Source: Parcubacteria group bacterium | GTDB taxonomy: Bacteria > Patescibacteriota > Minisyncoccia > Moranbacterales > JAKLHP01 | Direction of reading: 5' to 3' | NCBI GenBank assembly: GCA_041657845.1 | Contig: JBBABD010000001.1 | Coordinates: forward strand, 14,255-78,254 | DNA: 64,000 nt | Part shown: positions 1 to 64,000 of the stretch, one piece after another | How the letters are laid out: every line of letters begins with the position of its first letter | How positions within the stretch are numbered: the stretch's first letter is position 1 | Program-made: the position numbers and the translations under genes | The notes under the pieces: generated by a model | What the model was told of the DNA's origin: nothing | The model's input: only the letters and a program-made list of their open reading frames with translations | Database searches by the model: none

Positions 1-1
1 C

Positions 2-904
2 GAAGAAGTAATCGAACCGATGTTCCGAGAAGCCAGCTTCATAGTCAATAAAGATTACCATCTTGCCCATTGTCCGGAAAGGATCAATCCCGGCGATCTT
101 AAATGGAACGTAACCAATATTCCGCGAGTAGTCGGTTCTCTTGATAAAACCGGACTTCAAGGCGCGGCTGATTTTTATGAGAATATTGTCGACGGGCAAA
201 TTATGCAAATGAGTTCCATCCGAGAAGCTGAAGCGGTAAAAATTATCGAAAACTCATTTCGAGACATTAATATCGCTTTCGTAAATGAATTGGCGAAATC
301 ATTTGACAGGTTGGGAATTGACGTCGTTGAGGTTATCAAAGGCGCTTCGACCAAGCCTTTTTCTTTTATGGCTCATTGGCCGAGTTGCGGAGTCGGCGGT
401 CATTGCATACCGGTTGATCCGTATTACTTGATAGAAAGAGCCAAACTTTCCGGATTTGATCATGAATTTATGAAAATTGCCAGAAAAGTGAACCTTTCTA
501 TGCCGGAATACACCATTGAACTTCTGCAAGACGCCCTTAATGAAGTCAAAATGCCTCTTAATGGAACAACCGTCGGAGTTTTAGGACTTTCCTATAAAGC
601 CAACGTTTCTGATCTTCGAGAATCTCCTGTGAAAGAATTGGTAAAATTACTTAGGGAAAACAAAGTAAACGTTCTTGTCTTTGATCCATTTGTTCTGGAA
701 AAATCAACCGCCAAAAGCCTAAGCGAACTTTTCAAAAAATCGGACGCCATACTTTTAGCCACCGATCACGATGAATTCAAAAAAATAACCGCCGAAGACC
801 TTAAAAAAAACAGGGTAAAAGTAGTGATCGACGGAAAAAACTGCCTGGACAAAGAATCTATCAAAAAATTAGGAATTGTTTATAAAGGGATTGGAAGACG
901 TTAA
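2..904 (+). CDS. Nucleotide-sugar dehydrogenase, C-terminal part (UDP-glucose/GDP-mannose dehydrogenase family, WecC/UDP-ManNAc or UDP-GlcNAc dehydrogenase-like). The gene starts upstream of the window.
   Basis: The open frame runs from the window edge. It contains the catalytic 'GGHCIPVDP' Cys motif, the central dimerisation helix region and a C-terminal UDP-binding domain. Confidence 0.7.
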   Translation, partial: EEVIEPMFREASFIVNKDYHLAHCPERINPGDLKWNVTNIPRVVGSLDKTGLQGAADFYENIVDGQIMQMSSIREAEAVKIIENSFRDINIAFVNELAKSFDRLGIDVVEVIKGASTKPFSFMAHWPSCGVGGHCIPVDPYYLIERAKLSGFDHEFMKIARKVNLSMPEYTIELLQDALNEVKMPLNGTTVGVLGLSYKANVSDLRESPVKELVKLLRENKVNVLVFDPFVLEKSTAKSLSELFKKSDAILLATDHDEFKKITAEDLKKNRVKVVIDGKNCLDKESIKKLGIVYKGIGRR

Positions 905-977
905 ACGCTAATAGTTGCGAATATAAAACGAATGAATTCGAATTCATTCGGTATAATTCGCGACAATTTGCATTCAT

Positions 978-1217
978 ATGTTTTCACTAATTAAATTTAT
1001 AATCTGGCTTACAGGACTCGTCGTTGTCTCCTATTTTGTGCTGAGCTATTTCGGTTATGAACCTAATATGAATTATTTCAAAGAAAGCAAGTCCGAGTGT
1101 CAGCAAAAACTCAACGACTGCGGAAAAGAATATGTCGAACAAGGAACCAAAAACGCCAAATGCGATTTTGACTGCGTTAATGTCGGATCACTTATTATCA
1201 AAAAACAAGCTAAATAA
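978..1217 (+). CDS. Small membrane-anchored Cys-rich hypothetical protein.
   Basis: 79-aa ORF with an N-terminal TM helix followed by a tail containing four Cys. Confidence 0.35.
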   Translation: MFSLIKFIIWLTGLVVVSYFVLSYFGYEPNMNYFKESKSECQQKLNDCGKEYVEQGTKNAKCDFDCVNVGSLIIKKQAK

Positions 1218-1264
1218 ATTCGAAATTTGTATATTTGTACAAAATTCGTAATTCGTAGTTTTTT

Positions 1265-2215
1265 ATGAAACTAGTCGTTAATATTCCTGCCTATAACGAA
1301 GAAGAAAAAATAGCGCAAACCATAAAGGAAATACCCCGAAACATTCCCGGAATCGATGAGGTTTTTGTTCAAGTCGTGGATGACGGATCAAAAGACAAAA
1401 CCGTCCAAAAATCCCGGGAAGCCGGAGCTGATTTTGTTTTTTCCCACAATGTAAATCGCGGAATCGGAATTACTTTCCGGACTTCGGTCGGAAAAGCCCT
1501 CAGGAATGGCGCCGATATTATGGTTAACATTGATGCCGATGGACAATTTAATCCAGAAGATATTTCCAAAATAATCAAACCGATTCTGGATGGCGAAGCC
1601 GATATGGTAAGTGCCGACCGGTTTGGAAAACATAAAGCCAAAAATATTCCCTGGATAAAAAGTTTTCTTAATCGCGTGATCGCTTCTATTATTGGAAAAT
1701 TTTTGAACTACAAAATCAACGACCTCACTTGCGGATTCCGAGCCTACAACCGTGAAACCTTACTAAGACTGAATCTTCCGGGAAATTTTACCTACACTCA
1801 GGAAACTATCATTGATGCCATCGGAAAAAACCTGAAAGTAATTTGGGTTCCGGTTGAAGTTATTTATTTCGCCGATAGAGAATCACGAGTTGTAAAAAGC
1901 GTTTATAAATATATAAATAATAGCAGCCGAATAATCCTTAAAGCTGTCCGCGATGTCCGTCCGATGAAATTCTTCGGCGGTCCAGGATTAATTTTGATAT
2001 CCGCTTCGTTTATATTATTCCTAGTTTTCGCCGTAATGTATTTCCAGGATTTTAAGATTACTCCTTACCGAAACTATCTTTTGGCCGCCATCACCTTGCT
2101 TCTCATTGGTATGCAATTTGTTATCTTCGCCCTCATCGCCGATATGGTCAAATCCAGCCGCAAACTTACTGAAGATCAGATGTATTTGATCAGGAAGGAA
2201 AAGTATAAGAAATAG
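1265..2215 (+). CDS. GT2 polyprenyl-phosphate glycosyltransferase (DPM1/ArnC/GtrB-like) with a C-terminal membrane anchor.
   Basis: It has the 'NIPAYNEEE...VVDDGSKD' motif and a 'DADGQ' DxD motif. Two predicted TM helices lie at the C-terminus. Confidence 0.8.
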   Translation: MKLVVNIPAYNEEEKIAQTIKEIPRNIPGIDEVFVQVVDDGSKDKTVQKSREAGADFVFSHNVNRGIGITFRTSVGKALRNGADIMVNIDADGQFNPEDISKIIKPILDGEADMVSADRFGKHKAKNIPWIKSFLNRVIASIIGKFLNYKINDLTCGFRAYNRETLLRLNLPGNFTYTQETIIDAIGKNLKVIWVPVEVIYFADRESRVVKSVYKYINNSSRIILKAVRDVRPMKFFGGPGLILISASFILFLVFAVMYFQDFKITPYRNYLLAAITLLLIGMQFVIFALIADMVKSSRKLTEDQMYLIRKEKYKK

Positions 2216-2283
2216 TTTTATTTTTCAGCTCTTTTCAAAACGAATATTTTTAGAAGGTAAAAATTTAATGAAGGAGGTTGCTC

Positions 2284-2504
2284 ATGCGTAAAAAAATTGC
2301 AGAAAATGATGCAGATGTAGCTCAAATATGCATTGGAGTGAAGACAATGCAAGAGTAACTATCGAAGTTGAGAAAAGCGGTTCAATCAGGAATATATGAC
2401 GAAAGATCAATAGTCGGAGACGCTGTCCTGCTAATGGAGGCAGCCACAGAAAGGATAGGGGAAGCAGTTTCTAATCTTAGAAAAAAGGAGGGACTATGAA
2501 TCTT
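2284..2504 (+). pseudogene. Small reading frame preceded by a strong Shine-Dalgarno sequence and interrupted by one in-frame TAA stop (possible pseudogene or two micro-ORFs).
   Basis: 'gaaggagg' lies 6 nt upstream of the ATG at 2284. The frame reads MRKKIAENDADVAQICIGVKTMQE-stop-LSKLRKAVQSGIYDERSIVGDAVLLMEAATERIGEAVSNLRKKEGL. The region has locally elevated GC. Confidence 0.2.
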
Positions 2505-2762
2505 TGGACTATGCTTGTTATACAAAACGGGAACGACATCAGATGTTTTGCATTGGGTCCTAACGAAAAAGGGCTATGGGCTGGAGGAATAGCTCAATAC
2601 AAAGATGGTTTTCATCACACTTGGCTTACAACTTCAAGCTACGGATTTTATTCCGCCGAAGGAGCGAAAGAAACGATGGAAAATATCATCAAAGAAGTCC
2701 GAAGGTTAGATTTAGGAACTGAAATAAGAAAAATAAATTCAGTTTTCTCTGGGGAAACATAG
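2496..2762 (+). CDS. Hypothetical small protein (88 aa).
   Basis: The ORF has an 'aaaaaggaggg' ribosome-binding site 5 nt upstream. Its composition is distinct from the flanking genes. Confidence 0.4.
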   Translation: MNLWTMLVIQNGNDIRCFALGPNEKGLWAGGIAQYKDGFHHTWLTTSSYGFYSAEGAKETMENIIKEVRRLDLGTEIRKINSVFSGET

Positions 2763-2784
2763 TTTCCCCGCTTTCTAAAAATAT

Positions 2785-3888
2785 TTGTTTAATATTTCAA
2801 AACATTTGATGAAAATTTTATTTATTTCTCGAGCTTATCCGCCGATTGTCGGCGGAATCGAGAACCAGAATTACGAACTGGGAAAATGGCTCGGGAAAAT
2901 TGCGCAGGTCAAAATAATCGCGAACAAAAAAGGCAAAATATTTCTGCCTTTATTTTTGCCTTATGCGATAATTAAATCATTACTTATTGCCAGAAAATAC
3001 GATGCCATTCTGCTTGGCGACGGAGTTTTGGGAATAGCGACCTACAAATTAAAGTTCTTCTTCCCCAAGAAACCAATAATCTGCGTCGTCCACGGACTGG
3101 ATTTGACTTTCAAATCAGCCATCTATCAAAAGCTCTGGGTAAATATATTTTTGAAGCACAGCGTTGATAAATTTATTGCGGTAGGAAATGAAACGGTCAA
3201 AGTCGCCAAGGAAAAAGGAATTACGGAAAATAAAGTGGTTTTTATTCCTAATGGAGTCGACACTGAAAAAAATATCGGGAATCATTCGCGCCAAGAGATT
3301 GAAAAAATAATTGGAGAAACGATCGAAAATAAAAAATTTCTGCTCACTTCCGGCCGGCTGGCTAAACGAAAAGGAGCCGCTTGGTTCATTCGAAATGTTT
3401 TACCCAAGCTTCCGGAAAATGTCATTTATATTATTGCCGGCGACGGACCAGACAAGGAAAACATCCATGATGCCACCAGGGAAACAAAATTGGAATCAAG
3501 AGTTAAATTATTGGGATATGTCGAGGATAATGTCAGAAATATTTTATTCAATGCTTGCGACCTATTCATTCAGCCCAATATTAAAGTTCCCAGCGACATG
3601 GAAGGATTTGGCATTTCAGTGATTGAAGCCGCTTCTTGCAAAATTCCGGTTATCGCCTCTAATCTTGAAGGCTTGAAAGATGCTATAATAAATGAAGAAA
3701 ACGGATTCTTGGTTGAATCGGAAAATACTGATGCTTGGATACGAAAAATCAATGAATTATTAGCTGACGATAATTTCCGAAAAGAATTTGGCGAAAAAGC
3801 ACGGCAGTTTGTGATTGAAAACTATAGATGGGAAATTATTGCAGAAAAGTATTTAGAAGAAATAGAAAATATCATAAAAAAATATTAA
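2785..3888 (+). CDS. GT4 (group 1) glycosyltransferase.
   Basis: The C-terminal domain carries 'EGFGISVIEAASCKIPVIASN...NGFLVE', matching the E-x7-E motif of GT4 enzymes. Confidence 0.8.
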   Translation: MFNISKHLMKILFISRAYPPIVGGIENQNYELGKWLGKIAQVKIIANKKGKIFLPLFLPYAIIKSLLIARKYDAILLGDGVLGIATYKLKFFFPKKPIICVVHGLDLTFKSAIYQKLWVNIFLKHSVDKFIAVGNETVKVAKEKGITENKVVFIPNGVDTEKNIGNHSRQEIEKIIGETIENKKFLLTSGRLAKRKGAAWFIRNVLPKLPENVIYIIAGDGPDKENIHDATRETKLESRVKLLGYVEDNVRNILFNACDLFIQPNIKVPSDMEGFGISVIEAASCKIPVIASNLEGLKDAIINEENGFLVESENTDAWIRKINELLADDNFRKEFGEKARQFVIENYRWEIIAEKYLEEIENIIKKY

Positions 3889-3898
3889 TACCCGTCAT

Positions 3899-4010
3899 GT
3901 CATTCCTGGCTTGACCAGGAATCTACGCCGTCGGATTACACTAGTCTTGATATTTATACATTAAGCTTGTGATTATCGTTTGTGTAGATTCCTGCTTTCG
4001 CAGGAATGAC
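3899..4010. repeat. MITE-like ~110-bp element, copy A, with 28-bp hairpin-forming terminal inverted repeats.
   Basis: The left end is 'gtcattcctggcttgaccaggaatctac' and the right end is 'gtagattcctgctttcgcaggaatgac'; each end is itself a stem-loop. The element is homologous to the reverse complement of 36495..36604. Confidence 0.7.
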
Positions 4011-4020
4011 AAAAGATTAA

Positions 4021-5952
4021 ATGGCATTTCGATTTATATCCTCACAATTCATCTTCTATATCTCAATAATCTTGGTTCTTTTCATTCCCGGCTATTTTTT
4101 GCTGCTCGCTATTGAATCCAAAAAGAAACTCTTTTCGTCTATTGAAAAATTTGTTTTTTCTTTCGGTTTCAGTATTATTATTGTCGACCTTCTGATGATG
4201 CTAATGGGAAGATTGAATATCCTATTCACTAAAATATCAATAATTCTAGGAATTTTTGTTTTTTCTGCTGTCTGTTTCGCGATTTATAAAATTAAGAATA
4301 AAAAACAAGGAGAAATAAAGGATAGTGCTTTTAATTTTTCTAAAAACCAAATCATCCTGATAATATTGCTCTTATTCTTAACAATTTTCATCAAAACCGC
4401 TTATCTTAAAAATTCTATTTTCCCCACCTCCACCGATCTCGGCCATCATATGTATTGGACAAAAACCATTGCCGAAACCGGGAAACTTCCAATTTATGCG
4501 GAAAGCGATATTATCCAAATTGATGGAAATTACCAAGTGAGCCAGCCGGAAAAAATTGCCGATTTTATTATCGGGGAACATCTAATTTTTGCAGCTGTGC
4601 AAATAATTTCCGGCGTTGAATTTGTCTCGTATTTTCCAATTCTAATTTTGTTTCTGGTCAATATTGTCAGCGTTTTGGCAATTTTCGTTACAACTATCCG
4701 GTTATTTGAAAATTACTCATTTGGAAAAAACGCTGGAATAATTTCACTTTTCCTGATCGGTCCGCTTTATGCAATTTCATCTTCACAGGCCAAATTTGTC
4801 AGCGGGGGAGTAATTGGCAACACGATAGGAAACTTGCTGATCCCCTTTTCGATATATTTTATTTTCCGCGCTCTCAAGGAAAAAAACTCGATTTTTCTTT
4901 CCCTATCTCTTCTCTCAACTCTCGGAATGGCTTATACCCATCATTTGACAACATTTATTTTTATCTTTATCTTTATTTTCAGCGCCATTATTTTCTCAAT
5001 TTTGAATTACAACGAAATAGGTTCTCATTTCAAGGAATGGATGAAAATAATTCTAAAACCTCAAATATTAATACTAATTTTTGTTTCCCTTCTCTTTGTT
5101 TTCGCAGTTTATATGCCAGCTTATCTCAACGCCAAGGCAGTTGGAACGGCAGTTGGCGGACCATCAAAAGATACTCGCGCCGGATTAACATTCAATCAGC
5201 TCAAGTTAACAGCAGGAGAATCGAGGATGATCTTGGGACTCGTTGGCGTTGTAATCTTAATCGCTATCAAAAAAAGAAAAAATTATGAAATTGCTTTCGT
5301 TTCTGGATGGGCTATTTCAATTTTAGTAATGTCTCTCTGGCCTCAGATCTTGCTTCTCGACCTTCCTTCCGCCAGAATCGCCAATTACGCTTCCTTTCCG
5401 CTCGCAATTTCCGGAGCCTTTGCTCTGGCTTATATTATAGATAAAATAAAATCTGCTGACGGAAAATATTATATAAATCAAAAATTGTTTTATGCTGTAT
5501 GCTTTATGCTATTTGTCTTTGCTTTAGCAAACGGATTTTACGATAATTCTCAATCCATTAAAGCCCAAAGCAATTATCAAAAAGCGCTTCAAACTGTTGA
5601 TGCTTCTGATTATCTTGGAAAAAATGCCACCAAATCAGATTTGGCAGTAAAAGACCACAACTATATTACTGCGGATTCTTGGATAAAGTTATCTTTTATG
5701 AACGGATACAATTATCCTTTCTCCAGAGGGTATTTCAAAAGATATGAAGATGAGACCAAGCCAAGGGAAATGTGCACGCTTTGGATGATTTCGACGCCCA
5801 ACACTCCGGAAGGACAAAAATGCTTCAATGATTTAGGGGTGAATTTTGCAATGGTCAATCCCCAATTCGACAGCGCCCAATTTCAAAAATCAAAAGAATT
5901 CTGGCAAGTATATGATGGGAAAGAAATAAATATTTATTACAGAAATAAATGA
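4021..5952 (+). CDS. Large polytopic membrane protein (643 aa) with a C-terminal soluble domain; possible GT-C-fold glycosyltransferase of unknown specificity.
   Basis: It has more than ten predicted TM helices and a ~160-aa extracytoplasmic C-terminal domain. Its architecture resembles other GT-C candidates in this window. Confidence 0.4.
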   Translation: MAFRFISSQFIFYISIILVLFIPGYFLLLAIESKKKLFSSIEKFVFSFGFSIIIVDLLMMLMGRLNILFTKISIILGIFVFSAVCFAIYKIKNKKQGEIKDSAFNFSKNQIILIILLLFLTIFIKTAYLKNSIFPTSTDLGHHMYWTKTIAETGKLPIYAESDIIQIDGNYQVSQPEKIADFIIGEHLIFAAVQIISGVEFVSYFPILILFLVNIVSVLAIFVTTIRLFENYSFGKNAGIISLFLIGPLYAISSSQAKFVSGGVIGNTIGNLLIPFSIYFIFRALKEKNSIFLSLSLLSTLGMAYTHHLTTFIFIFIFIFSAIIFSILNYNEIGSHFKEWMKIILKPQILILIFVSLLFVFAVYMPAYLNAKAVGTAVGGPSKDTRAGLTFNQLKLTAGESRMILGLVGVVILIAIKKRKNYEIAFVSGWAISILVMSLWPQILLLDLPSARIANYASFPLAISGAFALAYIIDKIKSADGKYYINQKLFYAVCFMLFVFALANGFYDNSQSIKAQSNYQKALQTVDASDYLGKNATKSDLAVKDHNYITADSWIKLSFMNGYNYPFSRGYFKRYEDETKPREMCTLWMISTPNTPEGQKCFNDLGVNFAMVNPQFDSAQFQKSKEFWQVYDGKEINIYYRNK

Positions 5953-6305
5953 AAAAAATAATCATCGCATTAATAATATTTCTTATTCTAAGCTTCGGTT
6001 TCCTGGCCTACGCCGAAACTCGCCAAGCGTCTCCGCAGTCCCAAAACTGGTGGGTCATTTATTTTGCAAACCCCAAAAACGACAACCTTAATTTTGTGAT
6101 TGAAAATAACAGCGACCAGACCAAATTCCACTGGGCGGTATTGAGCGATAAAGATATATTAAAAGAAGCGGATGTTGAAATAGCCAAAGGTGCGAAAAAG
6201 GAAATAAACCTTACGAAGTCCGACTTCGGAAATTTGAGCAACAAGAAAATCAGCATAACTGTAGTCGCTGATAACGAAAAAAAGGAAATATATAAAAACT
6301 TTTAA
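5949..6305 (+). CDS. Small secreted hypothetical protein (118 aa).
   Basis: It has an N-terminal signal peptide ('MKKIIIALIIFLILSFGFLAYA') and overlaps the upstream gene by 4 bp (ATGA). Confidence 0.4.
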   Translation: MKKIIIALIIFLILSFGFLAYAETRQASPQSQNWWVIYFANPKNDNLNFVIENNSDQTKFHWAVLSDKDILKEADVEIAKGAKKEINLTKSDFGNLSNKKISITVVADNEKKEIYKNF

Positions 6306-7429
6306 TGTATCTCGAATTGATGAAAAAAATACTTCTAGTCACTCGTCCAATTTGTCCGCCTTGGGATGAAGCTTCCAAGAATTTTGCCTATTATCTGGCC
6401 AAAAATATCAAAAACATCGAGGTTCATATTCTGACCAATGGAATTTTGCCAGATCTTCCGCAAAGCATTATCCAGGAAAATATCTACGATTCAAGCAGTT
6501 TCGGATTATCTCAAAAAATGAAACTCATTAAGTTTCTCCGAAAAAATAGAGGGACTTTCGATATCGTTCACTATCTTTTCACGCCGACAAAACTTAATTC
6601 GTTTTTAATAAAAACTTTTGCCAAATTAACCAAGGGAAAAACGATTCAAACTATCGCTACTCTCCGAGAAGATTTGTACTCCGATGAAGATTTAAAAAAG
6701 ATACTGTTCGCTGATTTGATAACCACCTACTCTGATTATTCCAAAAATGAATTAGAAAGATTGGGATTTGGCAGCACAAAGAGAATTTATCCCGGAATTG
6801 ATATTGATTTATTTTACCCCGCTCCAAAAAGTTTGGAACTTTTGAAAAAATTCGGTTTTGCGTCGGATGATTTTGTAATTAATTTTACCGGCGAATATAC
6901 CCGGCTTGGAGCGATTGATGATGTAATTAATAGTTTTATTGAAATATCCAAAAAGATACCCAACGCCAAATTATCGCTGGCCGTTCGGATAAAAAACGGC
7001 AATGACGCGCAAAAGAAAAATGAAGTAGCAGCAACATTAAAAAATAATAATATTTTCAACAGGGTTTCTTTTCAGTATGACGGAAGCTATGAGATGCAGG
7101 ACATTTTTAATCTTTGCGACGTCAGCATTTTTCCCGTCCAAAATATGAAAGGAAAATTCGATGTGCCTCTGGCCATTATTGAAGCAATGTCCTGCGAAAA
7201 ACCAGTGATCATTTCCGATTTGCCGATTCTCAGAGAATTCGCAAATGACCAAAATTCTGTTACAATAGAAGCAGGAAAAGCGAAACAGTTATCCGAAAAG
7301 ATTTTGGATGTTTATGAATATAAAGATCGTTATGTTGAAATTGGCAAGAATGCCAGAAAATACGTCGTAGAAAATTTCGACATCAAAAAAGTCGCAGAAA
7401 AATATCAAGAGATTTACAAAAATTTATAA
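6305..7429 (+). CDS. GT4-like glycosyltransferase.
   Basis: The C-terminal block 'LAIIEAMSCEKPVIISD' is typical of GT4 nucleotide-sugar binding domains. Confidence 0.6.
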   Translation: MYLELMKKILLVTRPICPPWDEASKNFAYYLAKNIKNIEVHILTNGILPDLPQSIIQENIYDSSSFGLSQKMKLIKFLRKNRGTFDIVHYLFTPTKLNSFLIKTFAKLTKGKTIQTIATLREDLYSDEDLKKILFADLITTYSDYSKNELERLGFGSTKRIYPGIDIDLFYPAPKSLELLKKFGFASDDFVINFTGEYTRLGAIDDVINSFIEISKKIPNAKLSLAVRIKNGNDAQKKNEVAATLKNNNIFNRVSFQYDGSYEMQDIFNLCDVSIFPVQNMKGKFDVPLAIIEAMSCEKPVIISDLPILREFANDQNSVTIEAGKAKQLSEKILDVYEYKDRYVEIGKNARKYVVENFDIKKVAEKYQEIYKNL

Positions 7430-7499
7430 GTCCTATAAGTCAAGTATGCCTAATATAACTAGTCTGTCTAACAGCAAAAAAGAATTTCAAACCCCGAAT

Positions 7500-8939
7500 A
7501 TGAAAATACCGGTTATTTTGCATGCCTCGGAAAATCTGCTTCCTAATGAAGAAACTTTTGAGCAATTGGAATATATTGCCGAAGATGAAAGATTTTTTCA
7601 TCATATTGCCGCTATGAGCGACGTTCATCCCAAAAAAGGACGAAAAGCTCCGACTGGAACTGTAGCAGCTAGCGAGCACTTCCTCTTTCCTCAAATTAAT
7701 GACACCGCTCCCAATTGCGGAATGCGGTTCCTTAAAACCGATTTGGATGAAAACAATACCCCGCCGGAAAAAATTGATGAACTTTTCAAGGAATTAGTGA
7801 AAGTTATTCCGACCAAAAAACTGCAAGGCGTTCCGATTCCCTATCAAATGGCCGTAGATATCGCTAGAGACGGAATTCATCCGCTTACTGAATATTTCCA
7901 GACCAGAACCAAAAATGAAATTGAAAATTCCTATGAAGGAGGAAATTTTTTTCGCAATGATATTCCGACTGTGCGGGAAATTTTAGATGTTGTGCCGAAA
8001 TTATTTCTGAAAATCGCCCAACATCGGCTGGGAATTTTGGGCGCGGCGGGAAATCATTTTTTGGATTTAATGAAAATTACTGAAATAAAAAATTCGGAAG
8101 TAGCGCAGAAATTCGGCTTGCGTCCCGGGCAATATATTTTTCTTATGCACACCGGATCGGGACTAGTCGGACAATATGTTTCCTATATGTACACTCCAAA
8201 AGCAAAAGAGCACAAAAGCCAGAAAATGATGCTGGAACTGGGAATCTCCCTTTTTGACAGCCAGCTCAAAAAAGTTTACAAAAATCTTTACCAAAAAATA
8301 AAGAAACATGAGAAATTGAAAAATTTCTTTGGATATGAAGATTCCAGCCTTGAAGGAAGAATGTTTATTAATGCCCATAGAGCTTCGGCTAATTTTGGCT
8401 TTGCCAACCGAACCGTGCTCACCGATCAAATAGACAAAGCTATGGAAAGAGTTTTTGGCCGGCAAGTTAGTTTGGATATGCTTTACGATTCTCCGCACAT
8501 TTCAATCGAAAAGGAAAATCATTTCGAAAAAGATGTCTGGGTTCATCGAAACGGATCGGTTCGTGCCAATGGCTCGGCAAGAATGCAGCACCATCCGATT
8601 TTCAAAGAAACCGGAGAACCGGTTTTTATTCCTTCTTCAATGGCTACTCCGGCTTATCTTGGCGTCGGAACGGATGAAAACGTTTCTACTTTCTTTTCCG
8701 CCGGACACGGAACCGGAAGAAGAAGAAATCCGAATCCGGATACTCCCGAAAATAAGAAAAAACTTTTTGACAAAGTTAGAGAGAAAAAAGTTAAATTATA
8801 TAATGCCCAATCCAAAGAGGTCATCCTGCAAGACAGCGCGTATTACAAAGACGTGGAAGAAGTAATCAGCGGGATGGTGGAAAACAGGATAATAAATGTA
8901 GTCGCCAAAATGGAACCGGTGGCGGTGCTAATGTATTAG
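7500..8939 (+). CDS. RtcB-like RNA ligase family protein (divergent).
   Basis: The N-terminus 'MKIPVILHASENLL' resembles the RtcB N-terminus. Other matches are 'AAMSDVHPKKG' (metal-binding PDxHxGxG block), 'NCGMRF', 'VHRNGSVRA', 'IPSSMATPAYL' and the C-terminal 'HGTGRR' (the HGAGR block of RtcB). Confidence 0.55.
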   Translation: MKIPVILHASENLLPNEETFEQLEYIAEDERFFHHIAAMSDVHPKKGRKAPTGTVAASEHFLFPQINDTAPNCGMRFLKTDLDENNTPPEKIDELFKELVKVIPTKKLQGVPIPYQMAVDIARDGIHPLTEYFQTRTKNEIENSYEGGNFFRNDIPTVREILDVVPKLFLKIAQHRLGILGAAGNHFLDLMKITEIKNSEVAQKFGLRPGQYIFLMHTGSGLVGQYVSYMYTPKAKEHKSQKMMLELGISLFDSQLKKVYKNLYQKIKKHEKLKNFFGYEDSSLEGRMFINAHRASANFGFANRTVLTDQIDKAMERVFGRQVSLDMLYDSPHISIEKENHFEKDVWVHRNGSVRANGSARMQHHPIFKETGEPVFIPSSMATPAYLGVGTDENVSTFFSAGHGTGRRRNPNPDTPENKKKLFDKVREKKVKLYNAQSKEVILQDSAYYKDVEEVISGMVENRIINVVAKMEPVAVLMY

Positions 8940-8947
8940 AAAATTCA

Positions 8948-9559
8948 ATGAAAATAATCTCGATCTCCGGCCTCGACGGCTCAGGAAAATCTACTCAAAT
9001 CCAGCTATTAAAAAAATATCTAGAATCGCAAGGCAAGCGGGTTTTTTATTTTCACGCGATTGAGTTTGGAATCGCCAACAAAATTTCTTCCCATCATTGC
9101 TGTGATTATGGAAAAGAAAATGAGAACAAAGAGAAAAGCGTAACCAGGTCAAATAAACTGGGAATAATCCTTCGAAAGATTTTTTTAAGAATAGACTTCT
9201 GGCGTTTCAAAAAATTGTTTAAAAAATTAGAAAAAGAACATTTTGATTTTATTTTAAGCGACAGATTTTTTTACGATTCCTTGATTAATATTAGCTATTT
9301 GGAAAATTGTGGCATTGAAAATTGGAAATTTATTGAAAATTGGAAATTGAAAATTGAAAATTTATCAATCTACCTCCAAACAAATCCAAAAATAATAATG
9401 CAACGCGAAAGAAAACCGGATCAAGGAATTGAATATTTGGAAAAGAAAAAAGAAATTTATGATAAATACGCCGAAATTTGGAATTTGAAAATTATTGACG
9501 GAAACCGAACGCAGGAAGAAGTTTTCGAGGATGTGAAAAGGTCTTCAGGCGTTGCCTAA
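8948..9559 (+). CDS. P-loop nucleoside/nucleotide kinase, thymidylate-kinase-like.
   Basis: It has the Walker A motif 'ISGLDGSGKSTQ' and 'LSDRFFYDSLI', which corresponds to the DRY/LID region of Tmk-like kinases. There is a Cys-rich insertion and an internal in-frame nucleotide tandem repeat at 9300..9365. Confidence 0.55.
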   Translation: MKIISISGLDGSGKSTQIQLLKKYLESQGKRVFYFHAIEFGIANKISSHHCCDYGKENENKEKSVTRSNKLGIILRKIFLRIDFWRFKKLFKKLEKEHFDFILSDRFFYDSLINISYLENCGIENWKFIENWKLKIENLSIYLQTNPKIIMQRERKPDQGIEYLEKKKEIYDKYAEIWNLKIIDGNRTQEEVFEDVKRSSGVA

Positions 9560-9564
9560 AGACC

Positions 9565-9810
9565 TTAAACAAAGACGGATCCTTTCCCGTTTCCGTTTCT
9601 TCTTGTTGATAGTTTCCCGTCAACAAAAAATGTAATTTCCCCTCTCGCAGTGAGAACAGGATCTCCCGTATGATACGAATAGATTCTTCTGCATACCGGA
9701 CAAACACAGGCATGAATCCAGCTCTGACTATTTAACTTTCCAACCTGAATTCTCACTTTATCAGAAATGCCGACACAGACCTCGGATCTACATTCGCATA
9801 CAATTTCCAT
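9565..9810 (-). CDS. Small zinc-ribbon protein (81 aa).
   Basis: An 'aaggaggg' ribosome-binding site lies 7 nt upstream of the ATG on the minus strand. Two Cys pairs are present ('CECRSEVC' and 'CVCPVCRR'). GC content is higher than the flanks. Confidence 0.45.
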   Translation of the reverse strand: MEIVCECRSEVCVGISDKVRIQVGKLNSQSWIHACVCPVCRRIYSYHTGDPVLTARGEITFFVDGKLSTRRNGNGKGSVFV

Positions 9811-9890
9811 GTTGTTCCCTCCTTATTTTTTTGAAAACCATATTGAATCCATTATTATAAATCTATGGCGCAAAGTCAAATGCAAAACTT

Positions 9891-11459
9891 ATGAAAAGCA
9901 ACCTCGCCAAATCAGCTTTGTGGGTTACGTTTTCGGAGATATTGTTCAATCTCTCCGGTTTTGTGATTCACTCTGTTTTGGGAAGATTTTTGGGGCCGGC
10001 AGATTATGGAAGATACGGAATCATCATCACGCTTACAACGATGGTTATCATTCTGATTGGAAACGGAATTCCGACCGCCATGGCCAAATATATCAGCGAA
10101 TATTTTGAAATCAATCCCAGAATGGTAAAAACGATCAAGAAACAGGCGATTGTTTTGCAAACTATTATCATCGGAGGAATAACAATTTTATTTTTCTTTT
10201 CCATTCCCCTCATCTGCAAAGCGCTTGGCGATCCGACTCTTATTCCGCTATTTAGAATATCCACGCTAATAATCCCCGCTTTCGCCGGTGCTTCTTTCTA
10301 TTTTTCATACTATACCGGCCTTCACAGGTTCAATCTGCAAGCCACTCTCAAAACACTCAGATCGATTTTCCGAATAGTATTTGTCATCGGACTGGCTTAT
10401 TTTTGGAAAGTTGAGGGTTCGATTGTTGGATATATTATAGCTCCCGGAGGCGTTTTTTTGGTAGCTTTTTTGATTGATAAATTTTACATTGGGCCAAAAC
10501 TCAAAAAACAAGAAGAATTGCAAAAAAATATAGCTAGCGATAATCGTTCGGGATCCTTCGCCGCGGCGGCTCAGGATGACGTAAATTTTGACTGGCGAAA
10601 ACTTACCAACTACGCTTGGCAAATTGTTGTATTCTTTTTGGCCTATGAACTTTTGATCAGCATTGACCTATATTTAGTAAAAGCAATTCTCCGAGACGAC
10701 AATTTGACCGGAATTTATAACGCTGCGCTCACTGTTGGACGAATTCCCTATTATATTTTCTACGCTATGACAATTTTTCTCCTTCCCATGGTTTCTAAAT
10801 CCACCTCCCAAAATAACCCGGAAGAAACCAAAAAAATCCTCGCTCAATCGCTCAGAATTATGCTGCTCCTCCTCGTTCCAATGATCGTCCTTATGTCAAT
10901 TTATGCCAAACCGATTTTAATTGACTTCTACGGCGCAAAATATGCCCTTGGGGCGTTTCCGATGTCGATCTTGGAATACGGCATCGGATTTTTGACTATT
11001 TTCTATGTAATGAGTTTCGCCCTGAACGGCGCCGGAAAAACAAAAATGGTAATGAAAATATCAATTGTCGGTTTTTTGATAAACGCAATTTTAAATTATA
11101 TTTTAATCAAAAAATATTCCATAACCGGATCGGCTATCGCCACTTCCATTGCCTCTTTTATTGTCGCTATTTGGATACTATATTATTTGTGGCGTGATTT
11201 CGGAGCTTTGATAAAAATAAAAACATTTTTGAAAACAATTTTCGCCGCAGCGCTAATGTATTTAGTCTCGCTGTTATTTTCAAAAGGAGAAATAGCCTTT
11301 ATTGCTTGGTCGATTATTCTTTTCGTTTTCTATCTTTTTGTCCTATATATCTTAAAAGAAATCAAGAAAGAAGATCTGGAAATTGTCAAAACATTGATAT
11401 TCAGAAAGAAAAAAGAAGAAGTAGAACAAGAATTATCCGGGAATGAGCCTAGCGCTTGA
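9891..11459 (+). CDS. Wzx-like polysaccharide biosynthesis protein / lipid-linked oligosaccharide flippase (MOP superfamily).
   Basis: 522 aa with ~14 TM helices. The N-terminus 'SALWVTFSEILFNLSGFVIHSVLGRFLGPADYGRYG' is typical of the Polysacc_synt family. Confidence 0.7.
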   Translation: MKSNLAKSALWVTFSEILFNLSGFVIHSVLGRFLGPADYGRYGIIITLTTMVIILIGNGIPTAMAKYISEYFEINPRMVKTIKKQAIVLQTIIIGGITILFFFSIPLICKALGDPTLIPLFRISTLIIPAFAGASFYFSYYTGLHRFNLQATLKTLRSIFRIVFVIGLAYFWKVEGSIVGYIIAPGGVFLVAFLIDKFYIGPKLKKQEELQKNIASDNRSGSFAAAAQDDVNFDWRKLTNYAWQIVVFFLAYELLISIDLYLVKAILRDDNLTGIYNAALTVGRIPYYIFYAMTIFLLPMVSKSTSQNNPEETKKILAQSLRIMLLLLVPMIVLMSIYAKPILIDFYGAKYALGAFPMSILEYGIGFLTIFYVMSFALNGAGKTKMVMKISIVGFLINAILNYILIKKYSITGSAIATSIASFIVAIWILYYLWRDFGALIKIKTFLKTIFAAALMYLVSLLFSKGEIAFIAWSIILFVFYLFVLYILKEIKKEDLEIVKTLIFRKKKEEVEQELSGNEPSA

Positions 11460-11531
11460 GCTCAATTGACTTAACAATTTGGTCTGGTACAATAGAATTA
11501 AATTGAATTAAAATCAGGGGAAAAAAGAGAA

Positions 11532-12269
11532 ATGAATAGTGAAAAAATATCTGTCGTCATCCCGTGTTTCAACGAGGAAAAAAACATCCAAAGCAATATC
11601 AAAAAAATATTCAAATACCTCGAGGGAAATTTCGAAAATTTCGAAATAATAGCGGTAAATGACGGAAGCACCGATAAAACCATAGAGGAACTGAAAAATT
11701 TGCAAAACGAAATTCCGCTTGCCATAATGGACAATTACGAAAACGAAGGCAAGGGAAAAGTAGTATGCGACGGGATACTCAAAAGCAACAATAATATTGT
11801 GATGTTTTTAGATGCCGATTTGGCCATTCCCATTGAAGAGCTGGAAAAATTTATTGTCGAAATTAACAAGGGATATGACATAGCGATTGCTTCACGCTTT
11901 GTTCCTGGAGGAAAAGTGATCCAAAAAGTTCTCTGGTACCGCATAATAATGGAAAAAGCTTTCAGAATCATTCGAACGATAATAATCAATAATTATAAGG
12001 TCCGAGATACTCAGTGCGGCTTTAAAGTATTCAGAAGAGATGCGGCTATGAAAATTTTTCCGCTTATGACTATCAAGCGCTTTGCTTTTGATTCGGAAAT
12101 CATATTTCTAGCCGGAAAATATAAATTTAAAATAAAGGAGCTTCCAATAACCCTTCAGAATCCGATCAGAAGCCATGTCAGAATATTTCGCGATCCTTTT
12201 AATATGCTTTGCGATCTTTTCAAGATAAGGATTAATGATGCAAAAAGAAAATATAAATTAAAAAAATAA
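11532..12269 (+). CDS. GT2 polyprenyl-phosphate glycosyltransferase (soluble DPM1/GtrB-like).
   Basis: It carries 'VVIPCFNEEKNI...IIAVNDGSTDKT' and 'FLDADL' (DxD) motifs. Confidence 0.75.
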   Translation: MNSEKISVVIPCFNEEKNIQSNIKKIFKYLEGNFENFEIIAVNDGSTDKTIEELKNLQNEIPLAIMDNYENEGKGKVVCDGILKSNNNIVMFLDADLAIPIEELEKFIVEINKGYDIAIASRFVPGGKVIQKVLWYRIIMEKAFRIIRTIIINNYKVRDTQCGFKVFRRDAAMKIFPLMTIKRFAFDSEIIFLAGKYKFKIKELPITLQNPIRSHVRIFRDPFNMLCDLFKIRINDAKRKYKLKK

Positions 12270-14036
12270 ATGTTTTCTTTAGAAAAAATTAAAGAAAAAA
12301 AATGGGAATTAATCTTCGTTTTGTCCCTGATATTTTTGGGGATTTTTTTGCGTACTTTCCATTTTTCCAAATGGCTCCACTTCGAAATCGACCAGTCTTA
12401 TGATTATTTGATGGTTTCTCCCGCAGTAGAAAAAGGGATTGGAAATCTTCCGCTTCTAGGACCGACTGCCGGCGGCGGAAGAGCGCTCCGGCTCGGTCCG
12501 GCTTTCTATTATATGGAATATTTGAGCGCCAAAGTTTTCGGAAATAACCCGACCGGGCATGCCATGCTCGTTCTGATCCTTTCTATTTTTTCTCTTCCAA
12601 TATTTTATTTATTTTCCAGAAGATACTTTTCCAAAAACATTTCTATCGGACTTCTGGCAATTTTTTCCACTTCGGTTTATATGGTTCTCTATTCCCGCTT
12701 TTCTTGGAGTCCGAACGTGCTTCCGTTTTTAACGCTTCTGACTTTTTACGCCTTGCTTCAAAGCGTCAGCGAGAAAGAAAAAAACAAAGACCGATGGTTT
12801 CTATTTTTCGCTTTTTTAATCGGAGTTTCGACTCAGATTCATTTCAATTCATTTTTCATTATCCCGGCAGTAGCAATTATATTTTTACTGATTAAACGCC
12901 CTAAATTCAAATTGAAAACTTGGGGCTTGGCTATCGCAATATTTCTGTTCTTGTATTCTCCAGTGATTGTTAACGAAATAAAAACTGGCGGACAAGATAT
13001 CGCTTTTTTTCAAGAAAAAATATCTGGGGAATCAAGCGATGAAACAACCCAAGATCCAGGAAAGGATGACAAAAAATCCGGAGAAAAACTTTTTCAAAAT
13101 TTCCGATATCACGCTTATGAATATTTTTTGATTATTAGCGGAAATGACACAATTAACGGCAACCGGCCCAAGGGATATGATTTGGGACTCACTTGCAAAA
13201 CTTGCAGCGACAAACTGCCCTGGAGAACATCCGGATTGATATTGTTCCTCTTTGGAACAATATTGCTTGCTTGCAAACTAACAAAAGAAAAAGATAGTGA
13301 AAGAAAAAATTTCTTGCTGATATCAGCTCTTTGGCTTGCGGCTTCATTTCTTTATTTTTTCGCCATAACTTACGACGGACTTTATATTTATCCACGATTT
13401 TTCCTGGTCGTTGCGCCTCTGCCTTTTATTCTTCTCGGACTCATATTTGAAAGCCTTGGCGCTGATAAAAACAGAATAAGCCTTCTGGCTTTTGCGGCTG
13501 CGATATTATTTTTGTCCTTTGCAAACACGCAAAAATTAAAAGATGATTTCAGCCAGCTAAAAAATGCTCCCATCCAAGACAAGAAAGTGGAAAAAGAAGA
13601 TGTTTTCCCTAATAATTATCGCGTCACGCAGGAGCAGCAGATTCTTATCACGGATTATATCGCATCCGAATTCAAACAAAATAGTTATCCTGTTTACATA
13701 AAAACCATTCATGAATATGAACCGGCATTTTGGTATTATTTGGGACAGAAGGGAATTTATTATTACGGAAAAATGAAACCCGAGACAGTTTATAAACAGG
13801 GAAATTATTTCTTGGTTCTCTATTCCTCCGACAGCAACAAGGAAATAAAAGAATATGGGGACACTTTCAATATTGCCGAAGAAAAAGAATTCGGCGTCCT
13901 TACTGTTTTTCAGTTAAATCCGAAACCGGCATCTATCACCGGCGAAAGACAAAGCGATTCGAAAAGAGAAACACCCGTTCAAGCGCAACAAATTTCCAAG
14001 CTTCTAACCTGGAAAAAATTATTTTCAAAGCAATAA
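12270..14036 (+). CDS. GT-C-fold membrane glycosyltransferase (GT39/PMT-ArnT-like), paralog 1.
   Basis: It has 12 or more TM helices. The first-loop signature is 'FLRTFHFSKWLHFEIDQSYD...LPLLGPTAGGG..LRLGPAFYY'. A C-terminal soluble domain follows. Confidence 0.6.
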   Translation: MFSLEKIKEKKWELIFVLSLIFLGIFLRTFHFSKWLHFEIDQSYDYLMVSPAVEKGIGNLPLLGPTAGGGRALRLGPAFYYMEYLSAKVFGNNPTGHAMLVLILSIFSLPIFYLFSRRYFSKNISIGLLAIFSTSVYMVLYSRFSWSPNVLPFLTLLTFYALLQSVSEKEKNKDRWFLFFAFLIGVSTQIHFNSFFIIPAVAIIFLLIKRPKFKLKTWGLAIAIFLFLYSPVIVNEIKTGGQDIAFFQEKISGESSDETTQDPGKDDKKSGEKLFQNFRYHAYEYFLIISGNDTINGNRPKGYDLGLTCKTCSDKLPWRTSGLILFLFGTILLACKLTKEKDSERKNFLLISALWLAASFLYFFAITYDGLYIYPRFFLVVAPLPFILLGLIFESLGADKNRISLLAFAAAILFLSFANTQKLKDDFSQLKNAPIQDKKVEKEDVFPNNYRVTQEQQILITDYIASEFKQNSYPVYIKTIHEYEPAFWYYLGQKGIYYYGKMKPETVYKQGNYFLVLYSSDSNKEIKEYGDTFNIAEEKEFGVLTVFQLNPKPASITGERQSDSKRETPVQAQQISKLLTWKKLFSKQ

Positions 14037-14050
14037 ACTGTCTTGAATCG

Positions 14051-15589
14051 CTATTTCTGATTTCCCCACCGATAAACCAGTACATCTCCCCTCACCTGAG
14101 GATTGCTGACTTTTGAAAAGTTTTTTTCGACATAATCGACAGCTTCACTGGAAATATAAGTTTCGTCATTGGTGGAAATAATAAACCATCCGCTTGGATT
14201 TTGACTGGCAATGTCCTGGATCTCGGCAACTGATAATTTTTCCTTGGAAAGTTCTCCTCCAAAATCAAAAACTTTTACTTTCGCTCCGCTCCAATAATAG
14301 TTTCGAAAATTTCTGGTTATCAGCGCATCTCCATCTTTTTTGTATTTTTTGAAATAAGTGAAAATTTTTCGATAATTGGGGTTGCTGGACTGGGATGTTT
14401 GGTTATAAGTATTGTCGCTGGTTTCAAAAAAGTAAGCATAATTAGGAAGAATCAAAAGTGAAATAATAATGGTCGTGAGATAGGCTTTCTTTCCGTAATT
14501 TTTCAAGTTTTCTTTGAAAAATTCAGCGGCAAAATATATTCCCGAGGCAATAAGGATTATTCCGAAAGATTTTATGAAAAAGATATATTGATTTCCGACA
14601 TTTCTTCCCCACAAAAAAATCGCGGAAAAAAGAACAACAAAGAAAGACATTGCCAGAAAACTTCCTTCTTTTGACATTTTTTGCTTTTTGGAAATAAAAT
14701 ATATTCCCAAAATAATAAATATGAAAGCTAGGATTCCGTTGGTGTAATCAGAAAGTGAAATTCTTGCGTATTCGAAGTGGCTGGTAAAGAAAGTCAATCC
14801 GGCTGTAAACGAAACTACTGTTTTGGGAATTGCAATAATAGCTCCAATAATCCCTAAAATGCTTAGCCCGAAAATTACCGAATATTTGTTCAGGTGCGAC
14901 TTGTTTTTGTTCCAATTCAAAACAGTCCAAAAAAGCAGGTAAAATCCGACTGCAAAAACGATATTGGCCGTGAGCTGGTGGGTCGCTAGGCTCAAAATTC
15001 CCACAGCAAGAGCGGGAATTAGGTATAGTGGGTTAATATCCCATTTTTCACTAATCTTCTTCAGAAAACCGATTTTGCCCTTATAATTGCTCTCCAGGAA
15101 ACGAAATAAAAGCCAAGAGAGAGCGAGATAAACCGGCAAAAACATTGCGTACATCCGAAGTTTCCTATCAAACTCAATTCCGGAAGTACTGATAGCGAAA
15201 AGAAAAGCGCCAATTAGGCCTATCATCTTCTTTTTGGTAAAATCGGTTGCCACAAAATAAATTAGAGCTATTGTTAAGATTCCCCATAAAACGCTTATTG
15301 TTCGCGCCGTACTTTCCGTTGGAGGGAGAAAATTAAAAAGCTCGGCCACCTGCCATTTATATACTCCAGCGCGCTCATCTCTAGCTTGAAAAACGTTATC
15401 GGCATTCACTTTTTCAAAATTAAAATCCCAATTTTGCCAAATACCGGTTTTGAAATAAGCATAGGAAGAATTTATGTCCAAAAATTCATCTGCCACGAAA
15501 GAATTATTTCCCAACTTATAGAATCGGAGAAACGCTCCGAGCAGAATTATAATTATCAGCGCTGTGTAAATATTTTTTCTAGAAAACAT
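14051..15589 (-). CDS. GT-C-fold membrane glycosyltransferase (ArnT/GT83-GT39-like).
   Basis: The N-terminal TM is followed by 'FLRFYKLGNNSFVADEFLD' (the DE motif of lipid-carrier-dependent glycosyltransferases). It is polytopic with a C-terminal soluble domain. Confidence 0.6.
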   Translation of the reverse strand: MFSRKNIYTALIIIILLGAFLRFYKLGNNSFVADEFLDINSSYAYFKTGIWQNWDFNFEKVNADNVFQARDERAGVYKWQVAELFNFLPPTESTARTISVLWGILTIALIYFVATDFTKKKMIGLIGAFLFAISTSGIEFDRKLRMYAMFLPVYLALSWLLFRFLESNYKGKIGFLKKISEKWDINPLYLIPALAVGILSLATHQLTANIVFAVGFYLLFWTVLNWNKNKSHLNKYSVIFGLSILGIIGAIIAIPKTVVSFTAGLTFFTSHFEYARISLSDYTNGILAFIFIILGIYFISKKQKMSKEGSFLAMSFFVVLFSAIFLWGRNVGNQYIFFIKSFGIILIASGIYFAAEFFKENLKNYGKKAYLTTIIISLLILPNYAYFFETSDNTYNQTSQSSNPNYRKIFTYFKKYKKDGDALITRNFRNYYWSGAKVKVFDFGGELSKEKLSVAEIQDIASQNPSGWFIISTNDETYISSEAVDYVEKNFSKVSNPQVRGDVLVYRWGNQK

Positions 15590-15740
15590 ATGAGCAAATT
15601 TACAATTTTCAATTTACAATTTTCAAACAATTTTCAATTTCCCAATTAATTAATTTTCAAACATTTGGAAATTTAGTCATTGTTTCGCCAGCCGGCGAAT
15701 TCATTGTAAATTGATCATTGTTCATTGAAAATTATAAAGA
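15590..15740. promoter_or_regulatory. AT-rich intergenic region with short tandem repeats between two minus-strand GT-C genes; probable promoter region.
   Basis: Tandem units 'tttacaattttcaa'/'acaattttcaa'/'ttaattttcaaaca' and 'cattgtaaattg'/'cattgttcattg' are visible. Confidence 0.25.
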
Positions 15741-17519
15741 TTATTCTTCTTCCTCATCTTCACTTCCTGTGCTGTCGAATATTTCCTGCCAAGTATAGCG
15801 TTTTGGAACGCCTGCAGCGCTTTTGGATCCGCCAGAGTCTTCGAATATTTCTTCTTCCGCATTTATCGCTTCCGGCTTGGGAGCAAGCTGAATTACCATC
15901 AAAGTTCCGAACTGTTTTTTGTTTACATAATCGTAGGAGATAGAATAATCTTCCAAATGGCCTTCCAAATTGGAATCGGTTGGATAAACCAGAAAATAAT
16001 TTCCATTTCTATAGACAGTATGGCCGTTAACCGCGTCCCTGAAATCGCTTTCCGGAATATCTCTCTGGCTCAGATCAAAAAGCAAAGACCTTCGATAAAA
16101 AGAACTGCTGTTGAGATATACTGGATATTTATTTTTTTGATAAAAACTTTCAATATAATTCGTTATCATATACTGCTGTTCCATTGTCACTCGCTGTCTT
16201 TCCTTCAAAATTCTGTCAGCGGAAACTTTTACCGTTTTATAGGGAGCATTTTTGAGTTCAGTAAATCTTAAATATGTCCTGTATAAGCTTGACGCAGAAA
16301 ATCCCAATATAACAATTAATGCAACTGCGACAGCGATTCTTTGGGGAAAAATTTTCCCGATAAAATCTAATGTGAATCCCAAAAATATGAAAGGCAAAGC
16401 AGAAACCAGAAGCCAGAAGCGGGGAGAAATATCAAATGCTAAAGGCGTGAAAAGTCCAAATACGGCAATAAACCAGAGAGAAATCAGAACAATAAAGTCT
16501 TTTTTTCTTAAGTCCTTTTCAAAAACTAAGTTCTTAAGCATCAGCAAAAGACCCGAGGAAAATAATATAGCTGCCACTATTCCATATGGAAGTTCTTTTT
16601 TACATCCTTGGTCGCATAGAATATTCAGATTGGGATTCCGAAGAACGCGAGGGAGTTCGGAATTCTGAGAGCTGAGAATGAGAAAATGTCCGACAGAATT
16701 TTCGCTGTAATTCTTGACTATTTTCGCAAGAAGGCTTTTTTCGCTTTTTCCCTCCGTTTTTCCTGAAACAACTTCCTTAAATTCTTTGAAATTATCTCCT
16801 CCGGTTTTTATTTCATTCAAAATCACCGGGAAATTCATAAGCAGTATAATACCAATCGCTCCGGTCCAATAAGCCCACTTTATTTTCGGCCTTTTGATGA
16901 TCAGAAACGCCGCCGTGATGACCGGAAAAGAAACATAAGCCAAAAAATGAAGCTGGGTGGCGACTGATATGAAAAAAGCCGCCGCCAAAAGCCACTTTCC
17001 TTTGTTCTTTTCTTCCCTATCGACTGCTCTAAGCAATGAATAGATTGCAAGAATAGTGAATAATGGAAGCGGATTTGGATTCCAGCTGAAACGGGAATAC
17101 ATTACTAGAAATAGCGAGGTTGAAAACAAAAGAAGCAGGCCGATGGAAGTCCATTTATTAAAATACCTTCTGACTAAAATATAGAAAGCGGGAATAGCCA
17201 AAATTCCGAATATCATTATTATGGTTGCTATCCCAGAAGGAGTATTTCCAAAAACTAGTGAGCTTAAATATTTGAAGTAATAAAAAACCGGTCCAAGCCT
17301 TAAAAACGATCCAGCCGCTTTCGGTCCCAAAAGAGGCAACGCTCCCGGCCCTTCTTTGATTGCCAAGTCGATTACTTTGGCATCGCGCGACTGATCCAAC
17401 TCAAAATGAAGCCAATCGGAAAAATGATAGAAACGCAGAAACGCGCCTAGCAAAAGTACGACCAAAAAAACGATATAAAAGTACCTTTTCTTGAAAGAAT
17501 TGAAAGCTTTATTTTTCAT
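15741..17519 (-). CDS. GT-C-fold membrane glycosyltransferase (GT39-like), paralog 2.
   Basis: It has the signature 'FLRFYHFSDWLHFELDQSRD...LPLLGPKAAGSFLRLGPVFYY' and an acidic C-terminal tail 'SEDEEEE'. Confidence 0.6.
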   Translation of the reverse strand: MKNKAFNSFKKRYFYIVFLVVLLLGAFLRFYHFSDWLHFELDQSRDAKVIDLAIKEGPGALPLLGPKAAGSFLRLGPVFYYFKYLSSLVFGNTPSGIATIIMIFGILAIPAFYILVRRYFNKWTSIGLLLLFSTSLFLVMYSRFSWNPNPLPLFTILAIYSLLRAVDREEKNKGKWLLAAAFFISVATQLHFLAYVSFPVITAAFLIIKRPKIKWAYWTGAIGIILLMNFPVILNEIKTGGDNFKEFKEVVSGKTEGKSEKSLLAKIVKNYSENSVGHFLILSSQNSELPRVLRNPNLNILCDQGCKKELPYGIVAAILFSSGLLLMLKNLVFEKDLRKKDFIVLISLWFIAVFGLFTPLAFDISPRFWLLVSALPFIFLGFTLDFIGKIFPQRIAVAVALIVILGFSASSLYRTYLRFTELKNAPYKTVKVSADRILKERQRVTMEQQYMITNYIESFYQKNKYPVYLNSSSFYRRSLLFDLSQRDIPESDFRDAVNGHTVYRNGNYFLVYPTDSNLEGHLEDYSISYDYVNKKQFGTLMVIQLAPKPEAINAEEEIFEDSGGSKSAAGVPKRYTWQEIFDSTGSEDEEEE

Positions 17520-17605
17520 AAATTTGCCTGTATAATTGTTTTGTAGGCTATTTTAAATATTAGGCTATTTTTAACATTTTAGCAATAACCAAATATATCA
17601 AAAAA

Positions 17606-19957
17606 ATGAACTATTCAAAAATTAAAAAAATTCTCAATCTGGAAAATTCCTTGCTTCTTTTCATTTCGATTGTTTCAGCCATAAATACTTTCTTATATGT
17701 TTATTTTAAGCTTCATAAAGCCAACCTTTTCGACTCAATCGGCGATGGAAAAATTGGTTTCATTTATTTTTTCATTATTATTTCTTCTCTGGCCGTTTTG
17801 GCTTATGTCTTTAGGAATCCGGCTGGAACTGCCTATACAGTCAAAAAGTTTCTTCTGACTTTCCTGCCTATGGAATCGATTTTGATTTATGGATATCTGT
17901 TTAATAAAATCGGCTATGACAAAACGATTTTCAATTATACATTGAGACCCTTCATAGGAATTTATCTTGCATTTGCCGGTTTTTATTTTCTTTTTAAATA
18001 TAAAAAATACAAAAAAATAAAGGATTTTTTCAAAGATTTCAGGGAAGAAAAAAATGAAGAAATTGCCGTTTCGCCAAAAGACATTTCTTTCCGGGGAAAA
18101 ATTATTTTCTGGTTTAAAAAAAGAGGGATTCTGGCGACATTAATAATCCTTTCTGTAATAGCCTTGAATTTGGGATTTGGAAGCTATCACCTAGCCAAAT
18201 TTGCCGCTGTTGATGAACCGCTTTGGACGCATGATCGGATTCCCAAATTTTGGACCAATGTGCTGGATGGAGAATTCAATAAAACAATGGTCAGTGACAA
18301 GCCGGGAATAACCGTGGCCATAATTTCAGGCGCTGCTATGAATTGGACAAACCCGACTTATTACAAAAGTTCGAGCTGGGACGGAAATGCTCTGGAGGAA
18401 TATTTAGGGCTAGAGAATCTTAATTTTAATCTCAGGTTTCCCATCCTTTTCTTCAATTGCCTGATGCTTTTGGTCTTTTATTTTTTCATCAAAAAATTAT
18501 TAGGAAAAACTGTTGCGCTTATTTCTTTTATTTTGATCGGGCTTTCTCCTTTGCTTCTGGGAATTTCCACCATCGTCAATCCGGACAGTCTTCTTTGGAT
18601 TTTCGCTCCCCTTTCTTTAATCGCTTATCTTGATTATCTCAAAGAGCACAGGAATAAATATTTGTACTGGACAGGAATATTTTTGGGTCTGGCCGTTCTG
18701 ACAAAATATGTGGCTAACATTCTCTATGTTTTTTTCTTTGGAATGATTTTTCTGGAATATATCGTAAATAAAGTAAAATATGAGAAAACGAGCATTGCCG
18801 AATATTTTAAAAAAACTTTTGCCGATTATTTTGCGATAGTTTTTTTCTCTCTTCTGACTTTTTCCCTACTTCTTCCAGCTGCTTGGGTTGATGTTAACAG
18901 GGTTTTGGAAGGAACTATTCTTTCCAAAGCTTTCACTTCAATCTGGCCATTATTTCTTTGCATTATCGGGCTTGTTCTGGCTGACATATTTATATTCAAA
19001 AATAAAATAATCGCTCCCGTTCTTGATTTTCTTTCTAAATATAAATCATTTTTTGTTATCGCCATCAATTTGATATTTGCCATCCTGACAATAGCAACCA
19101 TTGCTAACACTTATTCTGGAATGAGGTTATACGATTTGGAATCCATTTTGGCCTCACCCAAATCTTCCAAAAGTTTCGGAGGATTTTTGGGACTTATGCT
19201 GGCTAATTTTTATTCGCTGATTTTCGGCCTCACTCCTCTAGCTTTTCTGGCTCTGCTTTTTTCTACTATAACCAACATCTTTCCCAAGAAAAAAAATGCT
19301 AAGGAAACTGCAACTTGGTTCACGTACATCATTCTTTTCATTATTTTTTATTATTTAGCTTCTACCGCCGAAGGAGTAAGCGCTACTGTCAGATATCAAA
19401 TACTCCTCTATCCCCTAGCGATGATTCTTTCCGCTATCGGAATTTATCAATTTGTAAATATCGAAAAGATTAAAAAACATCTAGTTCTCGGTTTTGTTTA
19501 TCTGGGAATTTCAATCATTAGCCTGTACAACCTTAATTCAATTCGACCTTTTTATTTCAGCTATGCGTCCGACCTCTTGCCCAATCAATATGTTTTAAAT
19601 CTCAAAGATATGGGGGATGGAAGCTATGAAGCAGCTGATTATCTCAATAAATTGCCTAATGCCCAAGAATTAACCGTTTGGACTGACAAAAGAGGCGTCT
19701 GTTCTTTTTTTACGGGAACTTGCAAAAGCGGATTTGATTCGAAAACTTTGAATGAAAATATCGACTATTTCGTGGTTTCATCTGGACGAGAATCAAGAAC
19801 TGGGAAAATGACAGCCGGAAGAGCGCAAAACGGAGAAAAGGCAATCATACAATTAGGACAGTTATATAATCAAAAAAACTACGACTACAAATTGGAAATC
19901 GGAGGAAGGCCCGACAATTTTGTTAAAATTGTATCAACAAAGAATATAAAGGAATAA
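17606..19957 (+). CDS. Large GT-C-like membrane glycosyltransferase (783 aa; 'phospholipid-carrier-dependent glycosyltransferase'-like).
   Basis: It has more than 14 TM helices and 'AKFAAVDEPLWTHDRI' (DEP motif in the first extracytoplasmic loop). A C-terminal ~190-aa soluble domain follows. Confidence 0.5.
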   Translation: MNYSKIKKILNLENSLLLFISIVSAINTFLYVYFKLHKANLFDSIGDGKIGFIYFFIIISSLAVLAYVFRNPAGTAYTVKKFLLTFLPMESILIYGYLFNKIGYDKTIFNYTLRPFIGIYLAFAGFYFLFKYKKYKKIKDFFKDFREEKNEEIAVSPKDISFRGKIIFWFKKRGILATLIILSVIALNLGFGSYHLAKFAAVDEPLWTHDRIPKFWTNVLDGEFNKTMVSDKPGITVAIISGAAMNWTNPTYYKSSSWDGNALEEYLGLENLNFNLRFPILFFNCLMLLVFYFFIKKLLGKTVALISFILIGLSPLLLGISTIVNPDSLLWIFAPLSLIAYLDYLKEHRNKYLYWTGIFLGLAVLTKYVANILYVFFFGMIFLEYIVNKVKYEKTSIAEYFKKTFADYFAIVFFSLLTFSLLLPAAWVDVNRVLEGTILSKAFTSIWPLFLCIIGLVLADIFIFKNKIIAPVLDFLSKYKSFFVIAINLIFAILTIATIANTYSGMRLYDLESILASPKSSKSFGGFLGLMLANFYSLIFGLTPLAFLALLFSTITNIFPKKKNAKETATWFTYIILFIIFYYLASTAEGVSATVRYQILLYPLAMILSAIGIYQFVNIEKIKKHLVLGFVYLGISIISLYNLNSIRPFYFSYASDLLPNQYVLNLKDMGDGSYEAADYLNKLPNAQELTVWTDKRGVCSFFTGTCKSGFDSKTLNENIDYFVVSSGRESRTGKMTAGRAQNGEKAIIQLGQLYNQKNYDYKLEIGGRPDNFVKIVSTKNIKE

Positions 19958-19978
19958 ATAATAATTCATAACATTTTT

Positions 19979-21613
19979 ATGCCAAATCTCAAAGACTCGA
20001 TCAAAAAAAACAAAAAAACTATAATCATATTGGCTATTATACTTTTCGCAGGGATATTTTTGCGAACCTATAAATTTCACGATTGGCTGAGATTTAGCAA
20101 GGATCAATCCAGAGACGCGCGGATAATCAGTAATGCTGCTTTGCGAGGAGATCACCTCCCATATCTGGGACCGAACGCCGGAACGACAAAATTCCGATTG
20201 GGACCAATCTACTATTATTTTTCCTACGCTTCAGAAAAAATATTCGGAGTCTACCCTGACAAAATGGCCTACCCCAGTGTTTTCTTTTCAATTCTTTCTA
20301 TTCCTCTTCTGTATTTTTTCCTCAAGGAATTTTTCAACAGGAAAATATCCCTAGCAATGACGGCGCTAATGAGTGTTTCCTATTTTATGATAATAAATTC
20401 CCGCTTTTCTTCCAATCCAAACCTCATCACTTTTTTCGCCCTCCTCTATTTTTATGGATTACTTAAAATACTAAATGATCCAAAAGGAAAATACGCTCTT
20501 TTTTGGAGCGCGCTTGCCGGAATAGGAATAGGGGTTAGCATTCAACTTCATACTACTCTTTTAATAACAATGCCAATAATGACAATCTGTATTTTTGCTT
20601 ACCTGTTTTTTAAAGAAAAATCCATAAAATCTTCGGCCATTTGGAAAAGTTTGCTGGCTGTTATTTTATTTTCCTTAATCCTCAACACTAGCCAGATATA
20701 TTCTGAAATCGATTCGCACGGAAGCAACACGAAACTTTTCTTCAAAGGATTTGCTAAGAGTTCCGAAAAGGACAGCAACCTCGCAAAAAGTGTTTTTCTT
20801 ATCGCATCCTGCCAGATCCAAGCTAATACTCATATAATTTCTTCCTTTCAGGATGACATAAATTGCGAAAATGTTTTCAGATCACCCGACCCAAAAACGG
20901 AAAACCAAGTTTTATACTATTTCGGAATGGCTATAACTATTCTCTTTTCTCTGATTGGATATTTCCTTCTTTGGAAGCGTTTCAGAAGAGAAAAGGATGC
21001 AAAAAAGAAAAACTTTCTCGGATTAGTTATCCTGTTTAATTTTCTTTCATTTATAATATTGATTCCGATTGCCAACATCATATTCGTCGGATATTTCATC
21101 AATCTATTTTTTATTCCTCTTGTTCTTCTGGGTATTTTTATTGAAGAATCGCAAAATAAATTCGGAAAAATTGGAGTTAATATTGCAATATTGGCAGTTA
21201 CTCTTCTTATTGCTTCTTCTCTGGTGAGAGATGGATTTGCAGCTGATAGATACGCAAAGGGACTGGAAAATAATTCCAAAAACAGTACCCTAGGAGAAGT
21301 AGAACTGATGCGCGATTATATATTCTCTAGTTTGAACGGTTATAATCATTTTTATTTTTCCGGACACGGCAACGCTCTTACCAGTCGATTTTTCGCTCCC
21401 ATTGAATATTTTTCCAAAGAAGCCGGCATAAAAATAGAAGGAACCTCTCTGGATTCGTCCCGCGATGATAGAAAAATCGACAAGAACGCTCCGATATTTT
21501 ACATTGAAGAAAATAGCGTTGGAAACAACAAACTGGGACAAATAAGAGAAGGACACGTTATAATTTCCAGCCAAAAATTCTCCAGCCAGACTATTTTAAT
21601 TCTAAAACACTAA
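19979..21613 (+). CDS. GT-C-fold membrane glycosyltransferase (GT39-like), paralog 3.
   Basis: Its signature is 'FLRTYKFHDWLRFSKDQSRD...LPYLGPNAGTTKFRLGPIYYY'. Confidence 0.6.
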   Translation: MPNLKDSIKKNKKTIIILAIILFAGIFLRTYKFHDWLRFSKDQSRDARIISNAALRGDHLPYLGPNAGTTKFRLGPIYYYFSYASEKIFGVYPDKMAYPSVFFSILSIPLLYFFLKEFFNRKISLAMTALMSVSYFMIINSRFSSNPNLITFFALLYFYGLLKILNDPKGKYALFWSALAGIGIGVSIQLHTTLLITMPIMTICIFAYLFFKEKSIKSSAIWKSLLAVILFSLILNTSQIYSEIDSHGSNTKLFFKGFAKSSEKDSNLAKSVFLIASCQIQANTHIISSFQDDINCENVFRSPDPKTENQVLYYFGMAITILFSLIGYFLLWKRFRREKDAKKKNFLGLVILFNFLSFIILIPIANIIFVGYFINLFFIPLVLLGIFIEESQNKFGKIGVNIAILAVTLLIASSLVRDGFAADRYAKGLENNSKNSTLGEVELMRDYIFSSLNGYNHFYFSGHGNALTSRFFAPIEYFSKEAGIKIEGTSLDSSRDDRKIDKNAPIFYIEENSVGNNKLGQIREGHVIISSQKFSSQTILILKH

Positions 21614-21622
21614 AAAATCCTT

Positions 21623-22402
21623 ATGATTAAAAATATATTTGAAAAAATTATTACTTTTTTCGGGAAAAATAAAAAAACAATTATCCTTGTCATTTTGCTA
21701 ATAGTTGCCGGAGGATTATATTATGAATTTATTTATCTCGCCAAGCCGAATATTGAAAACAAAAAATCAATAGAAGCCGCCCTTGTCGCCGATATTCACG
21801 TTGGTCCAGAAAAAAAGGGGCATAGTGAAAATGCCATTGTCCACCCCAAAGAATACAAAAATAATTTGAAACCGCTTATTGATTCAAAACCAGATTTGAT
21901 TATTACCTTGGGAGACAATGTAAATGACAATAAAAAATGCCACCCGTACGCCGATGATTTAAAAAAATATCTTTCTAAATTCAATGTACTTTGGGGCAAG
22001 GGAAATCATGACAAAGATTGTTTTCCTGTTTTTAGCGAACAAGCCTATTATTATCATGATTATAGCAATGCTGGATGGAGAATTGTTATGCTGGATCACG
22101 ACATTGATATTGACCCTGATGAACTCAATTGGCTCCGCGAAACATTGAAAACCGACAAGAAAGTTTTAATTGTCACTCATGTTCCCTTTTTCTCTCCCAG
22201 CCGAGATGAAAACGCCCTGCTTCCGCAATATACTGATGCGGAAAAAGTCATTTCCGAAAGCGGAAATGTGAAATATGTTTTTATGGGACATTTGCACAGC
22301 CGCCTTTGGGACAAAGAATATAACGGTGTGCATTATTACATCATTCCTTCCGTCTCCGGAGACGAATATCCAAAGTATTTTATGAAACTAACCTTAAATT
22401 AA
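21623..22402 (+). CDS. Membrane-anchored metallophosphoesterase (calcineurin-like).
   Basis: It has an N-terminal TM helix and the motifs 'ADIHVG', 'LGDNVND', 'GKGNHD', 'VTHVPFF' and 'GHLH'. Confidence 0.75.
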   Translation: MIKNIFEKIITFFGKNKKTIILVILLIVAGGLYYEFIYLAKPNIENKKSIEAALVADIHVGPEKKGHSENAIVHPKEYKNNLKPLIDSKPDLIITLGDNVNDNKKCHPYADDLKKYLSKFNVLWGKGNHDKDCFPVFSEQAYYYHDYSNAGWRIVMLDHDIDIDPDELNWLRETLKTDKKVLIVTHVPFFSPSRDENALLPQYTDAEKVISESGNVKYVFMGHLHSRLWDKEYNGVHYYIIPSVSGDEYPKYFMKLTLN

Positions 22403-22407
22403 AAACA

Positions 22408-24075
22408 ATGGAATATTTGAAAAAAATTATTAAAAACGAATACGCAATCTTAGCCATTGTAATACTTGTCGCCATATTTTTAAGATCGTATCAGCACAAA
22501 AATTTTCTTGGTTTTCATCTGGATCAGTCAAGAGACGCCATAATCGTCGGCGATTTTATAGATGATTTTTCAAAGATTCCTCTTCTCGGACCCCACACCA
22601 GCGGCAGTAATCTGCAATTGGGACCGGCTTATTATTATCTTCAAGCCATTCCCGTCTTTTTTTTGGGAAAAAGCCCGGAAAATTTTGCTCTAGCTGACTG
22701 GTTTTTTTCTATTCTCTTTGTTTGGCTCTTGTATTTTTTCCTTCGCCTGTATTTTTCCAAAAATATTTCCCTGTTACTTTCGGCTATGGCCGCCGTTTCG
22801 CTTTTCTTGGTGATTTACGGACGCTTTGCTTGGAATCCCAATTCGCTTCCTTTTCTCACGCTACTGGCGCTTTTCGGACTCCTCAAAGCCGACTGGAAAA
22901 ATACTGTCCGCCCTGAATGGTTTTATCTGGGCATATTCGGAGCTGCTGTCGCCACTCAGCTCCATTATGTCTATTTTTTCATGGCGCCTATTATCTTCAT
23001 TGCTTATATCGCCGTCTGGAAGCCGCGTTTGAAAATAAAGCATTATTTAGCAGGGATTCTTATCATCTTAGCAGTCTATTTCCCTATGGTTATCAGCGAA
23101 ATAAAAACCGGCGGCGCGAATACCCAGTTATTAATAAAAAATACTTTCGAAAGAGGCCTCGAGGGCGGAGACAACAAACACAACGTGATCGACAAAGCCT
23201 TCTATGCTTACCAAAAATTGCAGATGACCAACTGGCAAATAATCACGTCCGACGAACACGGAAGTTCTATGCAGCTTTCCAAAAAATTTATCCCTGTCTG
23301 CAAGAAGGAATGCCGGAATGATTTTCCCTTTTTCATTCTTCAAACTTTTCTTTTTGTTTTCGGTCTTTGGGCCGGAATTTCTTCTTACCGCCGCGAACAG
23401 AATCGGGACCGGAAAAAATATATATTTTCGACCTGGCTATGGCTTGGATCAATGTTTATAATTTCCATTCCAATAATATACAATATGAGTCCGCATTATT
23501 ATTTGGCGGCTGCGGCTCCTTGCTTTGTGTTTTTAGGAATATCGCTTCAAAAAACAAGCAACTGGGGGAAATATGGAAAAATAATTATACTTTTCCTGTC
23601 TGCCGCCATCATTCTTTTTAATTTAAGAAACACTTTGATCTATTTGAGAGAACACGCAGCCAGCGCCAAAGGAGAAGTGGAAAATACCATTGGACGAGAG
23701 CTTTATAATGATAAGAAAATCACATTGGAACAATTAGAAGAAACAGTTAAATACATCAAAGAACACAGAAATCCAAATACAACCGTGAGAATTGCAGCTG
23801 ATAATTCTTACGCCCGAGCCGTATTTTATCTTCTGAAGCATCAAGAAAATATACCCGCCTGCTATACCAAAACCAGCGCTTTTCATCCATCAGGAAGTCT
23901 GGATTATTTTTTGGTTTACCGCTTGGGCGTTAATCAGGAAATGCCACAAGATCTGGAAGGGCAATTTTCTATTCGCAGCCAAGAAAAAATCGGCAATCTG
24001 CTGATAATAGATGCCGAGGCGAAAAATCCAGGAGGGAAGCCGGGAAAAGATGAGAAATGCTTTGACTATTTGTAA
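22408..24075 (+). CDS. GT-C-fold membrane glycosyltransferase (GT39-like), paralog 4.
   Basis: Its signature is 'FLRSYQHKNFLGFHLDQSRD...IPLLGPHTSGSNLQLGPAYYY'. Confidence 0.6.
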   Translation: MEYLKKIIKNEYAILAIVILVAIFLRSYQHKNFLGFHLDQSRDAIIVGDFIDDFSKIPLLGPHTSGSNLQLGPAYYYLQAIPVFFLGKSPENFALADWFFSILFVWLLYFFLRLYFSKNISLLLSAMAAVSLFLVIYGRFAWNPNSLPFLTLLALFGLLKADWKNTVRPEWFYLGIFGAAVATQLHYVYFFMAPIIFIAYIAVWKPRLKIKHYLAGILIILAVYFPMVISEIKTGGANTQLLIKNTFERGLEGGDNKHNVIDKAFYAYQKLQMTNWQIITSDEHGSSMQLSKKFIPVCKKECRNDFPFFILQTFLFVFGLWAGISSYRREQNRDRKKYIFSTWLWLGSMFIISIPIIYNMSPHYYLAAAAPCFVFLGISLQKTSNWGKYGKIIILFLSAAIILFNLRNTLIYLREHAASAKGEVENTIGRELYNDKKITLEQLEETVKYIKEHRNPNTTVRIAADNSYARAVFYLLKHQENIPACYTKTSAFHPSGSLDYFLVYRLGVNQEMPQDLEGQFSIRSQEKIGNLLIIDAEAKNPGGKPGKDEKCFDYL

Positions 24076-24092
24076 TCAAGTTTGCCTAAAGG

Positions 24093-24929
24093 CTATTCCT
24101 GCCAAAACCAGCGATAAGAAAGAAGATCGAATGTCCTATAGTTTCCTTCCATTCCTTCAAGAAGAAAAGCCGGCATTCCGACATATTCGATGCCGTTTTT
24201 TTCTTTTTGCCACGGAAGATGCAGATGCCCGGAAAAAACATATTTAACATTTTTCTTTTCAAATTCCTCAATCAGAGGCCTGTAAACAGGATGGATTCTT
24301 TCCGCATTATCCCAATCCCAAACCGGATGATGCATTGCCACAATTATATTTTTTTCGGTATCGGAAACCTCTCTGAACCAATCCAATTGCTTCTTGGTTA
24401 TTCCTTCTTTGTAAGGATCATTTTCTGATTTATCATTCGTATCCAGAACGATGATTCTCCAATTGTCGTAATCTTCGTAGAAATAGGTTCCATTTATTCC
24501 TAAATAATTTATAACATCTTCTTTGTCGTGATTTCCCCTGGCCCATAAAACCTCCATTCCGGATTGATCGATGATATCTTTCATCACTTGGGCATATTTA
24601 AGCGATGGGGTATTAAACTGATCGCCAAGCGAAACAAGAAGACTAACGCCTTCCAACTTCATTTCATTTAGCGCTTCGGGAAGAAATTCCACAAAATCAG
24701 CTGGATATATCACATTTCCGGGCGTATTTTGCTCCATTGATCTTCTGTCTTGGCTGCCGGCATGTATATCAGACACAAAAGAAACTCTAAAAACTTTTTT
24801 TTCGAGAATTTCAGGACAGTCTCCGTCCAAAAGCTTTCTAGAAAAAATAAATCCCAAAATAAAAAAAGTAAGAAAACAGAAAAAAAGCAAGACAAAAACA
24901 AATATTTTTATTTTCATTGATTTTTCCAT
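24093..24929 (-). CDS. Membrane-anchored metallophosphoesterase, paralog of 21623..22402.
   Basis: It has an N-terminal TM helix and the motifs 'VSDIHAG', 'LGDQFN', 'RGNHDKED', 'AMHHPVW' and 'SGHLH'. Confidence 0.75.
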   Translation of the reverse strand: MEKSMKIKIFVFVLLFFCFLTFFILGFIFSRKLLDGDCPEILEKKVFRVSFVSDIHAGSQDRRSMEQNTPGNVIYPADFVEFLPEALNEMKLEGVSLLVSLGDQFNTPSLKYAQVMKDIIDQSGMEVLWARGNHDKEDVINYLGINGTYFYEDYDNWRIIVLDTNDKSENDPYKEGITKKQLDWFREVSDTEKNIIVAMHHPVWDWDNAERIHPVYRPLIEEFEKKNVKYVFSGHLHLPWQKEKNGIEYVGMPAFLLEGMEGNYRTFDLLSYRWFWQE

Positions 24930-24953
24930 TTTAAAGCAATCAAAAAAACAAAC

Positions 24954-25901
24954 CTATTTTTTAATCCTGATCCATTTGCCGAAGTCGCGTTTCCCTTTTA
25001 GATAAATCGGAAAGGCTGTGATATTGGCCAATCCTTGAAGAAAACGATTAAGAATCGCTACCATAACTACCGCTGAAATATTAATCCCTAGCGGAACAAA
25101 AAAAGCCGCATAAGCCCATTCCTTGAGCCCTACTCCCGCCGGTATGGAGGAAACGATGCTTATGAGAAAAATGACCGAAAAATAATCCCAAATATTTATG
25201 TTGATCCCCAGACTCCAGAACAAAACCAGATTAGCTAGTCCTACTCCGATTAAATTAAAAAGAAAAGAATAGGCCAAAGATTCAAAGAAAATTTTCTTGT
25301 TTTTTCCAAAACTAGACAGCTCGCGCAAAAAATTTACCGCTTTATCAGGAAGATATCCGAGAATTTTCTTGGCAAAAGCGGTTTTTCTGGTTTTAAAAAA
25401 AATAGTCAGCCCGATCAGCAATCCCAAAATAATCAAATTAGCCACAGTGATAAAATAAATTCCTGAAGCTTTTTGAAAATTAAGAATAAAGAAAATCGGC
25501 GACATCAGCATAAGAGCCAAGAGTCCGGTAAAACGATCCGCTACCACTGTCGAAGAAGCCTCGGAATATTTTTTTTCTTTTTTCCCGATTTGATATGCCC
25601 GAAAGATATCCCCTCCAATTGTTGAAGGAACAAAATTATTAATAAACGCTCCAGTCAGGTATAACTTGAAAAAATTTAAGAAAGAATCTTTCAGGCCCTT
25701 GTGAAGACAAAGTTTTTGCCACTTTCTGGTAGAAATAAAAAGTCCCAGGAAAATAACTGCCAGATAGGCTATGACCTGCCAAATTTCAATTTTTCTGAGG
25801 TATTGCCATGATTCGCCCCAATCGACCTTAACAATAAGAAATCCAATAAAAACAGCACTTAGCAGAATTTTTAAAATAAGTTTTATGGTTTTATTTTTCA
25901 C
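24954..25901 (-). CDS. Lysylphosphatidylglycerol-synthase-TM-like / 'flippase-like domain' membrane protein.
   Basis: 315 aa with ~8 TM helices and a 'GGDIFRAYQ' block. Proteins of this kind commonly sit next to GT2/GT4 genes. Confidence 0.5.
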   Translation of the reverse strand: MKNKTIKLILKILLSAVFIGFLIVKVDWGESWQYLRKIEIWQVIAYLAVIFLGLFISTRKWQKLCLHKGLKDSFLNFFKLYLTGAFINNFVPSTIGGDIFRAYQIGKKEKKYSEASSTVVADRFTGLLALMLMSPIFFILNFQKASGIYFITVANLIILGLLIGLTIFFKTRKTAFAKKILGYLPDKAVNFLRELSSFGKNKKIFFESLAYSFLFNLIGVGLANLVLFWSLGININIWDYFSVIFLISIVSSIPAGVGLKEWAYAAFFVPLGINISAVVMVAILNRFLQGLANITAFPIYLKGKRDFGKWIRIKK

Positions 25902-25923
25902 AAGAATATAATCCGTTAATTCT

Positions 25924-27105
25924 TTAATTCGTTAATTCGTTAATTTCATAATAAATCTTCACATATTGAACTGCCACTTTTTCCCAGCTCATCGTTTCGG
26001 CTTTTTTCCGACTCTCATCCCCCATCTCAGCTCTTAGTTCTCTGTCTTTTGCTAAAGTTTCTAATTTTTCCGCAATATCCTGGCTGTCTTTCATTTTAAT
26101 GATAAACCCATTCACTCCCTCCTCCAGAAGTTTTCTGGCTCCCCCAGTATCAGTTGCCACAAGAGGAAGACCGGACGACAAAGCTTCAAGCATCGCATTG
26201 CTCATTCCTTCATTAAGAGACGGCAAAACGAAGATGCTAGCTTCCTGATAATACGGAAAGGTTTCTTCCCGCGGAATGCGGCCGGTAAACTCCACATTCT
26301 TTTTTATTCCCAATTCTTTGGCCAGTTTTTCCAAATTTTCTTTTTCATTTCCATCCCCCATTACTTTCAAATATATTTCAGGATATTTGGAAATTAAAGT
26401 CCTAATCGCTTCCAGCAAATAATTAATTCCTTTTCTAGCTGTCACTCTTGAAGCTCCAACGGTTATGATCAGCTTGCCATCGGGCCTTTTTTTCGGATCC
26501 GGAGTAAAATCTGAAATATTAATTCCATTGGGAATGACTCCGATTTCTTGTTTCAAATTAGTTTTTAATGCTAGCTCTTTTAAATCATTGCTGTTAGCAA
26601 TCACTCCTGAAGATTTTTTCCAGATAAGCCTTGTCAGGGGTTTGATGAATTTATATAAAAATATAAAACGATCGCTGTATCCCGGAACGTCGCTGCCGCG
26701 AAGAGAAATAATATACGGAATTTCATACTGCCATCTCAGAAGAAGCGAAATGAATCCGCAAGGAATTGTGAAAAACGAATGACTTAAATCATATTTATTC
26801 TTTCCGACAAGTTTTTTGGAAAAAAAATAAGCCTTCCAGAGATAAACCAACAGATCTTTTTGCGACTGATAATGCAGATTGTTTTGGTTTTTTCCAATCG
26901 GAAGCCGGTGAATGAAAATATTTTCTCCGATTTTATCAAGATGATAATTGGAATCTATGGAAGATGTGATCAAATCCACTTCCAAGCCGGAAATCTTGGA
27001 ATATTCTTCCAAAATATAGGCGGTGGCATTGGCCGCCCCGCCGCCCAGCGGCGGATATTCGTAATTGAAGAAAAGTATCTTCATATAACATATAGCATAA
27101 AACAT
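25924..27105 (-). CDS. GT4 glycosyltransferase.
   Basis: It has 'MKILFFNYEYPPLGGGAANA' at the N-terminus and 'PSLNEGMSNAMLEALSSGLPLVATDTGG' in the C-terminal domain. Confidence 0.8.
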   Translation of the reverse strand: MFYAICYMKILFFNYEYPPLGGGAANATAYILEEYSKISGLEVDLITSSIDSNYHLDKIGENIFIHRLPIGKNQNNLHYQSQKDLLVYLWKAYFFSKKLVGKNKYDLSHSFFTIPCGFISLLLRWQYEIPYIISLRGSDVPGYSDRFIFLYKFIKPLTRLIWKKSSGVIANSNDLKELALKTNLKQEIGVIPNGINISDFTPDPKKRPDGKLIITVGASRVTARKGINYLLEAIRTLISKYPEIYLKVMGDGNEKENLEKLAKELGIKKNVEFTGRIPREETFPYYQEASIFVLPSLNEGMSNAMLEALSSGLPLVATDTGGARKLLEEGVNGFIIKMKDSQDIAEKLETLAKDRELRAEMGDESRKKAETMSWEKVAVQYVKIYYEINELTN

Positions 27106-27181
27106 ATAACAATATGCTATGTCTTTTGCTTTTTTAATTTATTGTCTTGTTACATGCTACATGTTTCATGTTACATGAATT
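27106..27181. promoter_or_regulatory. Intergenic palindrome/direct-repeat cluster between ugd and the GT4 gene (possible terminator or operator).
   Basis: An inverted repeat 'catatagcata...tatgctatg' is followed by three copies of 'tacatg'. Confidence 0.2.
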
Positions 27182-28489
27182 TTAGTTCCTTCCCACTCCC
27201 ACATATTCAAACCCTTCTTTCCTAATCGTTTCGGGATCATAGACATTTCGAAGATCAACGAAAACCTTGCCTTTCATTATTTTTTTGAGTTTGTCAAAGT
27301 CAAGTGAACGATATTCATTCCATTCGGTCATCAAAATTAAGCAATCAGCATCTTTGAGCGCCTCGTATGGATCATCGACATAAATAAGTTCTGGCATATA
27401 TTTTTTGGCTTCTTCCATTCCGTGAGGATCAGTCGCCACAATTTCCGCTCCTTTTTCTTTTAGGGCTGGCAAAATAGTCAGTGCGGCTGAATCGCGCATA
27501 TCATCGGTTTCCGGCTTGAAAGTAAGTCCCAGACTGACAATTTTCTTTCCCGCTTCGCTCCCGCCCAAAGCTTTTCTGATTTTCCCTACCATTCTGGCTT
27601 TTTGCGCGGAATTTACTTCAATTACCGTTTCAACAATTCGAATCGGAGATCCGTGTTCCTGCGCAATCCGGCAAAGCGCCAACGTATCTTTAGGAAAACA
27701 GGAACCGCCATATCCCGGTCCGGCATGAAGAAATTTCTTTCCGATTCTTCCATCCAATCCCATACCCTTCGACAAGTCAACCACATTGGCTCCGATTGCT
27801 TCGCAGAGATTGGCAATTTCATTAACAAAACTGATTTTAGTCGCCAGAAAAGCATTAGATGCATATTTGATAAGTTCAGCTGTCTGAAGATTAGTGAAAA
27901 CGATCGGAGTTTCAATGAGATATAATGGTTTGTAAATTTCTCTCATCGCATCTTCAGCTTTTTTGCTGCTAACCCCAACCACTACCCTATCCGGATGCAT
28001 AAAATCTCCAATAGCTGATCCTTCGCGCAAAAATTCCGGATTGGAAGCCACGTCAAAATCAGCTTCCGGATTAGCTTCTTTGATTACCCTTTTCACTTCT
28101 TTGGCTGTTCCGACTGGTACAGTGCTTTTATCCACAATCACCGTGTAATCCTTGAGCCACGGAGCAAATTCTTTGGCTGCTTCATAAACATAAGTCAAAT
28201 CAGCATATCCATCGCCACGTCTGGAAGTTGGAGTTCCCACCGCAATAAAAATCGCATCCGCTTCTCCGATAGCTTTCTTGGCTTCGGTGGTGAAAGTTAA
28301 TCTTCCCGATCTCACATTTTCCGCCACCATTTGATCTAATCCCGGTTCATAAATTGGGATTATTCCTTTTTTGAGATTTTCAATTTTTTTCTCGTCCTTG
28401 TCCACGCACGTAACAAAATGTCCGAACTCCGAGAAGCAAGTTCCGGAAACAAGACCGACATAACCGGAACCAATTACTACAATCTTCAT
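27182..28489 (-). CDS. ugd: UDP-glucose 6-dehydrogenase.
   Basis: It carries the Rossmann motif 'MKIVVIGSGYVG', the catalytic 'GGSCFPKD' block and a complete three-domain architecture. Confidence 0.9.
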   Translation of the reverse strand: MKIVVIGSGYVGLVSGTCFSEFGHFVTCVDKDEKKIENLKKGIIPIYEPGLDQMVAENVRSGRLTFTTEAKKAIGEADAIFIAVGTPTSRRGDGYADLTYVYEAAKEFAPWLKDYTVIVDKSTVPVGTAKEVKRVIKEANPEADFDVASNPEFLREGSAIGDFMHPDRVVVGVSSKKAEDAMREIYKPLYLIETPIVFTNLQTAELIKYASNAFLATKISFVNEIANLCEAIGANVVDLSKGMGLDGRIGKKFLHAGPGYGGSCFPKDTLALCRIAQEHGSPIRIVETVIEVNSAQKARMVGKIRKALGGSEAGKKIVSLGLTFKPETDDMRDSAALTILPALKEKGAEIVATDPHGMEEAKKYMPELIYVDDPYEALKDADCLILMTEWNEYRSLDFDKLKKIMKGKVFVDLRNVYDPETIRKEGFEYVGVGRN

Positions 28490-28614
28490 TTTATCAATTT
28501 ATGAAATATTCGGATAATGAAATAAAAATACTTACTTTATACCTAAATGTATCCTATGACATTTTCCCGATTTCATTATTAATGATTAATTTATTTTTTA
28601 TTAAAATTATTCAA

Positions 28615-29334
28615 TCAGCAAATAATCGAGCCTGCCTTTTCTCCCAGTATTATTTTTTTCAAAGTTCCTTTTTTGTAAATATTGAAAACAACTACGTGCA
28701 AACCATTGCTTCTGCACAATTCAATAGCCGATTTGTCCATTACTTTTATTTTATCATTTTTGAAAGCTTCTTCAAGCGTCAATCTATCAATTTTTTTAGC
28801 TTTAGGATTATTTATTGGATCATCATTATAAACTCCATCTACTTTTGTAGCCTTAAATATTGCTTGGCATCCTACTTCTAACGCTCTCATTGTTGCAGCT
28901 GTATCAGTTGTAATAAAGGGGAGGCCGGTTCCCCCTCCAAATATGACAATCCTTCCCTTCTCAAGATGTCTAATAGATTTTCTCCTAACATAACTTTCTG
29001 CAATTTGTTTCATCTCTATGGCAGACTGTAATCTTACCTGAAGTCCTCTTTGCTCTAAAATATCTTGAAGAGCCATTCCGTTAAAAATGGTGGCTAGCAT
29101 TCCCATGTAATCAGCCGTAGCTCTATCCAAACCATTTTTACTGCCTGCAACTCCCCTAAATATATTACCCCCGCCCACAACAATAGCTATTTCTATTCCT
29201 AGCTTATGCGCTTCAAAAATTTCTGAAGCAATATAATTCATAAAAATTGGATCAATCCCATATTCTCTTTCTCCTTTCATAGCCTCACCGGATAGTTTAA
29301 GCAATATTCTCTTGTAATTCATTTTTTTACTCAT
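28615..29334 (-). CDS. pyrH: UMP kinase.
   Basis: It has 'ILLKLSGEAMKG', 'IAIVVGGGNIFRG' and the full amino-acid kinase fold signature. Confidence 0.9.
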   Translation of the reverse strand: MSKKMNYKRILLKLSGEAMKGEREYGIDPIFMNYIASEIFEAHKLGIEIAIVVGGGNIFRGVAGSKNGLDRATADYMGMLATIFNGMALQDILEQRGLQVRLQSAIEMKQIAESYVRRKSIRHLEKGRIVIFGGGTGLPFITTDTAATMRALEVGCQAIFKATKVDGVYNDDPINNPKAKKIDRLTLEEAFKNDKIKVMDKSAIELCRSNGLHVVVFNIYKKGTLKKIILGEKAGSIIC

Positions 29335-29395
29335 TTTTATTTATATAGAATTTACACTTTTTAGCAAAAACTGCAAAAGTTTATAAATCTATAAA

Positions 29396-30865
29396 TCAAA
29401 ATAATTTAACATTTACTAGAGGATTTCTGCCCTTGTATCTTTTTGATGCCGATTGATAAACAGCACTACATAGGCTTATCCCGTTTTTATGACTAGTTAT
29501 CTCTGAAACAGGATTTATTTTATTTCCTTGAATAAATGAAATAAATTCTAAGATTGCTTCTCTCCTAGCATCTTCTTGGTGTCCTCTTGACCTTCCATGA
29601 AGATAGTTTTTACCCAATTCCTTAATGCTAAATTTTTCGTAATTTTTCCATTCAGAAAAATAATTGTCATTTCTGAAAACATGAATATCCAAATGATATT
29701 CATTTCCTACTTCATACAAATTATTTGTAATATTAGGTTTTACTTCTCTCGATTGAAATGAATTGAAATGAATTGCCTGAAACGGACCTTGCTCTATGAT
29801 ATGCGACTCATGTCTTATCCGTCCATTTCCTTTATACAAATCCTTTCCGGCTAAACTCAACCAACCTCTTTTAGAAAAACCATTATGAACGAGATTGACA
29901 CTAGCTAAAGTAATAATAGACTTATCTCTCTTGAAAGCAAAGGAGCAGAAAGAATCTATTTCTCCAAAACGTTTATATAATTTCTTTAATTTTTCGAAAT
30001 TATACTTGTTATATGAATTAAAACTAGGAAAAATCTTCTCATAATCTTCCTTTCCAATCTGATTCAAAAAATCCGAAGGCCTCATAAAATTTGAAAATAC
30101 ATCGACATTGTTTGCCTTTTTTCCCTCATCAGCCGCTTTCATGAGCCACATAATTATATCAAAAAAATGATAACCGCTATGTGAACATTTTCCATAACCA
30201 TGGTTAAATGAATGGTAATCCACATCCATAATCTCATTTGGCAATCTCCACTGCCCATCGGAATGGAAAGATTGAATTGATGTTATTGGACAATTCGTTT
30301 TGTCAAACACCTCCCTGACTAGATTTCTAATTTTTTCAAAAGCAGGATGATATCTTCTTTGAACTGCTAAACTGAATAATATTCTTACGTATTTTTTCTT
30401 GGCCTTTTCGTAAACTTTAATAATTTTTTCATAATCATTAATTAATTTTTTCGCTGAAAATTTTGAGGTACTCAAATTATTATGCACCGACAATGGCTTA
30501 TCCATCAAAACATTCAGTCCTTTTTCTAGCGCCCACTGAGCATAAACAATATGACTTTCTGGACCAGTAGAAATAATGACCCCTTGAATGGAAAATTTAT
30601 CAACAATCTCATCTAGCTTCATTTTTATCGAAGATCTCAACCCATTGGATTTGAAATCTTTAGATAAAAAATAATGCATCTCCAGACTGGGATTACCTTT
30701 TTCAGAAAGATAATTCTCAATATCATCCTTTTTTTCTATGAGATCTAAAACACAAACAATCCGAAAATTATATTTTTCTCCATCCTTTAAAAACACAGGA
30801 AAATATATTCTTTTTGCATGAGATCCTAGACCAATAAGCAGCACATTTGTTATTTTTTTATTCAT
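29396..30865 (-). CDS. Gfo/Idh/MocA-family NAD(P)-dependent oxidoreductase (long form, 489 aa).
   Basis: It has 'VLLIGLGSHAKRIY' (Rossmann) and 'VIISTGPESHIVYAQWALEKGLNVLMDKPLS', the conserved EKP block of the family. Confidence 0.65.
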   Translation of the reverse strand: MNKKITNVLLIGLGSHAKRIYFPVFLKDGEKYNFRIVCVLDLIEKKDDIENYLSEKGNPSLEMHYFLSKDFKSNGLRSSIKMKLDEIVDKFSIQGVIISTGPESHIVYAQWALEKGLNVLMDKPLSVHNNLSTSKFSAKKLINDYEKIIKVYEKAKKKYVRILFSLAVQRRYHPAFEKIRNLVREVFDKTNCPITSIQSFHSDGQWRLPNEIMDVDYHSFNHGYGKCSHSGYHFFDIIMWLMKAADEGKKANNVDVFSNFMRPSDFLNQIGKEDYEKIFPSFNSYNKYNFEKLKKLYKRFGEIDSFCSFAFKRDKSIITLASVNLVHNGFSKRGWLSLAGKDLYKGNGRIRHESHIIEQGPFQAIHFNSFQSREVKPNITNNLYEVGNEYHLDIHVFRNDNYFSEWKNYEKFSIKELGKNYLHGRSRGHQEDARREAILEFISFIQGNKINPVSEITSHKNGISLCSAVYQSASKRYKGRNPLVNVKLF

Positions 30866-30875
30866 ACTAATAAAT

Positions 30876-32252
30876 CTAGTGGATCTTTTCCCTCATTAAA
30901 TGAGCAAAACAAAATGGATCCCCTCCCAATAGCTTCCCGCCCTTAATCTTCCCTCCGGTCAAAATGACAGTTGATCTGCATTTTCCTCTGCATTCTTTTT
31001 TATAGAAACTACATTTCAAACAATCTATCTTTTTAGCATTTCTATAATGTTCCGCCATTGAATGATGCCATATTTCATCAACTGACATGCCTATAGCATT
31101 CGGACCAATAAATTCGGGGTAATCAATAAGAAATGGGCATGCCACAACCCTACCGTCAGGAAGAATGGAAATATCCCTAATTAATGCTCCGCATTCTGAA
31201 TTATCAAAGGGGAACGGATTTTGAGATTTATCCTTTAAATTATAATTAAACAAATCCTTGTGTTTTAAGAGGACTTTAATTCCAGAATTGATAACTTCTT
31301 TTTTACTTCTTAAATCTTGAATTTTTTTAGCAAATTTTTTATATTGGTTCGCAGTTAGAATCAATTTATTGGTATCGTTGTCAATCGCTCTTCCTGATGG
31401 TTTTAATGGAATAAAATTTATGTCGCATTTATATTCCATAGCCACTTCCACTAAAAAATCTGTTTCTCTTATATTATCAGATCCAATAGCCACATTGATT
31501 ACAACTGGTATTTTATTTTTCGAATTTTCATTATATTCATGAAGTTTTTTAAGATTTTCCGCTACCAAATTATATGCTCCTTTTGTTCTTCTTTTATCAT
31601 TGATTTTTTCACTGCCCTCAAGACTTATTACCAAATCCCTAATGCCAGAATTAATAATTTTTTTAAACATTTCATTATTCCAGCACCCATTGCTATTGAG
31701 ACTCACCACCATCCCTAAACCATTTGCGTATTTTATAGTTTCAAATAAATATTTATCAACTGTCGGTTCACCGCCGGTAATCCGCCACTCCGTCGCACCA
31801 GCATCAAAAAACTTTTTAATGATTTTTCTTGTTTGATTGATTGTGCGTTTTTTTTCTGAAAAATTGATATTTCCACTTCTAGCGTAGCAATGATGACAGT
31901 TTAAGTTACACTTTCTTGTAAATGTATCATATACCCTCAGAGGCGCACTGAGACAATTTTTTGATTTTATACTTTTAGATTTTACCAGCCTGCAATTACT
32001 AATACATATTTTATATGCATTTTTTTTAATTAATCCCATTTTCACAAAATCCTCAACATTTTTTTCATTGCTTTCGTTTATAGATTTAATATCTATAGAT
32101 CCTTCATGACAAAGATACTCCAAAAAGTTAAATTTTCCTGAATCTATAATACTTATTTCTCCAGATAGAGAATCATATATCAAACCTCCAAAATATTCAT
32201 TTCTTATGGTGAATCTTCTGGATCTAAATTTCTTTTTATTTTTTCTGATCAT
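30876..32252 (-). CDS. Radical SAM enzyme with a C-terminal SPASM/twitch-type auxiliary Fe-S domain and a ~110-aa N-terminal extension.
   Basis: The radical-SAM motif 'CNLNCHHC' (CX3CX2C) is present. The C-terminus carries 'C-x13-G-x4-C' and 'CLKCSFYKKECRGKC' (Cx2Cx6Cx3C). A 10-bp gap separates it from the downstream oxidoreductase. Confidence 0.8.
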   Translation of the reverse strand: MIRKNKKKFRSRRFTIRNEYFGGLIYDSLSGEISIIDSGKFNFLEYLCHEGSIDIKSINESNEKNVEDFVKMGLIKKNAYKICISNCRLVKSKSIKSKNCLSAPLRVYDTFTRKCNLNCHHCYARSGNINFSEKKRTINQTRKIIKKFFDAGATEWRITGGEPTVDKYLFETIKYANGLGMVVSLNSNGCWNNEMFKKIINSGIRDLVISLEGSEKINDKRRTKGAYNLVAENLKKLHEYNENSKNKIPVVINVAIGSDNIRETDFLVEVAMEYKCDINFIPLKPSGRAIDNDTNKLILTANQYKKFAKKIQDLRSKKEVINSGIKVLLKHKDLFNYNLKDKSQNPFPFDNSECGALIRDISILPDGRVVACPFLIDYPEFIGPNAIGMSVDEIWHHSMAEHYRNAKKIDCLKCSFYKKECRGKCRSTVILTGGKIKGGKLLGGDPFCFAHLMREKIH

Positions 32253-32348
32253 TATTTTAATCTTAAATGAAAAATTTAATCATAAAACGTTAAAAAACCA
32301 ACAAATTAAATCCTTAATTCGCAACTTTTTTAATAATATTAAATCCGT

Positions 32349-33287
32349 TCAATTCTCAATTATTTCTTTTACCGAATAATTCATCGTTCCTCTGGTCTTG
32401 TAATAATTTTTGAGCAGAATGTCAGCCAGAAGTCCAAAGATAAAAAGCTGGATTCCCACCATAATTAGAAGTGCGCCGATAAGAGGCCAGATTCTTTCTG
32501 AAAGAGCTGTTCTGAAAAATATTTTTTCCACTGCCATCCAGATTAAAACTGCAAAGCCGGCAAACAGACAGAACATTCCTCCGCCACCGAAAAGATGGAC
32601 CGGACGATTGGAATATTTTCGCCAAAACCAAATGGAAACCATATCCACAATGCCTTTGACTCCCCTTTTCCAATTGTATTTCGTTGTTCCGTGAACTCGG
32701 GGGAAATGATTGACTTTTATTTCTCCGACTTTATATCCATCAAACTGCAAAATAGCTGGCATAAAACGATGCATTTCTCCAAAAAGGTCGACATCTTTGA
32801 AACATTCGCGCTTGTAAGCTTTGAGACTGCACCCGCTATCATGAATATTGTCTTCTACCAGAACCTTCCGAAGCAGATTGGCCATTCGAGAAGAAAGCTT
32901 TTTCATAAAATCATCTTTCCTTTGCCATCTCCATCCGGAAACCACATCGAATCCTTCATTCATTTTTTCTAATAATAATTTGATGTCTTTGGGATCATTT
33001 TGCAGATCGCCGTCCATCGTGATGATAACATCGCCTTTGGCCGCTTTTATTCCGGCATCAAATCCGGCCGTCTGGCCGTAATTTTTTCGGAACCGGATAA
33101 GTTTTAACGGTGTCAGTCCTTCGCAATTTTTGGCCGTTTCATCAGTCGATCCGTCATCGATAAAAATAATCTCGTAGGTTTTGCCGAGAGGCTCGCAAGC
33201 CTCGACAATCCTCTTGTGAAGTTCTTTGGCGTTGTCTTCCTCATTATAGATAGGAACGACAACGGAAATGTCTAGTTTATTGTCCAT
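32349..33287 (-). CDS. GT2 polyprenyl-phosphate glycosyltransferase (ArnC/GtrB/DPM1-like) with C-terminal TM helices.
   Basis: It has 'ISVVVPIYNEEDN...IIFIDDGSTDET', 'ITMDGDLQNDP' and two C-terminal TM helices. Confidence 0.85.
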   Translation of the reverse strand: MDNKLDISVVVPIYNEEDNAKELHKRIVEACEPLGKTYEIIFIDDGSTDETAKNCEGLTPLKLIRFRKNYGQTAGFDAGIKAAKGDVIITMDGDLQNDPKDIKLLLEKMNEGFDVVSGWRWQRKDDFMKKLSSRMANLLRKVLVEDNIHDSGCSLKAYKRECFKDVDLFGEMHRFMPAILQFDGYKVGEIKVNHFPRVHGTTKYNWKRGVKGIVDMVSIWFWRKYSNRPVHLFGGGGMFCLFAGFAVLIWMAVEKIFFRTALSERIWPLIGALLIMVGIQLFIFGLLADILLKNYYKTRGTMNYSVKEIIEN

Positions 33288-33354
33288 AATAATGATTTTA
33301 TCCGATTTCTAAAGAATTGGCAAATGCACCGAATCTAGAAAATCAATAGCCATA

Positions 33355-33428
33355 AAACAGAAGCTTGACTTTAATAATTATGGTGTTAAAATACACATAT
33401 ACATTAATAATTATGGTGTTAATTATAT
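33355..33428 (+). promoter_or_regulatory. Putative sigma70-type promoter with flanking direct repeats upstream of the AAA ATPase gene.
   Basis: 'ttgact' is followed by a 16-nt spacer and 'taaaat'. A 19-bp direct repeat 'ttaataattatggtgttaa' occurs twice, overlapping the -10 element and the start codon. Confidence 0.3.
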
Positions 33429-34668
33429 GATAGATATTCGCAGAAAATTATTCGATGAATTGAAGAATAACCTTAAAACAAAGGAAATTTTACTAATTGT
33501 TGGACCTCGCCAAGCCGGAAAAACAACCTTAATGAACAAACTCCGGATTTTCCTTGAGGAAAAGGGAGAAAAAAGCGTCTTTTTGAATTTGGACTTTGAA
33601 AAAGATGCGGCTTCGTTCGTTTCCCAAGATGCTCTTGTTAGAAAATTAGAATTGGAATTAGGAAAAGAAAAAGGGTTTGTTTTTATAGACGAAATTCAAA
33701 GGAAAGAAAATGCCGGACTTTTTTTGAAAGGAATCTACGATATGGAATTGCCATACAAATTCATTATCTCCGGTTCGGGAAGTTTGGAGCTTAAAGAAAA
33801 AATACATGAATCTCTGGCTGGAAGAAAAAGAATATTTGAACTTTCCACGGTCAGCTTCGAAGAATTTGTTAATTTTAAAACTAACTACAAATACAGCCAA
33901 AAACTGAACGATTTTTTTTCCATTGAAAATGAAACATCATTGTCTCTTTTGAATGAATATCTTAATTTTGGAGGATATCCGAGAGTCATCCTAGAAAGCA
34001 TGCTCGCGGAAAAAAATAGGACTATCAGTGAAATATTCAGAAGCTACACCGAAAAAGATATCGCCTATTTTTTAGGAGCAAACAAGATCGAAAAATTCGG
34101 ATTGTTAATAAAACTTTTAGCCGACCAATCCGGAAAAATTATTAACTATTCGGAATTGGCCAAAGAAACAGGAATAAGTTTTCAGACGTTGAAAAATTAT
34201 CTTTGGTATGCTGAAAAAACCTTTTCTATTCGGACAATATCACCGTATTTCAAAAACAAACGCAAAGAAATAACCCGTTCTCCGCTAGCATATTTCTACG
34301 ATTTGGGTTTTAGAAATTTCTCGCTAGGGTTATTTGGCAATCTTGCTCAACCAGACCAGCTTGGATTTGTTTTTCAAAATCTTGTCGCAAACAGACTGCA
34401 TGAAAAAATAGCAAATACTGCTAAAAACTTGGGTTTCTGGAGGACACTGGATAAAGCCGAGGTTGATTTCATAATTAGTGAGGGGAAATCAGCTCTTCCT
34501 GTTGAAGTAAAATATTCACGGCTTAAAAAGCCTCAAATAACCAGATCTCTTGGAAATTTCATAAAAGCATATTCTCCCACTGAAGCTTGGATTGTAAATT
34601 TGACTTTAGAAACAGAAATAAAAATAGAGAATACAACAGTTAAATTCATACCTTTTTACAAATTATAA
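33427..34668 (+). CDS. AAA+ ATPase (AAA_14 / DUF4143-type ATP-binding protein).
   Basis: It has the Walker A motif 'LLIVGPRQAGKTTL' and Walker B motif 'FVFIDEIQ'. The C-terminal domain is typical of DUF4143. Confidence 0.65.
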   Translation: MIDIRRKLFDELKNNLKTKEILLIVGPRQAGKTTLMNKLRIFLEEKGEKSVFLNLDFEKDAASFVSQDALVRKLELELGKEKGFVFIDEIQRKENAGLFLKGIYDMELPYKFIISGSGSLELKEKIHESLAGRKRIFELSTVSFEEFVNFKTNYKYSQKLNDFFSIENETSLSLLNEYLNFGGYPRVILESMLAEKNRTISEIFRSYTEKDIAYFLGANKIEKFGLLIKLLADQSGKIINYSELAKETGISFQTLKNYLWYAEKTFSIRTISPYFKNKRKEITRSPLAYFYDLGFRNFSLGLFGNLAQPDQLGFVFQNLVANRLHEKIANTAKNLGFWRTLDKAEVDFIISEGKSALPVEVKYSRLKKPQITRSLGNFIKAYSPTEAWIVNLTLETEIKIENTTVKFIPFYKL

Positions 34669-34710
34669 AGTAATTGACGCTCGAACAGACTGGCAGTATA
34701 ATTTATTTAT

Positions 34711-34887
34711 GAACATTACGAAATGCGATATTTGCAAAAAAACAATAAAGAAAGACTCAAAAAGCCTATATATAGGATTGGGTAGTATTTTTTCTAATCA
34801 TATTGAAATATGTGAAAATTGCGGAAAACCTGTAATGAAACTGCTAAAGGATAAGAAGCTAATAGAAAGTAAGCGAACTAGCTAGAA
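34711..34887 (+). CDS. Possible small zinc-ribbon protein (58 aa).
   Basis: 'CDICKK...CENCGK' forms two CxxC pairs. No clear Shine-Dalgarno sequence is seen. Confidence 0.25.
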
Positions 34888-34980
34888 AAAAATTCAGATG
34901 CAAGACTCAAAAAACCAGCCGTGCGCCGGATTTTTGTTTGGCAATAAGTCCAAAATTTGCTATAATTGAAGCGTTAAAAA

Positions 34981-36450
34981 TTGAAAAACAAAATGATGAA
35001 GAAAATAATCGCTTTTTTTGTGTTTTTGTCATTCTTGTCCGCTTTCTTCCCCAGCACTAGACCCGCCAAGGCGGATGATAGTCTTGTTTCGGTATATAGC
35101 TTTTGGAGCAAAACATCTTCTTATCGTTTTTTGACTTCATCGGCATCGGAAATCAAAAGCCTCTCTTCAAACAGCAACTGGGAAAGTGAAGGAATCTTGT
35201 GGTATGCCTATTCATCAAAGCAAAATGATACTGTTCCTATTTATAGAATAAAAAGTAGCACATACTCATATTATTATTACACGGCTTCAAAATCAAAAAG
35301 GAGCAGTTTGATAAAAACAAAGGGCTGGGTCGACAAAGGAATTGCTTTCTATGCCTATGCCAGCAAGCAAGATGCCACAACGCCTGTATATGCGCTAAAA
35401 AATTCAAAAACCAAAAAATATTTCTATACTTCAAGCCCGGGAGAAAAAAATTGTATGCTAACGGACAGCACATGGACTGGCGGAGAAACGGCTTTTTGGG
35501 TTCCAAAAGAAAATGCCAACGTCTCAGATTATGAAACCACCTGCCGAGCATCTTATGGACCGGAAATTAGCGTTGGTCTCTGGAGCTATACCAAAAAGGA
35601 TTTGCAAAGTGGATATTTCAAAATAAAAGCCAACAAGGATTATACGATAAAAGATAAGGATGGAGACAGAATAACTACAATTTCGGCAGGCACCATAACA
35701 AAAGTGAAATACAATGGAGATAAGGATCTTTTGGTTTATAGCTCAATAAAAGACAGGACATTCAGCAAAGAAGTGAGCTTTGACGCCAAAGATGGAAATA
35801 ATTCCAATCTGGTTTTTGACATCTACCGCCCCGGATCCAGCTACGATCAATATCGGGGAAAGATAAAAATAAAATATTATGACAACGATAACATTTGGGT
35901 TGTCAACACTCTTCCGATGGAACAATATGTCTGGGGAATGGGAGAAACGACGGGAACCGGACCATTCGAGCACACCAAAGTTATGACCACAATGTTCCGA
36001 ACTTACGGCTATTGGTACAAAGAATACGCCACCAAATATTTGAAATATGGATTCACCATCCGAAGCGATTCAGGATCCCAAATTTATCGAGGTTACGATT
36101 GGGAGAAAAAATATCCCAATATCAAAAAAGCGGCGGAAAGTACCAAGGGAATCATTGTTAAATATAAAAACGAGATTGCGCTGACTCCATACAGTTCTTG
36201 GAGCGATGGAAGAACTCGAAGTTTTGAAGAACGCTGGGGATCGGATGATTACCCATGGTGTAAATCAGTAAAGGATCCGTACGGAAAACATCCATCGCTT
36301 AGTACCAAAAAGCTGGAAGCGGCCGGAAATCATATGGTCGGACTGATTGCCAACGGATCACTAAAACTGGCCGGAAGCAAATACAAAAAGAAATATGACT
36401 GGATACTCAAATATTATTACACCAAAGTATCGCTTGCGAAAATGTATTAA
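34981..36450 (+). CDS. Secreted SpoIID/LytB-domain protein with an N-terminal array of ~45-aa repeats.
   Basis: It has a signal peptide and three repeats of the 'W..EGI..YAY.S.Q..T.P(I/V)Y' type. The C-terminal 'NTLPMEQYVWGMGE...FRTYGYW' matches the SpoIID/LytB motif. Confidence 0.5.
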   Translation: MKNKMMKKIIAFFVFLSFLSAFFPSTRPAKADDSLVSVYSFWSKTSSYRFLTSSASEIKSLSSNSNWESEGILWYAYSSKQNDTVPIYRIKSSTYSYYYYTASKSKRSSLIKTKGWVDKGIAFYAYASKQDATTPVYALKNSKTKKYFYTSSPGEKNCMLTDSTWTGGETAFWVPKENANVSDYETTCRASYGPEISVGLWSYTKKDLQSGYFKIKANKDYTIKDKDGDRITTISAGTITKVKYNGDKDLLVYSSIKDRTFSKEVSFDAKDGNNSNLVFDIYRPGSSYDQYRGKIKIKYYDNDNIWVVNTLPMEQYVWGMGETTGTGPFEHTKVMTTMFRTYGYWYKEYATKYLKYGFTIRSDSGSQIYRGYDWEKKYPNIKKAAESTKGIIVKYKNEIALTPYSSWSDGRTRSFEERWGSDDYPWCKSVKDPYGKHPSLSTKKLEAAGNHMVGLIANGSLKLAGSKYKKKYDWILKYYYTKVSLAKMY

Positions 36451-36494
36451 CGGAGTTATAAGATTGGGACTTACGCATTTTAAATAATAATTAT

Positions 36495-36604
36495 GTCATC
36501 CTGCGAAAGCAGGAATCTACGCAAACGATAATTGAGAGTTTAACGTGTAAATATCATACTGGCGTAATTCGATAATGTAGATTCCTGGTCAAGCCAGGAA
36601 TGAC
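36495..36604. repeat. MITE-like element, copy B, inverted relative to copy A.
   Basis: The reverse complement aligns to 3899..4010. The terminal hairpins are identical apart from one indel, and the internal ~55 bp is ~75% identical. Confidence 0.7.
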
Positions 36605-36644
36605 AACCAAACGCGTAATTTATAAAAATTATAAAATTTTCAAG

Positions 36645-37175
36645 ATGTTTAAAAAGATTATTCTGATATTATTCATAATCGCCCTGGGATTGCTGGCCTA
36701 TTTCGCCTATCCGATTGTTAAAAATCGCTATTTTAAAAACGAAAGTTCAATTAAGAATGAAGAACAGGGATCAAATGAAAATACAATCATGAATAATGGA
36801 AATGAATCAGAAGATGAAAAAAACAACACCAGTGATGTTGAAAACGAAGAAAACTCAGCTTCAAGCAACGAAGTTAAGGATGAAATTGACGAATCAGGAG
36901 ATGCTGTTAACATTACAGCCAAAGATTGCGACAATGAATGTTTAAATTTCCAAGAGAATGAAAGCAGTTTAAGATATTGTCAAGACATCTGCGACATTTC
37001 TTCGACCAAGGACAGTGATAATTGCGAAAGCAAAACCGGAACAGATAAGGATTACTGCTTCAAAAATCAAGCAGTTGCAAAAACCGATCTGAAAATTTGC
37101 AATTCAATAGCTGATGCAAAAATAAAATCCGCCTGTAAAAACCGAGTGACAGAAGATTTGCTGGAAAATCAGTGA
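36645..37175 (+). CDS. Membrane-anchored acidic Cys-rich hypothetical protein.
   Basis: The probable start is 'MFKKIILILF'; the longer ORF from 36600 would run through the MITE. It has a TM helix, a low-complexity acidic region and ten or more Cys in the C-terminal half. Confidence 0.4.
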   Translation: MFKKIILILFIIALGLLAYFAYPIVKNRYFKNESSIKNEEQGSNENTIMNNGNESEDEKNNTSDVENEENSASSNEVKDEIDESGDAVNITAKDCDNECLNFQENESSLRYCQDICDISSTKDSDNCESKTGTDKDYCFKNQAVAKTDLKICNSIADAKIKSACKNRVTEDLLENQ

Positions 37176-37221
37176 TGCTAATATGCAAATCTTATGCTAA
37201 TCTGCTAATTGCGAATAAATT

Positions 37222-37617
37222 ATGAGGAGAGATGAATTAATTTACTCTGATTTGTCTTATGAAATATTCGGCATATTATTCAAAGTCCAAAATGAATTAG
37301 GCAGATATTGCAATGAAAAGCAATATGGAGATTCTATAGAAGAAAAATTAAAAGAAAACAAAATTAGCTATGCGAGAGAAAAAACATTGCCAGTGTCGTT
37401 TGAGGGAGAAAAGATAAACAGAAATAAGGTTGATTTTATCATAGAAAACAAAATAATATTAGAATTGAAATGCTCCAATTTCACTACTAAAGAAAATTAC
37501 TACCAATTAAGAAGATACCTTTCTGCATATAATTTGAAACTTGGAATTTTAGTAAATTTCAGGGATAAATATCTAAAACCAAAAAGAATATTAAATTCAG
37601 AATGCAAAGAGTATTAA
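37222..37617 (+). CDS. GxxExxY-family protein (PD-(D/E)xK-like small protein).
   Basis: 131 aa. 'ELGRYCNEKQYGDSIEEKL' and the C-terminal 'LKLGILVNF' fit the family. It is flanked by inverted repeats. Confidence 0.5.
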   Translation: MRRDELIYSDLSYEIFGILFKVQNELGRYCNEKQYGDSIEEKLKENKISYAREKTLPVSFEGEKINRNKVDFIIENKIILELKCSNFTTKENYYQLRRYLSAYNLKLGILVNFRDKYLKPKRILNSECKEY

Positions 37618-37677
37618 GATATATTAGCATGAAATAATTCGCGGCATTCGCATCAATTAGCATATTAGCATCATATT

Positions 37678-38355
37678 ATGAAAATTTTTATCGTTATTCC
37701 CGCTTTTAATGAAGGAACTGTGATTCAGGATGTTATAAGAGAAATAAAAGAAGAAGGATATGAAAATATTATCATCGTTGACGATGGAAGCAAGGATAAT
37801 ACCTATTCAAAAGCCAAAGAAATAAAAGGGATTACTGCCCTGAGACACAAAATCAATCGAGGAAAAGGAGCGGCTACCAAAACCGGCATTGAAGCGGCAA
37901 AATTGCTTGGAGCTGATATTATTGTTACAATGGATGGAGATGGACAGCATGACCCCAAAGACATCAAAAAACTCGTAGAACCGATAATCAAAAATGAATT
38001 CGACGTTGTTTTGGGCACAAGACTTAAAAATCCCGAGGGTATGCCCTTGTACAAGAGATTGCATAATTGGATCGCAAATCTGGTAACTTGGTACTTGTTT
38101 GGCATCTGGGTAACCGACAGTCAGTCGGGTTTTCGCGTTTATTCGCGAAAATCCGCAGATTCAATCAACACAAGATATGATCGGTATGAATATGACAGCG
38201 AGGTAATCCGAGAAATTTATTTGCGAAAACTCAGCTTCACGGAGATCCCAATCACTGTCAGATATACTGAATATTCTATGGGAAAGGAACACGGCCAAGG
38301 AATTATAAACGGATTCAAAACGTTATACAAAATGATTTGGAGGCTAATGAATTAG
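37678..38355 (+). CDS. GT2 polyprenyl-phosphate glycosyltransferase (soluble DPM1-like).
   Basis: It has 'FIVIPAFNEGTVI...IIIVDDGSKDNT' and 'VTMDGDGQHDP'. Confidence 0.75.
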   Translation: MKIFIVIPAFNEGTVIQDVIREIKEEGYENIIIVDDGSKDNTYSKAKEIKGITALRHKINRGKGAATKTGIEAAKLLGADIIVTMDGDGQHDPKDIKKLVEPIIKNEFDVVLGTRLKNPEGMPLYKRLHNWIANLVTWYLFGIWVTDSQSGFRVYSRKSADSINTRYDRYEYDSEVIREIYLRKLSFTEIPITVRYTEYSMGKEHGQGIINGFKTLYKMIWRLMN

Positions 38356-38373
38356 ATCATTATAAACGCCACT

Positions 38374-38718
38374 ATGAAATTACAACTTTATCAAATCATC
38401 ATTTTTGCAATCTCCGCTTTTATGATTTTTCAGGGAGTCAAAAACTTTATCAGCGGTAAAAGCGGACAGACAATCTACAAACTATCGATTCGAATAATTG
38501 TTTGGGGCGGAATGGCAATTGTTACCATTTTCCCCAAGCTTATTCATCTCTTGGCCAAAACTCTCGGGATCATAGATAATATGAATGCGGTAGTTTTGAC
38601 CGGATTTCTGCTGGTTTTTCTGATGATATTCAAACTGCTCTCGGCTATTGAGCGCCTAGAGCAACAGCTTTCGGAGGTTACCAGAAAAGACGCGCTAAGA
38701 GGAATGAAAGACAAATGA
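38374..38718 (+). CDS. Small membrane protein (DUF2304/GtrA-like partner of GT2).
   Basis: 114 aa with 3-4 TM helices. It lies immediately downstream of the GT2 gene. Confidence 0.45.
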   Translation: MKLQLYQIIIFAISAFMIFQGVKNFISGKSGQTIYKLSIRIIVWGGMAIVTIFPKLIHLLAKTLGIIDNMNAVVLTGFLLVFLMIFKLLSAIERLEQQLSEVTRKDALRGMKDK

Positions 38719-39863
38719 AAATTATTATTTTTTGCCCATATTATTCTCCGCACATTGGAGGCCTTGAAACTCACGCCGATGAGTTCAACAAATATCTATC
38801 TCAGAGAGGGATAGATATAACTGTTTTTACGCCCAGATTACCGAAAAACGCACCTGAGAATGAAATAAGATATGGCAATGTAAAGATCATGAGGTTTCCA
38901 GCTTTTGAAATAATTTCAAACTATCCCCTGCCGAAATTCTGGACAAAAAAATATCGGGATTTAAAAAAAGAGATAAAAAAAGAAAAATATGACATTGTTA
39001 TTTCCAGAACCAGATTTTTCAACACTTCCCTGTTGGCGCTGATATATTCAAAAACAAAAAAAACAAAATGGATCCACATCGAACACGGATCCGATTTTGT
39101 AGAACTGTCGAGTAATCTGAAAACACTGCTTGCAAGATTCTATGATTATACATTCGGAAGACTCATATTCAAAAATTCTGATATTAATATTTCAATTTCC
39201 AGAGCAGTTAAAAAGTTTGTTTATAAATTTGACAAGCGCGAATCGCCTGTTATTTATCGCGGGCTTGATCTGGGAGAAATAGACAATATAATTCCCGACA
39301 TTGAAACAAAAAATAAATATGAGGGAAAAATAATAATTTCTTTTGTTGGAAGATTATACAAATGGAAAGGCGTAAAAAACAGCATCGAAGCGATAAAATC
39401 ACTCCCCGAAGAAATAAAGAAAAAAATTGTTTTTTTGATAATCGGAGATGGAGAAGATTTCTCCTATTTGAAAAAAATTTCCGAAAATGAAAAAACAATA
39501 GAAATGTTAGGCAACCTGCCCAGAGAAAAAGCTATTGCTATTCTAAAAATTACTGACATTTATCTCCATTCAGCGTATCCGGGCGGAGGCTTGTCTACTT
39601 CCCTGCTTGAAGCAATGTATTGCGGATGCGCAGTCATTGCTACTCCGAATGAAGGAGCGGATGAAGTGATCGAAAATGATAAAAATGGAATTTTAATAGA
39701 AACCGCAAATTCTGTCGACATTACAAAAAATTTGTTAAAATTGATCAATAATATAAATTTAAAAATGTTTATCCCTGACAATGGTAAAGTTTCAGTAAAA
39801 AATAAATTCAACTGGATGCCGTCAATTGAAACCTACAATAAAATTTTTAATAAGTTAAAATGA
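38715..39863 (+). CDS. GT4 glycosyltransferase.
   Basis: It carries 'GGLSTSLLEAMYCGCAVIATPNEGADEVIENDKNGILIE'. Confidence 0.75.
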   Translation: MKIIIFCPYYSPHIGGLETHADEFNKYLSQRGIDITVFTPRLPKNAPENEIRYGNVKIMRFPAFEIISNYPLPKFWTKKYRDLKKEIKKEKYDIVISRTRFFNTSLLALIYSKTKKTKWIHIEHGSDFVELSSNLKTLLARFYDYTFGRLIFKNSDINISISRAVKKFVYKFDKRESPVIYRGLDLGEIDNIIPDIETKNKYEGKIIISFVGRLYKWKGVKNSIEAIKSLPEEIKKKIVFLIIGDGEDFSYLKKISENEKTIEMLGNLPREKAIAILKITDIYLHSAYPGGGLSTSLLEAMYCGCAVIATPNEGADEVIENDKNGILIETANSVDITKNLLKLINNINLKMFIPDNGKVSVKNKFNWMPSIETYNKIFNKLK

Positions 39864-40846
39864 ATATTAAAAACAAAATTTCACCACTCGTAGAACTTTT
39901 AAGAGGATTGGTTTCCTATTTGCCCGGTTTCGATGCTCCTGTATTCACCAGAACCGGCGGAACAAATTCTGCCAGATATTGTTATTCGGTCTGGCTAAGG
40001 CATCTTGTTATGGCAAAAGAAAGTGGCGTTTTTTCCGAGATGCCGAAAGTTATCGCCGAGCTGGGACCGGGAGATTCTCTGGGCATGGGGCTGGCAGCTC
40101 TACTCTCGGGAGGGGAAAAATATTACGCCTTTGACGTAGTAAAATATGCCGACATTGAAAAAAATCTGGAGATATTGGATGAATTAATCGAACTTTTCAG
40201 ATTAAAAAAATCCATCCCCAATGATAAAGAATTTCCGCTAGTAAAACCGTACCTTGAAAATTATTCCTTTCCAGATGAGATATTGAATGAGGAGTTATTA
40301 AAAAACAGCTTAAAGGAAGAAAGGTTGGATCTCATTCGTGAATCGATAAAAAATCCCGAAAAGGAAAAAGGTATGATTGTCTATCAGGTTCCATGGAATG
40401 ATTCGTCAATCATCAAGAAAAATTCCGTTGATATGATTTTTTCTCAAGCAACGCTGGAACACGTGGATGACATTGAAAATACTTACCAGATTATGTATGA
40501 ATGGCTAAAACTGGGTGGCTTTATTTCTCATCAGATAGACCTTAAATGCCACGGCACTTCCGAAGAATGGAACGGCCACTGGACTTATTCCGATCCAGCT
40601 TGGAAAGTTATCAGGGGCAAGAGACAATGGCTACTTAACAGGCTCCCCTGTTCCGAACATATAAAATTATTGGAGAAAAATAATTTTAATTCCATTTGCA
40701 TAAAAAAAATAAAAACTCCTTCAAAGATCGCCAGAAAATCTTTAGCAGATAAGTTTAAGAGTGTCTCCGAAGAAGATCTAAAAATCAGCGGAGTATTTTT
40801 TATAGCGGAGAAATATGGCGGAAAAAATAACCGAAATGGAAGATGA
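39860..40846 (+). CDS. Class-I SAM-dependent methyltransferase (putative).
   Basis: Motif I is 'ELGPGDSLGMGLAAL' and the post-II block is 'IFSQATLEHVDD'. Confidence 0.45.
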   Translation: MNIKNKISPLVELLRGLVSYLPGFDAPVFTRTGGTNSARYCYSVWLRHLVMAKESGVFSEMPKVIAELGPGDSLGMGLAALLSGGEKYYAFDVVKYADIEKNLEILDELIELFRLKKSIPNDKEFPLVKPYLENYSFPDEILNEELLKNSLKEERLDLIRESIKNPEKEKGMIVYQVPWNDSSIIKKNSVDMIFSQATLEHVDDIENTYQIMYEWLKLGGFISHQIDLKCHGTSEEWNGHWTYSDPAWKVIRGKRQWLLNRLPCSEHIKLLEKNNFNSICIKKIKTPSKIARKSLADKFKSVSEEDLKISGVFFIAEKYGGKNNRNGR

Positions 40847-42338
40847 AGATTTAAAAGAATCTATAAATGAAATTGCTCAAGGAGCCAGTGTGTCTTTTGT
40901 ATTCGGACTGGCTGGTTATTTATTAATTTTCATTTTCAAATTATTAGCAGCAAGATACCTCGGACCGGAAAAATATGGGGTTTTTGAATTAGGAAATACC
41001 CTTTTTCTTGTGTTTGTTTTAATTTCTTCCTTAGGAATTCTAACTGGAATAGCGCGATTTATACCCTATTATCTGAAGAAAAAAGAATTCTCGCTTTTGC
41101 ATGGATATGTCAGTTTCGTGTTTAAATTTCCTCTTATAGCTTCCATAATTGTCGGAAGCATAGCATTCTTGAGTTCAGATTTCATTGCCAGTTTTTTTAA
41201 TCGCTCATCCGACTTTGCATTGTTCATAAAAATAATAAGTTTAGCAATTCCATTAAAAGTTCTAAGCAACACAGCCAGACAGATTATAACATCAAGAAAA
41301 AAAATATTCTACAAAAGCTTTAGTGAAGCTATCATAGAAAAATTTATATTATTTTGCGGATTGGGATTAATTTCATTCTTCAATCTTTCACTATTATATA
41401 TATTTATTACATTATTATTTTCAACATTAATATCGTTGATATTCGAACTTTTTATTTACAAAAAAATAAAATTACCTTTAGCGCAAAATGAAACAACTCT
41501 GCACAAAGAGTGGATATTATTTTCTCTGCCATTGTTTTTAAGCGGTTTTTTCAATTATTTTATAAAATGGAGTGACAACATAGTTATCGGTAAAATGCTG
41601 GCAGTATCTTTCTTGGGTATTTATGCAATAGCCTATTCCATTGGCGATGTTTTGGGATTTTTCCAAAATATTTTCATGTCCATACTTAACCCTATTTTTT
41701 CCGAAAAATATGCTTTGGATAAAAACGACGAGCTTAATTTTCTTTTTAAAAAAGTATCTACTTGGGCTTTCGGACTCGCATTCCCCTTGTTTATTTTCAT
41801 TCTAATTTTCGGAAAAGATTTCCTGACTTTATTCTACGGAAATAGTTATTCCTCCGGATATCTCCCATTGATAATAATAAGCTCGGGATTAATGTTTTTT
41901 CTAGCCACGGGACCAAATGAGTCTATATTGATATTGCATAAAAAAACCGGATTCATTTTTAAAGTGAACACTTTCGTTGCCATACTCAATATATTCTTGA
42001 ATATAGTTTTAATTAAATATTTAGGCATTGCTGGAGCCGCTCTGGCATCTGCCTTTTCTATGGCACTAAGAAGTTTGATCACTTTTGTCGAAGCAAAAAA
42101 AATAAGCGCAATCTCCGTAAATAATAGTGCTTATTTTAAATTTATAGTCTCGGCATTTATCACTTATGCATTAGTTTTGCTAACTAAAAGTTTTATTTTC
42201 AAAAACGGCCTTGCAATGCTTTTATTATTTGGATTTGGAACAACCATCATTTATTTTTTAGCATCTTACCTGACTAAAGCAATAACCAAAGAAGATATTT
42301 GGACAATTTTATCATTAGTAAAGAAAAAACAATTATGA
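40815..42338 (+). CDS. Wzx-like polysaccharide flippase (MOP superfamily), second copy.
   Basis: 507 aa with ~14 TM helices and Polysacc_synt-like topology. Confidence 0.65.
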   Translation: MAEKITEMEDEDLKESINEIAQGASVSFVFGLAGYLLIFIFKLLAARYLGPEKYGVFELGNTLFLVFVLISSLGILTGIARFIPYYLKKKEFSLLHGYVSFVFKFPLIASIIVGSIAFLSSDFIASFFNRSSDFALFIKIISLAIPLKVLSNTARQIITSRKKIFYKSFSEAIIEKFILFCGLGLISFFNLSLLYIFITLLFSTLISLIFELFIYKKIKLPLAQNETTLHKEWILFSLPLFLSGFFNYFIKWSDNIVIGKMLAVSFLGIYAIAYSIGDVLGFFQNIFMSILNPIFSEKYALDKNDELNFLFKKVSTWAFGLAFPLFIFILIFGKDFLTLFYGNSYSSGYLPLIIISSGLMFFLATGPNESILILHKKTGFIFKVNTFVAILNIFLNIVLIKYLGIAGAALASAFSMALRSLITFVEAKKISAISVNNSAYFKFIVSAFITYALVLLTKSFIFKNGLAMLLLFGFGTTIIYFLASYLTKAITKEDIWTILSLVKKKQL

Positions 42339-42379
42339 ACTAAATGATAACGGGGGTATTTTTAATATTATTACCTGTT

Positions 42380-43147
42380 CTAAAATGAATTATTTATTCT
42401 CCCTACTATAAAATTTATCATTTCCTTCTGATGCAAATTTATTGAGCGATAATGAACCGTAATCGCCAAAACTCCATCGTCCAAGTTAGAATTTTTAATG
42501 ATATCTTCTATATTTTTTTTTGTTATACACTGGATCCTGTAATTGAATATTTCCTTGTGCTTTCCAAAATCCAAAATTTTAGGATAACACAAGTTTCTGT
42601 TTCTAAAATAATTCTTATAAATTTTAAGAAAAGATTTAAGATATATTCGATTGAATTGAATTTCTCTTGGAAGTGGCCCCATTCCCCTGCTTATGTATTT
42701 GTATCCGACTTTTTCTGCTGCTGATATTGCCTCTCTTGAAAATCTATCATGAGGAGCTACTATGGTATCAATTTCAATATTAAACGCTTTTTCTAATAGT
42801 TTCTTCCCTTCCGCAAGCTCTCGGGCTAGTATGCCTAGATCCCTTCTCTCCATTTCAAATTTTCCATCATAATTCTTATGAGTAAGCCCGTGCTGGTAAA
42901 TTTTGACTTTTCCTTCTTTTATTTTCGTTTTCAAAAAATAAACCAACTCCTTGTTCATTGCGATGGGATAATTTTCATTTTTATTTTCCATACATAATTG
43001 CATAGGGATAGCTCCACTAACTAATCCAACATTAGGAATTACCGCAAAGTTAATCGGTATTCTATCCCAAATATCTCCATATGCAAATTCAATTTGACTT
43101 ACCTTCGTAAAATATGACAAATCGTCATCTCTAAGCATTAATTTCAT
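42380..43147 (-). CDS. Putative polysaccharide-deacetylase-like protein (DUF2334-like).
   Basis: 'LRDDDLSYF' and 'QHGLTH' resemble the DDD/HGxxH metal-binding blocks of deacetylase-like folds. Confidence 0.3.
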   Translation of the reverse strand: MKLMLRDDDLSYFTKVSQIEFAYGDIWDRIPINFAVIPNVGLVSGAIPMQLCMENKNENYPIAMNKELVYFLKTKIKEGKVKIYQHGLTHKNYDGKFEMERRDLGILARELAEGKKLLEKAFNIEIDTIVAPHDRFSREAISAAEKVGYKYISRGMGPLPREIQFNRIYLKSFLKIYKNYFRNRNLCYPKILDFGKHKEIFNYRIQCITKKNIEDIIKNSNLDDGVLAITVHYRSINLHQKEMINFIVGRINNSF

Positions 43148-43164
43148 AATAATAATATAAAAAA

Positions 43165-43761
43165 TTATTTCAAAGAAAGGCTAGCAAAAATTTTGGATTT
43201 TGTTTCCCTAAGTGGGAGTTTTTCAAAAATAGGATTATAACGATCGGGGTAAAATGTTTTATACTCCAAAACTTTAAAGCCGTGTCTTTCTGCCAGATTG
43301 AACAAATTTTGTTTGCTATACCAATTCACATGTTCAGGATTATCAATATTTTCAATATTAAATAAAAGTTTCATGATTCTTGCTATATTTCCAAATGCAA
43401 AAACATTGGGCGTCGTTATAATCAATTTACCTTCTTTTTTCAAATGCTTTCTCGCGGAACATAAAAATTTCCCCGGATTAGATAAATGTTCGATCAATTC
43501 TCCCGCTATTATTATATCGAATTTATCATTTAAATTAAACTCTTCCGCATCCGCGCAGATTGCGTTGTAACCTTTTGATTTTAACATATTAACATCATCT
43601 TCTAGGCAATCAATTCCAATCGTTTCCTTGGCTTCATTTCTTATTTTATCGTGCAACCAATTCGGATTGGATATTGATTTTTCCCAATTGTGCTGGACAA
43701 ACCCAACATCCAGTACTTTTTTGCCCTTGATATAAGGCTTCAATAGTTCAATTCTTTTCAT
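43165..43761 (-). CDS. Class-I SAM-dependent methyltransferase.
   Basis: It has 'KKVLDVGF' (motif I) and 'DIIIAGELIEHLSNP' (motif II/III). Confidence 0.6.
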   Translation of the reverse strand: MKRIELLKPYIKGKKVLDVGFVQHNWEKSISNPNWLHDKIRNEAKETIGIDCLEDDVNMLKSKGYNAICADAEEFNLNDKFDIIIAGELIEHLSNPGKFLCSARKHLKKEGKLIITTPNVFAFGNIARIMKLLFNIENIDNPEHVNWYSKQNLFNLAERHGFKVLEYKTFYPDRYNPIFEKLPLRETKSKIFASLSLK

Positions 43762-44903
43762 TTGCGCAAATTTTTATTGATTATTTCACTTACAATTTCA
43801 CTCATTTTCCCCGAAAAATTATCCCACGTTCCATTTTTCTCGATATTTTTTCGAGCCTCTTTCCCTATTTCTAATATTTTATTCTGATTGTTATAAAAAA
43901 ATAATATCTTTTCTTTTATAGCTTCTGTATTCCTAATTGGAATTATAAAACCGTCTATTCCGTTTCTTATAATTGATCCGGAGTTTTCTGTACAAATAAC
44001 TGACAATCCGCAAGCCATTGCTTCTTTTATTACTCTCGAGGATCCCTCACTTAAGGATGGATGGACAAGAACGGAGGATTGATGATAGAAATCAATTGGA
44101 TCGGAATGTTTTATAAACTTGATATTTTTAAAACTTTTATATCTGTTGAAAATAACTTGCATTTCTTTACTGGGGTTTCCAAGCAGAACCAACTCGCTTC
44201 TTTTTAAATCCATTTTGGACCATGCCTCAAGCAAATATTGAAATCCTTTGAGAAGTCCGCAATTGGCCATCGCCAAAACTCTAAATACGTTATCTGTTTT
44301 TTCCCCGGGTTTGAATTTTTTCGTATCTATGCCTCCGGTTAAAACAAAAATATTTTCTGGTTTAAAACCTGCTTTCACATATGTTGATTTGCAATATTCG
44401 GATTGGGAAATAATATATTTAGAGCTGACAAGCGATTTTTCCAAATGATCTGCTTTGTACTCTTGGGGAAAATTAAATCCGTATTTCAAAAATTCCTGTT
44501 TATTCATATCAGAAATCATTCTTCCAGTAGCACTGGTTCCAATATTTATCGTAATTTTCCCCATTCGGTTAAATTTTTGACAGGTTCTCCTGAATGAATA
44601 TGGATGGAATATAATTATATTAGCATCATCTTTTTTAAAATAAGCGAAAAAATCAAGAACTGAATAAATGTCGACTCTGATGTGGAAAAATTTTTTAAAT
44701 AAATAAATTATTTGAAAAATTATTTTTCCTCCTAAAACAATCTTTTTAAATCTCGGATCATTTCCTTTATAATCACGACAATACACATTAGAAATGTTAT
44801 CTTTCAAGCTTTCAAAAATGGCTCTGGCATAATCAGATTTGAGATTTTTCAGTTCTCCTAAGTCGGCAATCGTATAAAGAGATACTTTTATTTTTTTCGA
44901 CAT
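43758..44903 (-). CDS. GT4 glycosyltransferase.
   Basis: It carries 'HPSLSEGSSRVIKEAMACGLSVICTENSG'. Confidence 0.7.
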   Translation of the reverse strand: MSKKIKVSLYTIADLGELKNLKSDYARAIFESLKDNISNVYCRDYKGNDPRFKKIVLGGKIIFQIIYLFKKFFHIRVDIYSVLDFFAYFKKDDANIIIFHPYSFRRTCQKFNRMGKITINIGTSATGRMISDMNKQEFLKYGFNFPQEYKADHLEKSLVSSKYIISQSEYCKSTYVKAGFKPENIFVLTGGIDTKKFKPGEKTDNVFRVLAMANCGLLKGFQYLLEAWSKMDLKRSELVLLGNPSKEMQVIFNRYKSFKNIKFIKHSDPIDFYHQSSVLVHPSLSEGSSRVIKEAMACGLSVICTENSGSIIRNGIDGFIIPIRNTEAIKEKILFFYNNQNKILEIGKEARKNIEKNGTWDNFSGKMSEIVSEIINKNLRK

Positions 44904-45646
44904 ATGTATATCTGGTTAAGCCCTAAATTTCTTATCAAAGGAATTTTCGACAGAAACAGTTCTGACTTAAATAATATTTTTTCAGGAAGTAAAATAATTT
45001 TTTTTCTTCCGGGAAAAACAGTAAACTTTTCAATCTTGATAATTTCAAATCCCGATTCATCAAGCAGTTTTCGAAACTCTTTTTCCGTCGCGGTATTTAT
45101 GATTTTTCCTTTTTCTTTCAGTAAATTTTTTCTAATCCAAAATTGAATGCCAAGCAATGAAAATCTATTTATATGATTATTGATAATCAAATATCCATCG
45201 TCTTTTAAACATTTACACAATTCTGCAAGAATTATGCCCTTATTTTCTTTCTCCATATTAAGAAATAGTCTGAAGGAAGTTATCAAATCGAATTTTTTTC
45301 CATCTAGAAGATTTTTATTTTCCACTATATTTCCGCATAAAAAATCAGCATTAGTTTTCTTTTTAGCTTCTTCCAACATAGCAAATGAAGTGTCTATGCC
45401 AATAATCTCTTTAAAATTAAACTCTTTATTTAAGTATTCTATTATTCTTCCTGTCCCACAAGCAAAATCCATATAACTAACTTTTCCGAGATTTCTAAAA
45501 TTTCCAGAAACAATTCGCTTTAGAAAATATTTTTCTAACTCCCAAATAAACAATTCGAATTTATTTTCTATTTTTTTATCATATCCCTTTCCTCTTTTTG
45601 AATTATTTTGATAGCTCTTAGTATAATTTGATTTGTAATTTTCCAT
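44888..45646 (-). CDS. Class-I SAM-dependent methyltransferase.
   Basis: It has 'MDFACGTGRIIEYL' and 'FDLITSFRLFLNM'. Confidence 0.6.
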   Translation of the reverse strand: MENYKSNYTKSYQNNSKRGKGYDKKIENKFELFIWELEKYFLKRIVSGNFRNLGKVSYMDFACGTGRIIEYLNKEFNFKEIIGIDTSFAMLEEAKKKTNADFLCGNIVENKNLLDGKKFDLITSFRLFLNMEKENKGIILAELCKCLKDDGYLIINNHINRFSLLGIQFWIRKNLLKEKGKIINTATEKEFRKLLDESGFEIIKIEKFTVFPGRKKIILLPEKILFKSELFLSKIPLIRNLGLNQIYICRKK

Positions 45647-46445
45647 TTTCGAATTTTTTAATTAAATAATTTAAGTATAAATTTATTATAAATTTTTTTA
45701 ATCTATAAATAAAGCTACTGGACATATAGGGTTTTCCTTTTTTCAATAATTCAATGAAAATCTTATTCAGTAGATCTTCTTTAATTTCAAATTTTGAATT
45801 CTGCATATATCCATCTAAAAAATATCTAGTTATTAATTTTCGCTGTCTAAATAATAGCATCTCATAAATTAGATTAGTTGGATAAATATTTTTTATAAAT
45901 CTTAGAATATCCTCATAAATTAATTCCTTCCTAGGCATTGGATCGAGTATTACCACTTTTTCGTTATCCAAAAAAATTAAATTTTTTTCATTTAAATCGC
46001 CATGAATTTTGGAAATAGGAATGTTTTCTTTGCTATATCTAATAAAATTTTCATTATGAAAATTCGCCAAAAAATTTCCTATTCCAACAAATTTTTTTTC
46101 TATATTCCCCATTTTTCCCCAAAATATAGATTTAATTAAATAATGGTAAAAACCAATACCATTATAATAATCCATACAAATTACTTTTTGAGAAATCGTC
46201 TTTACATTGGGAACAATAACCACGTCAGATTTTATTTTCACGAGATCATTATAAGATTCTATTTCTTCTTTTGCTAATCTTTTACTATCGAATTTTTTAA
46301 AAAAATAATCACCCTTTCCAGTTGACAGCATGAAGCTGTCGGCATAATAACCTTTATGTATTTGATAAATTTTAGATGAATTATTTTCTGCTTCAAATAG
46401 TTTCAAATCTTCTTTAATCTTATATTTTTTTATCAATTTTTTCAT
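45618..46445 (-). CDS. Phosphotransferase-family kinase (APH/choline-kinase-like).
   Basis: The Brenner motif 'IHGDLNEKNLIF' and 'VVILDPM' (DxxxxN...D) are present. Confidence 0.5.
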   Translation of the reverse strand: MKKLIKKYKIKEDLKLFEAENNSSKIYQIHKGYYADSFMLSTGKGDYFFKKFDSKRLAKEEIESYNDLVKIKSDVVIVPNVKTISQKVICMDYYNGIGFYHYLIKSIFWGKMGNIEKKFVGIGNFLANFHNENFIRYSKENIPISKIHGDLNEKNLIFLDNEKVVILDPMPRKELIYEDILRFIKNIYPTNLIYEMLLFRQRKLITRYFLDGYMQNSKFEIKEDLLNKIFIELLKKGKPYMSSSFIYRLKKFIINLYLNYLIKKFENGKLQIKLY

Positions 46446-46487
46446 TCAAGAATTGCTTAAAAAAATTAACTTATTGAACAATTTAGA

Positions 46488-47234
46488 TTATTTATTATTT
46501 TTCTTTGCAAGGTAAAAAACGGTACTTTCGAGACCATATTTCATTTTGTTAAAAGGGTAAAAGCAGAAGTACAATATGGGCTTTAGAATCTTATGTATTG
46601 CTATTTTCTTTAAGTTCCATGTTCTATATTCAAGTGGTTTGCTCATAAAATAAACTACATCATAACCACAATCTTTTAACAATTCAAATATTCTCCATGG
46701 AGAATACTCTTCAAAATGCAATTCTGACATTAAGTCAGTCTTCCCGAAAAAAAACAATTTAATTACATTCTCTATTCTATAAATACTTGGAGTAGAAATT
46801 ATTATATACCCCCCCTTTTTCATTTTTCTGCTTACTTCATTAAGCAATCCATCGGGATTATCAACGTGTTCTATTATGTTATTGCATATAACTATATCGA
46901 AATATTCATTTTGCATGGGTATATTCATCGCGTCACATGAAATAAAACTTATTTCTTTAAAAATACTTCTTGCTTTATTGATAGCTATCCCCGATTTATC
47001 TATACCAAAAACATCCGCTTTTTCAAACAAGTTTTTTATTTCATACGTAATATAGCCTTCTCCGCATCCAACATCTAAAATCTTTGGTTCTTTAGTATTT
47101 AATAATTTTTTTGCCTTTAAGCAAAGCTTCTTTGTAAAATAAATTCTTCTTTTTTGGAATTCTGATTCGATGTTGTTTTTTACTTTATACGGATCTCCAT
47201 TTTCATATTCATCATTTTTTAAAATTTTATTCAT
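46488..47234 (-). CDS. Class-I SAM-dependent methyltransferase.
   Basis: It has 'ILDVGCGEGYIT' and 'DIVICNNIIEHV'. The first ATG is at 47234; the six-frame ORF extends through the poly-G tract from a TTG. Confidence 0.6.
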   Translation of the reverse strand: MNKILKNDEYENGDPYKVKNNIESEFQKRRIYFTKKLCLKAKKLLNTKEPKILDVGCGEGYITYEIKNLFEKADVFGIDKSGIAINKARSIFKEISFISCDAMNIPMQNEYFDIVICNNIIEHVDNPDGLLNEVSRKMKKGGYIIISTPSIYRIENVIKLFFFGKTDLMSELHFEEYSPWRIFELLKDCGYDVVYFMSKPLEYRTWNLKKIAIHKILKPILYFCFYPFNKMKYGLESTVFYLAKKNNK

Positions 47235-47249
47235 TTTTAAATCAGAACA

Positions 47250-47271
47250 CCCCCCCCCCCCCCCCCCCCCC
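47250..47271. repeat. Homopolymeric C22 (G22 on the minus strand) tract.
   Basis: There are 22 consecutive C. The tract lies 16 nt upstream of the methyltransferase ATG and abuts the GC-rich end of the IS200-like element. Confidence 0.8.
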
Positions 47272-47905
47272 GCCAAAGGCGGTGGCTTGATGAATAGGGT
47301 CGCCTCAAAGGCGATCAGCCTTCATCTCACGCTTAGGTGTTAATTAATTAGCTTTTGTTAATATTTATCGTCTTCTTCTTGCTGTTCTCTGATATATTTT
47401 TGATTATCTCTTCGTCGAATCCGATGGTTAAAACTGCATATCCTCTTGCCCAGAAATGCGCTCCGGTGTAATTTCTGTCTTTTTCTCCCATCCTTGCGAC
47501 TGCAATAGCGCTTTTCCCTTTCATGAATCCGATAACTGAGGCTACGGCATATTTGGGCAGGATTTCAATACACATGTGGACGTGGTCTTTGGTGAGATTT
47601 CCTTCGGTGATTTTGCTTTCTTTCTGCTCTGCCAGTTCGTGGAGGATTTTTGCCAGTTCTGTCCTGATTTTACCATAGATTACACTTTTTCTTTTCTTGG
47701 GTATAAATATTATATGATATTTGCAATTCCATTTTGAGTGAGATAAACTTTGATAGAGATTAGGCACAATATTGTTAGTGAACGAAGACTCTTTATCAAG
47801 CCAAGTTCATTATACATTATTGTGCCTTTTTTCTTGTGGTTGCGGCAACGGTAAAACCTTTTCGAGTCTCACTAGTAGAACTAGCGGTTTACCTTCTGGG
47901 AAAAA
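47272..47905 (-). mobile_element. IS200/IS605-family insertion sequence (tnpA only).
   Basis: It contains a Y1 HUH transposase. The subterminal sequences are GC-rich and imperfectly palindromic ('gccaaaggcggtggc', 'gcctcaaaggc', 'aggcacaata...tattgtgcct', 'ctagtagaactag'). The boundaries are approximate. Confidence 0.6.
47348..47767 (-). CDS. tnpA: IS200-like Y1 transposase TnpA.
   Basis: It has 'DHVHMCIEI' (HuH) and 'GAHFWARGY' (catalytic Tyr). Its length is 139 aa. Confidence 0.85.
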   Translation of the reverse strand: MPNLYQSLSHSKWNCKYHIIFIPKKRKSVIYGKIRTELAKILHELAEQKESKITEGNLTKDHVHMCIEILPKYAVASVIGFMKGKSAIAVARMGEKDRNYTGAHFWARGYAVLTIGFDEEIIKNISENSKKKTININKS

Positions 47906-49249
47906 CTAATTATTTAATTCAGAAATTGTATATAAGAATTTACCACTTTTTGTAGGCGATATGTCCGATACAAATTTCCAAACAATTTTACATTCTTTTC
48001 CCATAACTAATTTGATGTTTTTTTCTATTTCATTAATTTCATCCAAATTCTCTTTTTTTTCAAGAACTACATTTATTTCTATTGCTTCATAATTCTTTTG
48101 TATTACTTGAAATTTATTTACCCATTTTCTAAAATAAAATAAATGAGTGAAATATTCTCCACCTATTAGAGTTCCCTCTCTGGTTTCAAATAAATTAACA
48201 CTTCTTCCCTTGATACTCTCGATAACCGGAAATCCTCTCTGACAACTTGGATTTTTGAAATCTGGAATACCGATATCCCCGATGGCATATCGTATTAGTG
48301 GCATAGCTTTATTACATAAAGTAGTAATATAAATATCTCCAGCTTTTCTAGGCAAAGAATTGTTTAATTTATCATCTAGTATCTCTAAATAATGTGAAAA
48401 AATATTGAGATGTAAGCCTTCATGTTTTTCACATTCGCAAGCAATATCTCCTACCTCCCGTGATCCATATTTATTAAAAACATGACACCGAAATACCCTT
48501 TCAATCGTTTTTCTAAATTCAGGAAAAAGAGTGCCTGCTGAAGATATTATTGACTGCGGAGTATGAATTTTTATTTTTTCCTTTTCAATAAATCTTGAAA
48601 ATTCATATATTGATTCCGCATAAGCAACAACTATGGAGGGTTTTTCTTTGTTAATTATTTCTACAAATCTAAGCATGTCTTCCTTGGTCATCCGAAAAGC
48701 ATTTAAATTAATACTGTTTATAAAATTACGCATTAAAAATCCACTCAGTCCTTCTCTGGCTTTTAGAATATCCTTCTCTGAACCCCATAAACTTATTACT
48801 AAATCTCCTGGCTTCCATCCCGCCCATTCATTCCAGAACATTTTAGTTGCTGCGCTCCAATCGTTTTTGACTTTATCCTGAAAAAAAACAACTGGTTCGC
48901 CGGTACTTCCTCCAGAAGTGTTTTTTACAGCAGTAATTTTTTTATTGATTAAATTATTGAGTTCTTTCCTAATTATTTTTTTGGTAAGAATCGGAAATTT
49001 TTTGATATCTTCGAAAATAGTATTTGGAGCAACAGTTATATTATTTTCTCTAGCAATCTTTCTGTAATATGGAATATTTTTAATTGAATAATCCAGAATC
49101 TCGTAAAGTTTCTTTTTTTGAATTGCGATATTTTCTTCCAAAGACTTCCCCTGTTGTTTTTTCAGATACTCATAAATCTCATAGCGATTGCTACCCTTTC
49201 CGTATTTCCAAAGAATTGGAGCTATATATTTTGATAAAAAATATCTCAT
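47906..49249 (-). CDS. Adenylate-forming enzyme of the PaaK/CapK (coenzyme F390 synthetase-like) family.
   Basis: The 'TSGGSTGEPVVFF' block is an ANL-superfamily AMP-binding motif. Its 447-aa length matches CapK-like proteins. Confidence 0.5.
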   Translation of the reverse strand: MRYFLSKYIAPILWKYGKGSNRYEIYEYLKKQQGKSLEENIAIQKKKLYEILDYSIKNIPYYRKIARENNITVAPNTIFEDIKKFPILTKKIIRKELNNLINKKITAVKNTSGGSTGEPVVFFQDKVKNDWSAATKMFWNEWAGWKPGDLVISLWGSEKDILKAREGLSGFLMRNFINSINLNAFRMTKEDMLRFVEIINKEKPSIVVAYAESIYEFSRFIEKEKIKIHTPQSIISSAGTLFPEFRKTIERVFRCHVFNKYGSREVGDIACECEKHEGLHLNIFSHYLEILDDKLNNSLPRKAGDIYITTLCNKAMPLIRYAIGDIGIPDFKNPSCQRGFPVIESIKGRSVNLFETREGTLIGGEYFTHLFYFRKWVNKFQVIQKNYEAIEINVVLEKKENLDEINEIEKNIKLVMGKECKIVWKFVSDISPTKSGKFLYTISELNN

Positions 49250-50349
49250 TGGTTTAACAAAAAAATTTTATAATTTTCTTTTATTATATGCAAATCGTAT
49301 TTGTTGATCACTTTTCGAAAAGCATCATTTTTGAAATTATTTGCTTCATTCAAATTATTCATGCAACCATTGATTTTTTCTGCTAAATCTACTAGGTTTC
49401 CTGCTTCAAAATTAAGTCCTTCTTTCTCATTTTCAATTAGTTCTTTATTTTCTTCAATATCGCTTGTGATTATAAGCTTTTTCGATGCCATGGCTTCCAA
49501 GAGCGCGTTGCTCATGCCTTCATTCAATGACGGCAAGACAAAAATATCCATAATCTGGAGCAATTCAGGAACATCAGTTCTTTTTTCCAGAAAAAAAACT
49601 TCTTTTTCTATCCCAATCTCTTTTGCGAAATTCTTAATATTTTCTTTTTCGCTCCCGTGTCCGACAAGCAGCAAGACCGCATTACCATGCTTTTCTTTCA
49701 CCAGCTTGAATGCCTTGGCTAGCGTTGGAATATCCTTTTGCTTTTCCATCCTTGCTACGCATCCGATAACCAAGCTATTTTCCGGAATTCCGATTTCTTT
49801 CTTCTTCTCAGCTACATCTACATTTAAATTTTCAAATCGGGAGAGATTAATGCCATTGGGAATGCACATAGTCTTTTCTTTCTTAAATCCCATCTTCTCG
49901 ATATAATATTTTCTTGAAGCTTCGGAATTTGTCAGTACAAAATCAGCCAGAAACAAAGTGATCTTATCCAAAAACAGCAGAAATTTTTTACCCTTATGGA
50001 TATTGCGGATATAAGGAACAATTTTTTTGACTCCGAATATTTTCCCGAATATCCTTCCGAATATATCGGCATGAATTAGATAATTCACCTGTACATCAGG
50101 ATTAAAATCCTTTAGCACTTTATTATACCGGAAAATCATCCCAAAATCAAAAATGCTTTTTAAATCCAAATAATAAACAGGAATGCCCAAATTCTCCAAC
50201 TTTTTCCCTATCTCCCCCCTTCCCTTTATCACGCAAATTCTATTATCTAATTCTTCCTGCATCTCAGGCAAAAGCTGAAGGAGCATATTTTCCGCTCCCC
50301 CGCCTAATTCCAACCCAGTAATTAAATGCAAAATTTTCTTTTTCATCAT
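49246..50349 (-). CDS. GT4 glycosyltransferase.
   Basis: It has 'LHLITGLELGGGAENM' at the N-terminus and 'PSLNEGMSNALLEAMASKKLIITSDIEE'. Confidence 0.8.
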   Translation of the reverse strand: MMKKKILHLITGLELGGGAENMLLQLLPEMQEELDNRICVIKGRGEIGKKLENLGIPVYYLDLKSIFDFGMIFRYNKVLKDFNPDVQVNYLIHADIFGRIFGKIFGVKKIVPYIRNIHKGKKFLLFLDKITLFLADFVLTNSEASRKYYIEKMGFKKEKTMCIPNGINLSRFENLNVDVAEKKKEIGIPENSLVIGCVARMEKQKDIPTLAKAFKLVKEKHGNAVLLLVGHGSEKENIKNFAKEIGIEKEVFFLEKRTDVPELLQIMDIFVLPSLNEGMSNALLEAMASKKLIITSDIEENKELIENEKEGLNFEAGNLVDLAEKINGCMNNLNEANNFKNDAFRKVINKYDLHIIKENYKIFLLNQ

Positions 50350-52104
50350 TTAGTTTCCATTAACCATACACTTCCATATCTTGACATTGCTGGTGTCATA
50401 AACTTTCTGAAAATATTTTGGATTATCATCTAAAACTGAAAAACTGTCCAAAGGAATGCTCTCTGAATATCCCGAAGTGCCTATTCTTTCAAGATAGGGA
50501 TTTTTTTCATCATTTTTTGCATAATAAATATAAGCGGTGTTTTTATTTGACAAATTCGGATTAACACTTAAATCGGAAAGAAGCTTCCCCGATTTGCTTC
50601 TCATTTGCTTAACGCTATCAAGCAATTTCATGCGGTCAAAATTATTTTCGAACATATCTTGAAGTTTCGTAAAGTTTAATCCAATATCTAAAATCTCTTT
50701 TTTCAAATCATCATCACTCACCGATACTGTTTCTTTGAGATTAATGATTTTAACTAATGAAGAAAGATCTCTTTGACTTAATAAATCTTTTTTAATATTA
50801 ATAACCGGAGTATTCGAATGATATTGTAAAACACTTCGCCATCCATAGTAGAAAATAACCCTATTTGGTTCCAAGTTGTTTTTTATCCATTCGAAAGAAT
50901 CCATTTCATACCGAGGAACTATATACTTAAAGCTATTGTTTACATATGTTGCGCCGAATGCGGAAATTAAAAATCCAAAAATAAAAGTTACAAATATAAT
51001 ATTTTTTTTAAACGGTGAACTGTTCTTTTCGACCATATAAAGCAACTCGAATAACAGGAATGCTAGCATAATACCTAAAAATATCCATGCTCTGTCCGGC
51101 AAATAGGCAATGTTCCCAAATCTTGGAAGAAATTCGGCGATAAACAAGAAAAAAGCAATGAACAAATATATCGGCAAAAAGTACACGTTGCTCAAATTAT
51201 TTTCAAAGAAGGCTCTTTTGTTCTTTGAAACAAAAAACAAATATAGGCATAGCAAAATTAGAATTCCCAAAAACGGTCCCGCATAGAAAGCATAGAATTT
51301 CAAAACTCCCAACAAACTCACCCACCCCATTTGATTGCCGTCAACATTAATGTAATGGGCTGGAAATCTAAGATTAATTGAAAATTGCAAAAATATTTTA
51401 TGAAATATTTCTAAAATAGCCCTAGAGATAGAGAATGTCATTGATTTAATTTGCAATTTATCCAACCATGGATATAAAAGCAAAAACACTATGACAATTC
51501 TAAGTTTATTTCTAAAAATAATTTTTCTGTATGTATAGGCCGCCGCGATAACCCACAAAGCTAGAAAAAGCACAAAAATTTTGTGAAAAAGGGAACTTAC
51601 GGCTGTTATGGGTATAAAAAACCCATAAAGCCAGTTATAGTTTCTCTTGCTAGATGCCATCGCCGAAAGTCCAAGCATAAAATATAAATACAACATCGCC
51701 ATAACTTGCGGTCTAGTTCCTTCAAATTGGATAATTACAGTTGGTGATACCGCTGCCGACAAAAGAACGAGGGTCTGGAATTTTTTTTCGGTAAGTTTTC
51801 TCGCGACCAGCCACAAAGGGAAAAGAGCAGTCATGGAAAAAATCGGAAAGATATATTTGAACAAACCATACATATCAAGATCCGTCAAATAATGAAGGGA
51901 TGAGATAAGGGAAGAAAATAATTGCCGATAGAAATACAGTGAGTCAGGCTGGGCATTGGAATATTTGAGAATCCATCCATAACTGTCTTTGTCAGCTATA
52001 AAATCATATTTGGTAATATTAAAAGCATGAAGAGATAAAATTACTATCTCAGCAATAAACAAAGGATGAAAAATTATTTTCTTAGCTTTTTTTATTAGAT
52101 CCAT
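50350..52104 (-). CDS. Large polytopic membrane protein with a C-terminal soluble domain (possible polymerase/GT-C-like).
   Basis: 584 aa with ~12 TM helices, followed by a ~190-aa extracytoplasmic domain. Confidence 0.4.
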   Translation of the reverse strand: MDLIKKAKKIIFHPLFIAEIVILSLHAFNITKYDFIADKDSYGWILKYSNAQPDSLYFYRQLFSSLISSLHYLTDLDMYGLFKYIFPIFSMTALFPLWLVARKLTEKKFQTLVLLSAAVSPTVIIQFEGTRPQVMAMLYLYFMLGLSAMASSKRNYNWLYGFFIPITAVSSLFHKIFVLFLALWVIAAAYTYRKIIFRNKLRIVIVFLLLYPWLDKLQIKSMTFSISRAILEIFHKIFLQFSINLRFPAHYINVDGNQMGWVSLLGVLKFYAFYAGPFLGILILLCLYLFFVSKNKRAFFENNLSNVYFLPIYLFIAFFLFIAEFLPRFGNIAYLPDRAWIFLGIMLAFLLFELLYMVEKNSSPFKKNIIFVTFIFGFLISAFGATYVNNSFKYIVPRYEMDSFEWIKNNLEPNRVIFYYGWRSVLQYHSNTPVINIKKDLLSQRDLSSLVKIINLKETVSVSDDDLKKEILDIGLNFTKLQDMFENNFDRMKLLDSVKQMRSKSGKLLSDLSVNPNLSNKNTAYIYYAKNDEKNPYLERIGTSGYSESIPLDSFSVLDDNPKYFQKVYDTSNVKIWKCMVNGN

Positions 52105-52498
52105 TTTTTTCTAAAATACATACAAACAATAACGAAACCGTAGAAGTCACTAAATACAATAAAATAATAGATATTTCCGAAATAAATCCACTTATGCTGT
52201 AAAAAACAAAAACTATTGGAGGCATAAAAAACAATGAAGCGAATATCCCGACAGTCAGAAGCTCCCAGAGATCTAAATAAAATCTGGAAATTTTTTCAAG
52301 AACTAAAGCCATATTGATTCCTGCAACAAAAAAAACTGTCAGTCCCGTAACGATCCTGAAACTAGAAAATAATCCCAAATCAACTTTCGAACTCACAAAA
52401 TAAGCAAGAAAATAGAACAGAAATATGTAAATATTTAATTTAAGCAATTTTTTTGTAGGCATTGTCTGTTTTCTATTATTTTTAACTTGCAGAATCAT
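52082..52498 (-). CDS. Small membrane protein (138 aa), hypothetical.
   Basis: It has four predicted TM helices and overlaps the start of the downstream gene. Confidence 0.3.
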   Translation of the reverse strand: MILQVKNNRKQTMPTKKLLKLNIYIFLFYFLAYFVSSKVDLGLFSSFRIVTGLTVFFVAGINMALVLEKISRFYLDLWELLTVGIFASLFFMPPIVFVFYSISGFISEISIILLYLVTSTVSLLFVCILEKNGSNKKS

Positions 52499-52654
52499 TT
52501 TTTATTCAGCTCGTACAACATATTTTATATCATAACTTTAATTTCATACTATTTCAATCCAGTCCAATTTTCAAATAGAGCATACTTTTATAATACTCCC
52601 AATACCGCTCCGCACCATAAGCACTTAAGTTTTATAAAATTATTTCTATACGAC

Positions 52655-52700
52655 TATTCCTCAAAACTCTCCAGATATTCCGGAAACTTCAAAATTTGAT
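52655..52700. repeat. Degenerate copy of the cassette-boundary core repeat.
   Basis: 'ctccagatattccggaaacttcaaaat' versus 'ctatccaaatattccggaagtttcagaat'. Confidence 0.35.
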
Positions 52701-52777
52701 ATTTTTATTTGCCAGCATATTAAATAATTTTAAATTCCAAATTCTAAAAGATTATACCTGTACCGAACTATTGTAGC

Positions 52778-53290
52778 TTATTTCTTTATTATTTTCCAGT
52801 ATCCGCCCTTGTCGGAACCGACTCTTTCGAGCAATTCTTTTTCCTTAAGTTCAGTTATATTATTTCTTACATTTTTTTCATTAATACCTATCTTTAGACT
52901 TAATTCTCTTTGTGTGATGGCTTTATTTTTATTTATTTCAGAGAGTATCTTTTTCTGGTTTTCTGAGAGCCCCAAGTTTTCTAGGTCTTTTTCTAGGTCT
53001 TTTGTTTCTCTTTTTTTGAAAGAAACAACAAAAGCGCCCGTTTTTTCTGAAAAATCAGGCAGCTTGTTCCCATTTTTTTCACACTCTTCAATCGTATTTT
53101 TTCCAACCTGAATTTCATTCGTAGTACCATCATCTTTCATTCCAACGATAACCTTACCGCCTTTTTTATTAGCAAAGGCGCAAAGAGCAATTATCGCTTC
53201 TTTCCACTCGGAAAAAGATGATTTCAATTCAATTTTTTCAGATTCTTTCAATTTCATATAAATTTTTTGATTTTCGAAATTAATTTTCAA
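52778..53290 (-). CDS. AlbA_2 (Schlafen-like) domain plus winged-HTH protein; putative regulator or defence-associated DNA-binding protein.
   Basis: The N-terminal 'ALCAFANKKGGKVIVGMKDDG' block and the C-terminal wHTH 'ITQRELSLKIGINEKNVRNNITELKEKELLERVG' are present. Confidence 0.45.
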   Translation of the reverse strand: MKINFENQKIYMKLKESEKIELKSSFSEWKEAIIALCAFANKKGGKVIVGMKDDGTTNEIQVGKNTIEECEKNGNKLPDFSEKTGAFVVSFKKRETKDLEKDLENLGLSENQKKILSEINKNKAITQRELSLKIGINEKNVRNNITELKEKELLERVGSDKGGYWKIIKK

Positions 53291-53325
53291 AACTATCCAA
53301 ATATTCCGGAAGTTTCAGAATCCAT
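53277..53325. repeat. Cassette-boundary core repeat (variant 2), copy.
   Basis: 'aaattaattttcaaaactatccaaatattccggaagtttcagaat' matches 54965..55010 exactly. Confidence 0.6.
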
Positions 53326-53469
53326 TTTGCCTGCTCGGGATAGAAAAGAAATCTTTCCACATCTTTCACTGCCTGTTTCAAATCGCTTTTTTCGGCTTGT
53401 TTTTTCAAAAATAAACATATATTCATTCTATCAAATAAACACTCTTTAACACTTAACTATATATGATCT

Positions 53470-53547
53470 ATGATATAATTTCCCACCATTCCACCGTATT
53501 CTTTGATCCTTCTTCAAAATTAACTTCCGACTCGTAGCCAATCCATT
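53470..53547 (-). pseudogene. Relic of the 3' end of the NAD-dependent epimerase gene (duplicate of the 56300..56375 region).
   Basis: The minus strand encodes '...KIKWIGYESEVNFEEGSKNTVEWWEIIS*', versus '...GFGYEPKINFEEGLKRTVEWWKTL*' in the intact gene. Confidence 0.6.
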
Positions 53548-54243
53548 TTATTTTTCGTTTTCCCTCATTATTTTCAGAAGAAAAAGCGTATCCGTCCGGA
53601 GTTTTGCCCGAGCCCAGTCTTTTTTTGGTTCGGAAAGCATTTCACCGAGGCCATCAAGAATATGACGATTATCCATTTTCTCCAACAACTCAATGCATCT
53701 TGTCAAAATTTCCTTATATGAAACTTTAGCTCGATCTTCAACTAATTTCTTATTTATCGGCCAAATATTTTTTGCAAAAAAATACACATCATAAACATCC
53801 CGACTAGTCTTGCCAATTCGCTCATACATTGCCATCAGCTTATTGGCAAACATATCTTCCTTGACCATTATTAGCATTGGGATGCCAAGAAGTGTTTCCG
53901 GTTCGTATTTTGATCCAAAATCACGACAGTTTACCTCGATTTTGATGTTTTGAGATTTCTGATCATATGAAATAACTGTAATAAGATTAAACCGCTTAAT
54001 TCTTGAATCAATTACCTTGCCATAACCAGCAACTATTTTTTGAATCTTTTCAAACACTTCCTGCTTCTTGCTTTCGTCCAGCAAATCTAAATCAATATCA
54101 ACAGAATCGCGATCCAATCCGTAAAACATCAAAGCAGCCGTACCGCCCTTAAATCCCAAAAATGGAGCTATTGATGTGTCAGAAAAAATATCTTTCAAAA
54201 TTTGCAACAAGATATTTTTATGTTTTGGATAATTGATGGTCAT
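53548..54243 (-). CDS. AbiEii/AbiGii-family nucleotidyltransferase toxin (type IV TA, DUF1814).
   Basis: It has 'FLGFKGGTAALMFYG' (the conserved GGTAL block) and 'DSVDIDLDL' (nucleotidyltransferase DxD). There is a 4-bp ATGA overlap with the upstream gene. Confidence 0.65.
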   Translation of the reverse strand: MTINYPKHKNILLQILKDIFSDTSIAPFLGFKGGTAALMFYGLDRDSVDIDLDLLDESKKQEVFEKIQKIVAGYGKVIDSRIKRFNLITVISYDQKSQNIKIEVNCRDFGSKYEPETLLGIPMLIMVKEDMFANKLMAMYERIGKTSRDVYDVYFFAKNIWPINKKLVEDRAKVSYKEILTRCIELLEKMDNRHILDGLGEMLSEPKKDWARAKLRTDTLFLLKIMRENEK

Positions 54244-54854
54244 TTTGCTTGGTTATTTGATTTATTTTCTTCATAGTGTTCAAAATATTCCTGAACTTTT
54301 TTGTTCATTCTTTTATTGCTATAGATTGGCAAAATTTCAAAAACTTTATCCCAATCCAAAACATCCAAATGATCGAAATGATAATCCTTACTAACATATA
54401 TTCTGTCCAAAAACGCGCGCTCTTTTGTCGCGGTAGCCACATTGCCCTGTTGCTCAATCCCGCTCGTGCTACTCAAAACATAATCTTTCATTTTGACAAA
54501 ATTTATTTTTTGTCCATCAATTTCAATCTCTCTGGTAATATAGGAAGCCACAAAGATGTTTCCATAATATTGGAAATTAATTCCTGCTCGAGTTAATATG
54601 GTTTCAAAACTGATATACGCGGGGGTATAAATCCGCGTTGCCAATTCATGACGATCATAATTAGTATCTTTGGCATAAATACCGTGGCGAACCCTGATTA
54701 ATTTTCCTCTTTTAATGTAATCACTCAATCTTACGCGAACCGCGCTTCCTACCTTTTCACCCCATAACAAAGCAACATCTTTTGTGGAAAAGATGGTTTT
54801 TTGAGATCGTAATATAGTCTCAATATATTCACCCTTTGCAGGTTTTTTATCCAT
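54240..54854 (-). CDS. AbiEi-family antitoxin / transcriptional regulator (N-terminal wHTH).
   Basis: It is translationally coupled upstream of AbiEii. The N-terminus 'ILRSQKTIFSTKDVALLWGEKVGSAVRVRLSDYIKRGKLIRVRHGIYA' fits the AbiEi wHTH. Confidence 0.5.
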   Translation of the reverse strand: MDKKPAKGEYIETILRSQKTIFSTKDVALLWGEKVGSAVRVRLSDYIKRGKLIRVRHGIYAKDTNYDRHELATRIYTPAYISFETILTRAGINFQYYGNIFVASYITREIEIDGQKINFVKMKDYVLSSTSGIEQQGNVATATKERAFLDRIYVSKDYHFDHLDVLDWDKVFEILPIYSNKRMNKKVQEYFEHYEENKSNNQAK

Positions 54855-54924
54855 ATTATTACTGATAGTTAGCTTTAAGCTTACTATCAGTTCTATTATA
54901 CTAAAAAATGCACTCTTGTCAAAT

Positions 54925-55015
54925 TATATTCCCTTCCGCCATTCCACCGTCTTTTTCATCCCTCCTTCAAAATTAATTTTCAAAACTATCCAAATATTCC
55001 GGAAGTTTCAGAATT
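54925..55015. repeat. Second relic of the epimerase 3' end fused to the variant-2 core repeat (cassette boundary).
   Basis: 'ccattccaccgtctttttcatccctccttcaaaattaa' is followed by 'ttttcaaaactatccaaatattccggaagtttcagaat'. The minus strand reads 'NFEGGMKKTVEWRKGI'. Confidence 0.6.
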
Positions 55016-55180
55016 AGTCCGGATATTCACATTGAAATTCAGTCAAAAGTTCCTTAAATTATTCCAAAAGAATATTAATAAAAATTATCCGCCGTTATTG
55101 ATTTTGACCTTTACTCACACAAATATATTACTTTTTTAGCATTGAATGCATAAAAAGATATATCCAATTATACATACCGA

Positions 55181-56212
55181 TCATTTTTTCAACTTATAAT
55201 AAGTCGCTTTTCCTCTGCCCATTTTCTCAATGATACCCAATCCTATCAATTTCCTAAAATCAAGATTTCTTGTCGGTTTGGCTCTATCGGTCAATTTTGC
55301 ATAATCACGATCACTGATATACTCATTCTCTTCTATGAAATTAATAATCTTTCTATGATGATCTCTCAGGTCTTTTTCCAAAGGAACAGCCTCTTGTTTC
55401 ATCTCTTTACTCACCCTAAGCAATTCATCAATAATTCCATCCGTAAAATACTCGAGCCAGGAAGTGAAGTCGATTTGATCTTTGATTTCATAATAATTTC
55501 CAAACAAACCAACTTCTTGAAAATATTTACTGACATTTTTGTTATAATAATTTTCAAAACTGAAAAGATTGAAAGTATTAAGTCCCATCTTCGCTAAAAG
55601 CACCTTAGTTGTCAAACGAGCTGTTCTTCCATTGCCATCAATAAAAGGATGGATGATGACAAATTGTTTGTGAAAAATTCCAGCCAAAATCAAGGGATCA
55701 ACTGTGTTTTTGTTTTTTTCGATATAATCAAGCAATTCTTGCATTAATTTTGATACTTCCTTATGTTCAGGAGGAAGATAAGCAGTCTGGCGAGTTTTTG
55801 GATTATTAACAAAAACCGGCTCTTGTCTCAATTTTCCAGAGCGATATTTCTCAATCAAGCCTTGCGTTATTGTTTCCTGAATTTTCAAAATTAATGGCAA
55901 ATCAAAAACTCGTTTTTTATTTTTAATTGAATCATTCAATTCAACCAATGCCTTATTATAATTCAAAACTTCTTTTTCGCTATCGCGAATATGTTCCGGC
56001 CTAGTTTTCAAAATTCTTTTGACATCGGTCAGTGGCAATGGATTGCCTTCAATGCTCGTTGAAGAAAAAGCTGAAACCTCTCTAGCTCTTTTTTCAAGCT
56101 CCGCCAAAACTAGCCCCGAAAAATTCCGACTGTTTAAATCGACAATAATTTCAGTTATTCTCTTAATATTGCCTAATAATAGATTGGAAATGGTATATTT
56201 TGGATTAAACAT
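55181..56212 (-). CDS. Fic/DOC-family protein (AMPylator-type) with a C-terminal wHTH.
   Basis: The canonical Fic motif 'HPFIDGNGRTARL' is present, with a C-terminal 'IGLGIIEKMGRGKATYYKL'. Confidence 0.8.
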   Translation of the reverse strand: MFNPKYTISNLLLGNIKRITEIIVDLNSRNFSGLVLAELEKRAREVSAFSSTSIEGNPLPLTDVKRILKTRPEHIRDSEKEVLNYNKALVELNDSIKNKKRVFDLPLILKIQETITQGLIEKYRSGKLRQEPVFVNNPKTRQTAYLPPEHKEVSKLMQELLDYIEKNKNTVDPLILAGIFHKQFVIIHPFIDGNGRTARLTTKVLLAKMGLNTFNLFSFENYYNKNVSKYFQEVGLFGNYYEIKDQIDFTSWLEYFTDGIIDELLRVSKEMKQEAVPLEKDLRDHHRKIINFIEENEYISDRDYAKLTDRAKPTRNLDFRKLIGLGIIEKMGRGKATYYKLKK

Positions 56213-56234
56213 ACTTTATTCAGATTATCTTATA

Positions 56235-56270
56235 TAGACGTATTATAGACGTATTATAGACGATTGTCAA
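56235..56270. repeat. 11-bp tandem repeat x3 upstream of the Fic gene.
   Basis: 'tatagacgtat tatagacgtat tatagacgat'. Confidence 0.5.
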
Positions 56271-56299
56271 ATGCTTAAAAAATCTTACCTACCTATTAA

Positions 56300-57244
56300 T
56301 TACAGCGTTTTCCACCACTCCACCGTCCTTTTGAGCCCTTCTTCAAAATTAATCTTCGGCTCGTATCCGAATCCTTTTTTGGCTTTCAAAACATCGGCGT
56401 GGGTATGACGAACATCGCCCAGCCTCGGTTTTCTTTTTTCCAGTTCAATTTTCTTTCCGGAATATTTTTCAATCAGTTTTTTCACCTCCAAAAGATTGGT
56501 CCTTTCTCCGTGGGCAATATTGAAAATTTCTCCCATAAATCTTTTTTTGGCTTGCATCGCCAGAATATTGGCATTCACCACGTTATCAATATAACAAAAA
56601 TCGCGAGATTGCTTTCCGTCTCCTTCCAGAAATAATTTTTTCTTTGCCGGCCGATAAAGTCCCGTCAGCCAAGCGGAAACCACAGTTGAATACGGAGAAT
56701 CTCCGTATTGCCCCGGACCGAAAACATTAAAATAGCGCAGGCACACTGTGTCCAAGCCATACAGTTCCCCGAACATTTCGCACATCAGCTCATCGGCATA
56801 TTTTTCCAGCGCATACGGCGATTTCGGATTAGCCGGATTTTCCTTTTCCTTGGTCGGAAGAATTTTCGCCCCGCCATAAATCGAAGAAGAGGAAGAATAA
56901 ATCACTCTTTTGATTTTGTAATCACGGCATTTCTCCAGAATCATCGCCGTTCCTCCGATATTATTTTGGACAGTCTTGGCTGGATTTTCCACGCTAAAGC
57001 TGACTCTTGGAATGTAGGCAAAATGAAAAACGTATTCAAATTTGTGCTTCTTAAAAATTTTGTCCAAAAATTTTCCATCGCACATCGAGCCTTCATAGAA
57101 AACTATGCTCTTCGATACCGCATCCCTTCTTCCCGTTGCAAAATTATCAATCCCCACAATTTCCGCTTTGGGAAATTTTTTTCGAAATTGCTGGGAAAAA
57201 TTACTGCCGATAAAGCCCGCACATCCCGTGATTAATACTCGCAT
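56300..57244 (-). CDS. NAD-dependent epimerase/dehydratase (extended SDR; UDP-sugar 4-epimerase or UDP-GlcA decarboxylase-like).
   Basis: It has 'MRVLITGCAGFIGSNF' (Rossmann) and 'SPYALEKYA' (the S...YxxxK catalytic triad block). Confidence 0.8.
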   Translation of the reverse strand: MRVLITGCAGFIGSNFSQQFRKKFPKAEIVGIDNFATGRRDAVSKSIVFYEGSMCDGKFLDKIFKKHKFEYVFHFAYIPRVSFSVENPAKTVQNNIGGTAMILEKCRDYKIKRVIYSSSSSIYGGAKILPTKEKENPANPKSPYALEKYADELMCEMFGELYGLDTVCLRYFNVFGPGQYGDSPYSTVVSAWLTGLYRPAKKKLFLEGDGKQSRDFCYIDNVVNANILAMQAKKRFMGEIFNIAHGERTNLLEVKKLIEKYSGKKIELEKRKPRLGDVRHTHADVLKAKKGFGYEPKINFEEGLKRTVEWWKTL

Positions 57245-57292
57245 ATATTTGACAATCTTTTAAAATAATTACCCCTATAGTATACTAAACAT

Positions 57293-58726
57293 ATGACTTT
57301 TAGACAAATCCTTTTTTCGCTTAGAAAAAGCAAACTATTGCTGTTATTGCTGACTATTTTTTTTGTTAAGCAACTTTTTACGGTGGCTGTTTTTCCAATA
57401 TTTCAAGGACCGGACGAACCGATCCACTATTCCAGAGTCCAGCAATCCGCTAATCCCGTATTTCGCAGTTCAGAAAGCAATAACAAGCCTTCCGGCTCAA
57501 AATTTTCCGAAGAAATAAACAACACTTCCGCAATGACTGAGGCAGAAAGAATCTCTTTCGACTCATTTGAAACCCAATATTTCACCAATTCCCAGAACGG
57601 AAAATCCGAGGATGAAATAAAAAACAGCAACTGGAACAGGCTGGCAGAAAATCCATACACAACCGGCAACAAATTTATTAATTATTATTCTCTGAATTCC
57701 AGCATCGAAAAAATGTTTTCCGAACAAGACATTTTCTCAAGATTTTTCGCCATAAGGATTTTTTCCGCTATTTTAGGACTTTTGTCTGTTCTTTTCATAT
57801 TTTTGTCCGCCCGAAAAATTTTCGACGAAAAGATATCTTTTCTTTTTTCAATTATAATTGCTTTTCAACCGATGCTTTCCCAGACTTCCGCCGTTGTAAA
57901 CTACGACGTTCTTCTAACTCTGGCCTTTTCGATCTTTGCATATGGAGCAGTTTGGGCGTTGAAAGAAGGCCCTGATTGGAAAAATGTTTCAATTTTAATC
58001 TTATCGACAATTTTGGGGATAGCTACCAAAGCCCCCGGGATAGTTTTGGCTCTGGCAATATGCTGTCTGGCTGTTTATTCTGTAAAAAAACGTTTCAAGA
58101 TAAGAAACAATCTTTTTGCTATCGGAACAATTATCGCCATCCTGCTTGCTATTATAATTGTTATTGTGGTTTTACCTTCTAGCTACATTAATTCGCTTCT
58201 TTCGGTTAGTGAAAATTCCCATTTTAATTCCGTTTCCCAATCAATATTGGAATATATTTCGGAAACCAAAAATCGATGGAGCTGGTCGGAACTTTCCTAC
58301 TGGGGAAATTTCGGCTGGCTGGACGCCAGAATTCCCTCTTGGATTGTCGATGTTGCCCATTATGTCGAAATTGCCGGCATACTGGGAATTGTCGCCTATT
58401 TTGTTTTTCCCAAAAAAATTCCCGAATTCCTTCCTCGAAGAAAATTTGTGATATTTTTTATCGGTATTTTTTTGGCGCTTGAGTTTGCAATCCGCTTTGC
58501 CGACTGGCCGTATTACAATCGGAGCGGAAAAATTGGGCTGGGAACTCCCGGCAGATATTTTCTTCCCGTAATCGGAGCGCAGTTTGCGCTTGTAGCAATC
58601 GGCATTGGAATGTTGGCCAGAAAATATTCCATTTGGAAAAACATCCTGAAAGTTTTGGCGCTTAGTATGATCATTCTTTGGACTTATTCAATGTTGATTA
58701 TAATCATTCCCAGATACTATTTATGA
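57293..58726 (+). CDS. Polytopic membrane protein with a DEP motif (DUF2142/GT-C-like putative glycosyltransferase).
   Basis: It has 'VFPIFQGPDEPIHYSRV' in the first loop after TM1 and ~10 further TM helices. Confidence 0.45.
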   Translation: MTFRQILFSLRKSKLLLLLLTIFFVKQLFTVAVFPIFQGPDEPIHYSRVQQSANPVFRSSESNNKPSGSKFSEEINNTSAMTEAERISFDSFETQYFTNSQNGKSEDEIKNSNWNRLAENPYTTGNKFINYYSLNSSIEKMFSEQDIFSRFFAIRIFSAILGLLSVLFIFLSARKIFDEKISFLFSIIIAFQPMLSQTSAVVNYDVLLTLAFSIFAYGAVWALKEGPDWKNVSILILSTILGIATKAPGIVLALAICCLAVYSVKKRFKIRNNLFAIGTIIAILLAIIIVIVVLPSSYINSLLSVSENSHFNSVSQSILEYISETKNRWSWSELSYWGNFGWLDARIPSWIVDVAHYVEIAGILGIVAYFVFPKKIPEFLPRRKFVIFFIGIFLALEFAIRFADWPYYNRSGKIGLGTPGRYFLPVIGAQFALVAIGIGMLARKYSIWKNILKVLALSMIILWTYSMLIIIIPRYYL

Positions 58727-59412
58727 GATATTTTAAATTTAATTACATTCTAATAATTTTGTCCGTCATATTTTTTACAGTTATCTTCTGGAAATTTTTC
58801 AGTCTTTTGTCATTTTCCGACCAATCGATTTCTTTTGAAGGAGACGGCCAGCAGGAAAAACTGTACGCAGATTCTCCCATAATTCAGAAAATAACCGCTG
58901 CGGAAAATAATTTTAGCCAAGTGAACATTTCCATCAGCAAATTTTCCGGGAACTTCGGGGATAAAATCGTTATGGAAGTGGCCGATGAATCCTGCGAAAA
59001 AATTATCCATACTTCGAAAATAGATGCTTTCTCATGGAGTTCTCCCAATTATGAGAAATTCAGATTTGAAAATATTCCGGATTCAAAAGAAAAAACCTAT
59101 TGCCTGAAATTTACCTATATTCCAAATGGAGAAGAACAAGATAAAAAAGCCTACATTTCTTCATATTCTTATGAAGGATCTTCCTATATAAATACCGGAA
59201 ATAAAAAGAATTCCGGAGAACAAGAAAACCGGTCTCTGGGATTGAAACCGGCCTATGGAAATGGATCTGTTTGGCAAAATTTTTCCCAGCTTGTCGATCG
59301 AATGTCGCAGTACAAGCCGGATTATTTTAAAAGTTTAAGTTTGGAAATAATTTTCTTTCTGTCTTTCGCTTTAATTTTATTTATTTCCACAGTTATTATT
59401 TTTATAAAATAG
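58724..59412 (+). CDS. Hypothetical bitopic membrane protein.
   Basis: The probable start is 'MRYFKFNYILIILSVIFF'. It has N- and C-terminal TM helices around a soluble domain. Confidence 0.35.
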
Positions 59413-59425
59413 ACACATTATTCTT

Positions 59426-60187
59426 CTATTGCAGCATCCTTTTGACAATTCCTTTCGTCCCGCTGCGCTTGTACTCCCGCCATGAATTTCCCAGCAATTT
59501 CGCCGGGTTTTTTGTGATTATTTTTCCTGCAATGCGTGAAATTTTTCCTTTTCTTTTCAATTTTTCTAATTTTCGTTCGATAGTTTTTTGCATTTTCAAA
59601 TCAGGCTTCATTTTTTTGATAACTACCGTAAAACCGTTTCCCACTTTGTCATCGGCATCTTGAAAATCAACCACTTGCCAATCCAAATTAATATTTTTCA
59701 CCAGCTCAATAATATCCTCCGTTATCCAATGAGAATAATGTCCCGACATCGACGGCTCTTTGTCGTACTTTGCATTATTGTGCCTTTCGAGCAGTTCATT
59801 GAGCGTGGTTCTTTTCTCATCTTTGTCGAAAGTTCTTTCCTTGTGAGGAACAATCATAAAGATATATCCACCTTTTTTGACTATCCGATACCATTCCTTG
59901 AGTGCTTTTATCGGATCAGGAAAATGTTCCAAAACATGAGAACTCACAACAAAATCCTGCGATTCATCGGCAACGGGAATGTTGTCTCCAAAAGCTACGA
60001 CATCAACCGGAAGAAAATCCCCACGCATATCATATTCCTCTTTTTTGAAAGTGGTTTTGTCAGAAGCAGAATAGTCAACATTTTTCGTATTCAAACCGAA
60101 AGGATTATGAATCGACCCGCCAATCTCAAGACCGACAAGCCCATCCAAATATTTGTGCGCCAATTTGCTTTCCGGAAATGTTTTCAT
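59426..60187 (-). CDS. Class-I SAM-dependent methyltransferase (Methyltransf_11-like).
   Basis: It carries 'VVSSHVLEHFPDPIKALKEWYRIVKKGGYIFMIVP'. Confidence 0.55.
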   Translation of the reverse strand: MKTFPESKLAHKYLDGLVGLEIGGSIHNPFGLNTKNVDYSASDKTTFKKEEYDMRGDFLPVDVVAFGDNIPVADESQDFVVSSHVLEHFPDPIKALKEWYRIVKKGGYIFMIVPHKERTFDKDEKRTTLNELLERHNNAKYDKEPSMSGHYSHWITEDIIELVKNINLDWQVVDFQDADDKVGNGFTVVIKKMKPDLKMQKTIERKLEKLKRKGKISRIAGKIITKNPAKLLGNSWREYKRSGTKGIVKRMLQ

Positions 60188-60191
60188 AAGG

Positions 60192-60485
60192 TTAAACTTT
60201 CTTTCTCTTGTTTATAATATAATTTGAAACCAGCAAAACAAACAACCCAAGATTTATCCACGGCCAATACCAAAGAGTGAACTTCACTAACCACTTAAGA
60301 TTATAGACATCAAACAGGAGTGAACTAGTTCCCGTGTATAAAATTAAATTACTTACTGTAGAGAACAGAAAAAAACCTAACAATAAATTTTTCTTTTTTC
60401 TCCATATAAAAATAGAAAAAATTAGAACAATAATTAATAAAAAAATATTTATGTTAATATCACTTTGTACACTTCCGATAAACAT
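60192..60485 (-). CDS. Small membrane protein (97 aa), hypothetical.
   Basis: Three predicted TM helices. Confidence 0.3.
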   Translation of the reverse strand: MFIGSVQSDININIFLLIIVLIFSIFIWRKKKNLLLGFFLFSTVSNLILYTGTSSLLFDVYNLKWLVKFTLWYWPWINLGLFVLLVSNYIINKRKKV

Positions 60486-60529
60486 ATTTTTTAAATTAAA
60501 TAATTACTTACTTCTTTATTCTCTCAAAA

Positions 60530-63166
60530 TTAGACCTTTTTATCAACTCGACTTCGAGATACAAGAAAAATAACACAGAAAATAGCAACTAATATAAATA
60601 CGAATGTCACTATATTGGTAAATTTTTTGTTTTCTTCGTTGCGCTTGGGCAAATCTTGAGGATCATATTTTATCCCCAAAACATCCTCATTGATATTTTC
60701 TCTGATATTTTCAAAAACATTGTTGTTTTCCAAAGTTTGATCTTCAAGAAAAGATTCAATATTGGAATTCGAATCTGTTTCCTCTTTTTTTGTGTCATTT
60801 TCTGAATCATCATTTTCATTATCAAAATTGTCATTAGAAACTGTTTCTAATCCGGCAACTGAAGAAACAATATTATCATCTGTCTTTTCTTCTTTTGTTA
60901 TTGTCAAAGTTTTTTCTTCCTGTTCGCCTTTAACCGCTGTTCCGATTATTTTTTGTGTTGATTCTCCAGCTTCGCCGCTACTCGCATCCTCTACGATTTT
61001 TGTCGCGTCGATTTCATATTCTCCGTCTCCTGTGCCTTCCGCAATAATTTTGTATTCTCCATCTTCAGGATTAGGGATAACCAAAAATTCATTTTCTGTC
61101 CCCGATCCGGAATAATAGGCACCTTCTATTTGATTGATAATTCCACCAGTTTCAAAATTCTTTCCAACCTTCTTTCCGTTCGGGTCAATGACTTGAATAT
61201 CAATCGGAGAAAGAATTCCAAAAGTGAGAATGCTCACAATTTCGGCAGTGTCTTTAATGTAGGAACAATTCTTTTCCGATTTATTGGTGAGCTCCGCCAA
61301 TACCTTGCATTGAGCTCTGGAGGGAAGCTGCAAATGAGTTGCCTTTATTTCTTCCATCTTTCTAGAATTAATTCCAGTTGAACTGAACAATGGGACTGTC
61401 TCGTCGCCTTTCCCATATTCAATACCTCTATCAGTTGTATCATCATAGAAATTTTCCGGCATCCCGTGTTTCCATTTCCCTTCTTTTAGGGTTTCCGCCA
61501 CTCGAAATTTTTTGATGGTTTTTTCCGAATCAAGATTCCCGACCATATTGACAAAATTAACTCCGCTCATTCTTTTGACTCTCTCCTTGCCATTAAGAAA
61601 CTCTAAGAGTGAATTATCAGGATAATCGTCTGGATAATTTTTCATTTCCCCATCGGAAACTTTTTGAAGATAATCGTAGTCAGGAAGCAATTCCCCAACT
61701 GACTTTACTTTATCTTGAATATATTTCTCCAAATCTGAATATCCCGCATGACGAGCTTCAACCTTGAATAATTCTTTAGCAAGCTGTTCTGCTCTGGAAA
61801 AAAATCCTTCCCCTGCTTCCAAGTACAAATAACCCTTTGGCGATCCCCTATGCGGTGTTCCCAAAGTTATCAATTGATCCACATCATCTTGATAATCATC
61901 TCCTTCAATATAATACCTCGCAATCAAACCCCCCATCGAATGCGCCACCAAATCCACTTTCGAAACTCCTGTGCTGTTTTTCACATCTTGGATTTTTTGC
62001 TTCAGCAAACCCGCAGTAATAACATTGCTGTCTCTCCATTCATAGGGAAACTCGAATAGATTGATGTTTTTCTGATATCCGTTCTGATCCAGAGAATTTA
62101 TCAAATTATCATAAGTATGCAGAATCGGATCCATAATCAGCTTGCCTGCTACTTCAGCCGATCCCATAATTCCCGGAATAATAATCGCCGGATCAGAAAT
62201 CAAATTACTGTTTCTGAATCCATCGAGCGTGTAATCTCCGCTAATTTTTTCTCCCTTCTCTGGCGAATCATTTTTCTCTGTCGGCCCTTGAAGATGCCCG
62301 TACCAGTTGTTTTTCAAAATGACCTTGCTTTTTTCCGAAACAGGATCTTCATTTTCAGAATATTTTTTGGCGCTGGATATTAAAGCATTTTTTTGCTTAT
62401 TGCCTTCAAAATTAGAATTCACGATTTCCAAACGACTCATTGGTTCTCCGCTATAATATCTAACGGAAACCTCGACATCCGCATAAGAATTATTCTTGAA
62501 GCTGGAATTTTCAATATGAAGATTTCCATATTCAAATTTTAATGCCGGATTAATTCTTTCCAGCGACTCAGCTGCCCAAGCAGTATTAAACAATCTTCGA
62601 AAAATATTATGATTCATCGCTTGGCAATTTTCATCCTCATACGGACAAGCACATTCTTCTTGATCAACATAATCGTAGGATCCCATATTATTGAATTCTA
62701 CATAGCGAAAAATAGAAGGTTCAGTGCTATATTCTGATATCCATGCATTATCAGCAAACTTTATCAATCCTCTTTCTCCTCGGACGCAATTAGTTTTTAT
62801 TCCATACTCAGAAGGAGCCGGAGTTGCTTTAGTAAAAATTATTTTTTCATCCTTAGTTCCTTCGGCTATAATTCTTCCCATATTAACCTCCAAATTCAAA
62901 ATTTCAATATGTGTTCCTTTTTCTATGGTAAGATTAGCGCCATTAACAATAACTACCGGTTTATCTAAGTTGTTATAAACTATATTCCCTCTCCATGTAG
63001 TGTCAGTATCAATTACAACAAAGTTATCATAATCCGTCCATTTTTCTTCATCTGGAATATCCAAGGCTTTTGCCACACCAGCATCAAAAAATCCTACCTT
63101 TATTAGAGATAATATAATCAAGCTTGCCGAAAAAAAGAAAGATTTTTTTTCAAATACTTTTTTCAT
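60530..63166 (-). CDS. Large (878 aa) secreted, C-terminally membrane-anchored protein with an alpha/beta-hydrolase (PGAP1/lipase-like) domain.
   Basis: It has a signal peptide, 'VDLVAHSMGGLIARYY' (GxSxG nucleophile elbow) and an acidic low-complexity region. The C-terminal TM helix 'VTFVFILVAIFCVIFLV' is followed by 'SRSRVDKKV'. Confidence 0.5.
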   Translation of the reverse strand: MKKVFEKKSFFFSASLIILSLIKVGFFDAGVAKALDIPDEEKWTDYDNFVVIDTDTTWRGNIVYNNLDKPVVIVNGANLTIEKGTHIEILNLEVNMGRIIAEGTKDEKIIFTKATPAPSEYGIKTNCVRGERGLIKFADNAWISEYSTEPSIFRYVEFNNMGSYDYVDQEECACPYEDENCQAMNHNIFRRLFNTAWAAESLERINPALKFEYGNLHIENSSFKNNSYADVEVSVRYYSGEPMSRLEIVNSNFEGNKQKNALISSAKKYSENEDPVSEKSKVILKNNWYGHLQGPTEKNDSPEKGEKISGDYTLDGFRNSNLISDPAIIIPGIMGSAEVAGKLIMDPILHTYDNLINSLDQNGYQKNINLFEFPYEWRDSNVITAGLLKQKIQDVKNSTGVSKVDLVAHSMGGLIARYYIEGDDYQDDVDQLITLGTPHRGSPKGYLYLEAGEGFFSRAEQLAKELFKVEARHAGYSDLEKYIQDKVKSVGELLPDYDYLQKVSDGEMKNYPDDYPDNSLLEFLNGKERVKRMSGVNFVNMVGNLDSEKTIKKFRVAETLKEGKWKHGMPENFYDDTTDRGIEYGKGDETVPLFSSTGINSRKMEEIKATHLQLPSRAQCKVLAELTNKSEKNCSYIKDTAEIVSILTFGILSPIDIQVIDPNGKKVGKNFETGGIINQIEGAYYSGSGTENEFLVIPNPEDGEYKIIAEGTGDGEYEIDATKIVEDASSGEAGESTQKIIGTAVKGEQEEKTLTITKEEKTDDNIVSSVAGLETVSNDNFDNENDDSENDTKKEETDSNSNIESFLEDQTLENNNVFENIRENINEDVLGIKYDPQDLPKRNEENKKFTNIVTFVFILVAIFCVIFLVSRSRVDKKV

Positions 63167-63457
63167 TTTTTTATTATATCACAACACAAAAGCACCGCAA
63201 CGGCAATTTGACATAAACTCAATAGTATAGTAGTATTACATCATATAAGAATCCCGGCCAGAAGTTTATACACTTCACATCGTGGCGGGGGTTTTTATTT
63301 TATTCGGGAGAAAAACAAGACATGAAATACTTCTTATTGTTTTTATCTTCTTTGCCATAAAAACAGCGCAAAACAAAATTTGCGCAGAAAATATAAAAGA
63401 AGTTGAGACTATATTGAATTAGATCTCTCGACTCGCTTCGCTCGCTCGAGATGACAT

Positions 63458-64000
63458 TTATAAATTGGCTATTTTTGATCTTAAAAAAGAGTAAAACTCC
63501 TCATTTTTCGCCGTTTGGGTGGAATACTGCTCAAGGGCTTTTTTGCGAGCCTCAGCACCCATTCTGGAACATAGTTCTGGACTCAAAATCAGCCTTTCCA
63601 GCTTGTTTATCCAATCGCTGGTATCAGACGCCACAAAGCCATCGAGGCCGTCGGAAATGGCTTCTTTGAAGGTTCCCGTAGCGCTAGCCACCGTCGGAAC
63701 ACCTACGATTCCCGCCTCAAAAAACTTGAGCTGGGACTTGGATTCGCAGAAAGGATTTCCTATCTCAAGTGGAGCCAGATTGATGTCAACTTGGGAAATA
63801 TTTTCAAAATGCTTGTTTCTTGCAACGTATGGCAATTGTTTGATTCTATCTTTAAATTTGTTCAATTTACTTTCAATATCCAATGGTCCAACCAAAAATA
63901 ATTCCACATTGGAATGTTTTTCCATAATTTCCAAAAGCGCATCGGTTATCACCGCAAAGTCTTTGTTGTGACTGATGGTACCCGAGAAATAACCGAGCGA
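63458..64000 (-). CDS. GT4 glycosyltransferase, C-terminal portion. The gene continues beyond the window end.
   Basis: 'KSQLKFFEAGIVGVPTVASATGTFKEAISDGLDGFV' is the GT4 C-terminal E..E block. The frame is open to position 64000. Confidence 0.55.
   Translation of the reverse strand, partial: SLGYFSGTISHNKDFAVITDALLEIMEKHSNVELFLVGPLDIESKLNKFKDRIKQLPYVARNKHFENISQVDINLAPLEIGNPFCESKSQLKFFEAGIVGVPTVASATGTFKEAISDGLDGFVASDTSDWINKLERLILSPELCSRMGAEARKKALEQYSTQTAKNEEFYSFLRSKIANL

Follow-up and report, generated by a model that had tools for sequence, protein, structure and literature searches.

Inverted ~110-bp repeats in a glycosylation locus of a Moranbacteria-like bacterium: probable hairpin doublets of the NTS/dRS3/SRM type

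The two short inverted sequences that lie 32.5 kb apart in a glycosylation locus of a Moranbacteria-like CPR bacterium are copies of a dispersed, non-autonomous intergenic repeat of ~110 bp, which is made up of two outward-facing hairpin modules and a 57-nt core. Sequence comparison suggests (with a probability that we put at about 70%) that they are hairpin doublets of the NTS/dRS3/SRM type and the putative target of an Ssn-type nuclease encoded elsewhere. This rejects the tempting view of the intervening DNA as a glycosylation island that can move or invert. The elements are placed instead among the NTS/dRS3/SRM hairpins that were described in 2025, and would extend those hairpins to Moranbacteria-like Patescibacteria, where they form a doublet of fixed length around a conserved core. 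CPR bacteria are believed to rely on the uptake of DNA, and an Ssn/NTS-type system for restricting or marking ssDNA is therefore worth testing in them.

The elements and their parts, as they lie in the window (the whole 64-kb stretch of DNA that was analysed), are:

3899..4010, + strand: left copy, a bare 112-bp core element consisting of module B, 57-nt core and module A (alignment, covariance model)
3899..3926, + strand: class B outward-facing hairpin, GTC-ATTCCTGG-CTTGA-CCAGGAAT-CTAC (28-mer matches in the window)
3927..3983, no strand assigned: 57-nt core (linker), kept within the element family and not in the doublets of other genomes (alignment A2)
3984..4010, - strand: class A outward-facing hairpin, reading GTCATTCCTGCGAAAGCAGGAATCTAC on the - strand, NTS-like, with a GAAA loop (comparison with the NTS consensus)
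36495..36604, - strand: right copy, a 110-bp core element in inverted orientation (alignment, covariance model)
36577..36604, - strand: class B module in the right copy, the same sequence as 3899-3926 (28-mer match)
36495..36520, + strand: class A module in the right copy, its outer stem shortened by a 1-nt deletion, GTCATCCTGCGAAAGCAGGAATCTAC (alignment)
36463..36494, - strand: outer extension of ~32 nt, common to the non-orthologous loci L127, L131 and L142 (locus comparison)
36605..36621, - strand: outer extension of ~16 nt on the opposite side of the right copy, in which TTACGCGTTT is the inverted repeat of AAATGCGTAA in 36463-36494 (locus comparison)

The preliminary description of this DNA had identified 3899-4010 and 36495-36604 as reverse complements of one another, and they are: the pairwise alignment of the first (+ strand) with the reverse complement of the second has 94 of 112 positions identical (84%). 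The ends are near-identical, as had been said (28/28 for the left 28 nt, which is also the longest identical run; 26/27 for the right module, from which the right copy has lost one nucleotide, GCAGGA-TGAC), while the centre, previously put at ~75% identity, comes to 70% (40/57). Perfect stem-loops with 8-bp stems were correctly recognized at the two ends of the element, ATTCCTGG-CTTGA-CCAGGAAT and ATTCCTGC-TTTC-GCAGGAAT, and, loops aside, the ends are inverted repeats of each other (GTCATTCCTG...CAGGAATCTAC). The placement of both copies in intergenic spacers just after stop codons also holds. Each lies between co-directional + strand genes, the left copy 10 nt past the stop of 2785-3888 and 10 nt short of the ATG at 4021, the right core element 44 nt past the stop of 34981-36450. 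(ORF 36600-37175 opens inside the right element, and the ATG at 36645 is probably its true start.) Chance is far from accounting for this likeness: the 28-mer has two matches in the window and none in 100 dinucleotide shuffles, so that two copies stand against an expectation of 0 in 64 kb. The family covariance model gives the left copy 130.9 bits and the right copy 123.6 bits, with the next-best window site at 12.8 bits (E~1.7), and neither search finds a third copy in the 64 kb. The extension at 36463-36494 marks the right copy as belonging to a longer subfamily of ~158 bp, the left copy being a bare core; in tblastn no window protein matches L127, L131 or L142.

Further copies, of which the window has none, do exist: an element-specific search finds the ~111-bp unit at 29 other metagenome loci. 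The 26 full-length copies share the same sharp boundaries, TGTCATTCC...GGAATGACA, in unrelated flanks; no target duplication is visible in them, and outside the element nothing is constant but a preceding T and a following A. The MITE/REP-like architecture that had been proposed for the window copies is thus that of a dispersed family. The family resemblance goes beyond generic hairpins, since conservation across its members extends to the 57-nt core (alignment A2). As far as the window and these loci show, the repeat idea thus survives the grounds for rejection that the preliminary description had set. No Rfam family is matched at its gathering score, the best permissive match reaching 25 bits against 66.

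Comparison with related genomes shows that both window copies are lineage-specific insertions, each at a tight junction between genes in a glycosylation locus that is conserved and collinear. L157/L158 lack the left element, and there the two neighbouring genes share an 8-nt overlap; L151-L153 and L156 lack the right one, and their spacer measures 10-13 nt. The genes inside and outside the 32.5-kb block are, in relatives, contiguous and collinear across both sites, without elements. Filled and empty orthologous sites of this kind show that such doublets arrive as discrete units, which the paper describing Ssn nucleases had only hypothesised. Since the copies are of different subfamilies (bare and extended) and separately inserted, their inverted arrangement 32.5 kb apart is incidental. 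Repeats of this sort also break short-read assemblies: contig L150 begins within the right copy, and in a Caldilineaceae MAG many contigs terminate in that genome's own hairpin-doublet repeat.

The hairpin module GTC-ATTCCYGC-loop-GCRGGAAT-C is present across many phyla. It occurs at a minimum of 120 genome loci, at about half of them as inverted doublets with linkers of 9-103 nt, and in other genomes these linkers are unrelated to the 57-nt core of the window. In its bases it agrees with the NTS/dRS3 hairpin ("Ssn-related motif") published for Neisseria. NTS/SRM is the ssDNA target of small GIY-YIG Ssn nucleases (NTS consensus CGTCATTCCCGCGMAVGCGGGAATCYRG; Chenal et al., Nat Commun 2025, PMC11893778). 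SsnA is reported to recognise the hairpin when it is folded in ssDNA and to cleave a few nt upstream; binding depends above all on the C directly 3' of the palindrome, and cleavage requires the GTC directly 5' of the palindrome (PMC11893778). GTC stands directly 5' of the palindrome in all four window modules. In alignment A2 the first two bases of this triplet (G1, T2) never vary, C3 is kept in 20 of 21 copies and the mirrored GAC of the right end is invariant. GGAAT-C (column 25) is also invariant, as is the mirrored G-ATTCC (column 89), the conservation of columns 74-96 being imposed by the search pattern. None of the four window modules matches the published pattern HGTCWYN(0-2)YYVSBRHN(0-5)WNVSBRGN(0-2)RNCYNB. 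Class A matches it if the pattern is loosened at a single compensated stem pair (positions V and B), its main departure from the NTS consensus being a single compensated change from C:G to T:A; class B fails even with that pair relaxed. In L154, from a relative of the organism to which the window belongs, there is an NTS doublet that agrees in every letter.

These hairpins are also found beside nuclease genes. Each of the five L022-type GIY-YIG genes examined is bordered by hairpins on either side or has them no more than 60 nt away; three of the five are in CPR genomes, where both hairpin classes of the window are found. L022 (Saccharibacteria) has the order hairpin-gene-hairpin, in the outward layout of the window element, and L031 has its GIY-YIG gene between two doublets, but these two loci were found by way of the hairpin and are a biased sample. 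L161 (Daviesbacteria), L162 (Berkelbacteria) and L163 were chosen by protein homology alone, and all three genes are hairpin-flanked. Their flanks include the class A T:A variant and class B CTTGA-loop hairpins, the latter at L161 and L162. The best match to the covariance model outside the family (51 bits) is a doublet just downstream of the L161 gene. Pfam PF01541 was confirmed in all four GIY-YIG ORFs that were scanned. The window itself has no GIY-YIG gene, and ~70 kb of element-carrying contigs have none except that of L144, which is of a different type, adjoins a tRNA and is without hairpin flanks. Since there is no ssn gene in the window, the cognate enzyme here is one that we infer.

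We suggest that the hairpins would serve as ssDNA recognition sites of a small GIY-YIG nuclease of the Ssn type, encoded elsewhere in the genome. The published cut position of SsnA would then put one cut at either outer boundary of the element, the two being on opposite strands. In the simplest reading, the element would be a gene-less miniature of the SRM-ssn-SRM unit, or a single NIME-like dRS3-RS-dRS3 unit. It may have spread by Ssn-dependent ssDNA breakage and repair or by recombination with incoming DNA, and its present-day effect is likely to be the marking of ssDNA for cleavage during DNA uptake or replication rather than regulation of neighbouring genes. Even in the source paper itself (PMC11893778), mobilisation by Ssn is no more than a hypothesis. 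A bolder proposition, which we hold to be doubtful, is that SRM-ssn-SRM is an autonomous IS-like element with the GIY-YIG ssDNA nuclease Ssn as its transposase, and that gene-less doublets are its MITEs. The clean presence and absence of both window copies at tight junctions is compatible with this and no proof of it. If true, transposition would here depend on a kind of nuclease that is not known as a driver of cut-or-copy transposition, and would be at work even in minimal CPR genomes.

Could the element be a REPIN/BIME, with a RAYT (a Y1 HUH enzyme) mobilising the REP doublet in trans, and with modules consisting of GTAG and a palindrome on the complementary strand? The architecture fits, with a pair of palindromic units in inverted orientation, a spacer between them and no duplication of the target (PMC3337134), and GTAG does precede the palindrome on the complementary strand in the element family. 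Outside that family, however, GTAG gives way to ATGG, GTGG or CYRG, while GTC and C stay conserved. The predicted minimum-energy fold of the window copies is one long hairpin, as in a REPIN (z = -6.7 and -4.7), but covariation favours the local hairpins. Three stem pairs (columns 9-11/17-19) vary on both sides with pairing kept (29 cells), 99.7% of cells are paired in the local hairpins and none of 500 shuffles reaches the observed covariation score, whereas long-range pairing is disrupted at the columns of those same three pairs in about half of the copies. The two hairpins are maintained as local stem-loops by compensatory substitutions. Y1 transposase genes are present in the window (47348-47767) and in the CPR loci L154 and L161. 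The window enzyme, however, is an IS200 equivalog (123 bits) with a RAYT score of 21.9 against a cutoff of 80, and no element-type hairpins lie within 500 nt of its gene. The L154 protein is a sub-threshold RAYT match (36.5 against 80), and neither its gene nor the RAYT-like gene of L161 is hairpin-flanked. We consider a REPIN improbable.

More improbable still is a role chiefly in RNA, in which the hairpins would terminate or attenuate transcription or stabilise mRNA between the genes of an operon, and the elements would have been spread or kept on that account. In its favour, both copies are intergenic and closely follow stop codons, their stems are stable and GC-rich where the genome is AT-rich, and co-option of REP-type elements in such roles is known (PMC3337134). 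The terminator role that the preliminary description had thought probable nevertheless finds no hairpin-plus-T-tract site at either element, and the two copies are oppositely oriented with respect to a single direction of transcription. The failure to match Rfam at a gathering score also speaks against an RNA-level role, and a near-identical module beside GIY-YIG genes in several phyla points to a DNA site recognised by protein.

There is very little to be said for the element as a miniature IS200/IS605 derivative (PATE-like) mobilised by the TnpA encoded at 47348-47767. An IS200-type TnpA does lie 11 kb away in the window, and enzymes of that family recognise subterminal ssDNA hairpins and make no target duplication. 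Hairpins of the GTCATTCC type are, however, absent from the ends of the window IS200; the end hairpins of IS200/IS605 have the same orientation on one strand and are not inverted; in the assembly, a homopolymer frameshift in the TnpA gene costs the enzyme its catalytic Tyr; and tblastn finds no IS200 in 150 other loci, element carriers included. The window's Y1 transposase is, in its own right, an IS200 unlinked to the elements, and no cognate transposase linked to them was found.

Weakest of all, and barely credible, is the idea that the pair delimits a composite or invertible glycosylation unit of 32.5 kb, for which the inverted copies with identical 28-nt ends are the sole support, and which is contradicted by the same gene order over both boundaries in relatives lacking the elements. 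The block is therefore neither a composite unit, as had been surmised, nor inverted. Glycosyltransferases, flippases and sugar-nucleotide enzymes run on past both elements on either side; the block also holds genes for RtcB, thymidylate kinase, an amino-acid-kinase-family protein and a radical SAM protein; the element ends encode no protein; and GC content shows no step at either element. The window is oriented as in every relative compared; L125, an independently assembled contig from the same population (99.9% identical), shows the right junction unchanged; and the copies, which are of different subfamilies and 16% divergent, have no identical run longer than 28 nt.

It remains to set these elements beside known repeat systems. 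Like classical MITEs (Correia, for example) they are short and intergenic, have terminal inverted repeats and are present or absent between relatives; unlike them, they have self-complementary hairpins as ends and no target-site duplication, and no DDE transposase with matching ends was found. With REPINs/BIMEs they share two short inverted palindromes and a spacer in ~90-110 bp, a dispersed, intergenic and non-autonomous mode of existence (Bertels & Rainey 2011, PMC3116915, PMC3337134) and the absence of target duplication. In contrast to REPINs/BIMEs, there is no linked RAYT, the long hairpin does not seem to be kept by covariation, and the conserved flanking bases fit an NTS and not GTAG. 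In NIMEs, 20-bp dRS3 repeats, ATTCCC-N8-GGGAAT, flank RS of 19-214 bp (Bentley et al. 2007, PMC1797815). Here too inverted palindromes enclose a short repeat sequence (the 57-nt core), the units are intergenic and the hairpins are GC-richer than the core, and isolated dRS3-RS-dRS3 units exist. The window modules, ATTCCT-N8-AGGAAT and ATTCCT-N9-AGGAAT, nevertheless depart from the dRS3 consensus, and the elements are single units and not arrays, with one core family in place of the more than 100 RS families of Neisseria, and in another phylum. Compared with NTS/SRM, the window pair encloses a conserved 57-nt core and no gene, in a dispersed unit of fixed length; its stem has T:A for C:G; class B has a CTTGA loop; and the host is a Moranbacteria-like CPR bacterium. 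The likeness lies in the module itself (GTC, ATTCC-stem-loop-stem-GGAAT and C), in the retention of both bases reported as critical (GTC and the 3' C), in the spread of the motif over many phyla, in the outward-facing inverted pair, which is the layout of the published SRM-ssn-SRM unit, and in the L022-type GIY-YIG genes of CPR genomes, whose flanks hold both hairpin classes of the window.

The two elements that bracket the 32.5-kb block are hairpin doublets of the type represented by the published Neisseria motif NTS/dRS3, that is, NIME-like units, residing here in a CPR genome. Each is composed of a hairpin module with a CTTGA loop (class B), a 57-nt core and a hairpin module with a GAAA loop (class A):

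3899-4010, + strand, left copy
36495-36604, - strand, right copy

That these two sequences are reverse complements of each other, as the preliminary description had it, holds on exact alignment, with 94 of 112 positions identical: 28/28 in the left 28 nt (the longest identical run shared by the copies), 40/57 in the centre and 26/27 in the right module, where the right copy lacks 1 nt. The 28-mer has no match in 100 shuffles. A perfect 8-bp stem-loop stands at each end of each element and, loops aside, the ends of one element repeat each other in inverted orientation (GTCATTCCTG...CAGGAATCTAC). Both copies lie between co-directional genes of the + strand, yet they are opposite in orientation. 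Covariance-model scores are 131 and 124 bits for the two copies and 12.8 bits for the next best window site; a third copy in the window is found neither by pattern or repeat scans nor with the covariance model. Across the window, no Rfam family reaches gathering score, and permissive mode yields only sub-threshold noise for the left element; no tRNAs were found in the window. A separate 66-nt inverted repeat (9298-9363 and 15596-15661; 77% complementary) is rich in GAAAATTGGAAATT units, and contigs L124 and L135 also match part of it (9321-9362).

Judged by homologues of the flanking proteins, the window falls close to Candidatus Moranbacteria. Relatives have the same gene order across both sites, with the elements absent. 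At the left site, the GT4 and DUF1616 genes overlap by 8 nt in L157 and L158; in the window, a spacer of 132 nt separates them. At the right site, the distance from the SpoIID-like gene to the membrane-protein gene is 10-13 nt in L151-L153 and L156 and 62 nt in L154 and L155, as against 194 nt in the window. On this comparison, which is clear at both sites, both copies are insertions into a conserved locus, and the block is neither a unit nor inverted. The proposals that the block is a composite unit and that recombination between the copies inverts it are not supported by the same comparison: the relatives are collinear without the elements. Pfam typing finds glycosylation and envelope genes inside the block and beyond both of its ends, and unrelated housekeeping genes within it; there is no GC step at either element.

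The neighbourhood of the right copy is flanked by an AAA_14/DUF4143 ATPase gene (33427-34668) and a PDDEXK_3 nuclease-fold gene (37222-37617). Both are absent from the called-gene lists of the syntenic contigs L151, L152, L154 and L156, which makes them further lineage-specific insertions near the right element. The stretch at ~42000-56300 is lower in GC (0.28-0.33 vs ~0.36) and resembles a patch of accessory or defence genes set within the glycosylation region. It contains the IS200 element, a gene for an SLFN/AlbA_2+wHTH protein (52778-53290), a toxin-antitoxin pair of the AbiEii/AbiEi type (53548-54854) and a Fic protein gene (55181-56212).

The element is dispersed. An element-specific pattern (core plus hairpin) finds it at 29 loci in metagenome contigs; columns 74-96 of the family alignment are invariant by construction, being fixed by that pattern. 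Twenty-four full-length copies from these loci and the two window copies all start with (T)GTCATTCC and end with GGAATGAC(A), at a size of 110-112 bp, or 130 bp where a loop insertion is present; none has a target duplication and their flanks are unrelated. A scan of viral contigs finds no copy. Where one contig carries two copies, ordinary housekeeping genes stand between them (peptidyl-tRNA hydrolase in L122; Ddl and hydrogenase-like subunits among others in L145). L125, collinear with the window across the right copy at 99.9% identity over 1457 bp, is the same population, and L150 begins inside the right copy, a repeat-induced contig break. L127, L131 and L142 share ~16 and ~32 extra flanking nt of the right copy. 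They were considered as orthologous sites and dropped, since tblastn with window proteins finds no match in any of the three; the right copy is accordingly assigned to an extended subfamily, the left copy being the bare core. A conserved motif, AAATTTGTATATTTGTA-N5-ATTCGTAATTCGTAG, lies at 1223-1263, directly upstream of an ATG at 1265. It recurs in L129, in L137 and, twice, in L130, and may serve as a promoter or operator particular to this lineage.

How do these elements fold? In the minimum-energy fold of the window copies, the two ends join in one long hairpin. Across the family, that hairpin is disrupted in about half of the copies, exactly at the variable columns of the left hairpin, and it shows no covariation. 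In the left hairpin itself, three stem pairs vary in both strands of the stem without loss of pairing (CTGG/CCAG, CGCA/TGCG, CGGG/CCCG, CTGA/TCAG), with 29 double-change cells and 99.7% of cells paired; its covariation score is reached by none of 500 shuffles and slid controls collapse. Since local pairs covary and long-range pairs break, the ends are best taken as independent hairpin modules.

GTAG followed by a palindrome brought to mind the REP-associated tyrosine transposases (RAYTs), and the window does encode a Y1 enzyme:

47348-47767, - strand, Y1 transposase, IS200-type TnpA (NF033573, 123 bits)

Typing of Y1 enzymes and inspection of their flanks led to rejection of this hypothesis: the window enzyme is an IS200 equivalog, lacks such hairpins at its ends and is frameshifted as assembled, and the RAYT-like genes of L154 and L161 are not hairpin-flanked. 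These two Y1_Tnp genes (216-228 aa; L154 11628-12314, L161 5132-5782), in CPR-type contigs, have NTS doublets within a few kb, not flanking; the L154 gene, the only one of the two typed, gives a sub-threshold RAYT match (36.5 bits vs a cutoff of 80). As assembled, the window TnpA lacks its catalytic Tyr, and lengthening an A5 run by one A would bring back the canonical ...IKKYIREQQEEDDKY* C-terminus; a G21 homopolymer lies ~60 nt downstream (about 47250-47270). The alternatives are a pseudogene and a homopolymer error in the assembly. A terminator role, suggested earlier for both copies, is not supported: neither coincides with a terminator signature. A CRISPR-like reading of the 28-nt module falls on the isolation of the window units and on the repeated "spacers" of the sole array seen (L032).

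The hairpin module has a far wider distribution. A scan of one genome per species finds GTCATTCCTG-N5-9-CAGGAATCTAC at at least 120 loci, with Chloroflexota, Flavobacteriaceae, several Patescibacteria lineages, Planctomycetota, Rickettsiales, Campylobacterota and others among the matches listed. Outward-facing inverted doublets make up about half of the distinct contexts among those matches; their linkers (9-103 nt) are unrelated between genomes and the partner stems covary. Among ORFs that lie up to 400 nt from 120 of these hairpin loci, clustering reveals no recurrent protein family. One Chloroflexota genome, the Caldilineaceae MAG H76_764, seems to have had a recent burst: a longer repeat, containing an NTS doublet whose linker is 19 nt, is present there in at least 28 near-identical copies (at L002, L003 and L008, among other loci), many of them at contig ends. 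In an Ignavibacteria contig (L032 1177-1556), the same module forms a short direct-repeat array that includes successive copies 52 bp apart. The segments between the hairpins recur as well; the arrangement resembles a NIME array and is not CRISPR.

Neisseria NTS is CGTCATTCCCGCGMAVGCGGGAATCYRG, encompassing dRS3 (Chenal et al. 2025, PMC11893778), and has been generalised to "Ssn-related motifs" (SRMs). As ssDNA, it was shown to be targeted by SsnA. This small GIY-YIG nuclease requires a C after the palindrome for binding and three upstream nucleotides, GTC, for cleavage, and cuts a few nt upstream; the gene arrangement is often NTS-ssnA-NTS (PMC11893778). The 64-kb window contains no GIY-YIG ORF, and we infer that the cognate enzyme of its elements is of the Ssn type. 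L022 (Saccharibacteria) has a 95-aa GIY-YIG gene between two outward-facing hairpins, and L031 has one between two copies of a ~150-bp doublet. Proteins of the L022 type are highly conserved: among Chloroflexota, CPR, Planctomycetota and Cyanobacteria they are 67-75% identical. The L022 protein has no sequence match in the PDB. Three further homologues, picked on protein similarity alone, are all hairpin-flanked; both window-element classes are among the flanking hairpins in Daviesbacteria (L161) and Berkelbacteria (L162), and the L161 doublet is the best covariance-model match outside the family. The GIY-YIG ORF of L144 (3168-3590) was ruled out as the cognate enzyme, being tRNA-associated, without hairpins and of a different subtype. 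The intact tRNA lies on one side of it and a partially duplicated tRNA 5' half on the other; GTCATTCC hairpins are absent from its vicinity, and the ORF looks like a tRNA-gene-targeted GIY-YIG insertion.

At window 22247-22271 (+), within a metallophosphoesterase ORF (21623-22402), GTCATTTCCGAAAGCGGAAATG presents an SRM-like GTC and a 7-bp hairpin, probably by coincidence. In L154, which comes from a relative of the window organism, there is an NTS doublet that is correct to the letter. None of the four window modules matches the published degenerate SRM regex: the GAAA-loop class is off by a single compensated pair, T:A in place of C:G, and departures are broader in the CTTGA-loop class. The modules retain both critical features, GTC upstream and C after the palindrome, and the L022 unit has exactly the layout of the window element, with the gene in place of the core.

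Follow-up and report, generated by a model that had tools for sequence, protein, structure and literature searches.

What are an RNA ligase and a nucleotide kinase doing in the middle of a glycan locus? The window analysed here, a stretch of 64,000 nucleotides on a contig from a Parcubacteria/Moranbacteria (CPR) genome, carries a gene for a divergent RtcB-family ligase followed on the same strand by one for a P-loop kinase of the thymidylate-kinase fold. A preliminary description of this DNA regarded such a setting as unexpected and read the pair in terms of RNA healing and sealing, of the kind that often accompanies toxin or defence loci. Our analysis indicates that the RtcB-like and Tmk-like genes are fixed, conserved members of an envelope sugar-polymer cluster, and that the glycan setting is the invariant context of this branch of RtcB rather than the outcome of a chance insertion.

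The ligase-like gene most likely occupies 7446..8939 of the forward strand (497 aa). Its start had been placed at 7500, 54 nt further downstream (479 aa by our count, 480 aa in that description). We prefer the earlier start because homologues are mostly 496–500 aa long, because the 18 additional N-terminal residues align with a conserved stretch, N[IL]..S..KKE.QT..M, and because AlphaFold models these residues as beta-strands. The kinase gene (8948..9559, forward strand, 203 aa) was correctly placed: 8 nt lie between the ligase-like stop at 8939 and its ATG at 8948.

Membership of the first protein in the RtcB family, also proposed earlier, is borne out by Pfam, by alignment and by the predicted fold. 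The PF01139 profile matches over positions 1–424 of 426 (E = 6.9e-66, 223.7 bits), the best solved relative by sequence is P. horikoshii RtcB (E = 1e-34), and the AlphaFold model (pLDDT 76.5, pTM 0.83) finds RtcB structures exclusively in Foldseek, at TM 0.76–0.80. With the RtcB ligases of P. horikoshii, E. coli and human (RTCB) it shares the cysteine and three histidine metal ligands, the Asn-His-Phe triplet, the HGxGR nucleophile motif and the stacking tyrosine; it differs from them in being only about 24–28% identical and in carrying an extra helical insertion of ~30–45 residues after the H234 strand.

Individual residues were compared with those of P. horikoshii RtcB in an alignment and are given in its numbering unless stated otherwise; their roles are taken from PMC9745838, PMC3973293 and PMC8051266. 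D65, C98, N202, H203, F204, H234, H329, H404, R408 and Y451 are all kept. The metal ligands Cys98, His203, His234 and His329 (PMC9745838) align with C91, H204, H235 and H351 of the window protein, and the histidine nucleophile, His404, with its H421, which lies in HGTGR; all five are invariant in the clade. Among the motif blocks reported earlier, NCGxR (as NCGMR) and HG(A/T)GR (as HGTGR) are indeed there, while PDxH in fact reads SDVH. Four other positions are changed and equally invariant in the clade. Glu206 contacts N1 and N2 of guanine and Lys480 its O6, and either E206A or K480A singly inactivates the P. horikoshii enzyme (PMC3973293); here Asp replaces Glu206 in GNHFLD and Met replaces Lys480 in the C-terminal VLMY. 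The 5'-OH strand is contacted by Asn202, which holds the attacking hydroxyl, and by Arg238, Arg190, Gln194 and His242, and mutation of E. coli R189, the counterpart of R238, causes a 200-fold sealing defect (PMC8051266). In the RtcB-like protein N202 is kept, R238 is Gly and H242 is Gln (HTGSGL.GQY), Arg takes the place of Q194, and conservation is lost at R190. By alignment, then, the core of two metals and histidine nucleophile is intact, and the contacts to the nucleotide base and to the 5'-OH strand are altered. Asp95, which binds metal 2 and precedes the cysteine by three residues, aligns with Ala, an Asp standing two positions earlier (NDTAPNCG). Many other RtcB clades with the C-terminal KG show this shift too; it may be a tolerated variant, and we dropped it as a clade-specific mark.

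The kinase matches the thymidylate kinase family in both profile and fold; it is closest to dTMP kinases and has the P-loop Asp, a DR(Y/F) motif and lid arginines. The closest solved Tmk, S. tokodaii ST1543 (2plr), has the same P-loop with preceding Asp, DR(Y/F) and basic lid. The kinase differs from a typical Tmk in scoring 45.1 bits against the TIGR00041 dTMP-kinase equivalog, below the NCBIfam cut-off of 83.25, in being fixed in a glycan operon beside a flippase, and in its Cys-rich insertion. This insertion, already remarked on in the preliminary description, is real (residues ~39–64); it is variable or absent in homologues and modelled at pLDDT <50. Bacterial Tmks are marked by a REP loop and an S..AYQ thymine-binding motif; neither, as these motifs are generally known, is recognisable in the alignment of the kinase homologues, which carry the NCBI name 'hypothetical protein'. 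As for the suggested kinship with polynucleotide kinases, the protein is not closer to the PNK type (T4 PNK, Pnkp, Clp1) than to NMP-type P-loop kinases, and it groups with dTMP kinases. A tblastn search with a T. maritima fragment and an approximate E. coli Tmk sequence found no second, canonical tmk in ~1.3 Mb of related loci and the window, the sole match being the Tmk-like gene itself.

How firmly is this pair tied to its neighbours? All genes of the block lie on the forward strand. The first (gt2a, 1265..2215) encodes a GT2 resembling polyprenyl-phosphate-sugar synthases of the AglJ/PpgS type (PF00535, E = 1.1e-19; the NCBIfam scores, 115.7 bits for AglJ and 98.5 bits for PpgS, fall short of the respective cut-offs). 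It is followed by a GT4 (gt4a, 2785..3888; Glycos_transf_1 E = 1.7e-37, Glyco_transf_4), a large membrane protein whose N-terminal region matches DUF1616 (4021..5952; PF07760, 32.3 bits, cut-off 31.6) and a small ORF of 118 aa (5949..6305) that overlaps the stop and start of its neighbours. The small ORF has no Pfam family, and its NCBIfam matches, to short signal-peptide-bearing families, are weak and limited to residues 1–22. Next comes a second GT4 (gt4b, 6305..7429), matched by Glycos_transf_1 in its C-terminal half only (E = 3.3e-15), with BshA, PglA, PimB' and sucrose-phosphate synthase as its best solved relatives, all weak. Beyond the RtcB-like and kinase genes lie a Wzx/MOP-family polysaccharide flippase (9891..11459; Polysacc_synt E = 2.3e-24, MurJ, MatE), another GT2 (11532..12269; PF00535) and a PMT_2-type GT-C membrane glycosyltransferase (12270..14036; PF13231). 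The earlier observation that the pair lies amid glycosyltransferase genes is correct: gt4b is upstream and the flippase downstream. A pyrH-like UMP kinase gene also lies within the window's glycan region. A scan for promoters and terminators was uninformative, giving 52 sites where 42 were expected and 24 where 16 were.

The same order, GT2–GT4–DUF1616–small ORF–GT4b–RtcB–Tmk-like–Wzx, recurs in 80 species-level genomes, in which identity to the window proteins falls to 49% (RtcB), 42% (GT4b) and 37% (kinase) and the genes outside the block vary. GT4b is immediately 5' of RtcB in 76/76 loci whose sequence extends to that side, the median distance being 53 nt. The linkage of the pair, which the preliminary description had proposed to check in related genomes, holds: the kinase lies 3' of RtcB on the same strand in 69/80. 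Wzx follows the kinase in 68/80 loci; gt4a is present in 63/80, the DUF1616 gene lies between it and the small ORF in 60/80, the small ORF keeps its position in 58/80, and gt2a lies upstream in the same order in 50/80. The tail is less conserved, the second GT2 (42/80) and the PMT_2 gene (35/80) varying in position and orientation. In seven loci RtcB and kinase are separated by insertions of 1–6.5 kb, and in six of about 75 evaluable genomes RtcB has no kinase nearby; where the block is split, the kinase remains with Wzx and PMT_2 (CysRS-Tmk-like-Wzx...) and RtcB remains with GT4b. GT4b, RtcB-like and Tmk-like form a conserved three-gene core inside the glycan locus.

Moreover, the association extends to several other RtcB-like clades, only 27–40% identical, whose genes again lie beside a gt4b-subfamily, Tmk-like or flippase-like gene in rearranged orders. 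In these an LPG_synthase_TM flippase-like protein takes the place of Wzx, and several stop and start codons overlap, which suggests that the products are made in fixed stoichiometry. The orders are GT4-RtcB-Tmk in L088 (then LPG_synthase_TM), in L169 (then LPG_synthase_TM-DUF2142) and in L170 (LPG_synthase_TM and GT2 on the other strand), and gt4a-gt4b-RtcB-Tmk in L103. In L085 the plus strand carries LPG_synthase_TM and RtcB, and the opposite strand Tmk-like, a gene for a B12 radical-SAM protein, and gt4b. A kinase gene of this type, whose pairing with RtcB had been claimed for the window, accompanies RtcB-like genes in all five of these distant clades. In L081–L083 the order is gt4b ... LPG_synthase_TM-RtcB and then a GT-C-like protein; L087 has a GT4 whose stop overlaps the RtcB start, and L171 RtcB-Wzx-PMT_2. 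An orthologue of gt4a occurs in L081 (33% identity, E = 2e-50). By sequence similarity the RtcB-adjacent GT4s are one subfamily: those of L081, L085, L087, L088 and L103 reach E = 1e-37 to 1e-86 with gt4b, whereas their best values with the remaining GT4s of the window are near 1e-7.

By contrast, the metagenome scan also yielded, after dereplication, ~18 canonical RtcB loci, defined by GxDIxCG, R238 and a C-terminal KG; in none of them does a GT4, a Tmk-like gene or an LPG_synthase_TM gene lie within 300 nt. Statistically the contrast in context is modest (Fisher p = 0.014; 0.047 when the window clade is left out), and these tests are indicative only, since sorting on a single column (Asp at −3) mis-sorted the divergent locus L170. 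The sister clades that we looked up were picked by rank of similarity and so are a non-random set; they are rare, low-GC metagenome sequences, and one of them, P0255, is from Calditrichia. All of their loci could descend from one ancestral operon. Conserved gene association across deeply diverged clades is shown.

Since most GT4-linked sister clades retain E206 and K480, the changes of the window clade are not a shared signature of GT4 linkage, and the loss of R238 is no clean marker either, L087 and L103 having Arg in that column; we use it to describe the window clade and nothing wider. Clades with E206 and K480 intact have Tmk-like neighbours as well, which weakens the suggestion that the kinase might recycle an unusual NMP suited to an altered base pocket.

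Genes that would point to RNA were looked for directly. Among the Pfam-scanned ORFs of the window and in the 80-locus block there is no Archease, RtcA/RtcR, PrfH or Rsr/Y RNA, and the locus has no Hen1, phosphatase or methyltransferase partner. Scanning the entire window for tRNA genes and Rfam families returned no match, hence no RNA substrate gene lies nearby. PADLOC assigned no family to seven block proteins (RtcB, kinase, both GT4s, DUF1616, small ORF, Wzx), and no toxin or defence gene is found among the conserved partners, which are GT4, flippase-like and GT-C-type proteins.

What chemistry could make use of such a core? We propose that the RtcB-like protein has been recruited to glycoconjugate synthesis as a ligase working by nucleotidyl transfer, with the Tmk-like kinase serving the same step, a reading to which we assign a probability of roughly 0.4. 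The core would belong to an operon for synthesis and export of a membrane glycoconjugate, together with the GT2, the second GT4, the Wzx or LPG_synthase_TM flippase and the GT-C-like proteins. The RtcB-like protein would retain RtcB chemistry, transferring NMP from an NTP onto His421 and from there to a phosphomonoester; a hydroxyl would then attack the resulting X-O-P-P-nucleoside to yield a phosphodiester with release of NMP. The substrate would be not broken RNA but an intermediate of a glycan or glycolipid pathway, such as the phosphate of a sugar, an alcohol or a lipid head group. The kinase would either make the phosphomonoester that is activated or re-phosphorylate the NMP released, GT4b would work on the same small molecule, and the flippase and GT-C proteins would move the product outward. 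This reading draws on the synteny in 76/76 and 69/80 loci, on its recurrence at 27–40% identity with one GT4 subfamily, on the canonical loci that have no such neighbours and on the way in which blocks split; it draws further on a catalytic core that is kept while R238 and the guanine contacts are changed, and on the lack of any RNA-repair partner, tRNA, Rfam or defence match in the block or window.

Several points weigh against recruitment. The evidence on function comes entirely from context, we know of no RtcB-family enzyme with other than a nucleic-acid substrate, and CPR genomes are compact, with operons that mix unrelated genes. The kinase, for its part, could be the cell's dTMP kinase. 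Chemical precedents can be found by functional analogy only. In CDP-glycerol/TagF-type teichoic acid synthesis, and in pathways of CdsA and the phosphatidyltransferases, a phosphomonoester is activated as its NDP derivative, a hydroxyl attacks and NMP is released, which in chemistry would equal steps 2 and 3 of RtcB; GalT-type enzymes likewise work through a His-NMP. The folds of these systems are, however, unrelated, with no sequence relationship to the RtcB-like protein. More tentative still is the wider claim that this RtcB branch has left nucleic-acid repair altogether, to act on the phosphate of a sugar, alcohol or lipid, either as an NTP-dependent phosphomonoester–hydroxyl ligase or as a nucleotidyltransferase, within a GT4–RtcB-like–Tmk-like envelope-glycoconjugate module, which is carried by Moranbacteria and other uncultured low-GC lineages. 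The product might be, for example, a phosphodiester-linked, teichoic-acid-like or phosphoglycolipid structure.

Could the two genes instead be housekeeping genes that are merely co-transcribed with the glycan locus? The first would then be a true tRNA or rRNA ligase that holds RNA and nucleotide in a lineage-specific way, and the second a divergent dTMP kinase; in a variant of this explanation, the kinase supplies dTDP and dTTP for the dTDP-sugar donors of the locus. The complete RtcB fold with its catalytic residues, the resemblance to dTMP kinases and the single Tmk-like gene in ~1.3 Mb would all be expected, as would the insertions and the missing kinases, and the UMP kinase gene similarly housed in the window's glycan region. 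In L169 the kinase lies 3 kb from rmlABCD-type dTDP-sugar genes adjoining the module. However, hitch-hiking fails to explain why one GT4 subfamily stays beside RtcB-like genes at 27–40% identity, through rearrangement and with overlapping codons, when canonical RtcBs have no such neighbours. Nor does it sit well with a window clade that has lost R238 and both guanine contacts, with P0246, P0250 and P0247, in which N202 or even the histidine nucleophile is replaced in the same gene context, or with a kinase at 45 bits against an equivalog cut-off of 83 whose homologues go unnamed at NCBI. We therefore consider co-transcription of housekeeping genes unlikely, though it deserves to be taken seriously.

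In a quite different scheme, the RtcB-like protein would perform only the first two steps, as a GalT-like His-NMP nucleotidyltransferase that provides GT4 with an NDP-activated donor and ligates nothing. Loss of the R238 sealing clamp with the His-NMP machinery kept would fit, as would the invariant adjacency to a GT4, which requires an NDP-sugar donor. But the window clade retains N202, the residue that holds the attacking hydroxyl, and a GT4 would release NDP rather than NMP, leaving no obvious role for an NMP-kinase-like protein. We regard this scheme as improbable.

The idea that the kinase prepares RNA ends for RtcB to seal, possibly against a toxin or in defence, can call on the established family membership, the tight linkage and toxin-antitoxin and Fic genes at 53548..56212, but it is contradicted by the very test named for it, the classification of the kinase, and we hold it to be very improbable: RtcB joins 3'-P to 5'-OH ends (PMC3973293, PMC8051266), so that a 5' kinase would be unneeded and would block ligation, the AbiE and Fic genes lie ~45 kb away outside a syntenic block of glycan genes only, and on block splitting the kinase goes with the flippase rather than with RtcB. 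The likeness to T4 Pnk and Rnl or bacterial Pnkp/Hen1, where a kinase gene also adjoins a ligase gene, ends there, since those systems couple a polynucleotide 5' kinase/3' phosphatase to an ATP-dependent 5'-P/3'-OH ligase.

Within the paper library that we searched, there was no relevant paper on RtcB with glycosyltransferase clusters or in CPR bacteria. Our results suggest that the RtcB "RNA repair" family has a second, undescribed job. This could mean one of two things: either envelope biosynthesis may employ another chemistry of the family that has gone unrecognised, which if true would give the first non-nucleic-acid substrate for an RtcB enzyme, or RNA ligation is possibly coupled to envelope glycan production, a coupling so far undescribed. 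The three-enzyme module is small, expressible and directly testable. As a corollary, the automatic labels 'tRNA-splicing ligase RtcB' and 'thymidylate kinase' may mislead metabolic reconstructions of these genomes. More generally, the finding bears on the cell surface of the CPR/Patescibacteria, episymbionts that attach to their hosts via surface structures that are almost entirely uncharacterised.

Our analysis confirms that the gene at 7446..8939 (+), encoding 497 aa, belongs to the RtcB family, as the preliminary description had proposed. The 479-aa version used there matches Pfam RtcB along the entire profile (E=6.9e-66, 223.7 bits), the top solved relative is P. horikoshii RtcB (E=1e-34 by sequence, 1.4e-51 with the clade profile), and the AlphaFold model (pLDDT 76.5, pTM 0.83) matches RtcB structures only, with TM 0.76-0.80 at 24% identity. 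Two details of that description did not hold: the first motif reads SDVH rather than PDxH, and the true start is probably 7446 rather than 7500, since homologues are mostly 496-500 aa long and the 18 extra residues, which the model folds into strands, are conserved. Eight bases past the stop codon, as had been noted, opens the ORF of a P-loop kinase (8948..9559, +, 203 aa), which is indeed thymidylate-kinase-like, with a full-profile match to Pfam Thymidylate_kin (41.8 bits, gathering score 27); its NCBIfam dTMP-kinase score of 45.1 does not reach the equivalog cut-off of 83.25. The P-loop LDGSGKST, the motif SDR(Y/F)FYDS and a basic lid are conserved in its clade, and the Cys-rich insertion varies among homologues, is missing in some and is disordered in the model.

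The two genes belong to one closely packed run on the + strand, and the window (G+C ~31-40%) is nearly all envelope-glycan machinery: many GT4 and GT2 enzymes, six PMT_2/GT-C membrane transferases, two flippases, Ugd, an epimerase and methyltransferases. Whole-window scans gave no tRNA genes or Rfam matches, and Archease, RtcA, RtcR and PrfH were absent among the window ORFs scanned. The GT-C expansion is unusually large, its paralogues lying at 12270, 15741, 17606, 19979, 22408 and 57293 (12270..24075 and 57293..58726), interspersed with two calcineurin-like phosphoesterases (21623..22402 and 24093..24929). The glycan region also holds an LPG_synthase_TM protein (24954..25901), a SPASM radical-SAM enzyme (30876..32252) and a second nucleotide-kinase-type gene amid sugar genes, a 239-aa amino-acid-kinase-family protein (28615..29334, -) that is PyrH/UMP-kinase-like by size and family and adjoins ugd on one side and an oxidoreductase on the other. 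G+C falls to 0.28-0.32 at 42-56 kb; an IS200/Y1 transposase (47348..47767, -) and a mobile/conflict cluster of an AlbA_2/HTH protein, AbiEii toxin with AbiEi antitoxin and a Fic protein (52778..56212, -), the latter ~45 kb from the RtcB-kinase pair, both lie outside the conserved block described below. The 878-aa product of 60530..63166 (-) contains an LCAT/PGAP1-type lipase domain and may bear on lipid scavenging or remodelling in CPR cells.

A GTDB scan with one genome per species returned 242 relatives, and we mapped ten window proteins by tblastn onto the best 80 of these 242 loci, almost all of them under the label Moranbacteria, Parcubacteria or Patescibacteria. A protein 100% identical to the RtcB-like one comes from a Parcubacteria-group MAG, and close RtcB-like homologues that carry an organism name are all Patescibacteria or Moranbacteria. 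The recurrent order is GT2 (1265..2215 in the window), GT4a (2785..3888), DUF1616 protein (4021..5952), small ORF (5949..6305), GT4b (6305..7429), RtcB, Tmk-like kinase and Wzx flippase (9891..11459). The glycan setting of the pair, as first described, is borne out, and the two genes are linked in related genomes. GT4b precedes RtcB in 76/76 loci with upstream DNA (median gap 53 nt), the kinase follows RtcB in the same order in 69/80 (median 99 nt; 45 gaps are <=150 nt and 7 are >1 kb), and Wzx follows the kinase in 68/80 (median 130 nt). Five of the 11 kinase-less loci simply end too early, while six genuinely lack both kinase and Wzx and have unrelated convergent genes after RtcB. Where the block is split, GT4b remains with RtcB and Wzx with the kinase; the kinase of genome L012 lies in the order CysRS, Tmk-like, Wzx and, further on, PMT_2. 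This conservation is more than general collinearity, since protein identities to the window fall to 49% (RtcB), 42% (GT4b) and 37% (kinase) and genes beyond the block differ between loci in whether they are present, how far away they lie and which way they point. The 331-nt kinase-Wzx gap of the window holds an 81-aa ORF (9565..9810, -) outside any Pfam family, with six cysteines in a zinc-ribbon-like pattern (C5, C7, C12, C35, C37, C40) and a strong AAGGAGG ribosome-binding site ahead; in many related loci the gap has no room for it. The typical Moranbacteria block also occurs in L077, titled 'Bathyarchaeia archaeon', and in many TPA assemblies titled 'uncultured Bdellovibrionales' (L003, L004, L007 and others), pointing to mis-binning or mislabelling.

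Searched exhaustively, 1.84 billion cluster representatives yielded only 87 at E<=1e-30. The window clade collapses into a few representatives (46-50% identity), and beyond it lies a thin gradient of RtcB-like clades at 27-40%, the sister clades being rare metagenome sequences. A GT4, RtcB and Tmk-like kinase follow one another in L088 (protein P0246; Tmk-like overlapping; then LPG_synthase_TM, epimerase, sulfotransferase), L169 (P0250; GT4 and Tmk-like overlapping; then LPG_synthase_TM and DUF2142, with ugd and rmlABCD-type genes adjacent), L170 (P0259; GT4 overlapping; then LPG_synthase_TM and GT2) and L103, where gt4a comes first and gt4b second. In L081-82 (P0251) and L083 (P0253) the order is gt4a, gt4b, methyltransferase, radical SAM, LPG_synthase_TM overlapping RtcB, and a 522-aa, weakly PMT_2-like protein; L085 (P0248) has Tmk-like, B12 radical SAM and gt4b on one strand and LPG_synthase_TM, RtcB and a 577-aa protein on the other. 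In L087 (P0257) a GT4 overlaps RtcB with ugd close by, and in L171 (P0247) RtcB is followed by Wzx and two PMT_2 genes. The GT4s adjoining these distant genes match window GT4b at E 1e-37 to 1e-86 and the other window GT4s at ~1e-7 at best, and thus one GT4 subfamily accompanies this RtcB branch. As a control we took canonical RtcBs from the metagenome scan (GxDIxCG, HxGSRG and C-terminal KG). GT4, Tmk-like or LPG_synthase_TM genes lay within 300 nt in 0 of ~18 dereplicated canonical loci, the sole 'canonical' exception, L170, being a divergent locus mis-sorted by a one-column criterion, and in 18/50 non-canonical ones (Fisher p = 0.014, and 0.047 when the window clade is excluded; as the loci were not sampled at random, these values are no more than indicative).

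In certain high-GC clades (G+C 0.54-0.69; VDKGIN/HTGSGAVG and HTGSERLG types) RtcB immediately adjoins a GT4 of another subfamily, in most cases located +2 to +28 nt downstream (directly downstream in L084, L094, L095, L126, L136 and L153; also L135), a possible second RtcB-GT4 association independent of the first. Three distant clades (L081, L085, L103) have a B12-binding radical-SAM enzyme of ~500 aa close to the RtcB-like gene (27% identity between L081 and L085), and metagenome contig L145 (0.51 G+C) carries two tandem RtcB genes 27 nt apart.

Residues were mapped throughout by alignment to P. horikoshii RtcB, whose residue roles come from structures and mutants (PMC9745838, PMC3973293, PMC8051266). 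On this mapping the window clade keeps Asp65, Cys98, Asn202-His203-Phe204, His234, His329, the nucleophile His404 in HGTGR, Arg408 and Tyr451, all invariant. It differs at the guanine and Arg238/His242 contacts, where the changes are equally invariant: Glu206 to Asp, Lys480 to Met, Arg238 to Gly and His242 to Gln. Glu206 and Lys480 make the two base-specific guanine contacts, and either alanine mutant is inactive without Archease (PMC3973293); Arg238 clamps the 5'-OH strand at its first two phosphodiesters, and E. coli R189A seals 200-fold more slowly (PMC8051266). Arg190 is not conserved, and the Asp95 position is shifted by two residues, a variant common in other RtcB clades. Glu206 and Lys480 persist in most of the GT4-linked sister clades, so the altered base pocket is peculiar to the window clade and its closest relatives. 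Despite the same gene context, P0246 and P0250 (GNHF to GSHF/SSHF, HGxGR to NHE[IL]GK) and P0247 (Tyr for the histidine nucleophile) have eroded active-site motifs and are possibly inactive or re-purposed paralogues.

Read as conserved gene neighbourhoods usually are, these loci place the RtcB-like protein, GT4b and the kinase in one pathway, envelope glycoconjugate synthesis and export. How might an RNA ligase fold serve there? With the catalytic core intact, His-NMP chemistry would still be used, on a pathway intermediate rather than RNA: the enzyme would activate a phosphomonoester via His-NMP and then link it to a hydroxyl, unless the reaction ends at an NDP-activated intermediate, and the kinase, serving the same step, would produce the phosphomonoester or else recycle NMP. 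We put this mechanism tentatively at about 0.4. The main rival, which we consider somewhat less likely, is an ordinary RNA ligase and dTMP kinase merely co-transcribed with glycan genes; in one variant the kinase feeds dTDP-sugar synthesis, as the rml genes adjoining the module in L169 would favour. The RNA healing-and-sealing or defence module first proposed is very improbable, since the kinase groups with dTMP kinases and not, as had been suggested for checking, with polynucleotide kinases, RtcB requires a 5'-OH, and repair or toxin partners and PADLOC matches are absent from the conserved block.

In the papers covered by our literature search, nothing linked RtcB with glycosyltransferase clusters or CPR bacteria. 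The RtcB family itself is well known; its association with glycan genes is new as far as we have checked, and returning to the glycoconjugate pathway, we see a substantial chance that the window's branch of the family has a new function.

Follow-up and report, generated by a model that had tools for sequence, protein, structure and literature searches.

A 64,000-nucleotide stretch of DNA (hereafter, the window) from a groundwater bacterium with a tiny genome (Parcubacteria/Moranbacteria; Moraniibacteriota, candidate phyla radiation) carries six genes for polytopic membrane proteins, each named "glycosyltransferase family 39 protein" in GenBank, and raises the question of what these proteins transfer and to which acceptor. 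A first-pass annotation had described them as one expanded family of GT-C glycosyltransferases on alternating strands, four of them tandem-derived paralogs, and had suggested that they may form a combinatorial extracytoplasmic glycosylation system. All six open reading frames were recovered, at 12270..14036 (+), 14051..15589 (-), 15741..17519 (-), 17606..19957 (+), 19979..21613 (+) and 22408..24075 (+); the strand order is + - - + + +, and there is therefore no alternation.

The six array proteins are GT-C-fold glycosyltransferases, a point on which Pfam PMT_2 scores, two AlphaFold models and profile-profile links agree. The PMT_2 gathering cut-off (PF13231, 26.1 bits) is exceeded by five of the six (12270, 50.6 bits; 15741, 55.3 bits; 17606, 50.9 bits; 19979, 36.3 bits; 22408, 31.3 bits), and the PMT model PF02366 by 17606 (39.4 bits) and marginally by 15741. 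Protein 14051 falls just under the PMT_2 cut-off (21.7 bits), despite which its AlphaFold2 model (pLDDT 89.1, pTM 0.87), Foldseek matches and hhalign profile match to family B (see below) assign it to the GT-C enzymes, which account for every one of its best 31 Foldseek matches (AglB, STT3, ArnT and PglB among them). A second model (pLDDT 87.3, pTM 0.88) has TM1 followed by two short helices (42-56 and 78-90) and TM2, a layout equivalent to that of the JM1/JM2 helices of ArnT (PMC7801869). For both models the top PDB matches are exclusively GT-C proteins, namely ArnT, AglB/STT3, PglB, Pmt1/2/4, ALG9/12, AftA/B/D and PimE, and HMMER gave zero similarity between the array proteins and the sequences of solved GT-C enzymes.

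Judged by sequence, the array comprises three subfamilies and not a single paralog family: A (14051), B (12270, 15741, 19979 and 22408) and C (17606, of type C1). The four B proteins share 27-41% identity over their full length (40% between 12270 and 15741), and 14051 and 17606 only 16-20% with them; by hhalign, A and B are linked at 95.6% and B and C at 85.5% probability, with flippase controls below 1%. Within B, 15741 represents the core clade B1, and 12270, 19979 and 22408 the accessory clades B2, B3 and B4. A recent tandem origin is contradicted by the orthologues of these ancient lineages in other species: the clade of 12270 includes those of loci L036 and L011 (52%), 19979 has orthologues in the same two loci (56-58%), and 22408 in L036 (72%). 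The divergence of the C-terminal domains did hold (15-39% identity, versus 34-51% in the N-terminal module), and the EL4 loop, too, is less conserved than the N-terminal module. Two lower-confidence GT-C candidates had also been proposed outside the array. One (57293..58726, +) is indeed a seventh GT-C-like protein (DUF2142 77.6 bits, PMT_2 49.2 bits; hhalign 95.7% to B and 94.9% to C); the other (4021..5952, +) is a DUF1616 polytopic membrane protein and conserved neighbour, at most a possible GT-C relative (DUF1616 32.3 bits only; about 14 hydrophobic segments; hhalign to B 24%), whose orthologues carry DUF1616 and DUF6541.

The N-terminal signature noticed earlier is present in all four B proteins, as DQSRDA...LPLLGP...LRLGPVFYY in 15741 (nt 17277-17396), as DQSYD...LPLLGP...LRLGPAFYY, with DQSYD and not DQSRD, in 12270 (nt 12390-12512), and at nt 20102-20218 in 19979 and nt 22522-22638 in 22408. 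It is the catalytic first extracytoplasmic loop, and its reading as a generic signal or transmembrane feature fails: DQSRDA aligns column by column with DETRYA of ArnT (DExRYA motif), at an hhalign probability of only 15%, and D42-Q43 is kept by all 41 relatives compared. Equally invariant, each in 41/41 relatives, are D34-E35 of family A (14051; invariant ADEFLD at nt 15476-15493) and D203-E204, W207 and R211 of family C (17606; VDEPLWTHDR at nt 18209-18238, in a protein extended by about 170 aa at its N-terminus). Family B has D-Q, without exception, where the ArnT motif has D-E. No counterpart to the YFEKP stretch of the ArnT motif appears in the loop alignment, and the array proteins contain no WWDxG oligosaccharyltransferase motif.

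The locus was compared with 82 related loci, 46 long ones among them serving for neighbour counts. The commonest array order is C2-C1-B-A, together with a MOP flippase, a flippase-like protein, a GT4 and a UDP-glucose dehydrogenase; family A is present in 57 and C1 in 60 of the 82 loci. In the window array C2 is missing, and three accessory B paralogs of old origin stand in its place. The 9891-type flippase adjoins the array in 38 of the 46 long loci, and the 24954-type flippase-like protein and the 25924-type GT4 are present in 35 and 36 of them, respectively. A four-gene GT-C array is the lineage norm, and the proposed expansion therefore amounts to six copies against a modal four. The kind of enzyme is ordinary and was previously annotated, and the arrangement is lineage-wide. 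We propose that the span forms the core of an envelope-glycan locus common to the Moraniibacteriota lineage, in which sugars would be loaded by GT2 enzymes, flipped, and transferred by the GT-C enzymes onto an envelope glycopolymer or lipoglycan; this reading, taken jointly with the mechanism and acceptor described below, has a probability of about 0.6.

At the cytoplasmic side, four GT2 enzymes would use nucleotide sugars to charge polyprenyl phosphate with single sugars; the earlier identification of these enzymes is confirmed by Pfam and full-length model matches. They resemble polyprenyl-phosphate-sugar synthases (ArnC, PpgS, AglJ), with none of the four reaching an NCBIfam equivalog cut-off. 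The soluble candidate synthase at 11532..12269 (+; Glycos_transf_2 100.3 bits; motifs DAD and DTQCGFK) has a stop codon abutting the start of 12270 and matches the PgfS, ArnC, Dol-P-hexose transferase and PpgS models weakly, though over the full length; its orthologues in L004 and L005 (71-75% identity) are located between A and the flippase. In the same two loci, the counterpart (86-87% identity) of the ArnC/PgfS-like candidate at 32349..33287 (-; ArnC 173 bits over the full length, PgfS 153 bits; C-terminal TM helices, segments at 235-291) adjoins the UDP-glucose dehydrogenase. The soluble PpgS-like GT2 at 37678..38355 (+; PpgS model 165 bits, full length; motifs DGD and DSQSGFR) has as its putative partner a small membrane protein at 38374..38718 (+), for which, of the earlier label "GtrA/DUF2304-like", the DUF2304 half stands (PF10066, 56.7 bits) and the GtrA half does not; this pair directly adjoins the array in L042, L057 and L062. 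The AglJ/PpgS-like GT2 at 1265..2215 (+; AglJ 115.7 bits, full length; PpgS 98.5 bits) has two C-terminal TM helices (segments at 242-291). Three GT2 genes, DUF2304 and an epimerase directly adjoin three GT-C genes in L057 and L062, and a near-complete form of this block occurs in L042 and L063. One of the sugars may be a uronic acid, as suggested by an adjacent UDP-glucose 6-dehydrogenase (27182..28489, -; three UDPG_MGDP_dh domains; TIGR03026 478 bits, over the cut-off; TuaD model 549 bits) and NAD-dependent sugar-nucleotide 4-epimerase/dehydratase (56300..57244, -; Epimerase 190.8 bits; best NCBIfam models TviC, 182.7, and GalE, 173.1, both under cut-off), the latter type lying beside GT2 genes and the array in L042, L057, L062 and L063.

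The lipid-linked sugars would then be flipped over the membrane, our guesses for this step being the MOP-superfamily (Wzx/MurJ/MATE-like) protein at 9891..11459 (+; Polysacc_synt 86.7, MurJ 46.7, MatE 44.8 bits) and the LPG_synthase_TM/TIGR00374 flippase-like protein at 24954..25901 (-; PF03706 124.8 bits; TIGR00374 79.7 bits against a cut-off of 43.2). Pfam supports as MOP/Wzx-type both flippases recognized earlier, 9891 and a second at 40815..42338 (+; Polysacc_synt_3 79.5, Polysacc_synt 78.9 bits), which belongs to a strain-specific glycan block and has no homologue among the 82 related loci; no GtrA-family flippase was detected within the window. At the outer face, each GT-C would transfer the sugar to the envelope acceptor by means of the invariant Asp with which its first outer loop opens, part of a D-E pair in A and C and of a D-Q pair in B. 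The core enzymes (A, B1, C1) would serve distinct steps or positions, and accessory B2-B4 would add variable decorations, two of them in cooperation with outer-face metallophosphoesterases. The three-component logic of GT2 synthase, flippase and GT-C is established (PMC11127046). The acceptor is most likely a cell-surface glycopolymer or lipoglycan, with a backbone from co-located GT4 enzymes such as the conserved neighbour at 25924..27105 (-; Glycos_transf_1 143.5 bits); no window feature separates glycan, protein and lipid acceptors.

A protein acceptor is possible, though doubtful. The GT-C enzymes would then move polyprenyl-phosphate sugars to Ser/Thr residues of proteins that are secreted or anchored in the membrane (S-layer, pilins, disordered tails), with paralogs serving different protein classes or adding successive sugars, on the model of Ppm1/Pmt of actinobacteria or PgfS/PgfM1 of streptococci. 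For monoderm bacteria, glycosylation of proteins by a GT2 with a GT-C is documented (PMC5856776; 10.1101/2024.05.05.592596), 17606 and C2 relatives exceed the cut-off of PF02366 (protein O-mannosyltransferase) with 39-42 bits, the D-E dyad of families A and C is typical of PMTs, and the PgfS match of 32349 is full length. However, Pfam reports no PMT_4TMC domain, PgfM1/2 are YfhO-type and form a separate GT-C family, the best structural matches of family B (ArnT and ALG12) do not act on proteins, and the GT4s, MOP flippases and sugar-nucleotide enzymes around the locus are of the polysaccharide-locus type. The acceptor proteins suggested earlier, 34981 and 60530, turned out to be an enzyme-like SpoIID protein and a lipase-like protein, neither markedly enriched in Ser/Thr/Pro.

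Modification of a lipid or glycolipid head group, with the paralogs decorating one membrane glycolipid at several positions, appears unlikely. Its models are ArnT (Ara4N on lipid A), Rhizobium RgtA-D (GalA; polyprenyl-phosphate donor from RgtE) and PimE, and it would fit the alignment of the loop motif with that of ArnT. It would also fit the gene order of close relatives, where UDP-glucose dehydrogenase adjoins an ArnC-like GT2, an arrangement that recalls the arn operon with its Ugd and ArnC steps as well as the RgtE/RgtA-D layout. Against this, the window has no homologue of ArnA, ArnB or ArnD, YFEKP is missing from the alignment, the large variable C-terminal domains suit polymer or protein acceptors equally well or better, and lipid A synthesis is not known from Moranbacteria-type bacteria.

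The new element of the envelope-glycan locus is the apparent pairing of accessory B enzymes with membrane-anchored metallophosphoesterases. Two such genes, absent from the first-pass annotation, lie adjacent to accessory B genes in the span, at 21623..22402 (+; Metallophos 45.2 bits) and 24093..24929 (-; Metallophos 56.0 bits), each with an N-terminal TM segment and intact motifs (DIH, GDN, GNHD and GHLH in 21623); an orthologue of 21623 (74%) occupies the same position in L036. Fusion of a metallophosphoesterase to a B-type GT-C occurs in L024, L026 and L075, and at least 27 protein clusters of relatives show it; the sister clade of 19979 (B3) is likewise fused to a Metallophos domain. The pairing is common without being universal: B3-like genes in L015, L016 and L066 have no detected metallophosphoesterase partner. 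The fusion would also suit cleavage of a diphosphate carrier, and with it the view that some paralogs are non-transferase GT-C-like helpers, flipping-associated like archaeal Agl23, or polymerase/ligase-type enzymes on diphosphate-linked oligosaccharides, the phosphoesterase recycling polyprenyl diphosphate. This is very improbable. The only NCBIfam hit common to most paralogs (5/6) is TIGR03663, 'flippase activity-associated protein Agl23', but at 20-34 bits it is far under the 126-bit cut-off; the best structural matches of family A are oligosaccharyltransferases, which use diphosphate-linked donors, but the WWDxG motif is missing and the invariant catalytic Asp is kept in all families. The carrier-lipid diphosphatases known from the outer face belong to the BacA and PAP2 types, none of them calcineurin-like.

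Among known systems, ArnT (GT83) shares with the array the GT-C fold, the succession of TM1, two juxtamembrane helices and TM2, a C-terminal outer domain and, in the alignment of 15% hhalign probability, the loop-1 pattern D-(E/Q)-x-R-x-A...G, and ranks first or second among the structural matches of the array models. It differs in sequence (about 11-12% identity in structure-based alignments, no HMMER match), in having Glu for the Gln of family B, in YFEKP, which the array lacks, and in its 13 TM helices versus about 11. The arn pathway (Ugd, ArnC, ArnE/F, ArnT) is matched by the ArnC-like GT2 and UDP-glucose dehydrogenase, but the window is without ArnA, ArnB and ArnD, and a lipid A acceptor cannot be presumed. 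GT39 PMTs (Pmt1/2/4; actinobacterial Pmt with Ppm1) have in common with the array PF02366 (above cut-off for 17606, marginal for 15741), the D-E dyad of families A and C and the GenBank label; the array has no PMT_4TMC or MIR domains and family B has D-Q, and the label is generic, with GT39-specific features not found in the array proteins. Three-component systems (GtrA/GtrB/Gtr*; the pentofuranose system with MATE flippase and GT136) likewise co-encode synthase, flippase and GT-C, and a MOP/MATE-type flippase can fill the GtrA role (PMC11127046). No GtrA-family protein was detected in the window; the three-component systems have one GT-C and one GT2 where the window has six to seven and four, and are serotype-converting add-ons whereas the core array is lineage-conserved.

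The mycobacterial sets (EmbA/B/C, AftA-D, Mpt, PimE; with PpgS, Rv3632 and Rv3779) have many GT-Cs that act one after another on a single polymer at the outside of the membrane, with polyprenyl-phosphate sugars, and AftA, AftB, AftD, EmbA and PimE are among the structural matches; the array is PMT_2-like and not GT53/85/87/89, the organism is unrelated, and no arabinose or DPA pathway genes are evident. The PpgS match of 37678 and the DUF2304 gene directly after it are comparable to the mycobacterial pairing of Rv3631 followed by Rv3632. In Rhizobium, RgtA-D are several ArnT-like GT-C paralogs that rely on one ArnC-like GT2 (RgtE) and a uronic-acid donor derived from UDP-glucuronate and act on LPS core and lipid A; the UDP-glucose dehydrogenase and 4-epimerase-like gene of the window resemble this arrangement.

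The window lies on a 91.6-kb contig from a metagenome-assembled genome of the Parcubacteria group, and its G+C content ranges from 28 to 40%. When all large ORFs were scanned with Pfam and NCBIfam, the bulk of the 64 kb proved to be a surface-glycan island, with seven GT4 and four GT2 genes, two MOP flippase genes, methyltransferase genes, one radical-SAM enzyme gene and two genes for UDP-glucose dehydrogenase, of which one is truncated at the window edge; no tRNA and no Rfam family was found in the window. The island is broken up at 33427-34668, 37222-37617, 47348-47767 and 52778-56212 by mobile or defence-type genes (a DUF4143 AAA ATPase, a PD-(D/E)XK nuclease, an IS200-like transposase, a Schlafen/AlbA_2-HTH protein, an AbiEi/AbiEii toxin-antitoxin pair and Fic). 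The region 38715-52498 is a low-G+C block (28-34%) containing GT4 genes, several methyltransferases, the second Wzx, an adenylate-forming ligase (47906), a kinase-like protein and the membrane proteins 50350 (584 aa) and 52082 (138 aa, approximately four TM segments). Except for the IS200-like transposase at 47348, with one match, its genes have no homologue in the 82 related loci compared, and the block is probably a strain-specific glycan cassette.

The six GT-C ORFs proposed in the first-pass annotation are all present, starting at 12270, 14051, 15741, 17606, 19979 and 22408 (genes are named by their start coordinate), with the strand order + - - + + + rather than in alternation. In GenBank (MFA5776848-MFA5776854) each product is named "glycosyltransferase family 39 protein"; the gene-level identity is already in the public annotation, and the basic classification is unchanged. 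BLAST and a neighbour-joining tree split the six proteins into three families: family A (14051, approximately 510 aa), family B (15741, 12270, 19979 and 22408, approximately 545-590 aa) and family C (17606), whose 783 aa include approximately 170 residues of N-terminal extension. The array had been described as one set of paralogs, which holds for the four signature-sharing ORFs that group as family B and not for all six. For 14051, two start codons are in public use, giving proteins of 512 aa (NCBI) and 481 aa (JGI); the longer form is supported by orthologues of 508-514 aa and by invariant N-terminal residues.

We put the probability that these proteins are GT-C enzymes at about 95%. With Pfam membership requiring that the whole protein score no lower than the gathering cut-off of 26.1 bits, PMT_2 (PF13231) was assigned to 12270, 15741, 17606, 19979 and 22408 (31.3-55.3 bits) and to 57293, a candidate outside the array (49.2 bits), while 14051 scored 21.7 bits, below the cut-off. 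AF2 models of 15741 (52 homologues) and 14051 (54 homologues) were confident, with pLDDT values of 87.3 and 89.1 and pTM values of 0.88 and 0.87, respectively. According to AF2 secondary structure and hydropathy, there are approximately 11 TM helices in family B and 10-11 in family A, and in the models of both families TM1 leads into a loop approximately 60 residues long that contains two short helices. The best 31 Foldseek matches of 14051 were all GT-C proteins, led by AglB, STT3, ArnT and PglB; transporters appeared only at TM-scores of approximately 0.1, and a transporter identity was rejected on that basis. Profile alignment with hhalign joined A to B at 95.6% over 348 columns, B to C at 85.5% and 57293 to B at 95.7%, compared with less than 1% for controls against a flippase family; the second candidate outside the array, the DUF1616 protein 4021, reached only 24% with family B. 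The putative assignment of family C draws on Pfam PMT and PMT_2 and on its alignment to B. HMMER searches with one single sequence and two family profiles found no similarity between the window GT-Cs and PDB chains, so their relation to solved GT-C enzymes is remote, the link consisting of Pfam evidence, of structural comparison and of a single weak hhalign alignment.

The N-terminal signature reported for 12270, 15741, 19979 and 22408 was found in all four. In the 15741 model it lies between TM1 (residues 2-30) and TM2 (residues 94-116), in a segment with short helices at 42-56 and 78-90, and because the N-terminus is rich in Lys/Arg, the loop is placed on the outside of the cell. Invariant residues were D42-Q43, R45 and D46 in 41 of 41 family B relatives, D34-E35 in all 41 family A relatives, and D203-E204, W207 and R211 in all 41 family C relatives. 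The D-Q pair is kept by all five B clades, and Arg45 is replaced by Tyr or Asp in clade B2. When family B was aligned by hhalign with ArnT of E. coli (NC_000913.3), D42-Q43-S44-R45-D46-A47 fell opposite D-E-T-R-Y-A and G57 opposite the Gly of the ArnT motif, in a weak alignment (E 0.0018, 15% probability); family A gave no hhalign match to ArnT. Given a dyad invariant in each family and, in family B, aligned with the D-E of ArnT, the shared signature is predicted to be the catalytic first extracytoplasmic loop and not a generic signal or TM feature. Family B has a second conserved motif, P-x-I-x-N-E-I-K-T-G-G, in the long loop following TM7 (residues 229-306 of 15741), and in the same loop a nearly invariant Cys pair, C302 and C306, which fits an extracytoplasmic site for it.

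The four family B paralogs share 27-41% identity over their full length. By region, identity is 36-51% for TM1 and loop 1, 34-50% for TM2-TM7, 20-34% for the long post-TM7 loop and 15-39% for the C-terminal domain, which, as had been proposed, is among the most diverged parts. This gradient fits a putative architecture in which a conserved donor module is combined with an acceptor module that varies. Recent tandem duplication was rejected: DNA repeats are at most 44 nt long, with 63-84% identity, and correspond to conserved peptide motifs. The three extra B paralogs each fall in a separate clade with orthologues elsewhere, which together with the lack of DNA-level repeats argues that the paralogs are old.

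Relatives of family B were found at 270 loci in a one-genome-per-species scan; the best 80 of these 270 were examined, together with two loci from an exact-protein look-up (L001 and L002), giving 82 loci in total. The lineage-named records among them are Moraniibacteriota, Parcubacteria or Patescibacteria. Many related contigs, including those of loci L003-L006, are titled 'uncultured Bdellovibrionales bacterium'; these titles look like placeholders or errors, since gene content and identity match Moraniibacteriota/Parcubacteria. The commonest gene order, found at 19 loci with many others on truncated contigs, is C2 (a further family C relative, approximately 620 aa), C1 (the 17606 type, approximately 760 aa), B and A. 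Four is thus already the modal GT-C count in the lineage, and the "expanded family" of the first-pass annotation stands only in that the window has six, lacking C2 and carrying three extra B paralogs. Among the 46 loci longer than 20 kb, B is accompanied by a MOP flippase in 38, thymidylate kinase in 37, family C and the GT4 25924 in 36 each, family A and the flippase-like protein 24954 in 35 each, and RtcB in 32. In the window, the RtcB RNA ligase and thymidylate kinase genes (7446-9559) lie within the glycan locus, flanked by GT4 and MOP flippase genes, and these are the same positions that RtcB keeps in 32 and thymidylate kinase in 37 of the 46.

One related locus (L036) shares the complete six-gene array, with identities of 52-74%, and another (L011) carries part of it. 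The central segment 17606-25901 is closest to L036 (C1 73%, the B paralog 19979 56%, phosphoesterase 74%, the B paralog 22408 72%), and the flanks 4021-17519 and 25924-33287 are closest to the loci L004/L005 at 63-87% (A, 15741, the GT2 11532, GT4, UDP-glucose dehydrogenase and the GT2 32349), a mosaic which suggests that the central cassette was exchanged or differentially lost. In L004 and L005, the closest relatives, UDP-glucose dehydrogenase directly adjoins the ArnC-like GT2; in the window an amino-acid-kinase-family protein, a GFO/IDH/MocA-type oxidoreductase and a radical-SAM/SPASM enzyme (28615-32252) lie between them.

The proposed co-encoding of polyprenyl-phosphate-sugar synthase-like GT2s with the GT-Cs is borne out by model matches and by their adjoining the array in relatives. 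The product of 32349 has C-terminal TM helices and matches ArnC over its full length (173 bits) as well as PgfS (153 bits); 37678 matches PpgS over its full length (165 bits) and is followed by a DUF2304 protein (38374, 56.7 bits), as in the known GT2 and DUF2304-type pairs PpgS/Rv3632 and GacI/GacJ; 1265 matches AglJ over its full length (116 bits) and also PpgS; and 11532 has weaker matches to the same model set. All four fall short of the equivalog cut-offs, and GtrA (PF04138) has no match in the window. In the related loci L057 and L062, genes for DUF2304, a PpgS-like GT2, a further GT2, an epimerase, an ArnC-like GT2, UDP-glucose dehydrogenase, GT4 and the flippase-like protein, then C, B and A, form one contiguous block, so that three candidate donor synthases adjoin three GT-C genes; L042 and L063 have a near-complete version. 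From the co-located GT2 genes, which are circumstantial evidence, the GT-C donors are quite probably lipid-monophosphate-linked sugars; a non-catalytic role, or one needing diphosphate-linked donors, appears very improbable. A uronic-acid donor is possible, although unproven, given 27182 (UDP-glucose 6-dehydrogenase) and 56300 (a TviC/GalE-like epimerase). Candidate flippases are 9891 (MOP), 24954 (TIGR00374, above cut-off) and the four-TM protein 52082.

Two genes within the array that the first-pass annotation left undescribed, 21623 and 24093, encode calcineurin-like metallophosphoesterases that are anchored in the membrane at the N-terminus and retain their catalytic motifs intact, as separate neighbours of family B genes (19979 followed by 21623, and 22408 with 24093). 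Such genes occur in 5 of 7 loci with at least three B paralogs versus 8 of 75 others (Fisher p = 8e-4, the loci not being independent). In a sister clade of 19979 the two are fused (L024:1926-4352, L026:3233-5728 and L075:3101-5680) into single proteins 808-859 aa long, in which an N-terminal PMT_2 domain and a Metallophos domain at residues of approximately 540-785 have no TM segment between them. A database search with the L024 protein retrieved at least 27 clusters (797-879 aa, 38-51% identity) having both domains. A 904-aa clade B2 protein in L018 and L021 (L021:4817-7531) also has metallophosphoesterase-like motifs. The fusion argues that the accessory B enzymes and the phosphoesterase would share a substrate at the outer face. 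More speculatively, and with rather low confidence, they may constitute an undescribed two-enzyme unit coupling phosphoester cleavage to surface glycosyl transfer, with cassettes exchanged between Moranbacteria lineages. The phosphoesterase might strip a teichoic-acid-like or lipoglycan acceptor of a phospho-substituent, or it might process a phosphorylated lipid-linked donor. If true, such exchange would vary the surface of host-dependent ultrasmall bacteria.

The best-supported reading is that the locus would be an enlarged form of the three-component logic of GT2 synthase, flippase and GT-C (PMC11127046). The acceptor we tentatively favor, at somewhat below even odds, is a glycopolymer or lipoglycan of the cell surface for whose synthesis the co-located GT4 and flippase genes would be responsible. 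Family C's PF02366 scores, the D-E dyads and the streptococcal precedent of Pgf and GtrB/PgtC2 speak for protein O-glycosylation; the proteins nominated as Ser/Thr/Pro-rich acceptors, 34981 and 60530, turned out to be a SpoIID-like protein and a lipase-like alpha/beta hydrolase (Ser+Thr+Pro 23% and 15.5%), and we consider a protein acceptor unlikely. Literature searches turned up no account of GT-C arrays for Moranbacteria, for Parcubacteria or for the candidate phyla radiation, and no functional literature on DUF1616; the conserved array, the family B D-Q dyad and the GT-C/metallophosphoesterase fusion are undescribed in the papers found, an absence that is not proof of novelty. To our knowledge, the envelope chemistry of uncultivated candidate phyla radiation bacteria is essentially unknown. 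These organisms have genomes of approximately 1 Mb, with many biosynthetic pathways missing. Nevertheless, the lineage of the window retains four to six GT-Cs and their donor synthases in one conserved locus, which suggests that a glycoconjugate important to the surface is put together outside the membrane. Strain-level surface variation has candidate determinants in the variable accessory cassettes, and matched GT2/GT-C pairs, the D-Q dyad variant and the GT-C fused to a metallophosphoesterase are targets for heterologous biochemistry.

Compared with known systems, family A finds its closest structural counterparts in the oligosaccharyltransferases AglB and STT3, yet neither WWD nor WxDxG occurs in any of the eight candidates, and an STT3/AglB/PglB-type identity was rejected for lack of the WWDxG motif of the C-terminal domain. 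Judged by PF02366, the C-terminal PMT_4TMC module and the D-E dyad, the proteins do not qualify as protein O-mannosyltransferases (GT39): PF02366 passes its cut-off in just two of them, 17606 (39.4) and, by a narrow margin, 15741 (24.3 versus 22.7), the PMT_4TMC module is matched by no protein, and family B has D-Q instead of D-E. Lipid modification of the ArnT or Rgt kind is a distinctly unlikely alternative, with Pfam scans of all window ORFs finding no homologue of ArnA, ArnB or ArnD (formyltransferase/decarboxylase, aminotransferase and deformylase). The loop-1 signature of ArnT (GT83) is DExRYA...GxW...YFEKP; family B lacks the W and YFEKP, yet carries D-Q-S-R-D-A...G at the right spacing.
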